Shown: positions 1-64,000 of the stretch, one piece after another | Position numbering within the stretch: the stretch's first letter is position 1 | How the letters are laid out: every line of letters begins with the position of its first letter | Assembly (NCBI RefSeq): GCF_030684315.1 | Contig: NC_081359.1 | Span: forward strand, 72,774,283-72,838,282 | Reading direction: 5' to 3' | DNA length: 64,000 nt | DNA from: Stegostoma tigrinum | Taxonomy: Eukaryota | Notes under the pieces: model-generated | Told to the model about the DNA's origin: nothing | What the model saw: only the letters and a program-made list of their open reading frames with translations | Databases searched by the model: none | Translations under genes and position numbers: made by a program

Positions 1-218
1 CAAGTCATTAATAAAAATTACAAACAAGTAGAGGCCCAAGGACAGAGCCCTGTGGAACCCCACTCACCACCGACTTCCAGGCAGAATATTTTCCTTCTAC
101 TACCACTCGCTGTCTTCTGTTGGCCAGCCAATTCTGTATCCAGACAGCTAAGTTCCCCTGTATCCCATTCCTCCTGACCTTCTGAATGAGCCTACCATGG
201 GGAACCTTACAAATGCCT
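1..218 (-). mobile_element. CR1/HER1 LINE reverse transcriptase fragment
   Basis: Reverse complement reads approximately VPHGRLIQKVRRNGIQGNLAVWIQNWLANRRQRVVVEGKYSAWKSVVS..PQGSVLGP; homologous to the CR1 ORF at 52975-53577. Confidence 0.85.
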
Positions 219-259
219 TTATTTTCTATGTTCTATGTTCTAGTACACTTAGAAATGCA

Positions 260-895
260 GTGTGATTGGTACGACATGGTTTTACAGAAAATTCCATTTC
301 AAAAATGTATTACACTGAGGGTGTAAGTAGAAGAATAGACAAAGTGGACTCTGTCAGGTGGTAACCTTGGATTTCCAAAAGACATTTGATAAGGTGCCAC
401 CACACAAAGGTTAATACATAAGTTATTAGAGTGACGTATCGGCATGTATAGAGGATTAGTTAATTAACAGAAGCAGAGAAAACAAATAAATGTGACACTT
501 TCAAGTTACTGGCCTATTGAAATCTGCAGATGATACAAAATCATGTGGAAATGTAAGCTCTGTGAAGAACATAAGCTGCAAAGAGATGCAGACACGTCAA
601 TATAATGTGGGAAAATGTGAAGCTATTCACTTAACATTACATGGCTTGAAATTTGTAAATGCTGATGTTCAGAGAAGCGTCTACACGGAACACAAAGAGT
701 TAGCATCCAGGTACAACAAGCAATTGGGAAAGAAAATGGCATGTTGGCGTTAAGTGCAAAGAAACTGGAATACAGGCATAAAGATTGTTCATACAATTGT
801 GCAGGATTTTGAGGCCAAACTTAGAATAGTCTGTGGGGTTTTGGTCTCTATATATTCGCACTGGAGACAGATCATTGGAGGTTTCGTAGATTGTT
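260..895 (+). mobile_element. Old degenerate CR1 LINE RT fragment
   Basis: ttggatttccaaaagacatttgataaggtgcca (DFQKTFDKVP), tctgcagatgatacaaaa (FADDTK-like) and aatgtgggaaaatgtgaagctattcac (NVGKCEAIH); many indels. Confidence 0.7.
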
Positions 896-1023
896 CCATT
901 TTTAAGTGTTCTTGTAGACTTAGTTTTATGCTTGTTTGAAAAACAGGAGTTAAATTTTTAAAATGAAGTAAAATAAGGACATTGCTCTGAAGTAATCAGG
1001 CAAGAAGAATGGTACAAAAAACG

Positions 1024-1029
1024 TTTATT
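1024..1029 (-). terminator. Candidate distal polyadenylation signal of gja3 (AATAAA)
   Basis: TTTATT on + at the edge of a ~2.8 kb repeat-free AT-rich tract downstream of the gja3 stop; alternative hexamers at 1569 and 2733. Confidence 0.4.
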
Positions 1030-3827
1030 AGGTAACACTTTTGTAAACATGTGAGGTAAATTAACATTTACATCAATTTGCTCTTACAGCTTATAATACA
1101 TAAGGCACATCTTTAAAGACAGTACTTAAAACAGCTTTGCTGCTTTTGCTCCAAATCATTGAATGTCCCTGACTGCCCAGAAAGTACATTATCACTGAAT
1201 GAAGGATATATTAGGTAAGTGATAGAATGTTTTCATGGGCAACAAGCAGGCTTGAAGCCTCCAGGCAAGTCTTCAGCTGTTAACGAAAAGCATGGTAGAA
1301 AGCAACACATTGAATTAAGAAACCTAATCAGTCAACTCAAATTTAGTGTACAAAATATTTTCTCATCTAATATAGTCTTTTGGTCTAGCAAATGTATATT
1401 GGACTAATCACCAAATATGCCCAACTGCTATATCCCAATGCTACATGATTATCTATCACAAGGTAAATTATTTTGTGGCTATAGCTTTGTATTTCTCATA
1501 TTCAACATAAACCAGATCTAATACAATAACATTGTAAATAACTTTTATGTGTATACCAGAAATTATTTTTTATTGTATGTACTGCCTTTTCTGTGAAGAG
1601 CCCCAATTTAGTTTTAAGACATTTAATTTTGGATTCAATACATATCAGCAGGGCCATTTTCTTAAAATTTGGTATCCAACAATGTAAACTGTGGCATCTG
1701 TTTTCGTTTTTTATTTGCTCAAATGTGCAATTTTAGATAATGTAAACGTTCAGAAATCATAACATTGGCACAAAGACAGCACAAGAAAATAGGTGCGAAT
1801 AAAGAATGTTAAAAACATTACACCTACAAACTTATTCCTTCACTTATTTAGTTAATAATGTTAAGGCTTTCAATAAAGTAATGCCAAGATAGAAAATTAA
1901 ATCAGTCCTTGGAAAACATTAAGGGAAGCCTTTGATTCCTTAATTCAAGGAATATGTAATTTTGATAGTTTATTTGGACAATTATCTATTGGGTTCAAAG
2001 CAAGAGCCAATTGTTTAAAACTTTATATGAGAAAATCATCTCATTGAGAAGAGCAGATTTGTTTTCAGTGTAACCAAAAACAGGACCGTAATTAAGCCTG
2101 TTCTAAGATTTTTTTTGAGTTAGGGTACTCCAGAAAATAAACTAAATTTTCAGAATAGCTTTTGCATAAAACCATGCGATTAAAGTAATAAGCATTTCTC
2201 CCTTTTAAAAAAAGGTTTCTGGTCGTAAAATGTGTTTCGGAAATCAATCTGGCTCTGAAGCAAAGATGAAACCTAGAATACCTCTAATACATAATGTATC
2301 TTCTGTATGTCCTTTCTTCCTGAAAGTTTTATCAATTTTTACTCAAGTGCTCATCTCCTAAAAAGATGTGATATAATGGGCCTGTGCAGCCTTGCTTTGC
2401 CTAATGATTCTTTGCAAGATTCTACCATGGCTGTCAAGGTCAATTGACATTTTAACACTTGTTTTCCTGATATTAGCCAAGATAACAAATCTTGAAAAAC
2501 ATATCAAAACTAAATGCCCAAAGCAACAAAATTCAATTCACTTTTTTTTCCCAGCAATGAAAATTAGGCTGCAACATTATATCCTATCCCTGGAATATTA
2601 GCAGTAGTTTGTCATCTCTGCAATTAAGGCTTATAGCAATAATTACAGAACTATCATTTGGTAGTTTCAAATTTAACATGGTGTTGGAAAGGTAGAACAT
2701 ATTCTTAAATGAACACCTGGGGCTATTTCAATTTTATTCACAATGTTTTTTTTAAAACAATGTTGTGATGGTAAACTTAACTTTAACACCTTTTTAAGAA
2801 GTAAAAACATTACTCTTCTTTAAGTAGTTTTATCGCAAACTATCCTTTTTATAATACTTCTTGGTCATTCTAACCCATCTTCTGTTCTGATGTTTTCAAG
2901 TGTGATGGACTCCTAAATTTGTCAGTAATATTGTATCTGTTAATACAAACAAACTGTGCCCTCACACACAAATAAAGTGCAGGGTATTCCCCTTTAATGT
3001 TTAATTGGTTTATGTTTGCTGCCTTGCTATACATTTTAGAATACATTTAAATTCATGTTATTTCCATGTATCATATGCTTTAAAAATGCATTCATTCCTT
3101 CTGTCTTTTGTCTATAAGCAGAACAATTTAATGTTTTACATTGTTGGGCCACGTGGAACAATGGAGATGGATGAAAACCAAGAAGTTAAAATACTGCAAC
3201 TCTTTAGTAGACCTAAGTTGAGTGTGTCTCATGAGTAATGAAGCTTTCTGAAATTTGGTGTTCAGTTTTAACGACTTTACCTACTGTATTCATTTGAAGA
3301 GAAGAGATTAGAATGCATATTTTTAACTTGAATAAGACATTTTAGGAGTAGTTTGTCGCGTTTACCGTAGACATCTTACCTCGCCATAAAAGTGATATTA
3401 ACATATTAAAAAGTACAGTTCTTAAGTCAACGTGTAGTAGTGGGTTCGGCAAAATGAGTTCTTAGAGGTGAAATTAATGATTATGAATCAATTGAAAGTA
3501 CTCTTTCTTGAATCCGGTTTGGCTTTATGCCCTTGATTTCGCATCATGTTAATCATTTTGCCACTTCTGGCTATCTAATTAAGTTATCAGTAGTTTTTCT
3601 TTTGTGAAAAAAATTAAAATTGGAACATGTGTAAATGTTAAAGCTAACGGATGTGTAACTTTTAACAAAATCGACTCTGTGAATGCCACTAACAATACAA
3701 CTCCGAGAGCGCATTGCAAATGCATGCTTCTCAGCATGCATGGTTCTCCACCTACCCGACTTGTTATTAAAACTTTGTAGCGATTTAAGAGAGGATGAAG
3801 GAGAAAGAGTGGTGTACGAAGCAGGCG

Positions 3828-4997
3828 CTAAACCGCCAGATCGTCCGACCTTGCCCTGCTCGCCCGGCTTATGGGTCGTGTGTCAGTAACAGGAGGATCG
3901 TGCATCTCTGCCATTGTGGTCACGTGGCCGTTTCCGCGCGGTTCCCCGCCCGCAGACGCGCTCTCCTGATTGGCCGGCGCGAGGAGCGCGCGCTCCTGAC
4001 TCCCGTTCCCACTGCCGTTGTTGGCGCTGAGTTGGCGGGTCTGCTCGGCGGCCATGTTGGCCCAGTTCTGCTCGGCGGCCAGATTGTTGTTGTACATTAC
4101 ATACGGCGATCTGTCCTCGGGCAACGCTGCCATTTTGAACTCGTTCGGCGGGGCTCCGGGGTAGGGATGGGGTCCCTCGGCTGTGTCCGGGAAGTACGGG
4201 TAACTGAAGGTGCTCGGGGCAGTTTTTGTGACTGGCGTCAGGGGCTCCGGCTTCTGCTCGAGTTCCGGGGGCTGTCGATTAGTCACTCCTTGTCGCAGCT
4301 TCTTCCAGCCGAGGTGATAGATTTCCATTAGGTTCAAGAAAAGGGACACGCAAGCCACTACAAGCATAAATAGGATGAAGATAGTCTTCTCTGTTGGCCG
4401 TGATATGAAGCAGTCCACGGTGTTGGGGCATGGCCATCTATTGCACCTGTACAGAGGTCTAAGCTTAAAGCCATATAAGATATACTGACCTACAATAAAT
4501 CCAATTTCAAACATCGCTTTGAAAATAATATTGAAAACGTAGGTGCGTAGTAAAGCCCCTTGAATTCGGATTTTGCCATGGTCATCTCTAAAAGGGAGTT
4601 TCTCCTTTTTACTATTTTTAAGCAGCACTTCTTTGTCTGCTTCATTCTGGGCTTTGCTAATCTCTTCTTCCCTCTCCTTCCTTTTATCTTCCATCCGCAC
4701 AATGTGCAGTACATGGCCCAGGTATATCAAGGTGGGCGTTGACACGAAAATGATCTGGAGCACCCAGAATCGGATGTGAGAGATGGGGAATGCCATGTCA
4801 TAGCAGACGTTCTCGCAACCGGGCTGCTGGGTATTGCAGGTGAAATCAGATTGCTCATCTCCCCAGACCTCCTCAGCTGCAGCTCCCAGCACTAGGATTC
4901 GGAAGATGAACAGCACAGTCAACCAAACCTTGCCTACCACTGTCGAGTGTTCCTGCGCATTCTCCAGAAGCCTTCCCAGAAAACTCCAGTCACCCAT
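3828..4997 (-). CDS. gja3: Gap junction alpha-3 protein (connexin 46), 389 aa, single coding exon
   Basis: N-terminus [20 protein letters not shown] typical of Cx46; extracellular loops [12 protein letters not shown] and [21 protein letters not shown]; EQNWAN motif; C-terminal [12 protein letters not shown]-binding end; adjacent to a beta connexin as in human 13q12. Confidence 0.96.
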
Positions 4998-5015
4998 TGT
5001 TTCAATTCTCTATTC

Positions 5016-5030
5016 CTGCAAAAGCAATCC
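5016..5030 (-). promoter_or_regulatory. Splice acceptor of the gja3 coding exon
   Basis: Minus strand ttgcttttgcag|gaatagagaattgaaacaATG; exon starts at 5015, 18 nt before the ATG, the typical connexin layout. Confidence 0.8.
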
Positions 5031-5904
5031 ATATAACAAAGAGCCATTAGATACTAGAGAATGGGAAGGCTAAAACCTTCATGGATATTTGGATTGATGG
5101 TTTTGAAAATACAGCAATGCGGGTTATTCAGTGTCCTTGTGGTTATTCAAAAGCAAATGTTGACATTATTGAATTGACCAAGGATTGTATTATAATTGCA
5201 AGTGCACAAGATCGTTCATTTTGAAAATAATCTTTTGACTTTTTTTTACCAAATTAAATCGCGCCAATTATATTATTGGGCTCCGCAAATTCTTACAAAA
5301 TAGTTATTTTTGCACTTCGTTTTTCCACTTTAAAAATACAAATTGCTGTGGTCAATATCAAATAATTAAGGACGGTTAATCTCGTATTTTGCCACTAAAA
5401 TCAGAAACCGATCGAGTGCCTTAAAATCTGAAACTAAATTTTTACATCTATTTACAGACTTGCAAAGTTGTTTGAATTCTGAAAAGAATGCCGTAATTTG
5501 GTGGCAGTTCAAATACTATATTAATAAGCAGAAAATTTAGAATTTGAATACGAAACAGTGATGTTAAGTCATTTATGCGCTAAGTCTTCGAAATAAGTGT
5601 TTGGGAATATGTATTTGAGAAAGAAAAAGTAATAATTGTATGACACGGAAATCTTAAGAAATCTTATCACAGGAAACACCGAGTACTGAAAAGAAACCCT
5701 GAACCAGTGAAATTGCCTAAATCAAGTCAAATTGCCTGCTCAAGTACAGTGGACGCTGCTTTTCAGAATGTGGAAGGTGGAGAGATGAATTACACTGGTC
5801 CAAAAATCTTGTCTTAATCGTCATGATTCTATCGGTGATACAGTTTGTCCTTATTGAAAGATGGGACAATAAACCGTAGACACACACGGGGTGCGGGGTG
5901 GGCT

Positions 5905-6010
5905 GTGTCATGCGGCAATGTCCCTTCCTCTGGGCCAGAAGGCCTGGGTTCAAGTCCCATCCTGTTCCAGAGATATTTCGTTAAATGTCTGAATAGGTTG
6001 ATTAAAATAT
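5905..6010 (+). mobile_element. Short tRNA-derived SINE (family X)
   Basis: B-box ggttcaagtccc; 3' end ctgaataggttgattaaaa shared with copies at 38293 and 55635-56283. Confidence 0.6.
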
Positions 6011-7544
6011 CTATAAGCCTTCAATAAATACCTCAATAGTATTTCCAATAGCAAACAGAATAAACATACATCAGTTTAAATCTTATTTGTGTTATGAATG
6101 CATGATAAATTCAATAACTTGAATGATAGGTTTGGGTTCCCGTAAATTGATCAGTACATTTGATTTCGGGGCTTTCATTTCTTCGATATTTTACTTTGTG
6201 TTTAGCAATGTGGAAAGTAATATGTGTATTTTAGTTTGATGCAACTACCCTAGAAATTACCTCATAAGACAACTAAAGAAACAAGGCACTTCTGTGAAAA
6301 ATTATGAGATATGCCAGTTGTTGATTTTGTTCATGACGGTAATACTATCAGTTTCCAGTTTTGAACTATAATAGCTAATTTCAGAAATATTAACTTATTG
6401 TTTCTGTATACTAACGGATAAATTATTGACCCGAGTTTACACCAATATCCATTAGATTTAATTTAACTTCATCGCATAGTTGTTTCGCTAAGTAACGAAC
6501 ACGCCCAATTTCCTTCATTTATTCATTTCAACGCCATTTAATTATCAATAAATTTACATATTCAAACACTGAAACATTTCCTATTATTTCCAGGTTGAAT
6601 ATGCTTCAGCTAATCACAGCCAGTTGATGTAGGTGGCTATTTGAAATCATTGACATATTCGTAGCCTTAATTATTTATCGGTTCTATACCACAAAACACG
6701 ATTTCTGCAATCCTTTGCCCTTTACCTTTCATTCGTAATATTATCATTTGAATTCATTGTTTTGCACTTTATTTCGTTTTAATATGTTAGTTCTACTTAT
6801 TTCACTTCAGCAGTGCCCCAGACAGTTGTGTATCCTAGATGTGAGTTGCTGGTTTGAGTCACAGAGAACATATTTGTCGAAAAGTGCAACAGATAACAGT
6901 TAATTATATCGATGGTATTAATAACACCAAAATAACATAATTTCAGACTTGTTTATTTGTCAAAAGCATGCATGTAAAATGGTGCGTGAGTATAAATGAC
7001 GAGCCAAGTAGTCATTAAAGCGAAAACATTGGTGTTACGTATGCTCTCTTACCACACTGAATTTGGCTTGCACCGCAAATTAAAGTTAAAAGGGCAAATT
7101 CTGTATTAGTGATTCAATCTAACAGAATATTATGAAGCATATCGCTTAGAAATGCAAGCATGTGTTAGATAAGAACGTAATATTGACTACACTGGATAAA
7201 CAGACATTGCTAATCATCGAAATGTAGATGTGCCATTGTTTGGTTGTACGCGGGTTGTCTTTCAAATCGTCTAAAATTGATCAGTGTCATCCTAAACTTT
7301 TAGAAACTAATCATCTTAGCTGGGTTTTTGATATTTTTGGAGCTTCTGAATTCATAAACATAATTTAGATCGACCTTCGAATTTACATTGGACATTCAAC
7401 GTTTTAAAATTTCTTCGTAATAGACCGCCAACCAGACTTTGGTATCAAGTTCATGCGGGAAATTAATTCTGTTTAGTTTTAATGCTGGGCTTATCAGAAT
7501 ATCATTGGCAACCACTAAATGATTTTTAATTTAACCTATTTCTC

Positions 7545-7830
7545 CGATCAAGCTGTTCAGAGATGTCATTACACACCTCTGAAACATGTGGAACTTGAAC
7601 TTGGGTGTCTCGGTCTAGGTAAAAACCGATAGAACTGCGGATACTGTAAATCGGGAACAAAGACAAAGTTGCTGGAAAAACTCAGCTGGCCTGAGGAGGG
7701 ATCACCGGACCCGAAGCGTTGACTCTGTTTTTTCCTTCACAGATGCTGCCAGACCTGCTGAGCTTTTCCGGCAACTTTGTTTCCGTCTCTGGGTCTAGGG
7801 GGGGTGACACTACCGCTGCACCGCAAGAGT
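7545..7830 (-). mobile_element. Family X tRNA-derived SINE interrupted by a PLE-derived element
   Basis: Halves 7545-7619 and 7792-7830 join into a SINE (A-box gtgcagcggtag, B-box gttcaagttcc on minus). Confidence 0.65.
7620..7791 (+). mobile_element. PLE-derived short inverted-repeat element with hammerhead core
   Basis: Arms acaaagttgctggaaaaactcagc / gctgagcttttccggcaactttgt; core CTGAGGA(7691)..cccGAAGCGTTgactct; flanking ggtctagg at 7612-7619 and 7792-7799. Confidence 0.75.
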
Positions 7831-9285
7831 CCTAACCGCTAAATTTAATTCGTTCTTCATTTCAACACCATTACGATTAATTAAAGTATCGGTAATCAAG
7901 TTTCACTGTAGTAATTAAAATTTAAAAAACATTTAAATTCTTCATTTTAAAGCTAGATAATCAAGAAGTTTAAATTTTTGTGTTGCATGTACCTCATTAC
8001 CATCAAGTTATGCATTTGAAATCCTGGCAATTCAGCGGACTGAGATGCAGCCTTCCACAGTTGCTTGCGTCAACAGAATACAAATTGCTGAATAAGGAAA
8101 AAATAGCTTATTCAGCTTCACGTGGTATCAACAGGTGCCCAGTACAAAATAGTATCGATTTTACTCATTTAATATTTCTCACATTATGTTTTTGCTTTAG
8201 TGTCATTACTGTCATTTCGTGGAAAGTGTCAACTTTGGTATGAAAAATAAAAGCAAATACTTTACCATTAGCCATGGCACTATAACCTAAACGTATCATC
8301 ATCATCAATGACATTTTACTTATGTAGAAAAATCTGATGCCTGCTAAATAAAAAAGAAAACTCAAGAAACCGCTGCGAAAATAAATGATCAGACTTGTAA
8401 CATCGTAGTTTGCTGTAAATTGTCTCCGTTTCCAAGCCCATTGCAGTCATCAAGGATTGTAGAACAGTGCTTTTAGAAAAGGTAGCCAAATGCAAGGAAG
8501 ATGAAAACTTATCCGGTCAGAGACGGTGTGGGTTGAGTTATTGTGTAATTTGATTTTTTGTTGTTAATGACAGTGTCTTCCTCTGTAAGTTTTGCAGGAA
8601 AACTACGTCTGATGTTTTAAGGGTGAAATCAGAGTTAATTTTAACACAAACCTTGTATTGCTTTATGAGGATGCTGGCTCTCCGATGCGCCGTTTTATAG
8701 CTGCTATTGTTTTCCGAACGTATATTTGAAGTTGATTGGACATTAAGGGAATAAAAATACCACAAAAGTTTGCGCAGAACCGAATTTAACCTCAAAATGT
8801 TGCAGCTCATTTCAATTGTACCGACCTTAATCTGAACCACCGGCTTTGAGTTTCAGAATAAACACACCATGTGAGATCGTCGGGAAAATGCCGAATCTGT
8901 ACAGTCAGCGAAGCCGTTCTTTTCATTCACTAATAAACTTCCTTGCTACAGTTTTACATCCAAACACATATCAACTGCTCAAATGTAACTTTCAGTTTAA
9001 TTCGTATGAAAATAGATACCGAAAATCCTTGTTATGTAAGAAACTCCAAAAAGATCTTTACCACATCCGCCCAACCACAAACCACACACAAACAGCGGGT
9101 GTGTGAAGACTCCCACCTCATCAAAATGTTTCATGATAGCAAATTGTATCATACCTCAAACTAGAGATGACAAAACCAGCTAGCTAGTAACACATCCGGC
9201 TGTCATAGATGCCACATTTTGAATGCGCTGGGGACACGAAACAGACTTGTCTATGTAACCCTCCCCCTCCCCAGCACTGCTGCCA

Positions 9286-9670
9286 GCTTACCCGACACTT
9301 CTGACCGCTGTCAGCCAGCCTATTCAAGCACAATCACTTTCTTCACACATCGATTTCCAAGTCAGTCTTGCATGGAGGAGAAAAGTGACTCAAAGTTCTA
9401 TTAAACCTACAGATAGGACCGCGCGAAGTTCCTGCTCTCCCCTAGCCATCGCCGCTGTCACGTTATGTGAGAACGCATGGCTGCAGCTCCCTTGTCACTA
9501 GACGAAGGGCAACGCCACGCCCCTACCAAAAAGACCCAAGCAAAACTCATCACTCTGGAAGAAGGTAGAGTTATAATCTTTGTAGGTTTATCACTGCACT
9601 TTAAAATAATTAACCAAACTAAAAAGTTACTTTTCATTGTAAATACAATGGAATTCTTCGTGTTTATACA
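9286..9670 (-). promoter_or_regulatory. Candidate gja3 non-coding exon 1 and promoter
   Basis: Donor-like GG|GTAAGC at 9292/9291 within a locally GC/CpG-rich patch (9230-9530); TATAAA on minus at 9663-9668; no transcript evidence. Confidence 0.35.
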
Positions 9671-11289
9671 AACCTGAATTTTTTAAATTCTGAACTTAGT
9701 TGACAAATGAACTAAACTTTCAAACCAGTCTGATCATATACATAATTATATGCTTTAAATTTTAAAATATAGGCTTGCTAGTGTATGACTCTATTGGAAA
9801 GAAGAATTGTTTATTGAATTGATTCGTTATATCGTAAATATTTTTGTAGTCACTCTGAATTTGATCAACCACAAATGGTTACATTCTTCCACATATAGTC
9901 GCTGCCAGTAAAAGAAAAACGTTGAATATAGTTCAACACCATAAAGTCATTATTAAATCTGTCATTTGTTACAAACACATCAGCCCAAGACTATATGTCA
10001 ACTTTGTTGATTTAGTGACTTACTCAGAAGTATTAAGATGTTAACAATCAAAAGGATTGTTAGAAATGTCACAACTGTTTAATGTTAAACAGGTTGTAGC
10101 AGCTGTTTCTAAAATTAATTCTCGGCATTGCCATATAACGTTGCGAAGTTCTATTTCTGATTGACTATATTGCACTCTTCATAATTCCCCGATTACCACC
10201 ATAAGAAATTTGCTTGTTTTACTGAAAGCATAGTTGGTACAAACCTCATTAATTATATCTCTATGCAAGTTATATTCCACTCGTATTATTACTGTTAAAA
10301 GCTGTCAGAATTGTACTTTGTCCATTATCTCACGTATTGTAAAACAATTCGGATAGAGCAAATTCGGTAATAGAAACAACAAACTGTGCTGATTCAAGGC
10401 ACAAATATTTTACACGCTCAATTCCTGCCTTATTTACTACTTTGCCTCAAATCTAATTAAAATTTTGAACGCCATTTTTAAACAAATGAGTAAATCTGCG
10501 TTTCTAAGCATGAAATAAAACCAACCTAGGATGGAGAAAATAGTGTATCTTTAAACATTTACGCTCTTAAAGGAACATCAATATTCCATCATTTAATTTT
10601 TACATCTCTGTTATTTTGATGATTAGCAGCATCTTGCACCATATAAGACTGCATAAGGTAGAGTTATCCAACCCTATGACAATCACTTAGTTCCATTAAG
10701 TACTCACCATTATAATGGTGTCACTGTACATTTTCCAATGTGTGAACAAAATAGGTAAAACTTATAAAAAATGTTTCAATGTCAGCTCAGTGTCTGGATC
10801 CATTATCTAGTGTGGCATTGAACAATATATTTTGAAGATTTCAGCTTTGATCCTTACCCTGTGCGGAGTAAACTTTTCTTAACTGGTATGGTGGTGAGGG
10901 ACTGCAATTGGTTTGGATATTACTTCATTAGGGAGGTCAGGAACTGAGTCAGATATCCTACTCTTGCTTCCTATACAGAAACTCCATTGTGATGTCCCTT
11001 TTTAGAAAAGAAATCACTATTCTCACTTACATATGGTAAATATTTGGGGAGTGTGCCAGAGAATAATATTGTTTCATTGCATATTGGTGTGAAACTAATG
11101 ATAGGTTCAGTTCTCTTTCTCAGCCCTGTCTGAATTCTTTGTTCATTCACCGTAAAACTGCAATTTCCATTGAGACACTATTTTTAATGTAGAAAACTAA
11201 GGCACTTCTCCCAGCAATGGAGTGAATAATGAACAGGATGTTAGAATCAGTTGAACAGAGTGTGTGGATTACAGAATTTGAACAGTGGT

Positions 11290-12750
11290 TTTTCATTCAT
11301 TCATTGGAATGTGAAAATTTCTAAGTGGGTCAGCATTTATGCTCCATCTGTAATTGCCATTTGGAAAGGAGTGAACTGTTTTCTTGGAATACTGCAGCCT
11401 ATGTGGTGTTGGTGACCCATATTGCAGTCAAAGAAAAAAAAACAAGACTTTGATCCAGCAGCAGTGAAGGAAGAGTGATACTGTTCCAAGTCAGGATGAT
11501 GTGTATCTCAGAGGGCAATTGTAGATCTTGGTGCTCTCATATTGTCCCTATCTATTTAGATAGGAGATGCCATTGTTACTGGATTAGAAGGTGCAGTCAA
11601 AAAGGCTTAGTGGGTTGCTGCATGCTTTTTTGTTAATGGTACACATTGCTCCTTCTCTACTCCAGTAGTGGAGGAAGATGTTGGATGAGGTGCCAGTGAA
11701 GCAGATTGTTTTGCCTCAGATAGTTTCAAGTTTCTTGAAGATTGTTGAAGATATATTCACACAGGCATGTGTAGAGTATTGATCATAATCCTGCCTTGTT
11801 CCATGTAATTGTAGACATGCTATGGGTGGCCAAGAAATGAGTGATCTGCTGCAGAATTCCCAGTTTCTGATTTGATCTTGCAGCCATAGTATTTATATGA
11901 TGGGTCTAACCAAGTTTCTGGTCAATGGTAGTTCCAGAATGTTGGTAATGGAAGATTCACCAATGACAAATCTGTTGAATATTAAGGAGATAAGTTAATT
12001 CTCTCTGTTGAATAAGGTTATTGCCTGTTACTTGTGTTATAAACTTACACATCATTTTATCAGCCCAATCATAAATGCTGTCCAGATCTTGCTGAACATG
12101 GGCACAGACTTTTTCAGTGGAGTTTAAGAAACATGCTGAACCATCAGCAAACCACTTCTGGCTTTATACTGGAGGAAAGTTAATTAATGAAACTTTGAAG
12201 ATGGTTGGATACAAAGTATTATCCTCAGGTATTCTAACATTGCAGAACAGCGAGATCTTGAGACTGAGATGGCTAGATCCAACAACCACAATTATCTTCC
12301 TTTGTGCCAAGTTTGATTCCAACCATAGAGCATTTTCCTCCTGATTCCCATTGACTTCAATTTTGCTAAGGCTTCTTGATGCCACTTTCACTCAAATGAT
12401 TCCATGATATCAAAGGCAGTCACTATCATATCCCCTTTTGAGTTTGTCCATGGAATGAAGTCTGGACACGTATTCAAAATACAGCCAAACTAATCATAAT
12501 GAGCCGCTTATTGCTGTGCTTCATTATAGCACTGTTGCTTTGCTGATGAATAGACTGACACGTTTGTAAATGCTGGATTGAATTTGTCCTGTATATTTTT
12601 AAGGAGATAGGATATACCTGGAAAATTTTCTACATTGTCAGCCTAGTGTAGTGTGGTAGATGCACTGAGACAGCTTGGCTAGCAAGAGGTTGATTGAGTA
12701 TTTTAGTAGATATACTATCATAGTCCATAGTTTTTGTTTTATCCAGTTAG
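11290..12750 (-). mobile_element. Old L2/CR1-type LINE 3' portion
   Basis: Begins ttcattcattcattggaatgtg..cagcatttat; contains ttccaagtcaggatgatgtg shared with 42870, 51470 and 61815 and, inverted, 56880. Confidence 0.7.
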
Positions 12751-13893
12751 AGATGGAAAAACCAAATTCAGACTTTTCAACAAAGACAGGACTTTAACTG
12801 TGAGCGCTGGGGTCCTTTAACCAATGCAGATAAGTGAAACCAAATGTAGTCCCAAATGGATCTTTGTGCTATATAAGATGTAAGCCATATATGTTTGAAT
12901 GAAATCATGGAGAGAAGAAGATGGAAGCCAATGAGGAATGCTTTGAACAGCTATTTCTGGAGATGATAGAATACATAATTGAACCTGGCAGCTGTAGACT
13001 GGTTCTTGTGGTATTTGTGGCTAGAAGGATGCAGCTACCATTCTCCGTTCCCTGACTATGTGGCTTACTGTGCTGGATTTAATAAGAAGATGCCCATCTC
13101 AGCAAAATTAGTTTTTTGCATGATACTAATTAGGTACAAGTTACATTAACTAGATACACATTCTTACTAAGACTATGGGGAAACATAAATAATGCATCAA
13201 GCCTCTTTAAGATTTAGAGCTCTTTTCCCTGTTTCTCTCCCCAAGATTGTATGATGTGATCAGATTGAATGGAACTTAATGCAGTCTGCAACACTAATCC
13301 TCACAAAACCATTATCTTACATACATTTCTACTTTGAAAGAAGGCTGGTGTTGTTACAGAGAAGAGGTAGGTAGTTTGTTTTTGTGATGAAGAGTGTAAG
13401 GAATTTGCTTAAAGTCAAAAAGGCCAACAAGGCACTGAAGAGTCTTTTGTCCAAGACAATGGCTGAGAAGGTGGATGGAACTGATCATATGTTTTAGTAG
13501 GAATTGTGTATTTAGTTAGCTGAATTTATGACTCAGAAATGATTGGATGTCAACACATGGTCTGGCAACACAGAAACAGTGGAGGGATTGAGAAATTTAG
13601 AGCCTTATATCATTGGTATATATGTGGAAGCTGACATCACATTGGCGCAGGATGTGATGTGACTGAATGGAAGCAGGAGGATAGCTCCTTGGTGACAGCA
13701 GGTGGTAGTGGATAGGTTCGAAGAAATGTCATTGATAAGGATAAACAAAACCAAAGCACTGAGGAGGCAGGAAATCAGAAAGAAAAACAAAAATTACTGG
13801 AAAAACTCAGCAGGTCCAGCAGAATCTGTTTGCTTCACGTATGAGAGCTGGTGGGATCAATGCCCACATTCTCCAGTTGGGCTCTGTGGTGGT

Positions 13894-13967
13894 GGTTGCT
13901 TAGCTCAGCTGGTAAGAACATGGTGATAATAGCGCCAAGGTCACGGGTTCAATCCCCATATTACCCA
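13894..13967 (+). pseudogene. tRNA-Ile(AAT) pseudogene or SINE head
   Basis: ttagctcagctggtaagaacatggtgatAATagcgccaaggtcacgggttcaatcccc closely matches vertebrate tRNA-Ile-AAT; acceptor stem broken, CpG-type transitions. Confidence 0.75.
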
Positions 13968-14094
13968 AGTCTGTACATGTCTGGCCACAAGTTTAATGCC
14001 TTGTGTTTTGGCTGAAAGCTTGCATTGCGGTCTCTACTTTTCCCTTCACTGTCTGCATGCAACTGAGATATGTCATAGGAAATTTTTGTGCAAA

Positions 14095-14178
14095 TCCTGT
14101 GGTGCAGTGGTAATGCCCCTGCCTCTGAACCAAGAGGTGCAGGTTCAAATCTCACCTACTCCAGAGAGGTGTCACAAG
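14095..14178 (+). mobile_element. Family X tRNA-derived SINE
   Basis: tgtggtgcagtggtaatgcccctgcctctgaacc..ggttcaaatctcacct..ccagagaggtgtca. Confidence 0.6.
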
Positions 14179-14183
14179 ATTAG

Positions 14184-14505
14184 GGGCGGCACAGTGGCCC
14201 AGTGGCTAGCATGACTGCCTCACAGTGCCAGGGGCCCACTCTCGGGTGACTGTTTGTGTGGAGCTTGTATATTCTGCATGGGTCTCCTCTGGGTGCTCTG
14301 GTTTCCTCTCACAGTCCAAAGATGTGCAGGTTAGTTGGATTTGCCAAATTTCCCATGAGTCCAGGGGCATGTAAATTAGGTGGTTTAGACATGGGAAATG
14401 CAGGATTGCAGGGAAAGGGTTGGGGATGGCTCTGGGTGGAATGTTCTTCGGGATAGCAGAGCAAATCTGCTGGGCTGAATGGCCTGTAGGGATTCTATGC
14501 CATTT
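14184..14505 (+). mobile_element. HE1-like V-SINE
   Basis: gggcggcacagtggcccagtggctagc head; V-domain ggtttcctctcacagtccaaagatgtgcaggttag; CR1-like tail gggctgaatggcctgtagggattctatg. Confidence 0.85.
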
Positions 14506-14649
14506 TATGAAAAGAAACAGAGTTAATGTTTCAGGTTCAAAGAGCCTCTTCAGAACTGACTGTGCCTGGGAAAGGGTTGGTATATATGCTGGAGATGGTG
14601 GGGAGTGAGGAATGGTGAGGGGTGAAGAGGTAAAGGATAGATGGAGCCT

Positions 14650-14650
<1 letters not shown>

Positions 14651-14690
<40 letters not shown>
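14651..14690. repeat. (GA)n microsatellite
   Basis: About 20 GA units with one interruption. Confidence 0.9.
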
Positions 14691-15159
14691 AAACATACGG
14701 GCGGACAAAGGAATGTGTAAAGGTCAGACTGGGAGAATCAATAGTTGCTAATGTGGACCATTAGTGGCTAACAATGGGTTGTGTCTGATGGCAGCCCATG
14801 TGATGATAAGAACTGGTGTCTGGGGGCCTGAGTAAGGGAGAAGATGTTCAAGTCCTAAAAGTGTTGAACTCAATATTTTGACTGCAGAAGTCTGCAGGGT
14901 TCCCAAATGGAATATGAGATGCTCTTCTAGTTTGCACTGAGCATTGCTGGAGCACTGTAACAAGCCAGAGACAGAGGTTTTGGCCAGGGAGCATAGTGGT
15001 GTGTTGAAATGGCGGGCAACTGGAAGCTCAGGGTCATTTTTGTGGACAGAATGTAGGTGCTCTGTAAAGCAGTCATCCCATCTCCCCTTCATCTCCCTGT
15101 ATAGAGACCACAGTGTGAACAGTGAATAGAATAGACTACATTGAGTGAAGTGAATCTGG

Positions 15160-15946
15160 ATTAATGTGAGGTATTGCATTTAGGTACAACAAACAAGGGG
15201 GGGGCTTACACAATTAATGGTAGGGTCTTGGGTAAAGTTTGTAGAACTGAGGGACCTAGGGGAGCAGTTACATACTTCCTTAAAGTTTGCATCACATACA
15301 GACAGGATGGTTAAAAAGGTGTTTGTCACGCTTGCCTTCATTACTCAGTCCTTTGAGTACAGGAGTGGGGAAGTCGTGTTGAGGTTGTACAGGACATTGG
15401 TGAGACCTCTTCTGGAATGTTGTGTACAGTGCTGGTCACTCAGTTATAGGAAGAATGTTATCAAGCTGGAGAGGGTTCAGAAGAGATTTACCGGGATGTT
15501 GCCAGGTGTGGAAGTTTAACTTATAAGGAAAGGCTGGATAGGCTGGGACTTTTTTCACTGGAGCGTAGGAAGTTAAGAGGTGACTTGATAGAAGGTTAAG
15601 AATAATGAGAGGTATAGATAGAGTTGATGGATGTTGTCTTTTCCCTAAAATGGGGAATTTGAAGACATTTTTAAGGTGAGAGGAGAGAGATTTAAAAAAA
15701 AAGACATAACAGGCAAATCTTTTACCCAGAAGGTGGTTTGCATGTGGAATGAACTTTCTGATGAAATGGTGGATGTGGGTTCAATCACAATGTTTAAAAG
15801 ACATTTGGATGGATATGTGAATAGGAAAGGTTTGGAGGGACATGGGCGAGGAGCAGGCAGGTGGGACTTGTTTTGTTTGGGATTATGTTCGGCATGGACT
15901 GGTTAGACCAAAGGGTCTGTTTCCATGCTGTATTACTCTATGACTG
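15160..15946 (+). mobile_element. 5'-truncated CR1/HER1 LINE inserted into the PLE
   Basis: LYRTLVRPLLECCVQCWS..KLERVQKRFTGMLPG; FTQKVVCMWNEL; tail ctgtattactctatgact; PLE endonuclease frame continues on both sides. Confidence 0.9.
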
Positions 15947-16360
15947 TATGTGCAGGTCAGTCACTGCTTCACCTGGATGATGTGTCTGGGGCCTTGGATA
16001 GTGAGGAGGGAGGAAGTAAGCGGGCAGTTATTACACTTTCTGCTATTGCATGGGGGGTGCCGTGGCAGTGTGGAGAGATATTGGGAGTTGAGGATGAATG
16101 GACCAAGGTGTCTGGGAGGGAACAATCCCTGTGAAAGGCTGAGAAGGAAGGGAGGAGAATATGTGTCTGGTGGTGATAAAGATGGTCTGATCAGGATAGG
16201 TAGAAATCAAAGCAATCAAAGATGATCAAGGAGCTGAACAAAGAATAGTGTCAGAGGATAACCATATGATCGACTGTATTAAAGCGCTCAGAGAGATCAC
16301 GGAGGATAAAAAGGGATAGCTTAGCATGCTGACACTTCAACAATGTTGTTTTTGAAAGAC

Positions 16361-16675
16361 TAGATTAGATTCCCTACTGTGCTGAAACAGGCCCTTCGGC
16401 CCAACAAGTCCACACTGCCCCGTGGAGCATCCCACCCAGTCCTATCTCCCTATAACCCACACGCCTCTGAATACTACGGGCAATTTAGCATGGCCAATCC
16501 ACCTAACCTGCACATCTTTGGACTGTGGGAGGAAACCAGAGCACCCAGAGGAAACCCACACAGACACAGGGAGAATGTGCAAACTCCACACAGATGGTTA
16601 CCCGAGGCTGGAATCAAACCTGGGTCCCTGGTGCTGTGGGGCAGCATTGCTAACCACTGAGCCACCGTGACGCCC
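16361..16675 (-). mobile_element. HE1-like V-SINE
   Basis: Reverse complement gggcgtcacggtggctcagtggttagca..V-domain..gggccgaagggcctgtttc..gtagggaatctaatcta. Confidence 0.88.
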
Positions 16676-16724
16676 TACTGTGTTTGTGGCATGAGTTTAG
16701 GATGTTTTGGTAACAATAGATGTA

Positions 16725-16848
16725 CCTGGAAATCTGAAACAAAAACAGAGAAACTGAGTAGGTCTGGCAACATCCATTGATAGAAAGAAGAGTTAATGTT
16801 CAAGTCCAATGACCCTTCTCAGTTTCTCCAGCAATTTCGATTTTTGTG
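16725..16848. mobile_element. Degenerate PLE-terminus-derived inverted element
   Basis: ctggaaatctgaaacaaaaacagag..agagttaatgttcaagtccaatgacccttctcag (reverse-complement hammerhead) then a short fold-back arm. Confidence 0.6.
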
Positions 16849-16879
16849 TACAGCAGCCATGGTGGAAATCCTCTAAACT

Positions 16880-18520
16880 GGACTTTCTTTGAAGAATGGA
16901 TGGAGAGAACAGCAGTTGTTAAGAGCCATGAAATCTGGAACCACACCCAGCAGTGCACCTATGAAGAATGAGAAGAGTGTTGCAGCTTTTTCATGGGCAA
17001 ATTGCAATGGGTCTCAATGCATGAAGGGATAAGGTAGGCAGGTGGAAGATTTAAATGATCTAGTAGCAAATTCCTCATTCATGCACATGACATGTATCTC
17101 TCTTGGTGCCAGCATCCTCCAGGTCCCTTGCAAGTGGTTAGAAGCTCCCAGCATGTGACTAAGAGATGCCAACTGAACAGCAATTGATCAGATTATGCAG
17201 AATCACTCTATCCTTTTCCTTGCAGGAGAAAAGTGTTCAAAACTCCTGTGAAAGGTTGAAGACAGTGGATATATGAACCCTGATAGTCACTGAGGTGGTG
17301 AGAGAAAGCTGGGTGATTTGGGTGATGGTGTGATCAGGAGACTTCAAGCTTGGTGGAAAGTAAGTAGACAATGGATGTGAGTATTGAGCAGAAGGGCTTC
17401 AGTTCTTTGTGTTCTTCCATTCAGATATCTGTACTCTGAGAGAATCGATTACTGCCTTGAATGTACTTTCTCAGGTGTCTGAGTACATAGATAGGTTGGT
17501 GAAGGAATTCCTGGTTCAGCTAATAATTCAGTGGCTGCCAGATATGTGTGTAGACTTCCACTTTGGCCTCGAGTTGTACATGACAGAGGACAGGCAAGAG
17601 GGGTTCAATGTGCCTGTACTCTCCTTCAGGCATCACTGCCCCTCCAGTAGGTAGGGAGAAGTAGCAGCTGGCCATAACCTGGGGCTCCCCAGGAACGTAC
17701 AGGTATTTTCAGCACCTCTGCCGGTGACCCGACTGCATCCCATGGCATCAGCTACGGAGGATCCAATTGCATCAGTGCAGAAGTCCTCTAGATCTCAGCA
17801 ACCAGCTGGACAGCAGTCAAAATCAGCTTAGGCTATGGCTATCACAGTCTGCACCTTAACTGCAGTTAGCAGGGCTACACTTGATCAGAGCACTTGGAAG
17901 CATTAGACCGAGCACCTAGCAGCACTGGGGTGACACAGATATTTAAATTTTAAATGTTATTGTGTGTATCATTAAGTTGCCTTGATACATTTGTTTCTGT
18001 ATCCTTTGTTGGAAATGTGAATTCTTGGACTCTCATGTGCTTGTTTATCAGTTTGACAGTGAAGTCTGGTCAGACCCATGTCTGCGGCATGGGGCTGAGG
18101 GAGGCTGAGCAACAGATGCTGTTAAGTCTAAGTGATTGTCTTGTAGGGGCAAGTTGGTCTTTTGGTGGTACGAAACAGACATCTCAGGGGCTTCAAGCTT
18201 TACTTTAAAGAAGCAGCTGAAAATTCAGTATCACTAGCCTCCAAAGCACATGTGCTGCTGGCTTGCCAATGTTGCCGTCCCGTCTCCTTTGCACTATCGA
18301 GAGGCTGGAATCACATCCAGGTCCTCTGGGTGCGAGACCTCACCCATCCTCTTCATTAGGTTATGTGAAGTGCAGCAGCCAATTCTGATCCAGGAGACTC
18401 TCCCTGGTCATATTGCAACACCCCTCTGGAACGCAGCTTGAGCAGCCTCAACTGTCTTTTGATTGTTACCTATGTTGACCTCTGGCAGGCATTGTGTCAT
18501 TTTTCAGCTCCAGTGTAAAG
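16880..18520. mobile_element. PIF/Harbinger DNA transposon remnant
   Basis: Minus 18350-18450 reads LKLRSRGVLQY..RVSWIRIGCCTSHNL (HARBI1-like C-terminus); plus ~17220 QEKSVQNSCERLKT resembles the Myb/SANT partner HN..R.KTGGG segment. Confidence 0.5.
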
Positions 18521-18729
18521 GAGCCCCACCAGCGTCAGCTGCCATATATGACTCCAGCACTGAGAATCTATCCTCGGAAGGCACAAACACACACTTCAGG
18601 AGTGCTCCCACTGACAAAATAATTTCAGACTGCTCTAAAGTCACAGGGGTGAAAGTAATTTTATACTGTATCCGCGGAAAGCTTGCAGTGGCCCCAAAGG
18701 CAATATACCATTTTTTTGTCATAATAGAT

Positions 18730-18970
18730 GGGTGGCTCAGTGGTTAGCACTACTGCATCTCAGCACTGGGTCACATTCTTCTTCTGGCTGCACCAGTTTC
18801 CTCCCACAGTCCAAAGGTATGCAGGTCAGGTAGAGTGGCTGTGTTAAATTGCCCCATGGAGTAGAGGGATAGCTGGGTAGGTGGGTTAACTATGGTAAAC
18901 ATTGGGTTCCAGGGATAGGGCAGGAAGCTCTTGGGCCAAATGGCCTTTATCTAGTCTGGAGGAATTCTGA
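18730..18970 (+). mobile_element. Internally deleted HE1-like V-SINE
   Basis: ggtggctcagtggttagcactactgc..tttcctcccacagtccaaagg..taaattgcccc. Confidence 0.75.
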
Positions 18971-19204
18971 GATAGATGTTACCATGAAATCCCCTCTAGG
19001 CCTGGCCCTTGCTAAGATCTTCATTGGATTCTGTTAGAATCATATCCTTAATTGTATGACCACTAACCAACTACCCCACATATTTCTGATATGTGGATGG
19101 TATGCTTGCCATATTTAAATCAACAACTGCAAGGATTTATTTTAATTACTCCTTAATAGACCTGGAGTCTGTTTTGTGGAGCACCTGCACTCAGTATGTG
19201 ATAA

Positions 19205-19660
19205 CAACACCACCTTACGTCACCAACCATTTTAATTTCCCTTCCCACTCCCAGGGAAGGCATGCCCCTCCTAGCCTCCTCTATCACCCCAATGACACCA
19301 CACACAAACTGGAAGAGTACACAGAGGACACCTCGCATTATGATTCATAAGCCCACAAGCATTCACCAGTTTTAAAATCTCCCCACTCTCAGCCTCATCC
19401 ATGTCCAACTGTCCTTATCATTCCCACTCCTCCCACCTATCCACACCACCCATCCCACTGACCGAGCCCACCTGCATTCACCTAATCTCTCTTCTGTCTT
19501 TCATTTTCCCAGCTCCCTCCCCCCGCTTCCCATTTCCTGAATAAGGGTTCCGACCTGAAATGTCAGCTTTCCTGCTCCTATGATGTTGCCTAGTCTGCTG
19601 TGTTCCTTTAACTCCACACTGCATTGTTTCTTACAAGAACTGCAGATGCTAGTGTTATCT
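19205..19660 (+). mobile_element. Penelope-like element 3' fragment
   Basis: VTNHFNFPSHS, C-rich 3' region, decayed hammerhead CTGAATA(19537)agggttccgacctGAAATGTCagcttt and tail homologous to 37055-37720. Confidence 0.75.
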
Positions 19661-19989
19661 CTTAATTAACTTCATCCCTCTGGTCAAAAATGTAACCACC
19701 CAAAAACAAAATGGAAAATCCAAAAAGTCCCCTTCAAGCAACAAAGGGAGGTAGGCTCTCCAACTGCTATCCAGTTACAAACTTGATGTTCATTGATCAA
19801 GATACAGAAGTACTGTAGGAATTCTGTTCTATAAGATCAGCCTCAATAACCTTGTGAGAAGTACCCTAGCCATCTGCTCACTGAGTTATGTAAAAACATA
19901 ACTGCACATAATGACTACCCTGATCAAGTCACTCACTGTATAAAATACAAGTTAAATAAAAAAAATCTCAAGTTTCTAGAGCATTTGGT

Positions 19990-21570
19990 TCCATTATAAA
20001 AAGTAATGAAGGTAGAGGTAGCTGGAGAAAAGTTTAGCAGCATTGATGGGATAAACAATGGTATATTTAAAAAGGCTCAAGGCATCCCAGCGAGAAAAGT
20101 TCTAGGAAGGGATGAACTGGTCAAGAGTGATGAACTGGTCAAGAGTAACCAAGTTAGTTAAGAATAGGATTGATATTGAAAGAAAGAACGAACAAACAAA
20201 ACAAAAAGCCAGCAGATTAGTGAAGTTTTGATCCCAAAAAAGGGAAAAAAAAACAAAAAGGGAAGTAAAATGCCAGTAAACGTAGGTTTTTAAAAAAAAA
20301 GTTCAGATAGGCCCTTCAGAGAACAAGGCGAAGAGGAAATAATTGGGATCCAGGAAGTGGCAGAAGAATTGCATAAGTACTTTCCATCAGCAGATACTAA
20401 TAGCACTCCAAAATTGCTAACTTGTCAAGGAGCAAAAAGGGAAAGGAAATGCAATAACTATTAGAGGAAATGTTAGGGAAGCTAAGTGGACCTGAAGGAC
20501 CAATAAGCCTCCATTCTGAGGGTCACCAGACCAGAAACATTAACTGATTTTCACAGATGCTACCAGATCTTACCAGATCTGTGGAGCTTTTCCAGCAGTT
20601 TCGTTTTTGTTTGAAAAGTTTCCAGACATGACTGGATGCACCCTAGGCTATGAAAGGAATTAGCTACCAGGTTAATGGATGCTTTGGCAGTAGAGTTTAA
20701 AAAGTCCTTCAATTTGGAAAATGTCCCAAATAATTATAAACCAACTACACAACCCCTTTATTTTAGTAAAGAGGGAAAGAGCTTAGACTTTTGGTTTACT
20801 ATTAAAAAGATGAAATAGCAGAACATGTCGAAACCTACATGAGCAAGCAGAATCAGTATGATCAAGGGGAGAAGGAGAATGAAGCGGAGCTCATTTATTC
20901 CTGTTTCTTACTGCTGCAAGAACAGTATGGATATAAAGGAAAAGAAAATGCAAGTAAAATATTTGGATTTACAGGTAGTGTTTGATAAGGCACCATGTTA
21001 AGCTAATTAGTGACTGAAAATTCAGAACAAAAGTTATGTTAGCATCAATAGAAGATTGTTGATTAGAGCTAAGATAGGGAGCATTTTCAGGATAGCAACC
21101 TATAGCTAGGGGAGTACCTGTGGAATGCATGCTAGGATCAACATTTTTCCAATGCATTAAATAACTTTAATGAGGAACGTGAGTACTCTAGCCAAGTTTA
21201 AAAGAGATGGGATAGACTATTTGGTAATTAGATGAATATTTGGTACATTAAGTGAGGTAAAAAAGGAGATATATTTGGCAGTAAGAATGCAATGAATGCT
21301 ATTTAAAAAATGGAGATGCAGAAATCAGGAGACCTCATCCAGGATGGTTGTAAAGCTAATACACAAATTCAGGTATTAGGGAAGATGAATGGAATATTAA
21401 AATGAATATTGAAATAAAGGCCAAATGGAATTGCATTTGAGTAGCAAGGTCTTACTAAAAGAAAAACAAACAAACTACACAAGGCCTTGAATTACATTTG
21501 TAATACTCAGTTGGGGGTCCCCTTAACCAAGGAGGTGGACACAGGCATTAGAAGCAGTCCAGACAACATT
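19990..21570 (+). mobile_element. Highly degenerate CR1 LINE
   Basis: Remnants ttggatttacaggtagtgtttgataaggcacca (DF..FDKAP), ggagtacctgtggaatgcatgctagg (GVP..MLG) and ttagaagcagtccagac. Confidence 0.6.
20513..20612 (+). mobile_element. PLE-terminus-derived short element
   Basis: ttCTGAGggtcaccagaccaGAAACATTaactg..cacagatgctaccaga..gagcttttccagcagtttcgtttttgttt. Confidence 0.7.
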
Positions 21571-21809
21571 AGAGTTGAACCTGTGTATATGAACTGAAAC
21601 TTCAGTAAACTGGTTGACAGCTGTCTTGTCTGTTCTTCATATTTAAAAAAATCTTGCAAAGAACACCAGTCATGAATGCCTCAGTAACTTGCTGAGGGCC
21701 ACCAGGCCAGGTTTCATTTGGATCAGAATGGTCCAATACTGCCATCAATAGAATTATAACCTCTGTTAATAACAATGTAAATCTAGGAGTATTAAGTTAG
21801 AAAGACTGT

Positions 21810-22150
21810 ATGAGGCATTTGGGAAATTGCTGACCAGGCTGGCATTTTATTTTATTCCCAGACATTACTTGCCTACTTGCCTTTGAACAGATTGAAGTGG
21901 CCTAGAACCATATTTAGGTTGGATTGGGTAATGATTGCAGATGCTGTCCTAGAGACTAACGTCTTAAATGTTTAAAGGACTAATGGCCAAGATGGGGTTT
22001 CCTGGATGTGAAAAAAAGGTAACCATTAAGTTTTAAACTCTAGGATTAAAGTTTTACCATGCCTTGATGGGATTCAAACCTATGTTTCCAGACTAGCAGC
22101 TTGGAGTTCAGGATTACTAGTCCAGTGATATTGCTATGCCACTGCAGCCC
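21810..22150 (-). mobile_element. Degenerate Deu-domain SINE (SacSINE1-like)
   Basis: ggattactagtccagtga and gggattcaaacc (tRNA head on minus); homologous to 28095 and 59650. Confidence 0.55.
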
Positions 22151-22310
22151 CCCACTTCACACAAAAAGGGGGAATTTATACTCAACCACAAAAACCTGTA
22201 TGTTTATTCAGAAATTGAAATCAATTTCTTCCACTTTTAAATACAGTGACAGACCAATAGCATGAAGGTTGCTGGGCAGAATGAGATCAGAACATTATGC
22301 ATTTGCAACT

Positions 22311-22438
22311 CAGATAATGGGAACTGCAGATGCTGGAGAATCCAACATAACAAAGTGGTTGAACATAGCAGGCCAAGCAGCATCTCAGATCCTGATATGC
22401 TGCTTGACTTGCTGTGTTCATCCAGCTTCACTTTGTTA
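22311..22438. mobile_element. PLE-terminus-derived mini palindrome (family A)
   Basis: tgaacatagcaggccaagcagcatctcag / ctgatatgctgcttgacttgctgtgttca inverted arms; atgcatttgc on both flanks. Confidence 0.75.
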
Positions 22439-24203
22439 GCATGCATTTGCTGTTGTTCGCTTAAGACACATGGGGTGTACTTTCACCTACTGACCAGAAG
22501 ATGGCAGCCTGCACCATCACCAGTCACAGGTTGGGGAAACTGGCAATAAGATAGCTCAATGAGCTTCTTTCAGACATCAGTACCATGTCACTGGAGTCCA
22601 AGAAACAAACATCCCGAATACTGCTTCTTCGAACTCACTGGAGAACACTAGAGCAAAAATATTGCTTTCAAAGCTAGATAGTAATCCACGAGCACTAAGC
22701 CTCATGAAACTAGTTTGTACTGACAATTGCATTTTGTTAAAAGGGAAATTTAAATTTGTTACAGGGTGCAAGTTTAGATTTTTAATAAGTGCTCCAAATT
22801 CTACCAAAGTGAGAAGCATAGTGCCAAAACCTCAAAAGGTCATTGATAGAGGTAGCAGGTTTAAAAAAGTTAAATGCAGAGAGTAATTGCAGTGGGAAAG
22901 ACAAAACAGGGGTAAAACTTTAAAAAAGTGCAGGAAGGAGCAGAGGGGCCTGGGGGTGCATGTACACAAAAAAAAACCGAAGAATTATGCTATAGATGCA
23001 AGAAAGGTTGCATTCATCTTAACAAGATGAGAGTTTGGCTTCAGGAATAAGAGGTACCCTAGTTCAGGCGCTGAATTTCAATGCCTTGATGACCATGTAG
23101 ACAAATTGTGTTCTGATAAGGCATGGGCTTTAAGAGGCCTTTAAACACCACCTCATTAAAAACCTAGATTATATAGCTGCTACACTTGAACAACATCTTC
23201 AGCTTTTTCTTTTAAAGAAAAAAAAACTTATTCTAGTAGGAACAAGTTAATGGACATAGACTCTGGGATCTGAGTTTAACTTTTAAAGTCACCAGGAATT
23301 TATGAAGCTTGCCCTCTGCTTTTGCCTAGAGTTGCATTCAGGTTAGCCTACAGCAGTCTAATTTGCATTGGGGCTGCTTAGTCATTTTTAATTACTTCAC
23401 TTGCTTTGTTCAAAAAGCATTACATATTCAATAATGCTAGTAACTGTCCACCAGAAACAGTACTATGTTACTGTAATTAGTAGCAGCTCAAGTAACTTGG
23501 GCTCTTGATCTTAGAATTCTCCGGCTCTAGTTCCAACAACATCCTGGAAGGCATTCTGAGCTCCTGTTAAGTGCAGTACTTACCAACAGCCTTCTGGGAA
23601 AAGGGTAATGGCAGTTATTTTAATGGTATCTAATCCCCACAAAACCTTTGCATCCCTGTCTGGTTGTGTATTTTCCCCCCCAATAAAGGTTGAAACAGGT
23701 TTTCCCAATTTGTATTCACACTATGGACAGGACACAAACACAAGACAGCTTCAGAAAGCTTTTAGCTAGAGGAATTATACAGGTGGGAAATAGTTTGCTT
23801 TTAAAGCATGGGCCTCAAGTGCAAGTTATACAAGTCTGGCCCTAGGGGCTGATTGATTCCAAGCTAGAGTGGTGTTCCCATACACTTCCTTCAGCTGTTG
23901 GAGGGAAGGGGGTGTGGAGAAAAAGGGAGTGAGTAAGTTAGTTAAAAATAAGTCAATCCTGGAACTCCAGGAGCACCAAGACTGTAGTTTAGTGGGTTTC
24001 TCATTCATTAGAATGAAAGAAGAAACCCTAGATACCAAAACTTCCTGGGCCATACGTGATGAGGCAGCTAATCTTTCTGGAAAGAAAAAAGCAAGCAAAC
24101 GTCAGTTATTTCTACTGCAATTAAGAAGTTGCCATCCTTGGTCAACAGGGATCCAACGACCAACTAAGCACAGTGAGGTAATCAGGGCAGTGAGGAGTAC
24201 AAG

Positions 24204-24290
24204 AGATAATGGGAACTGCAGATGCTGGAGATTCCAAGATAATAAAATGTGAGGCTGGATGAACACAGCAGGCCAAGCAGCATCTCAGGA
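24204..24290 (-). mobile_element. Young truncated PLE terminus (family A)
   Basis: Near-identical to the 54489 element; TSD aggagtacaag at 24193-24203 and 24287-24297. Confidence 0.85.
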
Positions 24291-24337
24291 GTACAAGTCC
24301 GAATTTGTTTGAGAATGAAGTCATCAAGAGACCATGC

Positions 24338-24470
24338 AAAAAGCAAAGAAGTAGCTGGAAAAGCTCACCAGGGCTGACAGCATCTGTGGAGATTTCCAAA
24401 AAAAAAAATCAGTTCACGTTAACTGCTTCTCTCCACAGATGCTGCCAGACCCGATGAGCTTTTCCAGCCT
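24338..24470. mobile_element. PLE-terminus-derived mini palindrome (family B)
   Basis: gctggaaaagctca..cagcatctgtggaga / tctccacagatgctg..tgagcttttccagc. Confidence 0.7.
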
Positions 24471-24590
24471 TCGCCGTTCAGCTTTCAGAAAGAATGTTCT
24501 GAAGGTTGATTACTTCAGAGACACAACTGCAAGTGATTTATTTAGGGTTAGAAATATCCTCACCGACGACATGCAATACTATTAAACGAT

Positions 24591-24596
24591 TTTATT
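24591..24596 (-). terminator. Candidate polyadenylation signal of the beta connexin
   Basis: TTTATT on +, ~490 nt past the stop and just before repeats resume. Confidence 0.55.
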
Positions 24597-25088
24597 GCTT
24601 TAAAAAAGTACAGAAAGCTGCGAATTCGTAGCAGCGCGCGCCACCCGGTGCTCACAGGCAAAAAATTCTTCGTAACAAATATTGACACTGGGCAGCGCGT
24701 TTGATACAATATTAAACACTTCACGGACACAACGCTAAGTGGCAACAGTTAACTACTGTAACAGTTGTGGAGGTGCATTTGGTAGAGTTAATCCACTGGC
24801 AGTGATAGCCACTGAGGGGGGGGGGGGGAAGAATCCAATTGAACTGCAGCTGGTTTCACTGTTCACTACTTAGGGTGAATTAATAGCTGACAGCTTCGGG
24901 AGCGCAACAATCACGAAGTGTGGCTAATTAGTGCAAATTGTGCGTTTGGGCTAAACTTCCTGCTCTTTTAAAAAAAGTGTCGGCTGAAAATTGATAGAAA
25001 GGGGAAAACGTTCAACTGGAAAACATCGGTCACAGTTTACCACGATACAATGTTTGAGAAGTCACGGTGCAAAAACAGAGCTGCCCAC

Positions 25089-25877
25089 TCAGGATGTTTT
25101 GTTCAGCTCCATGGCCATCTTGTGTTTGGCGTCAACGGACAGGAGTTCGTTCATTTCGTTTTGTTGGTGCTCTCTGCTCCTGGAGACGTGGTGGGGGTGG
25201 TGCGTGCGGCGGGACTGCCTCACACAAGCTTTCACCAACAAATAGAACAGCTCGGCCACATTCAGGAGGCCGCAGACCCCGGACACCACCGTCATGAAGA
25301 TGATGAACACAGTCTTCTCGGTGGGTCTAGAAATGAAGCAGTCCACGGTATTGGGACAGGGGGAGGCGCTACACTTCACCAGCCGGGCCATCTGAAAGCC
25401 ACCGTAGAGGAAGTACAGCATGTAAGTGAAAACCGTCTCGAACAGGATGCGAAAGATGATGCTGGTGACATAGGTCCACCAGAAAGCACCAACAATCCGC
25501 ATTTTCTGCTTCCTCAGGGCATCCACTTCCTCCTGCTTCAGGAAGCCCTGCCGTTTCTCCATGCATTTCTTCTCTTCGTGCTGTTTATAGGCAACGTGCA
25601 GCGACACCAGGAGGGCAGGGGTGGAGATAAAGATCACTTGCAGACACCAGAGTCGGATGTGAGACATAGGGAAAAACTGATCATAGCACACGTTCTTGCA
25701 GCCGGGCTGCAGAGTATTGCAGACAAAATCGGACTGCTCGTCTCCCCAGACACTCTCGGCCGCTACCACCAGAATCATGATTCTGAAAACGAAGATCACA
25801 GACAGCCAGATTTTCCCGATGCTAGTGGAGTGTCTGTTGACGCCTCCCAGGATCAGGTGCAGTTGTCCCCAGTTCAT
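25089..25877 (-). CDS. gjb2: Gap junction beta protein, Cx26/Cx30 (GJB2/GJB6) type, 262 aa
   Basis: [57 protein letters not shown]; C-tail QNEMNELLS as in Cx30; synteny with gja3. Symbol is best read as a gjb2/gjb6 co-orthologue. Confidence 0.9.
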
Positions 25878-25896
25878 CTCTCGAACTCAGTCAGAC

Positions 25897-25912
25897 CTGA
25901 GGAGGAAGGCGG
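25897..25912 (-). promoter_or_regulatory. Splice acceptor of the beta connexin coding exon
   Basis: Minus ccttcctcctcag|gtctgactgagttcgagagATG; exon starts at 25896, 19 nt before the ATG. Confidence 0.8.
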
Positions 25913-27345
25913 TTCAAAAGTTATTCAATCATAACGGTATTAGGGAGTCATTTGGGGGGGGGGGGAAGGAAGAGAAAAGAATAAAGAAAAAGGGGAAAGA
26001 GAAGGCATGTACAGGTCCCACAAATCATTCCTTCTCAAAGGGGTCCCGCGAGGAAGCGGCTTTATTTCTGAGGGTGAAAACCTCAGTCTGCCTCATCTTG
26101 GGGCGGGAGGAAGGAAAACACCGGGGAGGACCCTACTGTCGGCGGGGGATGACTATCCATCCACACATTCCTTCTAAAAAAAAGGAATTTTGGAACAGAG
26201 GCTGATGTGAATTTCAGGCAAGGAACATTCGCAGACTTCTGAAACTAGTGTTTAATTGCATTATTTTCACTTTAAATCCAGCTTTTCGTGGCCAATTGCG
26301 GACCAGGACCCGTTTCAAAAGGAGGTCCCTTGAAGTCTTGGGTGGGTGGGGGAGAAAGGGAGAGCGTTCCCCCCCCCCCCCCCCACCCCACCCGTACCCA
26401 TTCAACATTTGTCCGAAACATTTGATCACATACCACATAAGACACGTGACAGGTAGAACACAGCGCATTCGGTCAAAGTCTAGTGGTTTAGCAGAAGTTT
26501 AGACAGATCTATTGTTCAAAAATAACACTATTTGCACACCCCTCAACTCGAGGGCCAAGATTGAATCTTGACCTCAGTCAAGTGATTTGATTAAAGATTG
26601 ATACACTTCAAGTGCCTTTGCTAATCGAGTTAAGCAAACCGCCAACATTTTATTATTCCCTATTTAGAATTAACCTCTAATCAGTTTGGGATCTAAACTC
26701 CTTCCAGTTAATGAGCCAATCTGGCGCACTTCATAGAAAGTCAACTAGCGACCTGCAGCAACGTATCCAAGCCTACTTACTTAGTAGGTGTTGCCCGTTA
26801 TTACTAACCTTCAGGATAAACAAGTCCGCGAGAAGCCCATAGTTGGGCAAGTTTGTTAAATGTTGAAAAGAAGAATTCTGTTGTTCAGATTTGTTTCAGT
26901 TGACTAAAACCGAAGTGGAAAATACAGGAACCAGTCTATCCTCTACATAAATTGCGAAGTCTCATTTTCTCCCGCTGTTTAAAACAAATGGTTCTGATTT
27001 GATGACTGAGCCCCTACCAAGTAATTGCCAAATCGAAACTTAAGTTCCTTTTTAAAAAAGGAAGAAACAAGAAAAGGGGAAGAAGTTGGTTTTAACGAAT
27101 ATTTCAAGTCAAAGTCGTTTCTAAAGCTGGTTCATTCCAACTCGACACACACAATGCACTTTGCGCGCCTTATCCTAGATGGACAGTCACTAAACGTTTT
27201 CAGAGAAACATCTTACTTATTCTCCATCAAATTTCCGAACTTGCGAAGTAAATCTCGGATGTCAACTTACATTAGTGCTTCTGCCTCGCCACCCGCTTCC
27301 CCGGGACAGTCCCACCTCTCCTTCCCACCTTCCTCTTCTGTGGGC

Positions 27346-27550
27346 ACTCACCTGAATAACGCGATAGTACCAAGGAGAGAGCGCACAGGCGCTTTTATAG
27401 AGCAGCCCGAGACACTTCACGCATTGAGAAGAATTTGCTGATCAAGGAAATGAGAGACTGCTCCATGGAAGAGCTCTGATTATTTTGAGGAACACAACAG
27501 GGCAAGAGTAAGTGTCCTATTGGCTCCCATAAGCTAATCAACAATTGGTC
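27346..27550 (-). promoter_or_regulatory. Candidate promoter and exon-1 donor of the beta connexin
   Basis: Consensus donor CAG|GTGAGT at 27352/27351; TATAAAA at 27393-27399; CCAAT at 27519-27523 and 27544-27548; upstream edge of the CpG-rich domain. Confidence 0.6.
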
Positions 27551-27714
27551 AAAATTACCATGCCTAATTAAAGCAGCAGAAAAACAGAACAAATCAATAA
27601 TTACATTCTAACGTTAGTATTTAAAATACACTCAAAGGGGAATTGTGACACAGTGATAGTATCCCCACCTCTGAGTCATATAATGCTGGCTCAAGTCCCA
27701 CCTACCTCAATGGT

Positions 27715-28002
27715 ATTTGGATAGGTACATGAATAGGAAAGGTTTAAAGGAATATGGCTCAATAAAAGTTGCAGCTGAATGGGGCTCTCTGATGAAGGGT
27801 CTAGGCCTGAAACGTCAGCTTTTGTGCTCTTGAGATGCTGCTTGGCATGCTGTGTTCATCCAGCTCCACACTTTGTTATCTTGGATTCTCCAGCATCTGC
27901 AGTTCCCATTATGACTGGTAAATGGGACTTGTTTAGTTTGGGAAACTTGGTCAGCATAGTTAAGTTGGACCAAAGGATCTGTATTTTTGCTGTCTGACTC
28001 TA
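27715..28002 (+). mobile_element. CR1 3' end interrupted by a hammerhead-bearing family A element (about 27785-27912)
   Basis: CR1 tail ttggataggtacatgaataggaaagg..ggaccaaaggatctgt..gactcta; insert CTGATGA(27789)agggtctaggcctGAAACGTCagcttt..gcagttcccattat. Confidence 0.8.
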
Positions 28003-28094
28003 ATAATTTAAATTACTCCTAACAGTTGAAGAAGGTTTCAAGTAGGTCAATAAACCCAACTGCCACTTTTCAAGGAGACTTAAAATTTGGGAAG

Positions 28095-28330
28095 TCATTA
28101 GCATTGTGGTGATGTCACTGGATTAGTTAACCAGAATGCCAGGTTAATGTTCTGGGGACATGGGTTTGAATCCCGCACAGTAGATGATGGAAAAAAAAAT
28201 CTGAAATTGCAAGTTAACCTAATGGTGACCATGTAACTATTGTTAATTGTAAAAACCCCTCTGATTCACTAATGCCTTTTAGGAAAGGAGGTCTGTCACT
28301 CCTACCCAGGCTGGCCTACATGTGGGGTGG
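28095..28330 (+). mobile_element. Deu-domain SINE (SacSINE1-like)
   Basis: gtggtgatgtcactggattag..gggtttgaatccc..ctgattcactaatgccttttaggaaaggaggtctg..ggctggcctacatgtg. Confidence 0.7.
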
Positions 28331-28494
28331 GCTATAATTTCCACATCTCTAAATTCCATGAACGAATATATTGAAAGGGTGCAGCAGAAATGAGATAAAC
28401 AACCAAAATAATTTTGCATCCTCCTTTCTAGAAATGATGCATTATAGTTTTAGTAAGACTAACAAGAAAGTCCTCCACACACTCTCACCCTGAC

Positions 28495-28780
28495 TACACC
28501 ATGTAGCCATTTAGCCTCTCAAATTGATTCCACCATTTAACATAATGACGCTGATCAGTATCCTAAGTCTATTAAAGTCAACTGGCTTCATATTCCTTAC
28601 AACCTCAGCTAATAAAACCATATTGGGTTCAGATTAAAAATCATTGAGTGAGCCAGCATCTTTTGTTTTTCTCGGAGATGTTCCAAATTTCTGCCACTCT
28701 TTGGATGAAAGATTTTTTGAACTTCTGCCTGAGTGGCCTGTCTCTGATTTTAAGAATATGGGCTGAATTTTCCCATTTCT
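28495..28780 (-). mobile_element. Old CR1 3' end
   Basis: gccatttagcctctcaaa..gatgttccaaatttctgccactctttggatgaaaga (reverse complement of the FxQRVxxxWN region). Confidence 0.55.
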
Positions 28781-29639
28781 TGGCAAAGTGTTTTTCAAGT
28801 GAGATTTGTGGTACTCAGTCCTCCGTGGCCCATGAGCACTTTTCTCACATAATCTTCCACACTTTATCTCTTTAACTGAGCAACCAGACACTTCAGCACC
28901 TATCTCATGAAATCACACAGCAGGGCAGATGGATGTACTCACTGCTGCTGGGCATTCACCACTGGGAACTGTCATTCACACGTGGTCGTGCACAGAAAGG
29001 GAAGTTAGCCCTTCAACTTGCAGACAGAGGTCTGGAGGTGCTGGTGACCGGATGGTGGTGAGGCTGACAGTGAGTTTTTGTTGCTGTCTGGTAAAGGAGG
29101 CTAGGCCATCAGACTTAGCCAGCCTGGACTGCAGCGCCTCAGTTGAAATGCAATGCACAACATGACAGGAAGGTGGTCAGTAACTGTCTGTGTTCTGCAA
29201 GGATAAGTGCTATAAACTTCCTTGTACCACGTCATACTTGTAGGGCGATCACTCACTCAAACCTGCCACTGCACCAAGGCTCATGGACTACAACTCAGTA
29301 CTACACTCAATAGCATTCACTGACTTCATTCCCCCAAAGTCCTTCCATCCCTCTGTGGTTCCTATCCACTGCCTGGGGTACTTCATCATTTTTTTCTGTC
29401 CCCTGCATTGCCACTAATGGCTGTGCTATCCTCTTCCACCATGCTCCTTCCCACTTTTTGTCTAATTGAAGGAAAATATATCTCACAACTAGGCCATGAG
29501 GGCAAAGACCAATGGGTGGGAGGCAGGGGAAGGGGGTGGGTGGGACTTTGGGCTCCTCACGCCATATAAGGGAAATGTGTTTGATTTAGCCAGAAATAGC
29601 ATGACCTCTCATGTAAGGAGCCAGAAAACACAATAGGCA

Positions 29640-30200
29640 ACATTGTCAATACAGTGCGGAGCTGGAGGAAAACTGCAGGTCAGGTAGCATCAGTGGAGCA
29701 GGAGGGGGCCTGCACCCTTCATCAGGACTAAGGAGTGGGAAGGGAGGAGGGATGGGGCTGGTGGAAGGTAGGTGGGAAGGCAATAGGTGGATGTAGGTGA
29801 GGTAGTGGGATTTGGTCAGTGGGAAGAGTGGGTCAGATAGATGGGGAAGAGGATGGACAGGTAGTGTTGGGTCCAGGAGGCGGGGATAAGAGCAAAACTG
29901 GTGAATTCTATGTTCAGTCTGTCAGGCTAGAATATGAGGTGTTGTTCCTCCAGTTTGCGTGTGGTATCATTGTGATGCTGGAGGACGCCCAGGATGCCAT
30001 GTCACCAAGGGACTGAGAGGGGGAGTTAAAATGGTTAGTGACTAGAAGGTGTTGTCATTTGTTGTCTACAGAGCGCAGATGTTGTACAAAATGGTCCCCG
30101 AGTCTACGCTTGGCCACGTCAGGAACAGCAGATACAGTAGACCAGGTTGGAGGATGTACAAGTGAACACCTGTCAGAAATGGAACGTTTGTCTTGGGCTT
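29640..30200 (-). mobile_element. Penelope-like element 3' fragment
   Basis: KRRLGDHFVQHLRSVDNK; terminal repeat gcggagctggaggaaaactgcaggtcagg..cccttcatcag. Confidence 0.8.
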
Positions 30201-30774
30201 CCATCTGACGAGTAAACATCATTGTGCTGTGCTGCACTGCTCTCACATTATCAACAACACTAATTCATTCTTAACCTCTAACTACTCTTTCTCCATCTTA
30301 GTGTTAATTCCCTTCTCTTGTGCAAATGCGAGCATCATCCAATGAGCTTCTGACCGGAACCTACTGGAGTCCCTCTACTCCACCTCCACTTCTGAGGAGG
30401 AAGCATTTTCGAGACTTTCATCTGCACCTTCCACCATCTCACAGACTTTCACCTCATTCGCTTCTCTATCTAGATTAGACTCAGGAACACACTTCAGTGA
30501 GCACACGACTGACACATATCCACAGCTGGCTGAGGAAGAAATGCCCAAGGCTGCTGGCACTTAGAGAACCACCAGAACCAGGCACTGGCTCAGCCTCAGA
30601 TAGGAGATGATCCCATAGCGTTGAACATTAAAGACTTTATCAAAATACACAAACAGGCACAGGAAAAACAGGCAGGCATATCCGAGACAGTTCACATCTG
30701 GATGGAGTTCACTCACATTTTCAGTACAGTGCTGGCTCTTGTACATATGCATCTGGCAGCCTCCATAAACAGGC

Positions 30775-31290
30775 TGTCGACATCTGTAGAGAGAGAAACA
30801 CAGTCATGTTTGAAGTTCAGTCTGACTGTTCTTCAGAACTGTTGACAGAGAGGGAAGAGTGAGTGCAACAGATGGTGAGGGTGCCCAGAGCAAAAGACAA
30901 AGAGAGAAGGTATAATAGGAGCAGGAAAGCTGGTGTTTTGGGTCAGGACCGTTCTTCATGAGGGTCCCGACCCAAAACATCAGCTTTCCTGCTCCTCTGA
31001 TGCTGCCTGGTCTGCTGTATTCCTCCAGCTGCACGCTGTGTTATCTCTGACTCCAGCATTGGCAGTTCTTACTATCTCTCAGGTACAATGTGCATGTTTT
31101 ATATCTGTTTATCTCCTTTACCTCCACTATTATCACTCTTTTTATCTTTGGCTATGGGCACCATCATCATCTGTTCCACTTACTCCTCCTCCCCTTTGTC
31201 AACTGCTTAAGCATAACTTTCAAGCCCCCTTCAGTTATGATCTGACTTCAAATGTTCACACATGCTGCCAGACCTGCTGAGTTTCTGAGT
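30775..31290. mobile_element. Nested PLE-derived palindromes
   Basis: Outer arms ~30840-30905 / 31140-31205; inner insert 30917-31080 with arms aggagcaggaaagctggtgttttgggtc / gacccaaaacatcagctttcctgctcct and TSD aggtataat/aggtacaat. Confidence 0.75.
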
Positions 31291-31994
31291 GCAGGGACCT
31301 GTGCTCTATCACTCTATCATTATCAGTGGCAAGGTGAGAGGAAGGTGAAGGGTCTCAATCTTGCTCCATGTGCCCCTTTATCTCAGATAGAAATGGTAGT
31401 GCCAGTAGGTAGCCAGATGGAGAAGGAGGAGGCTCACACAGGATCAGCCCTTCCACCTCCATCTCATCTGTGATGCCAAAACCAGCAGAATTCCAAGCTG
31501 AGAAGGGTGAGCCTGCATCTGAGCAGGATACTGTCAGCAGGCCTGATTGCTTCAGCTCCAAATACTGGTCAAGTCTTCCCGACCAATAGGCCCAGTTCCA
31601 AAGAACAGTGACACAAGACTTGGAACATTACCTTAGCTTGTCTCTCTATAAATGCTGCAGGATCCATTGGGGTTCTCCCAGCATTCTCTGTGTTTGTAAC
31701 AGGCCATTTACAAGACAGGCTGTCTCCATTCCAGCTTTTGGCACTGGGACTGTACTCAGACATAAAGAGAGACAAAGAATGAAAAATCAACCTTAGGGCA
31801 GATAGGTGGCACATTGTTGTATATTACAAATCATTATAAAGTTTCTTGCTTGTTTGTAAATGTATACATGTGTCTGCACTCTTAAAATGTGTACTGTAAT
31901 GTTTTTGTCACTGTTAGAACTGGGTAAGTTACACTCATCTGGGAGATGAGCAGCTCTTCAGATATCCCAAGGATGAAAGAATTTGTTATGGCCA

Positions 31995-33195
31995 AGGGTT
32001 GTCTACATGGACTTTAGTAAGGTCTTTGACAAGGTTCTGCATGGTCAACTGGTTTGTATGGTTTGATCACATGGGATCCAGGGAAATCTAGCTAATTGGA
32101 TACAAAATTGGCTTGAAAGTAGGAGTTGGAGGGTGGTGGTAGAGGGGTGTTGTTCAGACTGGAGGCTTGTGACTAGTGGTGTGCCGCAAGAATCGGTGCT
32201 GGGTCCATTGTTGTTCATCATTATATAAATGATTTGGATAAGAATATAGGAGGCATGGTTATTAAGTTTGTGGATGACACCAAAATTAGTGGGTATAGTG
32301 GATAATAAGCAAGGTTATCTAAGAGTAAAATGGGATATTGATCAAATGGGCCAGTGGGCTGAGAAATAGCAGATGGAGTTTAATTAGGATAAATGCAAAG
32401 TGCTGCGTTTTGGTAAATCACATCAGGGCAGGATTTGCACAGTTAATGGTAGGGCTCAGGAGAGTGTTGTCGAAGAAAGAGACCTAGGGGTGCAGAAGCA
32501 TAGTTCTGTGAAAGTAGCATCACAGGTATTCAGGGTGGTGAAGAAGGCATTTGGCATGCTTGCCTTCATCGGTCAGAGCACTGAGTACAGGATTTGGAAC
32601 GTCATGTTACGGCTGTACCAAACATTAGTAAGGCCACATTTGGAGAACTGTGTGCAATTCTGGTCACCCTGCAACAGGAAGGATGTTATTAAATTGTAAC
32701 TGTAAAGGGTGCAAAAATGATTTATAAAGATATTACTGAGACTGGATGGTTTGAGTTCAAGGAGAAGCTGGACAGACTGGCATGTTTGTCCTCGGAGTGT
32801 AGGAGGTTGAGGGGTGACCTTACAGAGGTTTATAAAATCATGAGGGTTATAGATAAGGTGAATAGCCAAGGTCTTTTCCCCATGGTAGAGGAGTCCAAAA
32901 CTAGAAGATCTTTTTTAAGGTCAGAGGAATGAGATTTAGAAGGAACCTGAGGGACAACTGTTTCACACAGAGGATAGTGCATGTATGGAATGAGCTGCCA
33001 GAGGAAATGGTAGAGGCGAATACAATCACAACATTTAAAAGATGTTTGGACAGGTACATGGATAGGAAAGATTTTGAGGGAAATTGGCCAAACATGGCCA
33101 AATGGGATTTAGTTCAGTTTAGGAAACCTGATCAACATGATTGAGTTGGGCTGAAAGGTCTGTTTCTGTGCTGTATGATTCTTTGACTCTACGAT
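31995..33195 (+). mobile_element. 5'-truncated CR1/HER1 LINE
   Basis: [60 protein letters not shown]; tail ctgtatgattctttgactcta. Confidence 0.92.
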
Positions 33196-33759
33196 TACTC
33201 AGTGCTCTTGAATAAACAACTCCCCTACTCCAGGTCACATCAGACATGATGGATCGTTCAGCTGTGATGTTGATGACTGCAGCCAAGACATTGTATTTTA
33301 AGGTGGATAATACCGAGGCTGAAAGCAATGCACACGGTTTGTGGTAGGGCCTGACCTGCACAAATCATCCAGACTTACACATTGTGAATGACAGTAATCT
33401 ACAACAATTTCACACAACCCTGGAGGCAAATGTTCATTTTTTGTATCAAAGGAGTACACTGCCATTCAAAGTTAGATGATGTACAATGGGTAGGTTACAT
33501 GCCTACTCTCCCTCATGGTGCATTGGACTTCCAAGAAATCCGCACAAAGTGTGACATATCTCAGGTTAAATGCTGTCTTACAGGCTGTGTAGGCATTCCA
33601 GGACAATTGATTAGTCTACATGAATTTTTGAAACATTTATTGTCATGTGTATTTAACATAAAACCGTGTGAGAGGTGTGTGTCATTGCCATGCGTTGGCT
33701 CGATTCTCATTAACTTAATATAAAGTAAGCAGGAAGTAGGTTTCAATTAGGTATTGTTT

Positions 33760-34870
33760 GGTTTTTTGCGCTCAACAATGCATTGTTCTGTCATGTTTTC
33801 TTGAATATCCCTTACAGTTAACATCCTGTTTCTCTTCCTCATCCATATCCCCAGAGTTCGCTGTTGATCCCCCATTTCCTTTGCATTTAGGACGCCTTAC
33901 CTTTCCAGTTTCAGTAGTGAAGGACACAGCATGACACAATGATGCAGCATACACTATCAGCAAGGCATTGCCTGAATGTTCAGGAATTGAAACCTCATCT
34001 TAAGGAAGCTGATGGAACATTAGCAGTATCACACCCTGGCTCTACACCAGCCTGAGGGCTTTATAATCAGTTATATTTGGATGGGGTAACCAAAGTCTCT
34101 CAATTGCTTGGAGAATTTTTATGAGGCAGGAACTTATGTGTTCTCTTTTATGTAAGAGTCATGACAGCTCCCAGGATATCTGGGGTGTGGAACTCTAGAA
34201 TCTGGTACCTATGGTTACAGATAATTGGATGATTGATAGAGTGGAGGCCTTTTCTGATGATGAACTGGGCACCCTCAAAGCAACATGTGTGCAGATTATA
34301 GTGCCATTTACCTGGGTCAAATCAGTTATGGTGGTGAATCCCGTTGCCCAGACTGCTTGACTCATATTGTCATAGTGGAGGGTTATAAACAGGGGCAATC
34401 TGGAAAAAATGGTATCAGTGGCATTCTGGATGCATTGGTGGAGTGAGATTTGGAAAATTCCCCAGTTGCTCCCCAAAACAAGTCAGTGGCATAAAAATTG
34501 AAGACAGCTGTTACCTTGATGGCCAATGATTTAGAGGGCCCCATTCCACCTTCAGCAGATGATACACTTTAGTGACGATAGAGTGATGCATTCTCGGTTT
34601 GTATCTGCCCTGTGTCCCTCAGAGCTGTAGGGTCTTACAGTGAGGCCTGTAGATGCAGAGTCTGGTTATTCTCCTCTGCTTCCCAAGGTATGGTCCTCAC
34701 TTACTGCATCTCACTCAAGACACCATGTAGCAGATGCTGGAAGTTTCTGTTCTTCATAACAAATTTGTATTTGCTGTGTCCTTCAATGCTATCTTCAGGT
34801 TGTCTTCAGGGCCATAAACTAAATATGATTCAGAAGTGCTAAACCCAGGTGTGACTTCTAAAGTTAGTGT
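33760..34870 (-). mobile_element. PIF/Harbinger transposase pseudogene (HARBI1-like)
   Basis: Minus-strand motifs in order: QVNGTIICTHVAL, RKGLHSIN, RYPGSCHDSYI, DFGYP, VCCIIVSCCVLH, acidic DMDEEE. Confidence 0.8.
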
Positions 34871-35843
34871 CTGATTAGATTAATCTGACATGACAAAGTT
34901 TCAAATTTGTCTCCTCATAAGTGGCTTGAAAGCTCCACCTCTGACGCAGGATGATTCCAAATCCTTTGTTTCATTTTATGTTGTTGTTCCTGAATTCCCA
35001 ATGACCTTTGAACCCCACCCTTTCGCCTCTCTGTCCCCAACTCTTTTGGCTGTTTAATGCTCCAAGTGTGACTCGCTCCCTTGGCATTAAAAGGCAAGGC
35101 AAGCCACAGAGACAGACGGCCTCTAAGTAAGTGCAAAGTGAGGATAGAGGATAGTACAAGAGGATAACTAGGGAAAAGGTGGGGCCAATCAAGAATAAAG
35201 GAGGTAACTTGTGCTTGGAGGCAGAGGATGTGAGTGAGATCCTTAATGAATACTTTGCGCCAGTATTCACCCTGGAGAAGAATGTAGAGGATAGTGACAT
35301 TTGTGTGGAGCGTGCTAATATGACTTTGAGTTCAAGAATGAAGTGGTATCCTTATTGGGTATCTTGAAGAGCATTAAGGTGGATAAATTCCCAGGACCTG
35401 ATAGTATCTACCCCAGCTTATTGAGTCAGACAAGAGAGGAGATTTCTGGGGCCTTGATCATGATGTTGTATCCTCGTTAGCCACTGGCAAGGCCCTGGAG
35501 GACTGGTGAGTAGCTAATGTTGTTCCTCTATTCAAGAAGGGAAATAGGGCTAATCCAGGAAACCGTGGACCGGTGGGTCTCACATCGATGGTTGGGAAGC
35601 TATTGAAGAGAATTCTTAGGGATAGGATTTACATGCATTTGGAAAAGAATGGCCTAATTGGGGCAGTCAGCACAGCTTTGTACAGGGCGGGTCATGTCTC
35701 ATTAACTTGATTGAATTTTTCGAGGAGGTGACAAAGGTAGCCGATGAGGGTAGATCAGTGGATGTTGTGTACATGGATTTTAATAAGGCTTTCGACACGG
35801 TGCCTCAGAGTAGGCTCATCCAGAAGATTAAGATGCATAGGAT

Positions 35844-35982
35844 CTAGTTCTGAGCAAGTGTCACCAGAGCCGAAATGTTAACTCTGTTTTCTTCTCCACA
35901 GATGCTGCCAGACCAACTGGGCTTTTCCAGCAACTTTGTTTTTGTTCCTGATTTACAGCATCCGCACTTTTGGTTTTAATTT
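35844..35982 (+). mobile_element. Family B short element beginning at the hammerhead stem I
   Basis: TSD tgcataggat at 35834-35843 and 35983-35992; agttCTGAGCA..ccGAAATGTTaact. Confidence 0.85.
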
Positions 35983-36141
35983 TGCATAGGATTCATGGTG
36001 ACTTATCTATGTAGATTCAGTCTTGGCTTGGCCATAGAAGGCTGCAGGTAGTGGTGGAAGGTTGTTTTTCAGGCTGGAGTTCCCTGACTAGTGGTGTTCT
36101 GCAGGGATCTGTACTAGGATGTGATATATGTAAATGACTTG

Positions 36142-36560
36142 CGAGTTTTGAGAAGATTTGTAGCTCAGGTTGAGGTTCCGGATGTGAGTTTGCCCGCTGA
36201 GCTGGAAGGTTAGTTTTCAGACGTTTTGTCACCATTCCAGGTAACATCATCAGTGAGCCTCCGATGAAGCGCTGGTGTTATGTCCCGCTTTCTATTTATC
36301 TGTTTAGGTTTCCTTGGATTGGTGATGTCATTGCCTGCGTTGGTGATGTCATTTCCTGTTCTTTTTCTCAGAGGATGGTAGATTGGCTCCAAATTAATGT
36401 GTTTGTTGATGGAGTTCCGGTTGGAATGCCATGCTTCTAGGAATTCCTAAACAGATAAATAGAAAGCGGGACATAACACCAGCGCTTCATCGGAGGCTCA
36501 CTGATGATGTTACCTAGAATGGTGACGAAACGTCTGAAAACTAACCTTCCAGCTCAGTGA
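36142..36560 (-). mobile_element. Young Penelope-like 3' fragment with inverted terminal repeat
   Basis: TSD gtaaatgacttg at 36130-36141 and 36561-36572; arms 36197-36308 / 36446-36558; minus-strand EFLEAWHSNRNSINKHINLEPIYHPL (PLE endonuclease C-terminus). Confidence 0.9.
36498..36537 (+). ncRNA. Minimal type-I hammerhead ribozyme motif
   Basis: tca CTGATGA t gttacc-tagaat-ggtgac GAAA C GTC tga: intact core, 6-bp stem II, palindromic AC/GT stem III, GUC cleavage triplet. Confidence 0.75.
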
Positions 36561-37054
36561 GTAAATGACTTGGATGAAAATCTAGTTGGTTGGGTTAGTA
36601 AATTTACAGATGATACTAAGATCAATGGAGTTGTGGATAGTGTCAAAGGTTGCAATGAGATATAAATCAGTTGCAGAAGTGGGCAGAGAAATGGCAGATA
36701 AAGTTTAATCTATGTAAGTGTGAGGTGCTGCACTTCGGGAGATCAAATTTTAAGGAAAAGTATACAGTTAATGGCATGACTCTGAACAACATTGATTTAC
36801 AGAAGGATCTTGGGCTTCAAGTCCACAGCTCCCTGAAAGTGGCCACACAAGTAGATAGGGAGGTAAAGAAGGCATATGGCATGCTTGCCTTTATTGGTCA
36901 GGGAATTGAGTACAAGAATCAGGATGTCATGTTGCAGCTTTATAAAACTTTGGTTCGGTCACACTTAGAGTAATGCATTCAGTTTTGATCGTCACATTAC
37001 AGGAAGAATGTGAAGGCTTTGAAGAGGGTGCTGAAGAGGTTTACCAGGATGATG

Positions 37055-37720
37055 AGATAGTAGGAACTGCCAATGCTAGAGAATCTGCGATAACAAGGTA
37101 TAGAGGTGGATGAACACAGCAGGCCAAGCAGCATCAGAGGAGCAGGAAAACTGACATTTCAGTTTGAGACCCTTCTTCAGAAATGGGGGAGGGGAAGGAC
37201 ATTCTGAAATAAATAGGGAGAAAGGGGGAGGTGGATAGAAGATGGATAAAGGAGAAGATAGGTGGAGAGGAGACAGACTGATAAAGGAGGCAGGGTTGGA
37301 GCCAGTAAAGATGAGTGTAGGTGGGGAGTTAGGGAGGGGATAGGTCAGTCCAGGGAGGACGGACAGGTCAAGGAGGTGGGATGAGGCCAGTAGGTAGGAG
37401 ATGGGGGTGGGGCCTGAGGTGGGAGGACAGTTTAGGGAGGCAGGTATGAGCTGGGCTGATTTTGGGATGTGGTTGGGGGAGGGGAGATTTTGAAGCGTGT
37501 GAAGTTCACATTGATACCATTGGGCTGCAGGGCTGCAGCGAAATATGAGATGCTGTTCCTGCAACCTTTGGGTGGCATTGTTGTGGCACTGCAGGAGGCC
37601 CAGGATGGACATGTCATCTAAGGAGTGGGAGGGGGAGTTGAAATGGTTCGCGACTGGGAGGTGCAGTTGTTTGTTGCAAACCGAGCGGAGGTGTTCCACA
37701 AAGTGGTCCCCCAGCCTTGC
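37055..37720 (-). mobile_element. Penelope-like element 3' region (endonuclease plus family A terminus)
   Basis: EHLRSVCNKQLHLPVANHFNSPSHSLDDMSILGLLQC..QEQHLIFR; downstream CTGAAGAagggtctcaaactGAAATGTCagt (37150-37182) and the family A tail. Confidence 0.9.
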
Positions 37721-37998
37721 TTGGAGGGTATTGTATTTAAGTTGGGGGGGAAGTTCAAAGGAGATGTGAGGGGCACATTTTTCACACAGAGAATCATAGG
37801 AGTGTGGAATGCGCTGTCAGATGTGGTGGTGGAGGTAGATATGATAGGGGCATTTAAGAGACTTTTAGATAGCACATGAATATGCAAGGAATGGAAGGAT
37901 ATGGACCAAGGGCAGGTTGAAGGGATTAGTTCAATTTAGCGTCATGTTTGGCATAACATTGTGGGCCAAAGGGCCCATTCTTGTGCTGTACAGTTCTA

Positions 37999-38228
37999 CA
38001 TAAAAACTGAAAGAACTGCGGATGCTGTAAATCAGGAACAAAAACAAAGTTGCTGGAGAAGCTCAGCAGGTGTGGCAAAGAAAACATAGCGTTAATGTTT
38101 TGGCTCCAGTGACCCTTTCTCAGAATGGTTCTGAGGAAGGGTCATCGGGCCCGAAAAGTTAACTCTGTTTCTTCTTTCACAGATGCGGCCAACCCTGCTG
38201 AGTTTTTCCAGCAACTTTGCTTTTGTTC
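37999..38228. mobile_element. Family B palindromic element inserted in the CR1 tail
   Basis: TSD ctgtacagttcta at 37986-37998 and 38229-38241; symmetry centre ctcagaa-tgg-ttctgag just 5' of CTGAGGA(38131). Confidence 0.88.
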
Positions 38229-38292
38229 CTGTACAGTTCTATGTTCTACGAGTGACCGCTCAGGATGTAAGCTAAGCGACTGAACAAAAAAG

Positions 38293-38402
38293 GGCTCTTC
38301 TGGCACAGTGGTAATGTTCCTACTTCTGAGCAAGAAGGCCTATGTTCATGTCCCACCTGCTCCATAGATGTACAAGAACATCCCTGAACAGGTTGATTAA
38401 CA
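38293..38402 (+). mobile_element. Family X tRNA-derived SINE
   Basis: ggcacagtggtaatgttcctacttctgagc..gttcatgtcccacctgctcca..ctgaacaggttgattaa. Confidence 0.65.
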
Positions 38403-39744
38403 AAAAAAAGCTATAAGATGAATATTGTGTGGATGCATGCGTGTCCCTGCACGCAGAGGAATCTGGCAGAAGCATGCAAGTCATGTGACCCTGAGTTCCA
38501 TAAAGAAGTCCTGGAAGGGTGAAGTGGTGATTAACTGAAAGCAGGTACAATGACATGGTGAGGCTGGTTGTTTGGCAATGCCTACTCATATGGATGAAGG
38601 GTTGAACTCAATGATGTCCATGCAGCATGCAGGGAAATGGTGGTGACAATGGGATTGGGTAAAGGTCCAGAGAATAAAGTGGTGAGCTATGCTGCCAGAA
38701 AACTCTCATGTCAGTAATTGGTTCCATCTAGTTTCTTGGAGAAGAAGGGGAGAATTGAAAGTAGCACAGCTATGAGGTCAGTTGGGCTAATAATGAGATG
38801 CAAATGCATGGAAATAAGACAGTTCATTACTGCAATTCTGATTCACCATTTAAATCTTAAGGAGACTATTGGAAGAAATGTTCTTGATGCTGAGATTCTG
38901 GTGTTTCCATTCACGCATTATTTCGCCAACTTTCTTCATTGCCTGTTTCCTTGACTTTGACTCCCCTCTCCTAGAAGTGTTCTCAGCATCCTAAAACCTC
39001 AAAGAAACAGGAAATTACAACTTAATTTACATACTCTATCCAAGCGTTTTAATCTTCAGGTCCCTGATAGCATTCTGGTGAATCTACCCCGCATTCAATC
39101 CAAGGCTGATGTTTCTATGGTGTAGCAGTCACTGTTTACAGTACGGTAGATGTGGTTTCGTCAGGTCTTTACATAGCTGTAGCAAAACTTCCTGCCCCTT
39201 ATATTTTATATGCTAGTTGTTTAGTTATAGCAGGAACATTCCATTCACCATTTTTGATTATGTTTTATAACTGACGTCTCACATCCTATTGATCTGTGTG
39301 CTCAGACCCCTAAACCTCTTTAGACCTCTACAGTACCTAACCTTAAATGTATTTCTTTTAAGTCCTCCGTTTTGATGCAAAATGGTTAATCACAGACTTA
39401 CTTATGTGCATACAGATTTCACCAAAATAATCATAGTTTAATGAAGCTTGTATGTCTTAATATATTAAATGCACTTGGGAAACAAGGCTGGATTTTAACC
39501 GTGAGAAATCCAGAAAAGCCAAATAAATTCTACTTCATACATGCTTTTCTGGTGATTTTTTTGAACCAAACAGAGAGCTGTTTTAGGTTTTGATCAAAGA
39601 AAACTAAGTTTGATATTTCCTTTCTAAGCTTTGGCAATGCTTGAGATGTAATTAATATTAATATTCAGCAGAAGTGATTGAGGATAAAGGAGTGATTTCC
39701 TGTATGTTCTTCCCTGATTAGTCAAACCTGGAAGTCTGCTTTAG

Positions 39745-40550
39745 ACTGACTGCTCTCAATGCACAAGAGGCTAAGAATCCAGAAAGGAGTAACTCACCTC
39801 TTGACTCCCCAAAGCCAGTCTGCCATCAAACAATGCATACGTCAGGCGTGTCATGAAATATTTCCCACTTGCCTGGACAAGTGCAGCTTCAATAACACTC
39901 AAGAAGTTTGATACCATCAAGGATGAAGCAGCCCACTTGATTGGCACCAAGTCCAACAGATATAACTCCACCACCAACAGATACTGCAAAAATTCAAACA
40001 GCACTTCCAGTCCCATGACCATAATCTTACACATCATTTATGTTGAAGTGTATAAGATCATGAGGGGAATGGACAGGGTGGATAGGAAGTAGCTATTCCT
40101 TAATTGGAGGATCGAGGGGAGATAATTTTAAGGTGAGGGTCAGAAGGTTTAGAGTGGATTTGAGGAAATATCTTTCTTCACCCAGAAGATGGTGGGAATT
40201 TGAAATGCAATGCCTGTGAGGGTAGTTGAGATGAAAAACTTCAGAATCTTTAAAAAATACTTGAATGAGCACTTCAAATGCCATAATATTCAAGGCTATG
40301 GCCCATATGCTGCAAAGTGGGATTAGTGTAGATAGGTTGGTACAGACTTGATGGGTTAAAGGGCCTGTTCTGTCCCGTGTGATCTCAAGACCACTTCCAT
40401 CTATAAGGACTAGGGCAGCAGATACATTGGAACACCACTGCCTAAAAATTTCCCTCCAAGCCACTCGGCGCTTTGACTTGGAAATTTATCACCACTCCTT
40501 CAATGTCGGTCAGTCAAAATTCTGGAATTCCCTCCCTAACAGCATTGCAG
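39745..40550 (+). mobile_element. L2/CR1-type LINE 3' portion interrupted by a CR1 tail (about 40040-40380)
   Basis: MKYFPLAWTSAASITLKKFDTIKDEAAHLIG; insert gaagtgtataagatcatgagggg..gggcctgttctgt. Confidence 0.75.
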
Positions 40551-40554
40551 TTGC

Positions 40555-40668
40555 TGGACTTGAAATATTAACTCTGCTTTCTTTCTATAGGTGCTGCCAG
40601 CTCAGCTGAGTTTCTCCAGCAATTTCCATTTTGTTTCAGATCTTCAGCAAACGCAGTTCTTTGTTTAT
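40555..40668 (+). mobile_element. Family B PLE-terminus fragment
   Basis: ttgaaatattaactctg..gctgagtttctccagcaattt..gcagttctttg. Confidence 0.65.
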
Positions 40669-41934
40669 TATGCTAACAGGGATATGGAGTTGGGCCACAA
40701 ATCAGTCATGATCTCATTAAATGGTGAAATAAACTTGAGGGGCTCAATGGCCTACTCCTGTTCCTATATTCCTAATACTTGAGCCAAGTCGTAGCAGTTT
40801 ACATACGTACAGACTCATTGCAGTACCTCAACATTATTACTTTGACAATAATGCTCTTCATTCTGGCCTTTATTATTAAGGCAGGCAAGATAGTGACGTC
40901 ACACGTAGACTATCACCTTCAATTTTTCATCAGGATACAAAATCTTTGATTCAATATATATCACTGCTCCATTAGTGATATTCGGACAAAATCTTGAATT
41001 TCTTTACATGTCACTATAGAGGTAATTGCATTACCACTTAGACTTACAGGGATTTAAGAAGAAGATCTATGATTTCATTTTCAGGGGTAATTAAGAATGA
41101 GTAATAGATGTAACCCTGGCACTATTGCTTCTATCCCAGTGAAAACTTTTAAAAATGTGAAGGAACGATAATAAGTAAACAGTAGAAAATTATTTGGATA
41201 AAAATGCATTACTGTTGGATGAAAGGTGGCAATAAACTAAATGGTGTGTGTTTTATCTGTCTTAATTTCTCATTGTTTTCCTCTTGTTGGTATGGCTGCA
41301 AGTTTGGAATATATTGTTGATTAATTTCAGTACTGAAAATCATTGGACTTCTTTTGTGAAAATACAGAAAATAAAATGAATCATTCAAAATGATACTGCC
41401 AATAGAGAAGGCAATTTGGCTAGTCATGCACTGCTGCCTCTCTGAAAGGGCAACTCAATTGATTCAATTCTCCCAACCCTTTCTTGCAGCCCTGCAAACT
41501 CCTCAGAAGCTTAGTCAATTCCCTTTTGAAAGTAATGATTGTTATCTGCCTCCACCACACACTCAGTCAGTGCACTTGAGGTCCCTGACCACTTACTGTG
41601 TAAAAATGTTTTTCTTATATCATCCTTTCTAAAAAATGATGCCCAGAATTGATTATATAACTGCAATTAAGGTCGACCCAATGTTTTATTGGTTCATCAT
41701 TACAAGAATGAACTATATATTTTTAAATGGCATCAGTATCATTGTGAAATTGTTAGAAATTTTCCTTGTTGATAAATACAAAATCCAATGAAAACAGTAA
41801 TTTAATTATGCTCATCCCCAAGTGACGTTGATTCAATCTTTCTCCTTTCTCAATAAACTTAGAGATAAAGTTGTAATTTTGGCTACATTATTTTTACTAA
41901 AATTATTCCCAGCTTTATGTGTATTAAGTATTGA

Positions 41935-42090
41935 GAAATAGAACATGGAACTTAGAAAGTAGGAATAGGAGTAGGCCATTGTGCCCTTCAAGCCTGCTCC
42001 ATCACTACATACGATCATGACTGATCATCTAACCCTGTTCTTGCTTTCAACCTTACTCTTTGATACTTTTTCCCTAAGAACTATATCTAT
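41935..42090 (-). mobile_element. CR1-type 3' end
   Basis: tagaacatggaacttagaaagtaggaataggagtaggccattgtgcccttcaagcctgctcc; related pieces at 40670-40780 (+) and 50695-51075 (-). Confidence 0.6.
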
Positions 42091-42869
42091 ATAGATAAGA
42101 GGAAAAAATAGGAGGAATAATAGCAGGAAACAAATTAAATAAATAAGAGGAAAAGTAAACTTCTTTAGTTGTATAACATTCAACAGGTCTCAGAAATATC
42201 TCAAATACAGCATATCAAATTATTTCAAAGTACAGTTACTTGATGTGGCTAAACATAAATTATCACAGTTCTGGACAAGAATTTCTAACCAATAAGTGGC
42301 ACTTTTATAATGTAATCAGATTAGAAAACACTTAATATCTCACAAAATATTAGTATGCTAAGATGAATGATCTATTTTGTCCCTCTGAATTATACCATTC
42401 TGTCATATTGAGTATCATAATTGCCAGACTCTTGTCTTTTGTTACATCTTGTGCAGATCATGAAATAAAAGAAGCTATTATTCATGTTTTTAGTATGACA
42501 GAATTTTTGAAATCTCAAACATCTTTTTGAGACAATATTTCAATTTGGCAATCGTACTGAAGTTTCATTGAGTCTGAAGATAGATTCAGTTCAGACTTCT
42601 GCGAATTCAAGCTCAAGAAATGAAAATGTAATTGGCACAATTTTTTAAAGCTGCTGGATCTAAACTTGGTCTCTTGTTTTGGTTTAGTTATGACTAAATC
42701 TTGTCAAGGTGTACATGCACATGATTTTATGATCAGAACATATTGGACGCTACATTCAGGAAATCTGAAGCTAATATTTTTATTAGTTAACTTCAGTAAA
42801 ATAGCTTATGCAATATTTAATAATCAATGCATGATTGTTGTTAATAGATTGGCAGAATTAAAGGTTTTC

Positions 42870-43472
42870 GTTTATTCATCCCAGGGATATAGGCATTGCG
42901 TTCTGGGGCAGCATTTATTGCCAATCTTTAACTGCCCTTGAGAAGTTTGTGCAGCTGCAGTCCATGTGCTGCAGGTAGATTCATAATGCTATTTGGGAGG
43001 GAGTTCCAGAACTTTGACCCAGTGACACTGAAGGAGTAACGATTTATTTCCATATCTGGATAATGCTATGTATCTACTGCTCTTGCACCTCTAGATCTTA
43101 GTGGACATGGGTTTGTTTGGAAGTTTTTGTCAAAAGAATCTTGGTAAATTTCTACAGTTCATTTGTGGATGGTTAACACTGCTATTACTGAACATATGTG
43201 GTGAAGGAATTGGATATTTGTGGATGTGGTGTCTATCAAGCAGGCAGCTTGGCACTTGTGGCACATATGTTATTTGGCACCTGTCAACCCGAGCCTGGAT
43301 ACTGTCCAGGCCTTGCAACATTTAGACATGAGTTGCTTCAGTACCTGAGGTGTCATGAATGGTGCAATCATCAGTGAACGACTCCAATTCTGACCTTAGG
43401 ATGGAGGAAAATTGACAAAAGCAGCTGAAGATGACTGAGTCTAGATCACTACCTGAGCAACTCCTGCAGCAA
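42870..43472 (-). mobile_element. L2/CR1-type LINE 3' portion
   Basis: cagcatttattgccaatc..gggagggagttccagaactttgacccagtgac; LQGLDSIQARVDRCQITYVP on minus. Confidence 0.7.
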
Positions 43473-43664
43473 TGACAGAATCACAGCATCGTTATTGTAA
43501 GAAGGAGGCCATTCAGCCCATCATGTTTGCACCAACTCATGAGCATTTTAATTTAGTGCCAATCTCCCACCTTTTCCCCATAATCCTGCACATTTTTTCT
43601 TTAAACAATGATCCAATGCCCTCTTGAATGCCTCAACTGAACCTGACTCCATCGCACTCAAAAA

Positions 43665-43768
43665 TGTGTTCTGATGAAAGATCAGTAGATCAGAAATGTT
43701 AATTCTGATTTCTCTTCATAAATATTGGCAAACCTATTGAGATTTTCCAGCAATTACTGTTTTTACTT
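43665..43768 (+). mobile_element. Family B short element beginning at the hammerhead core
   Basis: gtgttCTGATGA(43671)aagatcagtagatcaGAAATGTTaattct..gagattttccagcaattactgttttt. Confidence 0.7.
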
Positions 43769-43819
43769 CTTAACTAATTAATTGTATCTAGAGGACACTT
43801 GTAAAATCACGTACATAAG

Positions 43820-43942
43820 ATATTGGCATCGCTGGCTAGGTAAGCATTTATTGCCCTTCCCTTAACTAGCCAGAGGATAACTAAGAGTCGGCCACATTGC
43901 TGTGCATCTGGAGTCACATCTTGGCCAGACCAGGTAAAGGTG
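43820..43942 (-). mobile_element. Deu-domain SINE 3' fragment
   Basis: ccacattgctgtgcatctggagtcacatcttggccagaccaggtaaagg. Confidence 0.65.
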
Positions 43943-44834
43943 TGATGAGTCTCATTATTAAGAGCCAGTGATTATTCTACTTTGTGACCTATAGTTATGG
44001 AATTAATGAAATTTGTCACAATCTTCATAGTGAACAATTACATTTAAAAAGAAATTCAAGCTTCAATGAACAGCTGGAGGATAATAGAAGATTTCACATT
44101 TTTGAACTTTTAATGTTACAACAAATGGAAAGAACTATTATCAAAGCACTGAGTGAAAACACTGGCCAACTCACCACCAAACTTTGGACTGAAATGTTGG
44201 TCATATACCAACCAACAAAGAAAACATCTGCCCTGTAGCAATAAAATGTTGTGGGTGGCATTAACAGATTGAAAGTGGGACTTCAGCCTTTCACTGGGGA
44301 GCAAGTCCTACCCTCTGGACCCAATTGGTTGGCTGCTGCAACAGACTCTGCAGTGCCAGAGATTGGTATGGGTTCCTGCTGTGACTGCAGGCAGGCTCAC
44401 AAAAGTGTTCATGGCCACTGTAGTGAAGTAAGCCAGGGAGATATTGCATGGGGCGGGGTTTCCCACCTTAGGGAGGGAGCAAGTGGGTGGGGGATTTTAA
44501 AGCATAAACTGAAAAACAAAAGAAACCATCTAAACGTAGTTCCCTTTCCTTCCCATCATATTAAAAGCTCTGAAAAGATCACTGCAGTTTGACACCCCAA
44601 TCCAACTGAATGTTGTGAGCAGGGCGATTTTTGAGGGCAGTTGTGTTTTTAATAAGTTCAATGAACCATTAATTATTTATTTACACATACTGGGTAGACC
44701 AATAAATTTAGCACCGATTTCACTCTCTGTTTTATGGGGGTGAGCTTGGGGTTTGGTTAGAAAGTCTTGGGATGGACACCAGGTTCGTATTAAATGCCCA
44801 CGCTGAAAGCCTAACTGGCAGTGCATGGTTCCAA

Positions 44835-45040
44835 CCCACAGTCCAAAGATAAACAGGTTATGTGGATTGGCCATACTAAATTGCCCATAGTGTCCATGAA
44901 TGTACAGGCTACCTCTGTTAGCCATGGGAAATGCAGGATTATAGAGATGGAGGTGGGTCTATATGGGATGCTCTTCAGAGGGTCAGTGTGGAGTCAACGG
45001 GCCAAATGGCCTGCTTATGCATTGTAGGGATTCTGTGCTT
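44835..45040 (+). mobile_element. HE1-like V-SINE 3' half
   Basis: cccacagtccaaagat..ggattggccatactaaattgccc..gggccaaatggcctgc..gtagggattct. Confidence 0.75.
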
Positions 45041-46849
45041 CTACATTGTCCGGTAAATATCTTCAGAGTCAACTTATACCTTGAAACATAACTTCGAAAT
45101 CCGCCCCCCGCCCCACCACCTTTTCTTTTAGTACAATCAAATCATATATTACAGCTATGAATTTCAGTGCTCTTTAAGTAACATTCCAACTCCAGGAAGC
45201 AGTCCAAGGTGATTCTTAACAATCAAAGGTTTATTCCTGTTGTTTTCCTTACTCAATAGAGAAACTTTTAATCTTGGAACTTCATTTCACAATTAGGTTC
45301 CCCAGGCTCCCCTTTCAACTGATCCAGACTTCAGCAAAAGCTAGGCAAATTTTCTAGCATTATGTTAATTCTTCACAAGTTTGGTCCTTTCAAACTGATC
45401 ACCAATTCCCACCTTCATTTCCTCTTGCTGCCCACAGCTGGTCCCTCTCTTCCTGACCCAAGAAGAGAAGTTTTGTCTGAGTTTCATGAACATCTTAGAA
45501 ACTATTCCCTTCTGCATTTCAATGGCAATGTGAATCCCATGTGCCTTGTATCCAGGTAGATAATGTTTAGCTATCTTTGAGAATCCAACTCTTTCTTATC
45601 TAGGAAGTAAATAGGCAGTTTAAATTGTTTACAACACAACAGTTTTCTGGTGCTTAACTCAAATTTTATTCACTGTTAGCCTACAGGCTGCTGCCATTGT
45701 CTCCAATTGTCAACATCTTGCACCTTCTTCCCAGTAAAATAAGTAGCGGGCTCTTAAAATCAAACAATCAAACCACTCACTGAGTTTCCTGGTGGCAAAC
45801 TTAAGAATAGGTCACATGACACATTTCATTTTTATCTTAACTTAAAGACACAGTCTCAAAGTGTGACAATCTGACAAACTTCACAATTGTAAGAAGTCTA
45901 AATATCACAGTAATGTAAAACAAATAACTTAGTAATAGAATAAATGAAAAGCATCAAGATATATTGTCAATGATTCATGGTTTGTCCTGTAACCGTGACT
46001 GAACATAAAACAGAAATAATATTCTCTGATGCTAGAAGTAAGTCATTGAGTACTGATATAGGACTCCTCGAAAGGAGAGACAGGAAATATTATTACAGAT
46101 ATGAAGAGCCTGTACACAGCCTAGTATATTAGTCACTGTGTATTTTAATTATCTAGAGATAGGAAAAATAGTAGAAGAATAAACAAAGAAGATTATACCT
46201 TACAGGAATGTGTGTAGGATTATTTACTAATTTGACATTGAGCAAGAATTGAACATAACTCTTGATCTAATCTTTAGCCAGACCCAGTCAAAGTAACTAA
46301 AACAGAAGTAGCAGAGCATTCCAGATAAAGTGTTCATAATTATACAACTAGAATGAACCAGAGGTAAGAAAGGGTGGTGACACACGAAGATTTGACTTTA
46401 AAGAGATGTGACTGGAAATGAAAAATGGATAAAAATAATGAGGAATAGAACAGGAAAGTAACAAACAGATCGACAACAAAGTGGATTTAAGTGGATTCTG
46501 GTGAAGTGTTATTGATATACATTCTAGCTAAAATTTAAAATACAAATTCATTTCAACTAAAGTTAAGGGACAGTGAAAAATAATACATTATATTGGGTTG
46601 TGGGGATCAATAATGCACTGCTGATGCGACATAGTTGCCTGTATGCTTTTCAGCCAGTCTTGTGCTATACTACAGGCCAGTTCATGAACATAAAAACCAT
46701 GATGCTGTTGGCACAGCCGATGATGAGCTGGGGAAATGTGAGGAGTCAAGGGCCAGCACCAATGCCTCTTAAAGGACCTCTGCCGGTCCTTGACACTGTC
46801 CTGCTAATGTGATGAAGAAGTGGCTACAGCAAGGCAATAAACAAAAGCT

Positions 46850-46935
46850 GAGATAACAAGGTGTCGAGCTGGATGAACACAGCAGGCCAAGCAGCATCAG
46901 AGGAGCAGGAAGGCTGACGTTTCGGGCCTAGACCC
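46850..46935 (-). mobile_element. Young family A PLE-terminus fragment
   Basis: gataacaaggtgtcgagctggatgaacacagcaggccaagc..gctgacgtttcgggcctagaccc; ends inside hammerhead stem II. Confidence 0.85.
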
Positions 46936-47231
46936 AACAATGGGATAAGTTCAGAGGTCCAACTTCAAGATATTCTGTGGAAAAGGGTGGCCACATTAGG
47001 AGCTGAGACTGTAGCCAAGAATAATGTTTGGGCAGTCTGCAAACTGAGAATTGAAAGAGCTAGTGCAAATGCAATGCACTAAACCTGTGAGCAAGTGATC
47101 CAGAAACATACTGGTCCCAGTTACTTAGGTTGGCTTTACTTTATTTTACAATGACCCTATACATTGCACAATCCCAATCTTTTTAGTGAAAACTTACACA
47201 AACAGAGAATGCACAGAGTTCTGACAACAAG

Positions 47232-47935
47232 GAGCAGGGCCCACCTTTATCTACATCAATGGAGCTGAGGTGGAGATGGTCAAGAGCAACAAGTTCCTAG
47301 GAGTGATGATCACCAACAATCTATCTTGGACCATCCATGTTAATGCAACTATCAAGAAGGCACAATAACACTTCTTCTCCCTCAGGAGGCAAAGGAAATT
47401 TAGCATGTGTATAAGGACCCTTGCCAATTTTTACAGATGCACCATAGAAAGCATTTTATCTGGATGCAACATGGCTTGGTATGGCAACTGGTCTGCCCAG
47501 GACCAAACGAAACTACAGAAAGTTGTGAACACAGCCTAGATCATCACACAAGCCAACCTTCCATCCATTGACTCCATTTACACTTCTTGTTGCTGTGGAA
47601 AGGCAGCTAACATCATCAAAGACCCTGCCAACTCCAGTTATAATTTCTTCCAACCTATTCCATTGGGCAGGAGATATAAAAGCTTAAACGCATGTTCCAA
47701 CAGATTCAAGAACATCTTCTTCCTTGCTGTTATTAGACTTCCAAGTGGACCTCTCGAATTTCAAATCAAATGTCGATCTTGCTTTTTGTACACACTCTTT
47801 GCAGCCATAACTTTGTATTCCTTGCTCTGTTTAATCACCCTAAGATTTTTGTGTCTTTGTACATTATGATCTGCTCTACTTGTAACAAAACAGAACTTTT
47901 CATTGTATTTAGGTACATGTGAAAATAATAAATCA
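47232..47935 (+). mobile_element. Rex1/Babar-like LINE 3' end
   Basis: YINGAEVEMVKSNKFLGV..KKAQ..LRRQRKFSM..NFYRCTIESILSG..WYGN..GRRYKSLNACSNRFKNIFF; tail aataataaatc. Confidence 0.8.
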
Positions 47936-48189
47936 GATGAAACTATTCATGCACTTTCCACATGCACTTTGCTGACCACGTTTCAGTAAGGGTATCAGTA
48001 TTGCTGCCATATTAATTTACTCTTAATATGGATCACTAGACAATAAAAATAATAAATAACAATTACTTATCAACTTCAGCTACCTGCATATTGACATTCA
48101 CAGTTTTCCAGAAGGTATAGTTTCTACAGTGAACACTGGGTTAATAACAGTTCTCAGATTTCTTTCCAATGTGCCTCTTTTGTAAAAAG

Positions 48190-49787
48190 GTAAAATAATG
48201 CTGATGCTGGAAATCTGAAGAATGCTGGAGAAACTCAGCTTGTCTGGCAGCAACTATGGAGAGAGAAACAGACTTAACATTTTGAGATTGGTATGATTCT
48301 TCTTCAGAACTGAAAGGTGTTGGAACATTTTTTAAAAACTTTTGACAGAGGCAGAAGCCCAGTCCCAGTGCAAAAGACAAAGGCCTTTTGGTAGAAAAAG
48401 ACAAATGAATTGTAAAATGGTATAAATAAAGATACGAAAGGGAGAGAATTGGCCCTCTCTACTAAGTGCAAAGTAAACAATTCACAAATAAGATGAAGCT
48501 GGGGTGCTGGGTGGTGGTGGAGAGAGGGGAGGGAGAATGTAAGAAAAATGGATAACAGGCATAATATGGTCAATTTTTGAAGTTAGGTGTTGTTCTTTGA
48601 GCTTGCATGTGCTTGTTTGGAATATTGCAGAAGACCCAGAACAGAAACTTTAGCATGAGGTCTAAGGTAGCTTATTAAAATGACAAGCAACTGGGAAATA
48701 ATTCCCACCCACAAAGTGGTGTTCTCCTAGTGATCACCAGATTGTGTTTGGTCTCGCCAGTGTAAAGGAGATCTCATTGTGAGTACTGAAAGCAGTTGAT
48801 TAGATCGAAAGCAGTAACAAATGAAACGTTGCTTCACCTGAAAGATGTATTTGGGGCCATGAATACTGAGGAGGAAGGAGGTGAATGACAAGCATTATAC
48901 CTTCTGGATTGCATGAGGGTACCGGGGGCAGTGAGCAAGTGTCAGGAGCAATGGAGGAGTGAAGCAGGGTGTCACAGAGGGAATGGACCCAACTTCTATT
49001 GCACAGTGGCTAACGGTTAGCACTGCTGTCTCACAGTGCCAGGGTCTCAGGTTTGATTCCAGCCTTGGGGAATTGTCTCGTGTGGAATTTGCATATTCTC
49101 CCCATGCCTGCGTGGGTTTCCTCTGTTTGCTCCTGTTTGCTTCCACAGTCTAAAAATGTGCAGGTTAGGTGGATTGACTATGGTAAATTTCCCCATAGTG
49201 TTCAGGGATATGCAGGCTAGGTCGGCTGACTATGGTAAATGTGGGGCTATGGGGACAGGGTGGGATCCTGTCCAGAGAGTCGGTGCAGATTTGATGGGCC
49301 TAATGACCTCTCTCTGCACTGTAGAGATTCAATATTGTAGGAATGACTCTGACCTTCCAGCTCCTTGTCCTTCCAATAAACCAGCTTGTTGTCGTGCTAA
49401 CATTTCTGCCCTGAGCCTGTTGCAATGCTCCAATAACTTGGGGAGCAAACTTCATTTTCAACTTTGGCATTTTACAGCCTTGGGGTCTCAAAATTGAATT
49501 CAGTAACTTCAGAAACTGTCCATTCTCCATTTTTCTTACATTCCACCCCAAGCCGCACAGTCTTTTCCTGTCTGTGTCTTGTTTACTTTCCATGTTTTAA
49601 GAGGATCAATTATCTCCCTTTCAAACGTAAATTAATAACCATTTTACTTTTCATTTATTCTTTCTCCAAAATCAAGAATCCTTTTATCTTCTGCATTGGG
49701 ACCTCCACCTCTGTCAGAAGTATATAAGAAAATTTCTAACATTTTACTGGTTTGAGAAAAGAGTCAAACCAGATTCAAAATGATAAC
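48190..49787. mobile_element. Old PLE with large inverted duplication
   Basis: 48280-48700 and 49340-49787 are inverted homologues (ttttgacagaggcagaagcccagtcccagtgcaaaagacaaagg / cttttatcttctgcattgggacctccacctctgtcagaa); V-SINE near the centre. Confidence 0.7.
49001..49332 (+). mobile_element. HE1-like V-SINE
   Basis: gcacagtggctaacggttagcactgctgtctcacagtgccaggg..gtggaatttgcatattctcccc..gcaggttaggtggattg. Confidence 0.85.
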
Positions 49788-49901
49788 AAATAACTAAGAG
49801 TTCTGAAGAAGGGTCACTGGACCCAAAACATTGACTCTGCTTTAACTCCACAGATGCTGCCAGAACTGCTGAGTCTTTCCTGCAATTTATGTCTTTGTTT
49901 G
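49788..49901 (+). mobile_element. Family B short element with decayed hammerhead
   Basis: agagttCTGAAGA(49803)agggtcactggacccAAAACATTgactct; flanks aaatgataac / aaatgttaac. Confidence 0.75.
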
Positions 49902-51469
49902 AAATGTTAACTGCCTCTTTTTTTATGTCCTTGCTTGCAGTAGAAGATCAGACATACCCAATATTACAAGAGTAACTACATTTTAAGTTACTTCATTGGT
50001 TGAAAAATATGTGAGATTGCAAATACTGTTCTGTAAATATATTATTATTCAGGTTTTGGAGGAGAAGTAGAAAGAACTTTCCTTGCCTCCATTATAAACA
50101 GCAGCAGTGACCGAATAGAGGGGTCATCAATTCCAAGAATACTGGGAATAAAAATTCACTGTGGTCTGACAAAAATGAATAGATATAGATCATTAGGGCA
50201 CAATAGGGCCTGCTGGTATTTCTGTTTGTTAAAGACAATGGAAAATAAAAACAAGGAACCTTATAACAGCAGCCAATTCATTACAAAATGTTTTGCAATC
50301 GCATCAAATTTCACTCCCAATGATTCCTTTTAAGGAGATGACTTTGAGATGCCTTTGTTGGTGATAGAGTGTGATGTCTAATATCAGGTTGGAGTCTTCC
50401 TTAGATACTGACTGTATCATTCTTTGATTTTCACTCTTTATTATCTTCTTACTCACTCACTCATTCATTTCGCTAAGTCATGGGGACATAATGTCTGCTT
50501 CAAGAGGCATCTTATCTTCTGTATTCTGGAAGATTTTCTTCTGAACATTTAGGTGCCGATGAAGAGGAGGTGACAAGGTTCAAGGGTTTAATGCTAAGCA
50601 TATAATAACACACTGCATAACTAACCAGCCATCTCAGATAGTTCCCCTTTGAGCTAGTTTTTAAGTTCTGTTTGGGTAGGATTGGGAGTGATGTAATCTA
50701 AGAACATTAGGACTCAGGAGCGGGAGTAGGCCATTTGGGCCTGCGTCATTCATTAAGATCATGGCTAATCTGGTTGTGATCTCAACTCCACTTTCCTATC
50801 TGTCTCCAATACCCTTTACTCTCTTTCCAATCAAAAATCTATCTACTTAATCTTGAATCAATTCAATGGCCCAACATCCACAGTTTTCTGGGGAACAGGA
50901 TTCCAAATACTAACAGCTCTGAGAGAAAAAGATCCTTCTGATCTTTGTCTTAAAGGGGAGACTTCTAATTTTTATACAGTCTCCTAGAGCTAATTTCCTC
51001 ACACAAGGAATCATTCTCCCTATCAAGTCCCCTCAAGGTCTTATACGCTTTGAAAAGATCACATTTATTGTTCTGAAATACCATAATTTAGTGATTGAAA
51101 TTCAGCTTAAGGGCCTTTTCAGCGACTGAGTTATGGAATTCATGACTTAATTGTTCAATGTCTACAATTCATACAACCATGTGTGTCAAACATAATGCAC
51201 ATTCTGGAAAGATGCTATATTTACCAGCACCAGTGATTATTGCTCAACCAGCAACTTTTCCTAGCACTCATGACTGAACCATGACATTTTACATCATACC
51301 TCAGCAACATGCAACTCTATGTACCTTGGCAAACCTACAGCTGTTCTATCCTCCCTTTTACAGGATAAAGCAAATCACAACAGGCAGGAGTGCCACAGGA
51401 CAGGTGGATGGCAAACGCACTTGCATCCTTTCAGGTCCCTTAAAGCAATGGTGCCTACAATTAATGGGA

Positions 51470-51760
51470 TCATTTGTGATCCATTTATAATTGTCCTTGA
51501 GATGGTGAGTAAATTTCGATCAGTCCTTGGGTGTAGGTATCCCCACAGTGCTGTAGGAAAGTAATTCCTGTCTTTTTACTGAATAACAATAAAGGGCTGG
51601 ACATGTCATTCCAAGTCAGGATGGTGTGTGTCACCTGGAGGGGAATCTGCAGATGGTGATGTTCCCATGTATCTGTTGCCCTTTTGTGGTAGAAGTTGTT
51701 GGTTTGGAAGATGCCATCATGGGAGCCTTGGTGTGTTGTTGCAGTGTAATCTGTTCATTC
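51470..51760 (-). mobile_element. L2/CR1-type LINE 3' end
   Basis: ttccaagtcaggatggtgtgtgtcacctggaggggaatctgcagatggtgatgttcccatg. Confidence 0.7.
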
Positions 51761-52149
51761 AGTGAGTGAACTGAATAATGCCCAACAGCGTGCTGAATAT
51801 GAGTTGCATAGGGAACCCTCAGCATAGTTGTAACTGTGCAGTGTTTTCATTTCAGAACACTATGGAATCGGAGTAGCAAGGGGATCAAGGATACTCAACA
51901 ATAACTGAAAAGCCTCTGGAAACCTGCGTATCTTTCATTGACAGTAAGTGCTGACATTTTCCAGGATATGTCTATAATAGGTGTGTTAGCATGGGCATGT
52001 CAGGGTGAATTCCATATCATGTTGTTCATCCTATATCAAAAAGGCTCAGTTCAAATATTCCTGAAGAAGATGATCTCAGTAATAATGGCATCCTAATGAA
52101 ACCCTTGTGCCCTAAAGCTATATCCCAAAACTTCCTTGTCTGAGCAGGC

Positions 52150-52935
52150 CACCTCAGTGTTCTGCATCCACCCTCTCTGCCTCCTCCTCATTCTCATCAT
52201 GCTCCTCCTGTCCCCCTGATGAGATGTCCCTTCCAGAGACTCACCATCCTCAACGTGCATACCTCTCTGGACGGCCATGTTATGGAGAGGGTCAAAGACC
52301 ACCAAATGAGCAAGAACCTTTCAGGAGGAGATTGCAGGACCTCACTTGACTGGTGCAGGCACCAAAACTGCATCTTGAGAAACCTGAAGGCCTACTCAAT
52401 GGCAGTCCTAGTATTGAATTATGTCTGTGCCTCTGTTTGGGACTTCTCTTCAAGTAATCTCCCTGGGTCCCTAGGATACATTCATGCTGTTTGGAATGAA
52501 GACCTGCAGAAGCCTGAATTGGCAAGGATGAAGGAGACCTGGGAGCTGTCAGGAAGGTGACTGTACATGGGGGGAATGCCTTGCTGTGGTTCCAGACAGT
52601 TGAACTTTGAGGGAATGGAAGTCCTTTACATTAATTAATCTGACTAGGCAGTCACTCAGTGCCTCGACGGCTACATGAAGATAATTGATAACGCTCTTGC
52701 GCCAAGGGGATTCCGGTGATGGTGGCAAAACCATCAGACTATGTCTGTCTGGAATTGAAATTGCTGTTGTGTCGGAAAATAGGGTATCTTTGACATTTGT
52801 GGTGAAGTGCTGGATTAGTCTTCGTAAAATGCCAGAAATGCCCATAATTGATCCTTGGAAAAGCCAGAAGTGAAGACATTCAAGGCCATAGAGACTTTGA
52901 TAGCTTCTGGTGGGATATGTGACCAATGCTGAGAA
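52150..52935 (-). mobile_element. PIF/Harbinger transposase remnant
   Basis: VINYLHVAVEA..LINVKDFHSLKVQL; TRTAIE*AFRFLKMQFWCL; LHNMAVQRG followed by an acidic tract. Confidence 0.7.
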
Positions 52936-52974
52936 ATGCAAGGATTTCAGGAATTAAGTCACCAATATCCAACA

Positions 52975-54347
52975 TTTTATAGACCAGTGAGCCTTACCTC
53001 AGTTGTTGGTAAAGTGTTGGAAAAGGTTATAAGGGATAGGATTTATAATCATCTAGAAAAGAATAAATTGATTAGGGATAGTCAGCACGGTTTTGTGAAG
53101 GGAAGGTTGTGCCTCACAAACCTTACTGAGTTCTTTGAGAAGGTGACCAAACAGGTAGATGAGAGTAAACCGGTTGATGTGCTGTATATGGATTTCAGCA
53201 AGGCGTTCGATAAGGTTCCCCACAATAGGCTATTGTACAAAATGTGGAGGAATGGAATTGTGGGAGATATAGCAGTTTGGATCGGAAATTGGCTTGCTGA
53301 AAGAAGACAGAGGGTGGTAGTTGATGGGAAATGTTCATCCTGGAGACCAGATACTAGTGGTGTACCGCAAAGGTCGGTGTTGGGTCCACTGCTGTTTGTC
53401 ATTTTTATCAATGACCTGGATGAGGGCGTAGAAGGATGGGTTAGTAAATTTGCAGATGACACTAAGGTCGGTGGAGTTGTGGATAGTGATGAAGGATGCT
53501 GTAGATTGCAGAGAGACATAGATAAGCTGCAGAGCTGGGCTGAGAGGTGGCAAATGGAGTTTAATGCAGACAAGTGAGAGGTGATGGACTTTGGTAGGAG
53601 TAACCGGAAGGAAAAGTACAGGGCTAATGGTAAGATTCTTAGTAGTGTAGATGAGCAGAGAGATCTCGGTGTCCATGTACACAGATCCTTGAAAGTTTCC
53701 ACCCAGGTTGACAGGGCTGTTAAGAAGGCATACAGTGTTTTAGCTTTTATTAATAGAGGGATCGAGTTCCGGAACCAAGAGGTTATGGTGAAGCTGTACA
53801 AAACTCTGGTGTGGCCGCACTTGGAGTATTGTGTACAGTTCTGGTCACCGCATTATAAGAAGGATGTGGAAGCTTTGAAAAGGGTGCAGAGGAGATTTAC
53901 TAGGATGTTGCCTGGTATGGAGGGAAGGTCTTACAAGGAAAGGCTGAGGGACTTGAGGCTGTTTTCATTAGAGAGAAGGTAGAGAGGTGACTTAATTGAA
54001 ACATATAAAATAATCAGAGGGTTAGATAGGGTGGATAGGGAGAGCCATTTTCCTAGGATGGTTACGGCGAGCACGAAGGGGCATAGCTTTAAATTGAGGG
54101 GTGAAAGATATAGGACAGATGTCGGAGGTGGTTTCTTTACTCAGAGAGTAGTAAGGGAGTGGAACGCTTTGCCTGCAACGGTAGTGGATTCGCCAACTTT
54201 AGGTACGTTTAAGTTGTCATTGGATAAGCATATGGACGTACATGGAATAGTGTAGGTTAGATGGGCTTGAGATCGGTATGACAGGTCGGCACAACATCGA
54301 GGGCCGAAGGGCCTGTACTGTGCTGTAATGTTCTATGTTCTATGTTC
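52975..54347 (+). mobile_element. Young 5'-truncated CR1/HER1 LINE with near-intact RT
   Basis: [46 protein letters not shown]; in-frame TGA at 53575 and a break near 53980; (TTCTATG)n tail. Confidence 0.95.
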
Positions 54348-54488
54348 ATTTGCCCTAAGAGTCAGGGTCCTCCAGCCCTGGTTCTAGGCTATCTCCAGTT
54401 TATTCTATCTTAGACAGTAGGTCAGAGGCGGGTCCTTGCTATTCCCTGATCCTCTCCCAGAATGAAACCTAACTTGATAGATCATATG

Positions 54489-54708
54489 ATAATAAAATGT
54501 GAGGCTGGATGAACACAGCAGGCCAAGCAGCATCTCAGGAGCACAAAAGCTGACGTTTCGGGCCTAGACCCTTCATCATCTCTGATGAAGGGTCTAGGCC
54601 CGAAACGTCAGCTTTTGTGCTCCTGAGATGCTGCTTGGCCTGCTGTGTTCATCCAGCCTCACATTTTATTATCTTGGAATTCTCCAGCATCTGCAGTTCC
54701 CATTATCT
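54489..54708. mobile_element. Perfect palindromic family A element
   Basis: 91-nt arms 54488-54578 / 54583-54673 with a tctc spacer; TSD ttgatagatcatatg at 54474-54488 and 54709-54723. Confidence 0.93.
54579..54615 (+). ncRNA. Minimal hammerhead ribozyme core
   Basis: CTGATGA(54582) a gggt-ctag-gccc GAAA C GTC agc; stem I partner weak in this copy. Confidence 0.6.
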
Positions 54709-55589
54709 TTGATAGATCATATGTTTAGTTGTTTTCCTTTGGTACTTAGTCACTGAAAACATATTCATATAAGACTGCAAACATTCTTTAACATCAGAAC
54801 ATAAGTTTATTTTGTAATAGAGAAAACAAACAAACAAAGCTTTATACAAAAACAGCAAAACAAATTTTCAACCTGTTTCCCAACACTATCATTCTACAGA
54901 TACTCAATTCCAGAGATAAATCACTCCTGTCTCAACCTTTAATTTTTTTACTTTACTGGTTCTTCACAATTTATTTTCTTTGCTTTTCAGTCTTATGATT
55001 CTGTTTGAACTGTGTCAGTGTGAACCTTTTTCAATTCTAATTACCTAAATCTCTTTGCAGTTTGTGTAGCTGGACCACTTCGAGACATGTTCACAACTTT
55101 GTCACTTCACAGACTGAAAACAATTTCAGTTAGGATGATTGGTTCCCCTGAAATGAACACTTTATTTTCCCAAACTGAAGTCAAGAAAATGGGCTCTGGT
55201 TTGTTTGTAGACTCAGCTGCATAAACATTCCTTTCGTTGATGCCATGGGTATCCTATCCAGTGAAGTAAGGACCTGAAGACAAGGAGTCCGCACACTTAA
55301 AGGAGCGAACAAGCTGAGGACCCCAAGACAGGGAGTCAGCAGCTTCTAAACAAGCAGGTGGGAAGAGGTCATCTAGATGGACATAGAGCGTCCATAAGAG
55401 GACCAGGCAGTCAGAGACAAAGCTTGATTCATTGGAACTGATTGGAGTTGGTTCTTTGTCTATGTAATAACTCAGGAAGTCTAACTAGAAAGGGAAATTG
55501 TTTAGTTTTGAACACCAAAATAGAGCCACGATTCATGGTGTACTTAAATTAGTCCCAGCCTGGGATTGATAATTCTGCAGATCCATCCT

Positions 55590-56865
55590 TGGGTCTGCTT
55601 TTTTTAAGCATATGGATCTACTTTATAGACTGTTTTAATCAACCTGTTCGGTAATGATATTGCACACCTTTGGAACTGGTAGTACTTGAACCTAAGTCTC
55701 TTGGTCTAGAGATAGGGACACTACCACTGCACCACAGGAGTCCTATAGGTCTTTTTATTAATTAGCCTGTTAAGTGATATTATGACATACCCCTGGAGTA
55801 GATGGGACGTGAACTCAAGTCTCCTGGGCCAGAGGTAGGGACACTGCACCTTAACAGACTTTGCGTCTGTTTTGTTTAATATGCAAAAGTGTTATTACAC
55901 ACAAACGAATAGCTTCCCCACCAGGAAATTGCCGTTTTTATTCTTTGTTTTTAATTATTAATCACCACCAGTAATCACCTGTGCACGGGTCTATTCTATT
56001 TATATTTTCCATTCAACCTGTTCAGAAATGTTACTAAACACCTCTGAAGCACATGGAACCTGAACCTAGGTCTCCTAGGTCAAAGGCAGGACATTGCCAC
56101 TGCACTATAAACAGCTTATTGGTCTGTTTTCTTTTGTTTTATAATTTCACCATGTTCTGTTTTTCAGAAACCTTTAATCAACTTGCTCAGACATGTAATG
56201 ACATACTTGTGGAGCAATTGGGACTTGAACCCAGGACACCTAGCTCACAGGTAGGGACATTACCACTGCATCACAAGCGCTCACTAGGTCTGCTTTATCT
56301 TTTTTCAACTCTTTTTCTCTTGTTTCTTTATCTTATATCCAGAAGTGTTATCACACACAACTGAACAACTTTTGAACAACCAAAGAAGGGGATATAAAGC
56401 ACTGTAAGCCCTTATGGTGCCCACCACTCTCCAAAGGCATCAAGAACATTGATCCGCACAGTGTGCTCCCTCTCTAAGGACACCTGGGCACAAGCATAAG
56501 AGGGGAAGACAGTTTGGATCTGCTTTTTTATACACCCAGAAGTACTATCACATACTACCAAGTGACTTTCGCAAGACGAAAATCACCATGACATTTGTTT
56601 GCTTTTTTCCCACTTTATTAACAGCCACCAGCAATCAGTCATGTGGTCAATTAAATATCTACAAGCAAAGTTCATTATTGGAAACTGTCAAAAGTGAGGG
56701 GGGGGGGTGGCTATGAAGACAGGGAAGGTACTGGATCTGCTATATGATTTTTTTAATCACGCACACTGAGCGACTTTCCCACCACCAAAATCACCATGAC
56801 TTTTGTTTTCTGTATTTTTTTAACTACCACCACTAATCACCCACGTAGCTAATTGAGTATTTACC
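55590..56865 (-). repeat. Degenerate tandem array of family X SINE units and a second ~110-bp unit
   Basis: tRNA-like units near 55635, 55760, 56012 and 56175; second unit (agaagtgttatcacacac..caccaccagtaatcac) near 55886, 56341, 56539 and 56755; recurring ggtctg[ct]ttt spacer. Confidence 0.7.
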
Positions 56866-56884
56866 AGTAATGTCCATTACAGAC

Positions 56885-57185
56885 AATGCAGATCCAAGAC
56901 AAATCTGCAACCTCCATCACCTAGAAGGGCAAGAGCAACAAATGCACAGAAGCATCACCACCTGCAAGTTCCCTTCAAAGCCCCACACCAACCTGACTTG
57001 GAAATACATTGCAATTTCTTCACTGCTGGGTCAAAATTCTGAAACTCCCTTCTTAACAATATTGTGGTGTACCTACTGAACACAGAATGCAGAGGGCACA
57101 AAAACAGATCATCACCATCTTTAGGAATGGGTGATAACCGCTAGTAAAGCTGGTAACAGCTTTGTTCCATAAATTAATAAAAAAT
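56885..57185 (+). mobile_element. L2/CR1-type LINE 3' end
   Basis: caccacctgcaagttcccttcaaagccccacaccaacctgacttggaaatacattg. Confidence 0.7.
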
Positions 57186-59649
57186 AAATTAAAAGTGGTA
57201 GGCAACGTACTTTGGTATAGAATGAGCATGTTGCCATTTTGGACCTTTCACGTGTACAAACCAGGCAAGGCATGATAGAATGTGTAAGTAATTGAATTTG
57301 ATCCAATCTCTCTACTGCACACACTGGCCCACATTTCCAGTCTCTGGATAATTGGAGACCGGATGTATCTCTATTTTATACATCATGACCTCTTGGAGAT
57401 TCTAATGCAACGACTACACTGTGTGTGACGAATTGTCTTACCCAGTATCCAGAATCCTCGTAACTATATATCCAACCTGCCCAACACCATTCTGAATTCC
57501 TAGAGTGCCGCATCCAATTCTTCAGTGTTTTCTGACAGCTCCCGAAATCCTCAATCTTACCAGTCCTGATCTCACCATCTTCATTCACTCATACACACAT
57601 ACTTACACAATGACAAGTTCTCGAACATTTAAACTTAACAGCATACAGCAGCTAGTAACATAAAATGTAGGTGTGCATTGACTTCTCTTGCTCTGTATCA
57701 AGGCCAGCCTGGGCGTTTACAATGGAGACTCCAGGCAGCAGCCAACACTTGGAAGTCTGGCCCGAAAAGACACTGGCAGATAAGTGTCTTCTTTTTTATG
57801 CAATTGGCAAAGGTTGGAATTTTTCTGTAACTAATCATAAGAATTGGGCACTTTTCTTCATTAGTAACTTCTCCCATTAACTTGGATGCTTAACTTACCT
57901 TTCTGCCACCCCTCAGTTGAGGCAGAACTGATCTTGTTTGACTCAAGGGAAAATACTTCATAGTCACAATCAAAGGTTCTCAACAGGTGAAAGTACTTTA
58001 CTGTGACATCATCGAAAGCCTTTTTTTTAACATGCCTTGTGATACCCCAGCCTGAGATCGAAATTAATCTTATTAGTTAATGAAAGGCATGTCCTGAAAG
58101 TCTGCATTTGGCAGACCTGCAGCGTTCAATTACTGCGGAACTGAAAACAAAGCTGCTTTTTTACATGTGGAATGAATGCAAGCTCAGGACTACATCCAAA
58201 TGTTAAATGGGTCATACAACAGGGTTCTCTGATTTATTGAATAAATACTTAACTAAACGTTTGTTCTGATTGCCCTTTCATCTACAAACCTATGTTCTGG
58301 TCTTTGTGAGTAAGTGTGCTTTTGTGTTTAATTTTTCATGTGGTAAATAGTCAAACTTTACATTGACACTTGTATTTTGTTAAATTTTGGAATTATATTT
58401 CTACTACTCCAGATTTAATGCTGTAACCCTGTTGCTTCACATACTCATACAGCATTGAAATTTCTTTTTCTAACAATATAGATTTAGTGCAAGATATCTA
58501 GACAACTTCTTAAATCCTACAATATATATCCACACGAAACAAAGTCTTCTAATTAGTTTTCTAACATAAAACAAATTAAAAGTTAAAATTAACTCCAATC
58601 CGAGTAATTTTTCATAAACAATCCTAACTTTAAAAATGCTGACCTCAAATTATTTAGTCATTTATGGCATGAATGCATGACTTGAAAAAGAGCAAAACAC
58701 TTTGTGCCAGATTAATTTATTAGATGTCGCATTAAAAATTAACTAAACATATCTTCCAAACAATAACATTATTTTAAGCATGTCAATAGCCTTGTTTGTA
58801 CATATATTTTACTTTATGGTGGAGGGCTAAATGCTTAGAGTGAAGCTGTTGTTTTAATGGCATTAGTGACACTTCTCATTGTACTACATTGAGAATACCT
58901 AGTTAATTAAATATTATGCTCTGACTGAAGTTCATGATCATATAATATACATCAGATTGTAAGCAGAACATGGAATTAAATTCCTGATTAAGAGACCACA
59001 GAGCACAAATCAACTGATATTAAACAACTAAGAAACATTCACACATTGGAAACAGATTGAAACATCAGTTAAGAAACAGTATCACATATTTTTCATTAAT
59101 AATCTAATCCTTAAATTTCTGTCAACTGTAGGAAATGTAAATTACCCTGGTCCATTTTGAACTGTTTATAGCACATGTCAAGGGTAGTGAAATCTAAATA
59201 TCTATCCTAATGCTAACAACTGTTTTTATAAATTTACTGATATGTCAAAAGCTGTTTTATCATTTCAAATTAGTTGACACCACAGAGAAACATACTTAAA
59301 CTGTAAGGCACCCAGTGGTGCTACTCACGTTAAGAGGAATTTGTGACATTTTGATTTCTGGAAAAATTGGCAGGGCCAGGGTCTCTGATTCAGTGTCAGT
59401 GTCATTCTATAATAGGGTGAGATGTCTCATACTCAGCATTAGTGCCAGATTTCCCACTAAGCATCAGTGTCCGAGCTGTTTCATTCAGTGGCACTTGAAC
59501 ATCAGTGTTTTTGACTGCACTACCCTGTCCAAAGAATACCCAAGTTATAAACATTCCTTGGATGAGGAAATCCTCTTTATGTGATCACTTCTAAATGTGC
59601 TGTTTAGTGGTTTGTACTTGATTCTTTACTTTCTGTGGATTAAAAAAAA

Positions 59650-59950
59650 TTATTCATGTGAAATAGGCATCAATGCCTTGGGCAGTATTTTGTTGCTCAT
59701 CCCTAATTGTTGAGAATCAACCACATTGCTGTGGATGTGGAGTCACATGCAGACCAGAACAGGAAAGGATAGCAGATTTCCTCTGTATAAGGACACTAGT
59801 GGTTCAGTGGTTATATGGTCATCTTCAAATAGCTATTTATTCCAGATCTTCATTGAATTCAAAGTTTCTCCGTCTGCCATGGTGATATTCAAACCAACAT
59901 CAATCTGACTTCCAGATTCCTCGTCCAGTGACATTACCACTAAATCTTTA
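59650..59950 (-). mobile_element. Deu-domain SINE (SacSINE1-like)
   Basis: tcaaccacattgctgtggatgtggagtcacatgcagaccag..gcagatttcct..ccagtgacattaccact. Confidence 0.7.
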
Positions 59951-60084
59951 CCTCCCCATTATCTAACCTTATTGATCACATTTTGCAGTATATTTTACGT
60001 AGAAGTACCAAAATGTTTTCCATCCACAAATGTAACTTTTAAATAGAGTTGACAAATCCACTATTCTTTAAGAAGAATACTAAG

Positions 60085-60665
60085 CAGCCTTTACTTGCCC
60101 AACAATAATCTCAGTCCAGGTTATCACTGCAGTCATTCTTCAAGGCAGTGTTTTAGGCCCAACCATCTTGAACTGTTTCATCAATGACCTTACCTCCATC
60201 ATAAAGCCAGAACTGCAAAATTCACTCATGATATCAGAGTATCTAATCCTATTCACAATTTCTCAGATAATGAAGTAATCCATGTCTGCATGTAGCAAGT
60301 CCTGGACAACATTCAGGCCTGGACTGAAACCGACAACTAACAGATTTGATGTAAATGCCAACAATAACCATCTCCAGCAAAATAGTCTAATCACGATCCC
60401 TTTTCATACTTTGGCACTGCCAGTGCCAAATCAGCGAATAACAATGCAGTGAGTAAATACGACCAGAAAATTAATTGGGCCAGCCATATAAATATGCTAT
60501 CCAGGTTAGAGGCTGTGTATGCTGCACTATCCCCTGCCTAATGGAAGTATGGAAGAATCTTCATAATCAAGAAGGTGGCTGACCATCATCTTCTCAAGGC
60601 AATTAAGGATGAACAATTACTGCTAGCTTTACAAGCACTGCCTTAAACCCATGAATGAATAAATA
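60085..60665 (+). mobile_element. Degenerate L2/CR1-type LINE RT fragment and tail
   Basis: cttcaaggcagtgttttaggcccaaccatcttgaactgtttcatcaatgacct (QGSVLGPTILNCFINDL); tail cccatgaatgaataaa. Confidence 0.7.
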
Positions 60666-61814
60666 CACAAAAGAAAATGCACTTCATTTTAATAGTAAAG
60701 GCTAACAATCTAGTCAGAACCTTGCTGAAAATCATGAAATGCAGCATGGATCCTGCTCTAAGTATTTTCTACATTTAAGGGATTGCATGCATCAGGGTTC
60801 CAAACATCCAAAAATGTGTTGGGAAAATTGATAGATCTCCTGACTCTTTCAATGCCTATGAACCTACTCTGAATGGCAGCACCTTATGAAATTAGACCTC
60901 TACAACCTTACAGATAGGAACTGCAAAAAGCATAATACATTAATTTGGCATAAACAATCACCAGATGAATTAATTATATATTTATTTAACAAAATTTAGG
61001 ATTATCTATTTCTCGCTTACCTCTTCTCCCCCTCTGGATGAATACTCTCACACACAAGGTGGGCTTTGCAAGTTTTCAAATCTGCCCCCACGGAAATTAT
61101 GTCCTACCTGATACGTTGATCTTTAACTTCACATTTTCTTGATTCAGAAAATAGCAGTACTATGTATATTTGTTGACACAATAAAAAATAGCAGTATTAA
61201 GGAACTTAACTATAAAATACATGAATATGATATAAATAAATCTGGTCATACCTTGCAAATGACACATCTCCATCGTTACAAACCAGGCAGGAGGTAGACA
61301 AGTTCGGAAACAGGATCGGTCTAAAGGATGATTATGGCGCAAGGATGTCTATTCTGAGATCATTGTAAAGTCATGTAGACAGATATAGTGACATAACTCA
61401 CTTGCTCAGTTTCAATCTATCTCAACCAACCCTATGATTGTAATTTGTGCAACATGAAACTGCATTGCCAGTCTATATGGGGTTTTTCCCATTATGTTTT
61501 ATTGGAAGAAGGAAGTTGAAAACACTAATTATCGCTGACTTTGTATTCAGAAATGACACAGACTCAGAATGATGCAGCTTTTAGTTCCTGTCCATCATTT
61601 TCTGTCCAATCAAACTACATTTTCCCCTAAAATAGAAAATAGAAATGTCAGGTAAATGTTATTAGCTGTTTGTACAGTAATGACATGGAGTCATTTCAAG
61701 ATCTTTAGTTTGGAAATTGTTTGTTACCTAATAATCCCATAATAGTATGTAAAAGACAGTGAATTCTTCTGCAGTTTGTCAAACCTCATAAAATACTGAC
61801 TTTCAAAGTTGTTT

Positions 61815-64000
61815 TGATTTATTGACGTGGGCATTACCAACAAGGTTAGTATTTTATTATTCATCTTTAATTGCTCTTGAGAAGGTAGTGATAAATTATA
61901 CAGTCTGTTGGTAAAGGTATATGTACAGTGCTTCTAGGTAGGGAATTTCAGGATTTTGGAACAGCTACGATGAAAGAAAGTTCAAAGTCAGAATGGTGTG
62001 TGACCTGGAGGAGAACTTGAATATGATAGTATTCTCATGTGCCTGCTGCCTTTGTTTTTCTAGGTGCTGGATTTTTGTAGGATTAGGAGTGCTTTGCAAA
62101 AGCCTGAGCAAATTGTTACAGTGTATATTCTGGATGGTACATACTGTAACCAATGTAAACTGGTGTTGGCAAAATTGAATATTTAAACTAGTGCCTATCC
62201 CTAATTGTTGCTATCCTCACTTAGCTATTTATTCCAAATTTTTACTGAATTCAAGGGTCGTCTACCTGCCATGGTGATATTCTGATTTGTCCTAGATAAT
62301 GTTAAGTTTTTAAGTGTTTTTGGAGCTGCACACATCCAAGCAAGTGGAGAGTTTTCTGTCACATTTCTGATGTGTACCTTGTAGGCAGTAGAAAGAATTT
62401 GGGGATTCAGGAAATGAGCCACACATTGCAGAATACACAATCTTCAACCTATCCTTTTAACTACAGTATTTATATTGTTCGTCCAATTACATATAGTTCT
62501 CCAATAATGTGATAGTTGCATTCTTGTGTGACTTCGCGCTGCAGAAAATTGTCCTACAGGAAATTGTCATAGAAAATCACACTATAGGTATATCACTATA
62601 TATAATCACCAAACCTGTACAGCAGAAAGTATGCATTTTCCAAACGGCTTCCACTATTCATCAATCGTGTTATAGTCAATTGCCATTAATGAAACACGTG
62701 TTATAGCAGAACTACCTGTATATTTCTGGTCAATTGTAACCACCCAGGACATTGATATTGAAGAATTCAGCAATGATAATGCCATTGAATACTGTGGGTC
62801 AATGTTTTGATCCTCTTTTGTTGCTGGGCTGAAATGCAAACATATTCCTTTGTGTTATGAATTACTCTAACCAATGGATTTCTTTTATTTTCAATTTTTC
62901 TAGGCCCTCTTAATGACAAGTTCTGTCAAAGACTGCCTTGGTGTCAAGGGCAATCCTTCTCCATTCACCTCTGGAATTCAGCTCCTTTGTCTATGTTTGG
63001 ACCAAGACAGCACGAGGTCTGGAGCCAAGTGGTCCAGTTGGAATTCAAACTGTGCATTTGGTGAGTTACTGCCACTTGATAGTAGTATTGATGACACCAT
63101 CGTCAATTTACTGATGAGTGAGAGTAGTTAGTGGTTATCAAACTGCAATTGTTCTGTAACCAAGGCTTATGTAGGTAAATTTCCAGTTTGTAGATGCAAA
63201 TTTTGTAGCTGTACTGGAAGAATTTGGACAGAAGTACAGCTAGTACTAGAATATGAATCTTAAGTACCATGGCTAGGATACTGTTGAGACAAATAGGCTT
63301 TGTTGAGTACACTCATCTATTTCGTGAGACGGGTTGCAGAGTTTTGACCTGAAAAGTTGAGTAGTGAGATTATTTAGCTTATTGCTTCTTCTGTTTAACA
63401 TACAGATAATCATGCATTGTAGCTAAATTTTTAGAGACGTCTAATACAGAACCTGCCTGCTATTCCACAATCATTATGGAGATGGGATCAGTAATTGTAG
63501 AGTTATACCAGGCCATGTGGTTACAGAATGTAGATGAATGCAATTTTGCCACTGTATTTCATGGGTGCCCAGTTTTGAGTCACTACATCTCTTCTGAATC
63601 TATACTTTTTTGAACAGTGGTAATACCATACTACACAATAGAGGTGTCTTCAGTGTGCTGACAGAACTTTGTCTCCACAAAACTGTGTGGTGCTCACTCA
63701 TGGCAATAGTGAAATGGACAAAAGTAACTGTGGTAAGTAAATTAATGAGGATAAGGTCAAGTAGGTTTATTGCCTATGCCGATTCTATCTCTACCTGCTG
63801 GAAGGCCAGTGTAACAGATATGTCCTTCAGCTCTAGTCAGCACTGGTTCTAGCAAACATGTCTTGAGTTCATTCTATGCCCTGGTTATGCTTAACATTTC
63901 TTCCATGTGGTGTTCATCAGTTGAAGGGTGGTAGTCAGATAATCAGCAGAAATTTATCTGCCATCATCTCTGGTGGGTCTGTCCTGCTGTTGGGAAAGGA
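61815..64000 (-). mobile_element. Fragmented old L2/CR1-type LINE
   Basis: Homologous to 11290-12750; LSTAYKVHIRNVTENSPLAWMCAAPKTLKNL on minus; interrupted and running to the window end. Confidence 0.65.

Follow-up and report, generated by a model that had tools for sequence, protein, structure and literature searches.

The short hammerhead-bearing units dispersed through a 64,000-nucleotide stretch of the Stegostoma tigrinum genome (NC_081359.1, positions 72,774,283 to 72,838,282; hereafter the window) share their sequence with the ends of Penelope-like elements (PLEs) encoding a reverse transcriptase (RT) and a GIY-YIG endonuclease. They are probably PLE terminal stubs produced afresh at each insertion, by reverse transcription from two tail sites with run-off at a nearby RNA 5' end. 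The class itself was described in 2014 as the minimal hammerhead ribozymes (min-HHRs) of truncated PLEs (PMC4209133), hence the catch is an ordinary one and its value lies in scale and junction statistics. With more than 200,000 arms, this shark genome lets the PLE insertion cycle, itself poorly understood, be tested by counting, as the RNA start, the origin of the inverted pairs and of the tail, and hammerhead cutting in vivo can all be tested by junction counts.

Hammerhead units of the window and their parent element

With the C of CUGANGA taken as position 0, all 11 motif loci named in an earlier note were found in intact or decayed form, two of the named positions (14519 and 37150) being the low ends of minus-strand motifs that start at 14553 and 37180. 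A minimal-hammerhead descriptor (core plus stem II of at least 4 bp) matched the window 5 times, whereas 200 shuffles gave 0.2 matches on average and never more than 2. The matches are 27789, 38131 and 54582, the previously unlisted 36501, and 41506 (-), which looks like a chance hit. The first three are those of the 11 named loci that pass the descriptor, the other eight having core or stem damage, and the motif at 38131 has lost its stem III palindrome. An Rfam search returned 19 matches at E<=10, the hammerhead family not among them.

The link of some copies to PLE endonuclease frames was confirmed by tblastn, which located endonuclease remnants upstream at 37723-37435 (-) and at 16134-15934 plus 15155-14874 (-), and by blastn, in which the remnant 19172-19316 matched those at 37702-37593 and 30091-29946; Pfam did not match GIY-YIG in the window's two endonuclease remnants. 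The corresponding units are a 5'-truncated, putatively Neptune-type PLE at 37054..37724 (-), with endonuclease remnant, 3' UTR, decayed hammerhead 37180 and tail; an old 5'-truncated PLE at 19172..19660 (+), with endonuclease remnant, 3' UTR and decayed hammerhead 19537; the 3' part of a family B PLE at 13747..16180 (-), with hammerhead 14553 and a 3' remainder at 13829-13747, interrupted by a LINE fragment (15158-15948) and other repeats (about 13830-14506); and an old PLE 3' fragment at 29648..30196 (-), with endonuclease remnant and partly deleted hammerhead.

The remaining named loci had been read as solo units with target-site duplications (TSDs). Duplications of 10-15 bp stood at five of the eight loci without a reading frame (7691, 35850, 38131, 49803 and 54582), whereas the solo status failed at 7691, 38131 and 54582, which are head-to-head inverted pairs. 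The best preserved is the family A (putatively Neptune-type) pair at 54489..54708, whose left arm runs from about +1 to +91 on the minus strand and whose tailed right arm runs from -3 to +127 on the plus strand with the intact hammerhead 54582, flanked by a 15-bp TSD at 54474 and 54709. The other two are family B pairs, at 7620..7787 (decayed hammerhead 7691 (+); 12-bp TSD with 1 mismatch) and at 37999..38228 (hammerhead 38131 (+); 13-bp TSD). The family A solo stub at 27785..27920 (+) starts 4 nt before the core with a G preceding, carries the intact hammerhead 27789 and a tail, and retains a TSD remnant of only 6 bp. Family B solo stubs on the plus strand lie at 35846..35982 (tailed, within a LINE fragment, decayed core 35850, 10-bp TSD), 49799..49901 (decayed core 49803, 10-bp TSD with 1 mismatch), 43667..43770 (decayed) and 20512..20615 (core deletion); no TSD was found at the last two.

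About nine more stubs were recognized beyond the earlier list. Among them is a Poseidon-type inverted pair at 36142..36560, with hammerheads 36253 (-) and 36501 (+, intact), an ATG at the start of stem II, a tailed left arm and a 12-bp TSD. Family A contributes an older inverted pair at 30917..31080 (9-bp TSD with 1 mismatch), a pair truncated past the hammerhead at 22307..22440 (arm start near +40, 10-bp TSD), a tailed solo stub at 24204..24296 (-) starting near +34 with an 11-bp TSD, and a solo stub at 46851..46935 (-) starting near +8. A family B-related (type F) solo stub lies at 48200..48311 (-), and a family B inverted pair at 24340..24490 lacks most of the hammerhead.

Genome-wide, a pattern search with one 31-mer of the terminal repeat gave 244,301 exact matches. 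Stub copies extend upstream into an RT and GIY-YIG reading frame, and the 8 bases upstream in the element body precede 54,256 of 89,060 exact core matches. A natural parent element was found with two hammerheads 3,528 nt apart and a frame of 894 aa, in which RVT_1 (E=5e-5) and GIY-YIG (E=0.0035) both score below the Pfam cut-offs; YIDD and GIY-YIG-type motifs are read in translations, and a Cys-rich linker (C-x4-C-x2-C) precedes the endonuclease. A zinc-finger-like Cys-rich linker between RT and endonuclease is the reported criterion of Neptune, and Nematis has it too (PMC8557442). The family A PLE would be Neptune-type, with a single ORF encoding RT and, at the C-terminus, a GIY-YIG domain, its ATG lying at +166. 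The element also has the pseudo-LTR, the inverted 5'-truncated copy, the optional tail of 30-40 bp and the TSD.

Conservation of the hammerhead fold

The core CUGANGA / GAAA / UH is present in every column-majority subfamily motif, while the invariance of the core columns in a 12-copy alignment arises because the descriptor selected those copies. Stems I and II covary across subfamilies: 88% of cells are paired, as opposed to 56.8% after shuffling, and 33 changes are double-sided, none of 500 shuffles scoring as high and slid controls giving 17-46%; stem II was preselected by the descriptor and stem I was not. Double-sided changes occur at all four pairs of stem I. The bulged base before stem II, G10.1-C11.1 and the palindromic 15.2-16.2 are all present, the palindrome being CG in most subfamilies and GC in type E. 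The assertion that PLE ends carry minimal type-I hammerheads is thereby upheld, at very high density.

Helix I measures 4 bp in families B, D, E and F, 2-3 bp in C and 2 bp in the youngest family A; a 2-bp helix I has been reported for D. virilis as well. For family B, the stem I described earlier holds for 4 bp contributed by the element (column majority), whereas the outer 'agagtt' bases at 49803 lie outside it.

Junctions of the stubs and their origin

Most of the sampled arms came from the opening 3 Mb of a single contig, and 5' ends were surveyed in 100 arms picked by a downstream anchor. Sixty-five of these begin between -6 and +45, one at -9, none from -10 to -50, and 34 further upstream. 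The modal start, about 4 nt ahead of the core, falls on an initiator-like site that an extra G usually precedes, and starts at -5 and -6 are common too, without the G. Where the other arm does not template the junction, the G precedes 15/20 starts at -4, compared with 2/20 starts at -5/-6 (Fisher p=7e-5). Some of the 15 G bases may belong to the TSD or to microhomology (e.g. L245, L247). To judge from these DNA junctions, the RNA would start at the -4 initiator and carry a cap. Most family B copies begin at the same offset (by eye), their upstream sequence having no C-run. Stub 3' ends are bimodal, at about +92 or about +130, and the target duplications are mostly 10-15 bp.

Exactly one arm is tailed in 40/41 inverted pairs. 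Arm lengths are matched, with 29 short-short, 2 mixed and 10 long-long pairs (p=5e-7 versus independent arms), and a diagnostic base is identical between the arms in 39/41. A single junction accounts for just 264 copies, whereas the core has 89,060 matches. Among 20 sampled copies sharing that junction, 18 had both arms, with the tail split 8 versus 10 between arms; they fall into three haplotypes and have distinct TSDs, 14-15 bp long in 13/18. Since palindromes built on the same junction vary in haplotype and in which arm holds the tail, they did not come from a single master copy, and a MITE-like origin from a master palindrome was rejected on this ground.

The following course of events would fit these junctions. 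A partially tandem element would be transcribed from the initiator, with -4 as the first base, and the RT-endonuclease, likely a dimer, would make a staggered cut in the target. One cDNA would be primed from each target strand, one per tail site. Priming at the 5' tail copy would give two cDNAs that each run off the RNA once about 100-135 nt long and are joined head to head into palindromes with one tail, and solo stubs would result from the loss of one arm; the usual long copies with a truncated 5' end would come from priming at the 3' tail copy. The stubs would be dead from then on and would decay, and the hammerhead would be kept up in the parent lineages while being unnecessary for making most stubs. 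Because the two terminal repeats are identical, the copy that templated a given stub is not readable. In vitro, the anole PLE is reported to extend both strands, with starts at two internal sites bounding the tail, and to require RNA downstream of the start sites, the hammerhead being dispensable (PMC11167929). Counting against the parallel, the anole element is a Poseidon, whereas shark family A is apparently Neptune-type. Literature searches found no description of twin priming in PLEs or of the untemplated G.

It is unlikely, in comparison, that ordinary insertions, 5'-truncated and primed on long mRNAs at their 3' repeat, gave the stubs, with RT stalling at the hammerhead hairpin or at the pyrimidine tract immediately upstream of it and fold-back self-priming supplying the second arm. 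For the motif an alternative hairpin spanning 0..+29 is indeed favoured over the hammerhead fold (-11.4 versus -3.6 kcal/mol), self-priming has been proposed before for palindromic PLE junctions (PMC3846280), and fold-back accounts for the matched arm lengths and the shared diagnostic base. However, a stall would be expected at the 3' base of the hairpin rather than 4 nt past its 5' base, family B keeps the same start offset without the C-run, and the extra G is particular to the -4 start. Fold-back alone also leaves unexplained the one-tailed pairs with the tail on either side.

The earlier interpretation of the short units as non-autonomous, retrozyme-like elements that amplified themselves was not supported, given the heterogeneous junctions and the missing tandems and master copy. 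In its fuller form, in which retrozyme- or SINE-like units are self-transcribed and hammerhead-processed before the PLE enzyme re-inserts them in trans, it appears improbable. The very high copy number and the units' own TSDs would agree with it, and animal retrozymes, including one chondrichthyan case, have been reported as derived from PLE terminal repeats (10.64898/2026.07.22.740005). Short forms are also over-represented in older haplotypes, the short:long ratio being 16:2 in one older haplotype versus 38:49 in the youngest (mean mismatches 3.9 versus 1.9 in older and youngest haplotypes); this skew could mean that long copies were lost or that short ones were re-mobilised to some extent. 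Furthermore, six internally deleted two-ended derivatives were found, two of which carry the deletion in both arms, so that copying from deleted templates took place on at least one occasion; each of the six, against this reading, has its own junction. Also against it, Tandem Repeats Finder gave three unrelated rows in the window and no arrays with a hammerhead per unit, and 211 arms included five same-strand neighbour pairs within 1.5 kb with no uniform unit; direct repeats are otherwise limited to a 59-bp pair (L098) and a small number of deletion derivatives. Most unit ends keep an uncleaved core instead of lying at the cleavage site, and solo flanks read as unique.

Within the preferred reading of stubs made afresh by run-off, a smaller set of junctions bears on ribozyme activity. 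Among 211 arms, nine start at the predicted cleavage site, and by eye 20/100 junctions fall at +28 versus 4/100 at +29/+30. These counts speak against the alternative hairpin's base (+29/+30) as a stall site that produced the +28 peak. None of the 14 solo-classed arms among 30 arms checked starts at +28. This minor peak may record cutting in vivo, with microhomology as a confounder. Across 15 family B loci no enrichment appeared, with one junction at the cleavage site against two exact and one mutated at the neighbouring palindrome; given the age of the family, and since its cleaved ends would not be self-complementary, this replicate is a weak one. That the junctions form a fossil record of PLE insertion, with most stubs made by twin priming at both tail sites of a capped RNA begun on stem I and a few percent of templates cut by the hammerhead in the germline, is a tentative proposal with somewhat less than even prospects. 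If true, the +28 junctions would amount to genomic evidence for in vivo cleavage by a minimal PLE hammerhead whose stem I has 2 bp.

Comparison with known systems

Single dispersed min-HHRs 'probably related to truncated PLEs', including opposite-strand pairs, were described by Cervera and de la Pena (2014, PMC4209133). As reported there, metazoan PLE min-HHRs share with the shark motifs the type-I core, the bulge before stem II, G10.1-C11.1 and the palindromic 15.2-16.2, along with their occurrence as mostly single dispersed motifs, opposite-strand pairs 100-700 bp apart and many divergent subfamilies per genome. The shark copy number is far above the 4,000-9,000 given for coelacanth and frog, and helix I of family A has 2 bp versus 4-5 in the metazoan min-HHRs (PMC4209133). 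Two supplementary files of that paper contained no shark entry, and literature searches retrieved no shark description of such units, though the supplements of preprint 10.64898/2026.07.22.740005 may list the family.

Endonuclease-positive PLEs, as described in PMC8557442, PMC3846280 and PMC2377424, likewise have random 5' truncation, an inverted 5' copy, TSDs, a tail of 30-40 bp at one end, solo terminal repeats and a start inside the repeat. Unlike in those accounts, about two thirds of the shark arms pile up at one 5' position beside the hammerhead, the one-tail-per-pair rule has been counted (40/41), and an additional G stands before the start. Poseidon of Anolis carolinensis (PAc; Frangieh et al. 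2024, PMC11167929) shares the two tail-bounding RT starts and the extension of both strands, and the placement of its ATG where stem II starts recurs in the window's family C; family A differs in being apparently Neptune-type with its ATG at +166. The reported PAc RNA-seq has no cleavage-site ends, whereas the shark junctions have a modest peak there.

Animal non-LTR retrozymes (PMC7229834; 10.64898/2026.07.22.740005) resemble the shark units in being short, non-coding, dispersed as monomers, equipped with a type-I hammerhead and akin to PLE repeats. They are defined in these sources by head-to-tail tandems, a hammerhead per unit and circular RNA; the shark units, in contrast, stand alone or head-to-head, with PLE tail sites as their ends. 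Hammerhead monomers scattered through fish-like genomes should not be taken for retrozymes by default.

Hammerhead-bearing Penelope-like termini

Positions are numbered from the C of CUGANGA as 0, which places the predicted cleavage site of family A 5' of +28. All 11 hammerhead loci named in the earlier note were recovered in the window, 3 of them passing a core-plus-stem-II descriptor that returned 5 window motifs versus 0.2 in shuffles, and about nine more stubs (short terminal units of Penelope-like elements, PLEs), including a Poseidon-type inverted pair at 36142-36560, were missing from that list. Remnants of the claimed PLE endonuclease were found before all three long loci, and the target site duplications (TSDs) claimed for the short units held at five of the eight short named loci (10-15 bp), the other three having none that long.

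Besides PLE ends, the window, G000:C6:72,774,283-72,838,282 of the 3.2 Gb genome, holds two connexin genes and LINE fragments. The intact connexin frames at 3828-5009 and 25089-25886, both on the minus strand (Pfam Connexin, E=9e-105 and 1e-90), we take to be gap-junction alpha-3-like and beta-like; the LINE reverse-transcriptase fragment at 52933-53982 on the plus strand (RVT_1, E=7e-29) and its related pieces at 15158-15948, 32081-33191 and 35568-37054 are presumably CR1-like. A tRNA-like sequence at 13894-13967 (plus strand; Rfam tRNA, 30.3 bits) within an interrupted family B element is probably a SINE head, and about five diverged direct repeats of 90-120 bp cluster at 55634-56291 on the plus strand, with kin at 5914, 7537, 14095 and 38291.

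Column-majority motifs of the subfamilies, taken from 1.25 Mb of sampled DNA and for some types from 1-3 copies only, keep a constant core with varying stems. The compensatory changes that the earlier note had proposed to look for are present: paired bases filled 88% of the stem cells of 12 natural copies versus 56.8% in shuffles, and 33 stem changes were double-sided, with slid controls much lower, stem II being preselected through the descriptor and stem I free of preselection. The type E subfamily (sampled loci L148:4718-4758 and L100:727-766) has a stem I of its own and a stem III palindrome that reads GC in place of CG. In sequence, the motif matches the minimal type-I hammerhead of PLEs as given in PMC4209133, and is a candidate of that type; stem I of the youngest family A is 2 bp and folding of its monomer favoured an inactive hairpin.

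Exact genomic matches number 89,060 for the family A core 31-mer, 54,256 with the body's upstream 8 bases attached, and 244,301 for the downstream 31-mer, with 0 for reversed controls. Copies continue into a reading frame in which RT motifs, GIY-YIG motifs and a C-x4-C-x2-C linker can be read, its Pfam matches being weak and under cut-off. In a natural full-length copy the ATG lies at +166 and 3,528 nt separate the two hammerheads. Family A is putatively Neptune-type by the linker criterion in PMC8557442.

Ends and junctions of the stubs

The downstream anchor was used regardless of hammerhead presence, and of its first 100 matches on the plus strand, 65 arms (single units) started at -6 to +45 (43 with an inverted partner, 22 solo), 1 at -9, 0 at -10 to -50 and 34 further upstream. 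The mode was -4/-5 in 211 anchored arms, some picked by the core 31-mer, and most family B copies, read by eye, share this offset. In families A and B the base at -4 agrees with an initiator consensus, polypyrimidine or canonical. PLE start sites sit inside the terminal repeat according to PMC2377424. Where the partner arm does not template the junction, a G preceded 15 of 20 starts at -4 versus 2 of 20 at -5/-6, in a sample partly hand-picked from a list; copying of a cap would leave just such a base, but in some cases the G falls within a TSD or a microhomology.

Two groups of 3' ends, at about +90-97 and at +125-135, mark the PLE tail. After removal of ORF-running partners and retention of the nearest one, 45 listed head-to-head pairings became 41 (29 short-short, 2 mixed, 10 long-long), and exactly one arm was tailed in 40. 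At L218 and L223, older family B-like stubs have been interrupted in their hammerhead region, close to stem III, by an inserted family A stub.

Symmetric junctions with a 4-base palindrome at their centre numbered 682 at +28 (the predicted cleavage site), 47 at +23, 272 at +15 and 21 at +55. Within +24 to +34, 100 listed asymmetric junctions, counted by eye, gave 20 at +28, 3 at +29, 1 at +30 and 6 at +27, with a further 16 at +33 and 17 at +34. A script recount of 30 placed 6 at +28, all joining element-derived sequence (4 via microhomology to the other arm, 2 head-to-tail), with no clean solo among these six, and the peak was absent from a family B replicate. The +28 peak is no more than suggestive of ribozyme cutting in vivo.

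Origin of the stubs

The stubs arise by TSD-forming insertion; their 3' ends are of two kinds, pairs have a single tail, and the 5' ends pile up. In the joint reading that we regard as moderately probable, the RNA would be capped and begin at -4, the tail's 5' copy on a single RNA would be the place of twin priming, and the stubs would be dead ends. Stalling plus fold-back on a long mRNA seems an unlikely source.

The earlier note had proposed non-autonomous, retrozyme-like amplification, which the junctions do not support. A single junction form has 264 genomic copies; 20 were sampled and both arms were present in 18, which split 8 to 10 over which arm carries the tail and fall into three haplotypes with differing TSDs, so the same junction recurs independently. 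No retrozyme-like tandem arrays turned up in the window or among the sampled arms. Self-amplification gains from the short form being commoner in older haplotypes, which counts against stubs as direct products, and from six internally deleted two-ended derivatives (G000:C1:829332, 1359947, 2230724, 2439413, 2569888 and 2873520) joining the 5' region (to +202 to +340) to the 3' end (-2 to -164), two of which carry the deletion on both arms; each, however, has its own junction, and we hold self-amplifying, retrozyme-like stubs to be improbable. The derivatives may represent non-autonomous templates with deletions, circular templates or template jumps, and some trans-mobilisation of deleted templates is likely. 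A position at about +202 is shared by two independent insertions, where it is fused to -2 (L028) or to +28 (L199); an RNA 3' end or a jump site may lie in its vicinity.

Relation to known elements

The 5' pile-up, the extra G and the cleavage-site junction peak had no precedent in the openly accessible literature searched. These junction statistics merit modest follow-up. The hammerhead stubs themselves are real and belong to a class already known: dispersed minimal hammerheads of truncated PLEs date from a 2014 description (PMC4209133), PLE expansion was reported in the whale shark (10.1101/443036), and one chondrichthyan figures in a survey of PLE-derived retrozymes (10.64898/2026.07.22.740005). 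One-end tails with inverted truncated copies appear in PMC8557442 and PMC3846280. The 3' ends and single tails of the pairs have a parallel in the anole PLE, where extension takes place on both target strands from two start sites, one on each side of the tail (PMC11167929).

Follow-up and report, generated by a model that had tools for sequence, protein, structure and literature searches.

The palindrome at positions 54474–54723 of the window (the whole 64,000-nt stretch of Stegostoma tigrinum DNA analyzed here) is very probably a dead-on-arrival insertion of a shark Penelope-like retrotransposon (Penelope-like element, PLE) that is present in high copy number and whose RT/GIY-YIG protein carried out the insertion. 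Its layout is a TSD, an inverted tail-less copy of the element end, a sense copy with a 35-nt tail and a second TSD. The unit so enclosed is a 220-nt stump without an ORF, and its features are as follows:

54474..54488, + strand: left TSD copy, 15 bp, 11 of 15 bases A/T; its final base also belongs to the left arm
54488..54578, − strand: inverted tail-less PLE end (pLTR piece), from the tail boundary to one base before C3
54552..54578, − strand: disabled hammerhead core of the inverted copy, without C3 and without the 5' strand of helix I; missed by the core descriptor
54579..54582, + strand: "spacer", consisting of the sense copy's first four bases, which are family sequence; C3 is 54582
54580..54611, + strand: minimal type I hammerhead motif, matched by the core descriptor; candidate ribozyme
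54583..54673, + strand: right arm, sense PLE end; the peptide encoded by 54579–54623 matches the C-terminus of P0004, a shark RT/GIY-YIG protein, at 14 of 15 residues
54674..54708, + strand: PLE "tail", 35 nt, present in the sense copy only
54709..54723, + strand: right TSD copy; the flank contigs of organisms B and C cease matching at 54709

The two arms, 91 nt each (54488–54578 and 54583–54673), are exact reverse complements of each other (100% complementary) with a 4-nt spacer, TCTC, at 54579–54582. The probability of such arms arising by chance anywhere in the window is about 1e-45, and no other perfect inverted repeat longer than 16 nt with a spacer of up to 60 nt is found in the window. 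The direct repeat of 15 bp (54474–54488 and 54709–54723; chance 3e-9 at this fixed place) encloses the whole unit. Thus, the perfect arms, the spacer, the 15-bp TSD and the genuine insertion that had been claimed in the preliminary description all stand, with one refinement: given that base 54488 is common to the left repeat and the left arm, the TSD is 14–15 bp long. With 11 of its 15 bases A/T, it points to an A/T-rich target. The unit is asymmetric, as the sense copy exceeds the arm by 35 nt (54674–54708) while the inverted copy has no tail. The spacer is family sequence rather than filler: the copy at 27786 carries the identical four letters before its core, and the consensus of 463 loose contig ends carries a pyrimidine tract on upstream of 54579. 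The arm junction is blunt, with zero overlap, no microhomology and no filler, and it lies inside the CUGAUGA box, where the + strand reads CTGATGA (54582–54588) and the − strand reads ATGATGA without C3; the sequences of both strands agree in this with the turn as first described. It should be noted that the copy at 27786–27912 is a sense-only copy, 94% identical, which starts at the four pre-core letters of the focal sense copy and ends without a clear TSD.

MITEs and foldback DNA transposons have inverted repeats that extend to both termini. This class was rejected, as the focal unit has an unpaired tail of 35 nt for its right end and the sequence of a retroelement end.

The sense piece matches ten other stretches of the window at 67–98% identity, the left arm not counted, and the family is very abundant, with 124,712 contig records aligned in run X1. 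Three of the copies (37054–37732, 29648–30170 and 19170–19630) run upstream via the pyrimidine tract into a decayed reading frame, the endonuclease end of the element, the first of them being:

37054..37732, − strand: older, longer family copy with a C-terminal GIY-YIG remnant upstream of the hammerhead

A 66-residue piece of this decayed frame has 67 longer homologues among 71 candidates, of which the two named are from whale shark (84% identity) and zebra shark (81%). P0002 scored 23.2 bits for GIY-YIG (Pfam cut-off 22.6), and its RVT_1 match (E 9e-5) was below the cut-off for that family. P0004 contains RT and GIY-YIG motifs, and the last 15 residues of its predicted product agree with the translation of 54579–54623 at 14 of 15 positions, with the stop at the same position. 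Because P0004 ends in the focal peptide, the focal sequence is tied to the end of an RT/GIY-YIG element. The focal insertion is, by sequence homology, a 5'-truncated copy of an endonuclease-bearing (EN+) PLE, whose RT and GIY-YIG parts are known via the homologues. A CX2-5CxxC linker before the endonuclease, given as a mark of Neptune-type PLEs in the cited part of PMC8557442, was found in 9 of the 23 homologues with a located GIY-YIG start (of the 67), P0002 included, and is decayed in P0004. By this linker the parent element would be of the Neptune type; Nematis, with a similar linker, also fits. Pfam gave no match on two short endonuclease remnants, and pattern scans gave 0 matches in metagenome contigs and 0 in viral contigs. 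In addition, a decayed frame resembling a GIY-YIG end was observed at 14748–15179 (− strand), without Pfam support, and belongs to a more distant PLE relative.

A minimal hammerhead core descriptor (CUGANGA, GAAA and UH core) matched three sites of the window (27789, 36501 and 54582), compared to a mean of 0.05 and a maximum of 1 in 100 shuffles; the match at 54582 on the + strand bears out the hammerhead-like core that had been claimed at the turn. The focal motif consists of a 2-bp helix I (54580–54581 with 54610–54611), the core at 54582–54588, an extra A (54589) after A9, a 4-bp stem II (54590–54601) and GAAA at 54602–54605, together with a G10.1-C11.1 pair and a palindromic helix III stub. 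The minimal hammerheads of metazoan PLEs, as presented in the cited sections of Cervera and De la Pena (2014; PMC4209133), have the same core boxes, the extra base between 9 and 10.1, the G10.1-C11.1 pair, a palindromic 15.2-16.2 and no helix III. The 2-bp helix I is as in Drosophila virilis, whereas helix II is 4 bp here and 7–8 bp in the schistosome families (PMC4209133, same sections). Those sections also describe dual hammerhead motifs on opposite strands that are 100–700 bp apart, whereas the focal cores abut and one of them is without C3. The − strand core did not match the minimal hammerhead definition, and C3 is required for cleavage according to the part of PMC11167929 cited here.

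Rfam gave no hammerhead at gathering score in the window and none up to E 10 in 54400–54800, and free folding of a single arm gave neither a hammerhead fold nor a stability above expectation (z 0.9 and 0.7). Among 12 arms from 9 insertions of the window (the 31-nt match at 13797–13827 left out), stem II was paired at 94.3% and helix I at 68.8%, with only one-sided changes and no excess over shuffles. At 54579–54612 the differences listed were confined to two sites, N7 (54586) and position 54580 of helix I, where the change is wobble-compatible. Single minimal hammerheads were reported to be inactive as monomers (PMC4209133, in the part cited). We also noticed that in a few low-depth contigs, whose joints lead from 54612–54620 back to 54579–54580, the hammerhead unit stands in direct tandem; ending just past the cut site and restarting at 54579, this layout could form a dimeric ribozyme.

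In addition to the focal insertion, three further head-to-head insertions, with TSDs of 9, 10 and 12 bp, are found in the window:

30908..31089, + strand: older head-to-head insertion of the focal family; turn in the CUGA box (30957–30962); 9-bp TSD with one mismatch
22297..22450, − strand: head-to-head insertion of the focal family with a tailed and a tail-less arm; 10-bp TSD; turn at a CTGA farther on, some 40 nt downstream of C3
36130..36572: second PLE family, inserted head-to-head within a LINE fragment; 12-bp TSD; arms alike at 120 of 126 positions

The arms of these older fold-backs have decayed to matches of 32/34, 31/36 and 120/126. The insertion at 36130–36572 has a tail of about 47 nt on its minus arm and an intact core at 36501 with a 6-bp stem II; its junction lies about 55–60 nt upstream of its own core and hence off the ribozyme. 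The turn falls in the CUGA box in two of the three focal-family fold-backs of the window, i.e., in two of the four fold-backs overall. By eye, the 5' ends of four of nine insertions lie at about −4 to +8 of C3 and two at +33 to +41, while three extend more than 300 nt upstream; a crude scripted placement put one decayed arm at +15 relative to C3.

Contig sets from four of the 23 listed runs, namely X1 (organism A), X5 and X12 (organism B) and X13 (organism C), were aligned to 54553–55300, a stretch in which the left arm is represented by just 26 nt and the family sequence upstream by 4 nt. Among these contigs, 662 loose ends lie behind 54674, mixed with those of a subfamily variant, and opposite-strand joints were found at 54674/54707 in 36 contigs and at 54673/54714 in 17. 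Both outer ends of the focal arms (54673/54674 and 54707/54714) are recurrent family ends. Mostly long loose ends were also seen at the turn (463 before 54579 and 742 before 54581); since the aligned stretch ended there, ends and joints from further upstream pile up at its edge. For this reason a hotspot at the hammerhead edge was rejected as a conclusion from the contig alignment. Among the matches listed, centre variants shortened by 3, 2 and 5 letters occur in 24, 13 and 15 contigs of X1, respectively, and the last of these also in five X5 and four X12 contigs, the matched length on the left side not being given. Two of the three variants resolve into arms that end at C3+2 and at C3−3 or C3−1 and overlap by 2 nt, but the third fails to do so. 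Recurrence of the turn at CUGA is likely, and a hotspot is not proven. In the literature searched, neither palindromes of shark PLEs nor turns in the core are the subject of any paper, but subscription papers may cover them.

The position of the turn might be taken to mean that the RNA end where copying halted or turned back was produced by self-cleavage of the hammerhead. The turn does lie within the core at both the focal locus and 30957–30962, and hammerhead-compatible letters are kept in the family among the differences listed. The predicted cut, however, is after 54609, 27–31 nt downstream of the turn and the arm ends, and because the cut site is elsewhere, self-cleavage is unlikely as the cause. 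Also against it, the 23 rows listed contain no pile of loose ends at 54610, two of the four fold-backs of the window turn elsewhere, and cleavage mutants of an anole PLE insert normally, with no RNA reads ending at the cut in the part of PMC11167929 cited. Taken together, we regard self-cleavage as very improbable.

We lean instead, with only slight preference, toward two-end priming followed by head-to-head joining. The protein would nick both strands of an A/T-rich target 14–15 bp apart, and each nick would prime reverse transcription on the RNA of the element, in one case from the distal end of the tail and in the other from the tail boundary. The two cDNAs, having reached 91 and 130 nt, would both stop at the hammerhead's 5' edge and would then be joined head to head, with fill-in giving rise to the TSD. 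The ribozyme would thus mark where copying stopped, without having cut there; candidates for the stop are the 5' end of a pLTR-initiated RNA and a block at the C-rich tract. The 2-nt overlap in two of the listed centre variants is what annealing of two cDNA ends predicts, while the lack of microhomology at the focal junction and the third variant, which has no two clean arms, speak against this scheme. Given that 329 family contigs align on to 54714, so that the start of the TSD resembles the continuation of the element by about 5 nt, it is possible that the target anneals with the RNA over about 5 nt at the priming end.

Two-end priming resembles L1 twin priming, in which cDNAs primed at two nicks become joined internally and a TSD results. 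The inverted part in L1, however, derives from a separate RNA stretch that lies further upstream, whereas both arms here copy one stretch.

A close biochemical parallel is Poseidon of Anolis carolinensis (Frangieh et al., 2024; PMC11167929, in the parts cited). In vitro, its protein introduces nicks into the two strands of A/T-rich DNA, and reverse transcription begins at two internal positions that delimit the tail; insertion does not depend on ribozyme cleavage, and a dimer is predicted. Its start sites, A/T-rich target and two-strand nicks together predict the outer ends of the focal arms. Poseidon belongs to a different clade from the focal family with its Neptune-type Cys linker, and the cited parts of that paper do not treat inverted copies. 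They report that no homology was found between target and RNA, in contrast to the sharing of about 5 nt suggested here. More tentatively, the 5' edge of the hammerhead may be a family-wide stop point, at which an RT dimer starting from the tail of the first pLTR would run off after about 90 and 130 nt, the cDNAs then being joined head-to-head; we consider this possible, with the odds somewhat against it.

The main rival scheme, which differs from two-end priming in mechanism alone, is that a single cDNA begun at the tail end snapped back at the hammerhead edge and copied itself up to the tail boundary. The arm ends lie within 4 nt of each other and leave a 4-nt loop, as fold-back geometry would have it, and the identity of the arms would be automatic. 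Self-priming is also argued for such inverted junctions in the cited part of Arkhipova et al. (2013; PMC3846280), which counts against two-end priming. On the other hand, the fold would have no templated primer, as the family sequence upstream is a C-rich tract and the junction overlap is zero. Snap-back would also require the copying to halt precisely at the tail boundary, an end that two start sites account for directly. Snap-back is thus a plausible, if rather doubtful, alternative.

Insertions of this general layout have been described in other EN+ PLEs, for example a sense pLTR directly beside an inverted one, with a 9-bp TSD and, on one of the two pLTRs, a tail of 31 bp (PMC3846280), and PLE tails are 30–40 bp long (PMC8557442). 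As far as the cited sections of these two papers go, the complex EN+ PLE insertions share with the focal one the head-to-head copies, the tail at one end, the TSD round the unit and a pLTR hammerhead. They differ from it in that the focal unit is a 220-nt stump without an ORF whose arms meet within the hammerhead core. The preliminary description was therefore right about the insertion, the TSD and the core, but missed the layout of an inverted copy plus tail, which is published for PLEs and common in this genome. The TSD of 14–15 bp exceeds the 8–10 bp of the rotifer EN+ PLE examples in those sections, which weighs against the explanation favored here. Non-LTR retrozymes (bioRxiv 10.64898/2026.07.22.740005), as characterized in the part cited, are likewise short, non-autonomous, hammerhead-bearing and derived from PLE pLTRs. 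They are, however, head-to-tail tandems with at least two complete ribozymes, and this assignment was rejected for the focal unit, a single head-to-head pair with one intact core.

Contigs from organisms B and C match the right flank from exactly 54709 in all three runs other than that of organism A, and then run on for 1180 (record 26, X5), 11 (record 10, X12) and 72 (record 23, X13) other letters that do not fit the tail. From these three contigs, which stop matching at the first TSD base and whose join to the left flank we infer, the site appears to be empty in organisms B and C and the insertion to be lineage-specific, as the empty site in relatives that had been suggested as a check would have it. 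In X1, which may be the source sample, a contig without differences spans 54693–55300 and so contains 16 nt of the tail, compared to the 31 required to count as a bridge. No empty allele in organism A was seen among the 8 X1 records listed (of 124,712), and the depth of the X1 flank contig (6.26, versus 9–11 for the other listed records) is not interpretable as allele evidence.

In the four contig sets, no listed read or contig crosses the centre of the palindrome at the focal locus, as would be the case if the palindrome were a fold-back chimera of the library or the assembly. Such a chimera, however, would not create a 15-bp duplication, end an arm at the tail boundary of the family or continue into a unique flank that, in its orthologue, is joined at the first base of the TSD, and decayed versions of the same layout are found nearby. 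We therefore regard an artefact as exceedingly improbable.

The flank differs from that of organism B at 32 of 621 positions in X5 (5.2%). The absence of differences at the 91 arm sites gives a 95% upper bound of 3.2% and has a probability of 0.008 if the insertion is as old as the split. By these divergences, the insertion would date to roughly the last 60% of the branch leading to this lineage. Arm-to-arm repair in palindromes could make it look younger. Thus, the insertion is young and apparently lineage-specific, and "very recent", as it had been called, is an overstatement, given that the arms allow up to 3.2% divergence.

If the locus were transcribed, the hairpin would form, with predicted folding energies of −198.9 kcal/mol as RNA (z −25) and −127.4 as DNA (z −28). 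This very stable fold in both forms, and the small RNAs to which rotifer PLE copies give rise (PMC3846280, in the part cited), could be taken to indicate a functional or selected hairpin, i.e., a cruciform or a dsRNA substrate of Dicer or ADAR by which the family would be silenced or the ribozyme sequestered. Such stability follows directly from the insertion mechanism, however; organisms B and C seem to have an empty site, the older fold-backs of the window are decaying, and the Rfam microRNA matches are all far under their gathering scores. A functional hairpin is accordingly improbable. A microRNA precursor was rejected as well, as the best Rfam match reached 34.9 bits against 100, all 12 matches were below the cut-off and the matches reflect the hairpin only. 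No RNA run was among the 23 listed runs that contain the sequence. Most likely the product has no function: it lacks an ORF, one of its cores is broken, and transcription would leave the other buried inside the hairpin.

Other repeats surround the palindrome. A truncated LINE at 52933–54348 (+ strand; RVT_1 E 7e-29) terminates roughly 125 bp ahead of it with a short heptamer repeat, and four diverged copies of a repeat of at least 88 nt, clustered with related shorter repeats at 55635–56830, probably represent a SINE-like family. A tRNA-like Rfam match at 13894–13967 (+ strand; 30.3 bits, gathering 29) is possibly the head of a tRNA-derived SINE. By eye, two ORFs of 393 and 265 aa at 3828–5009 and 25089–25886, both on the − strand, are intact and presumably connexin-like, from which we take the window to be part of a gap-junction gene cluster. 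Four peptide motifs of a possible neighboring host gene were not found.

The focal locus is a young copy of a very abundant repeat, and its use would be limited to that of a presence/absence marker for telling related sharks apart. The class matters more for how PLEs make their inverted ends, as short, young TSD-bounded stumps of this kind preserve both start sites and the junction unmutated. If the hotspot at the hammerhead edge is true, a genome-wide census of junctions would be a cheap test of the mechanism. If the 5' edge of the hammerhead is indeed a stop point, the shark stumps would record the inverted-pLTR step of PLE insertion, and their junctions could discriminate between two-end priming and snap-back.
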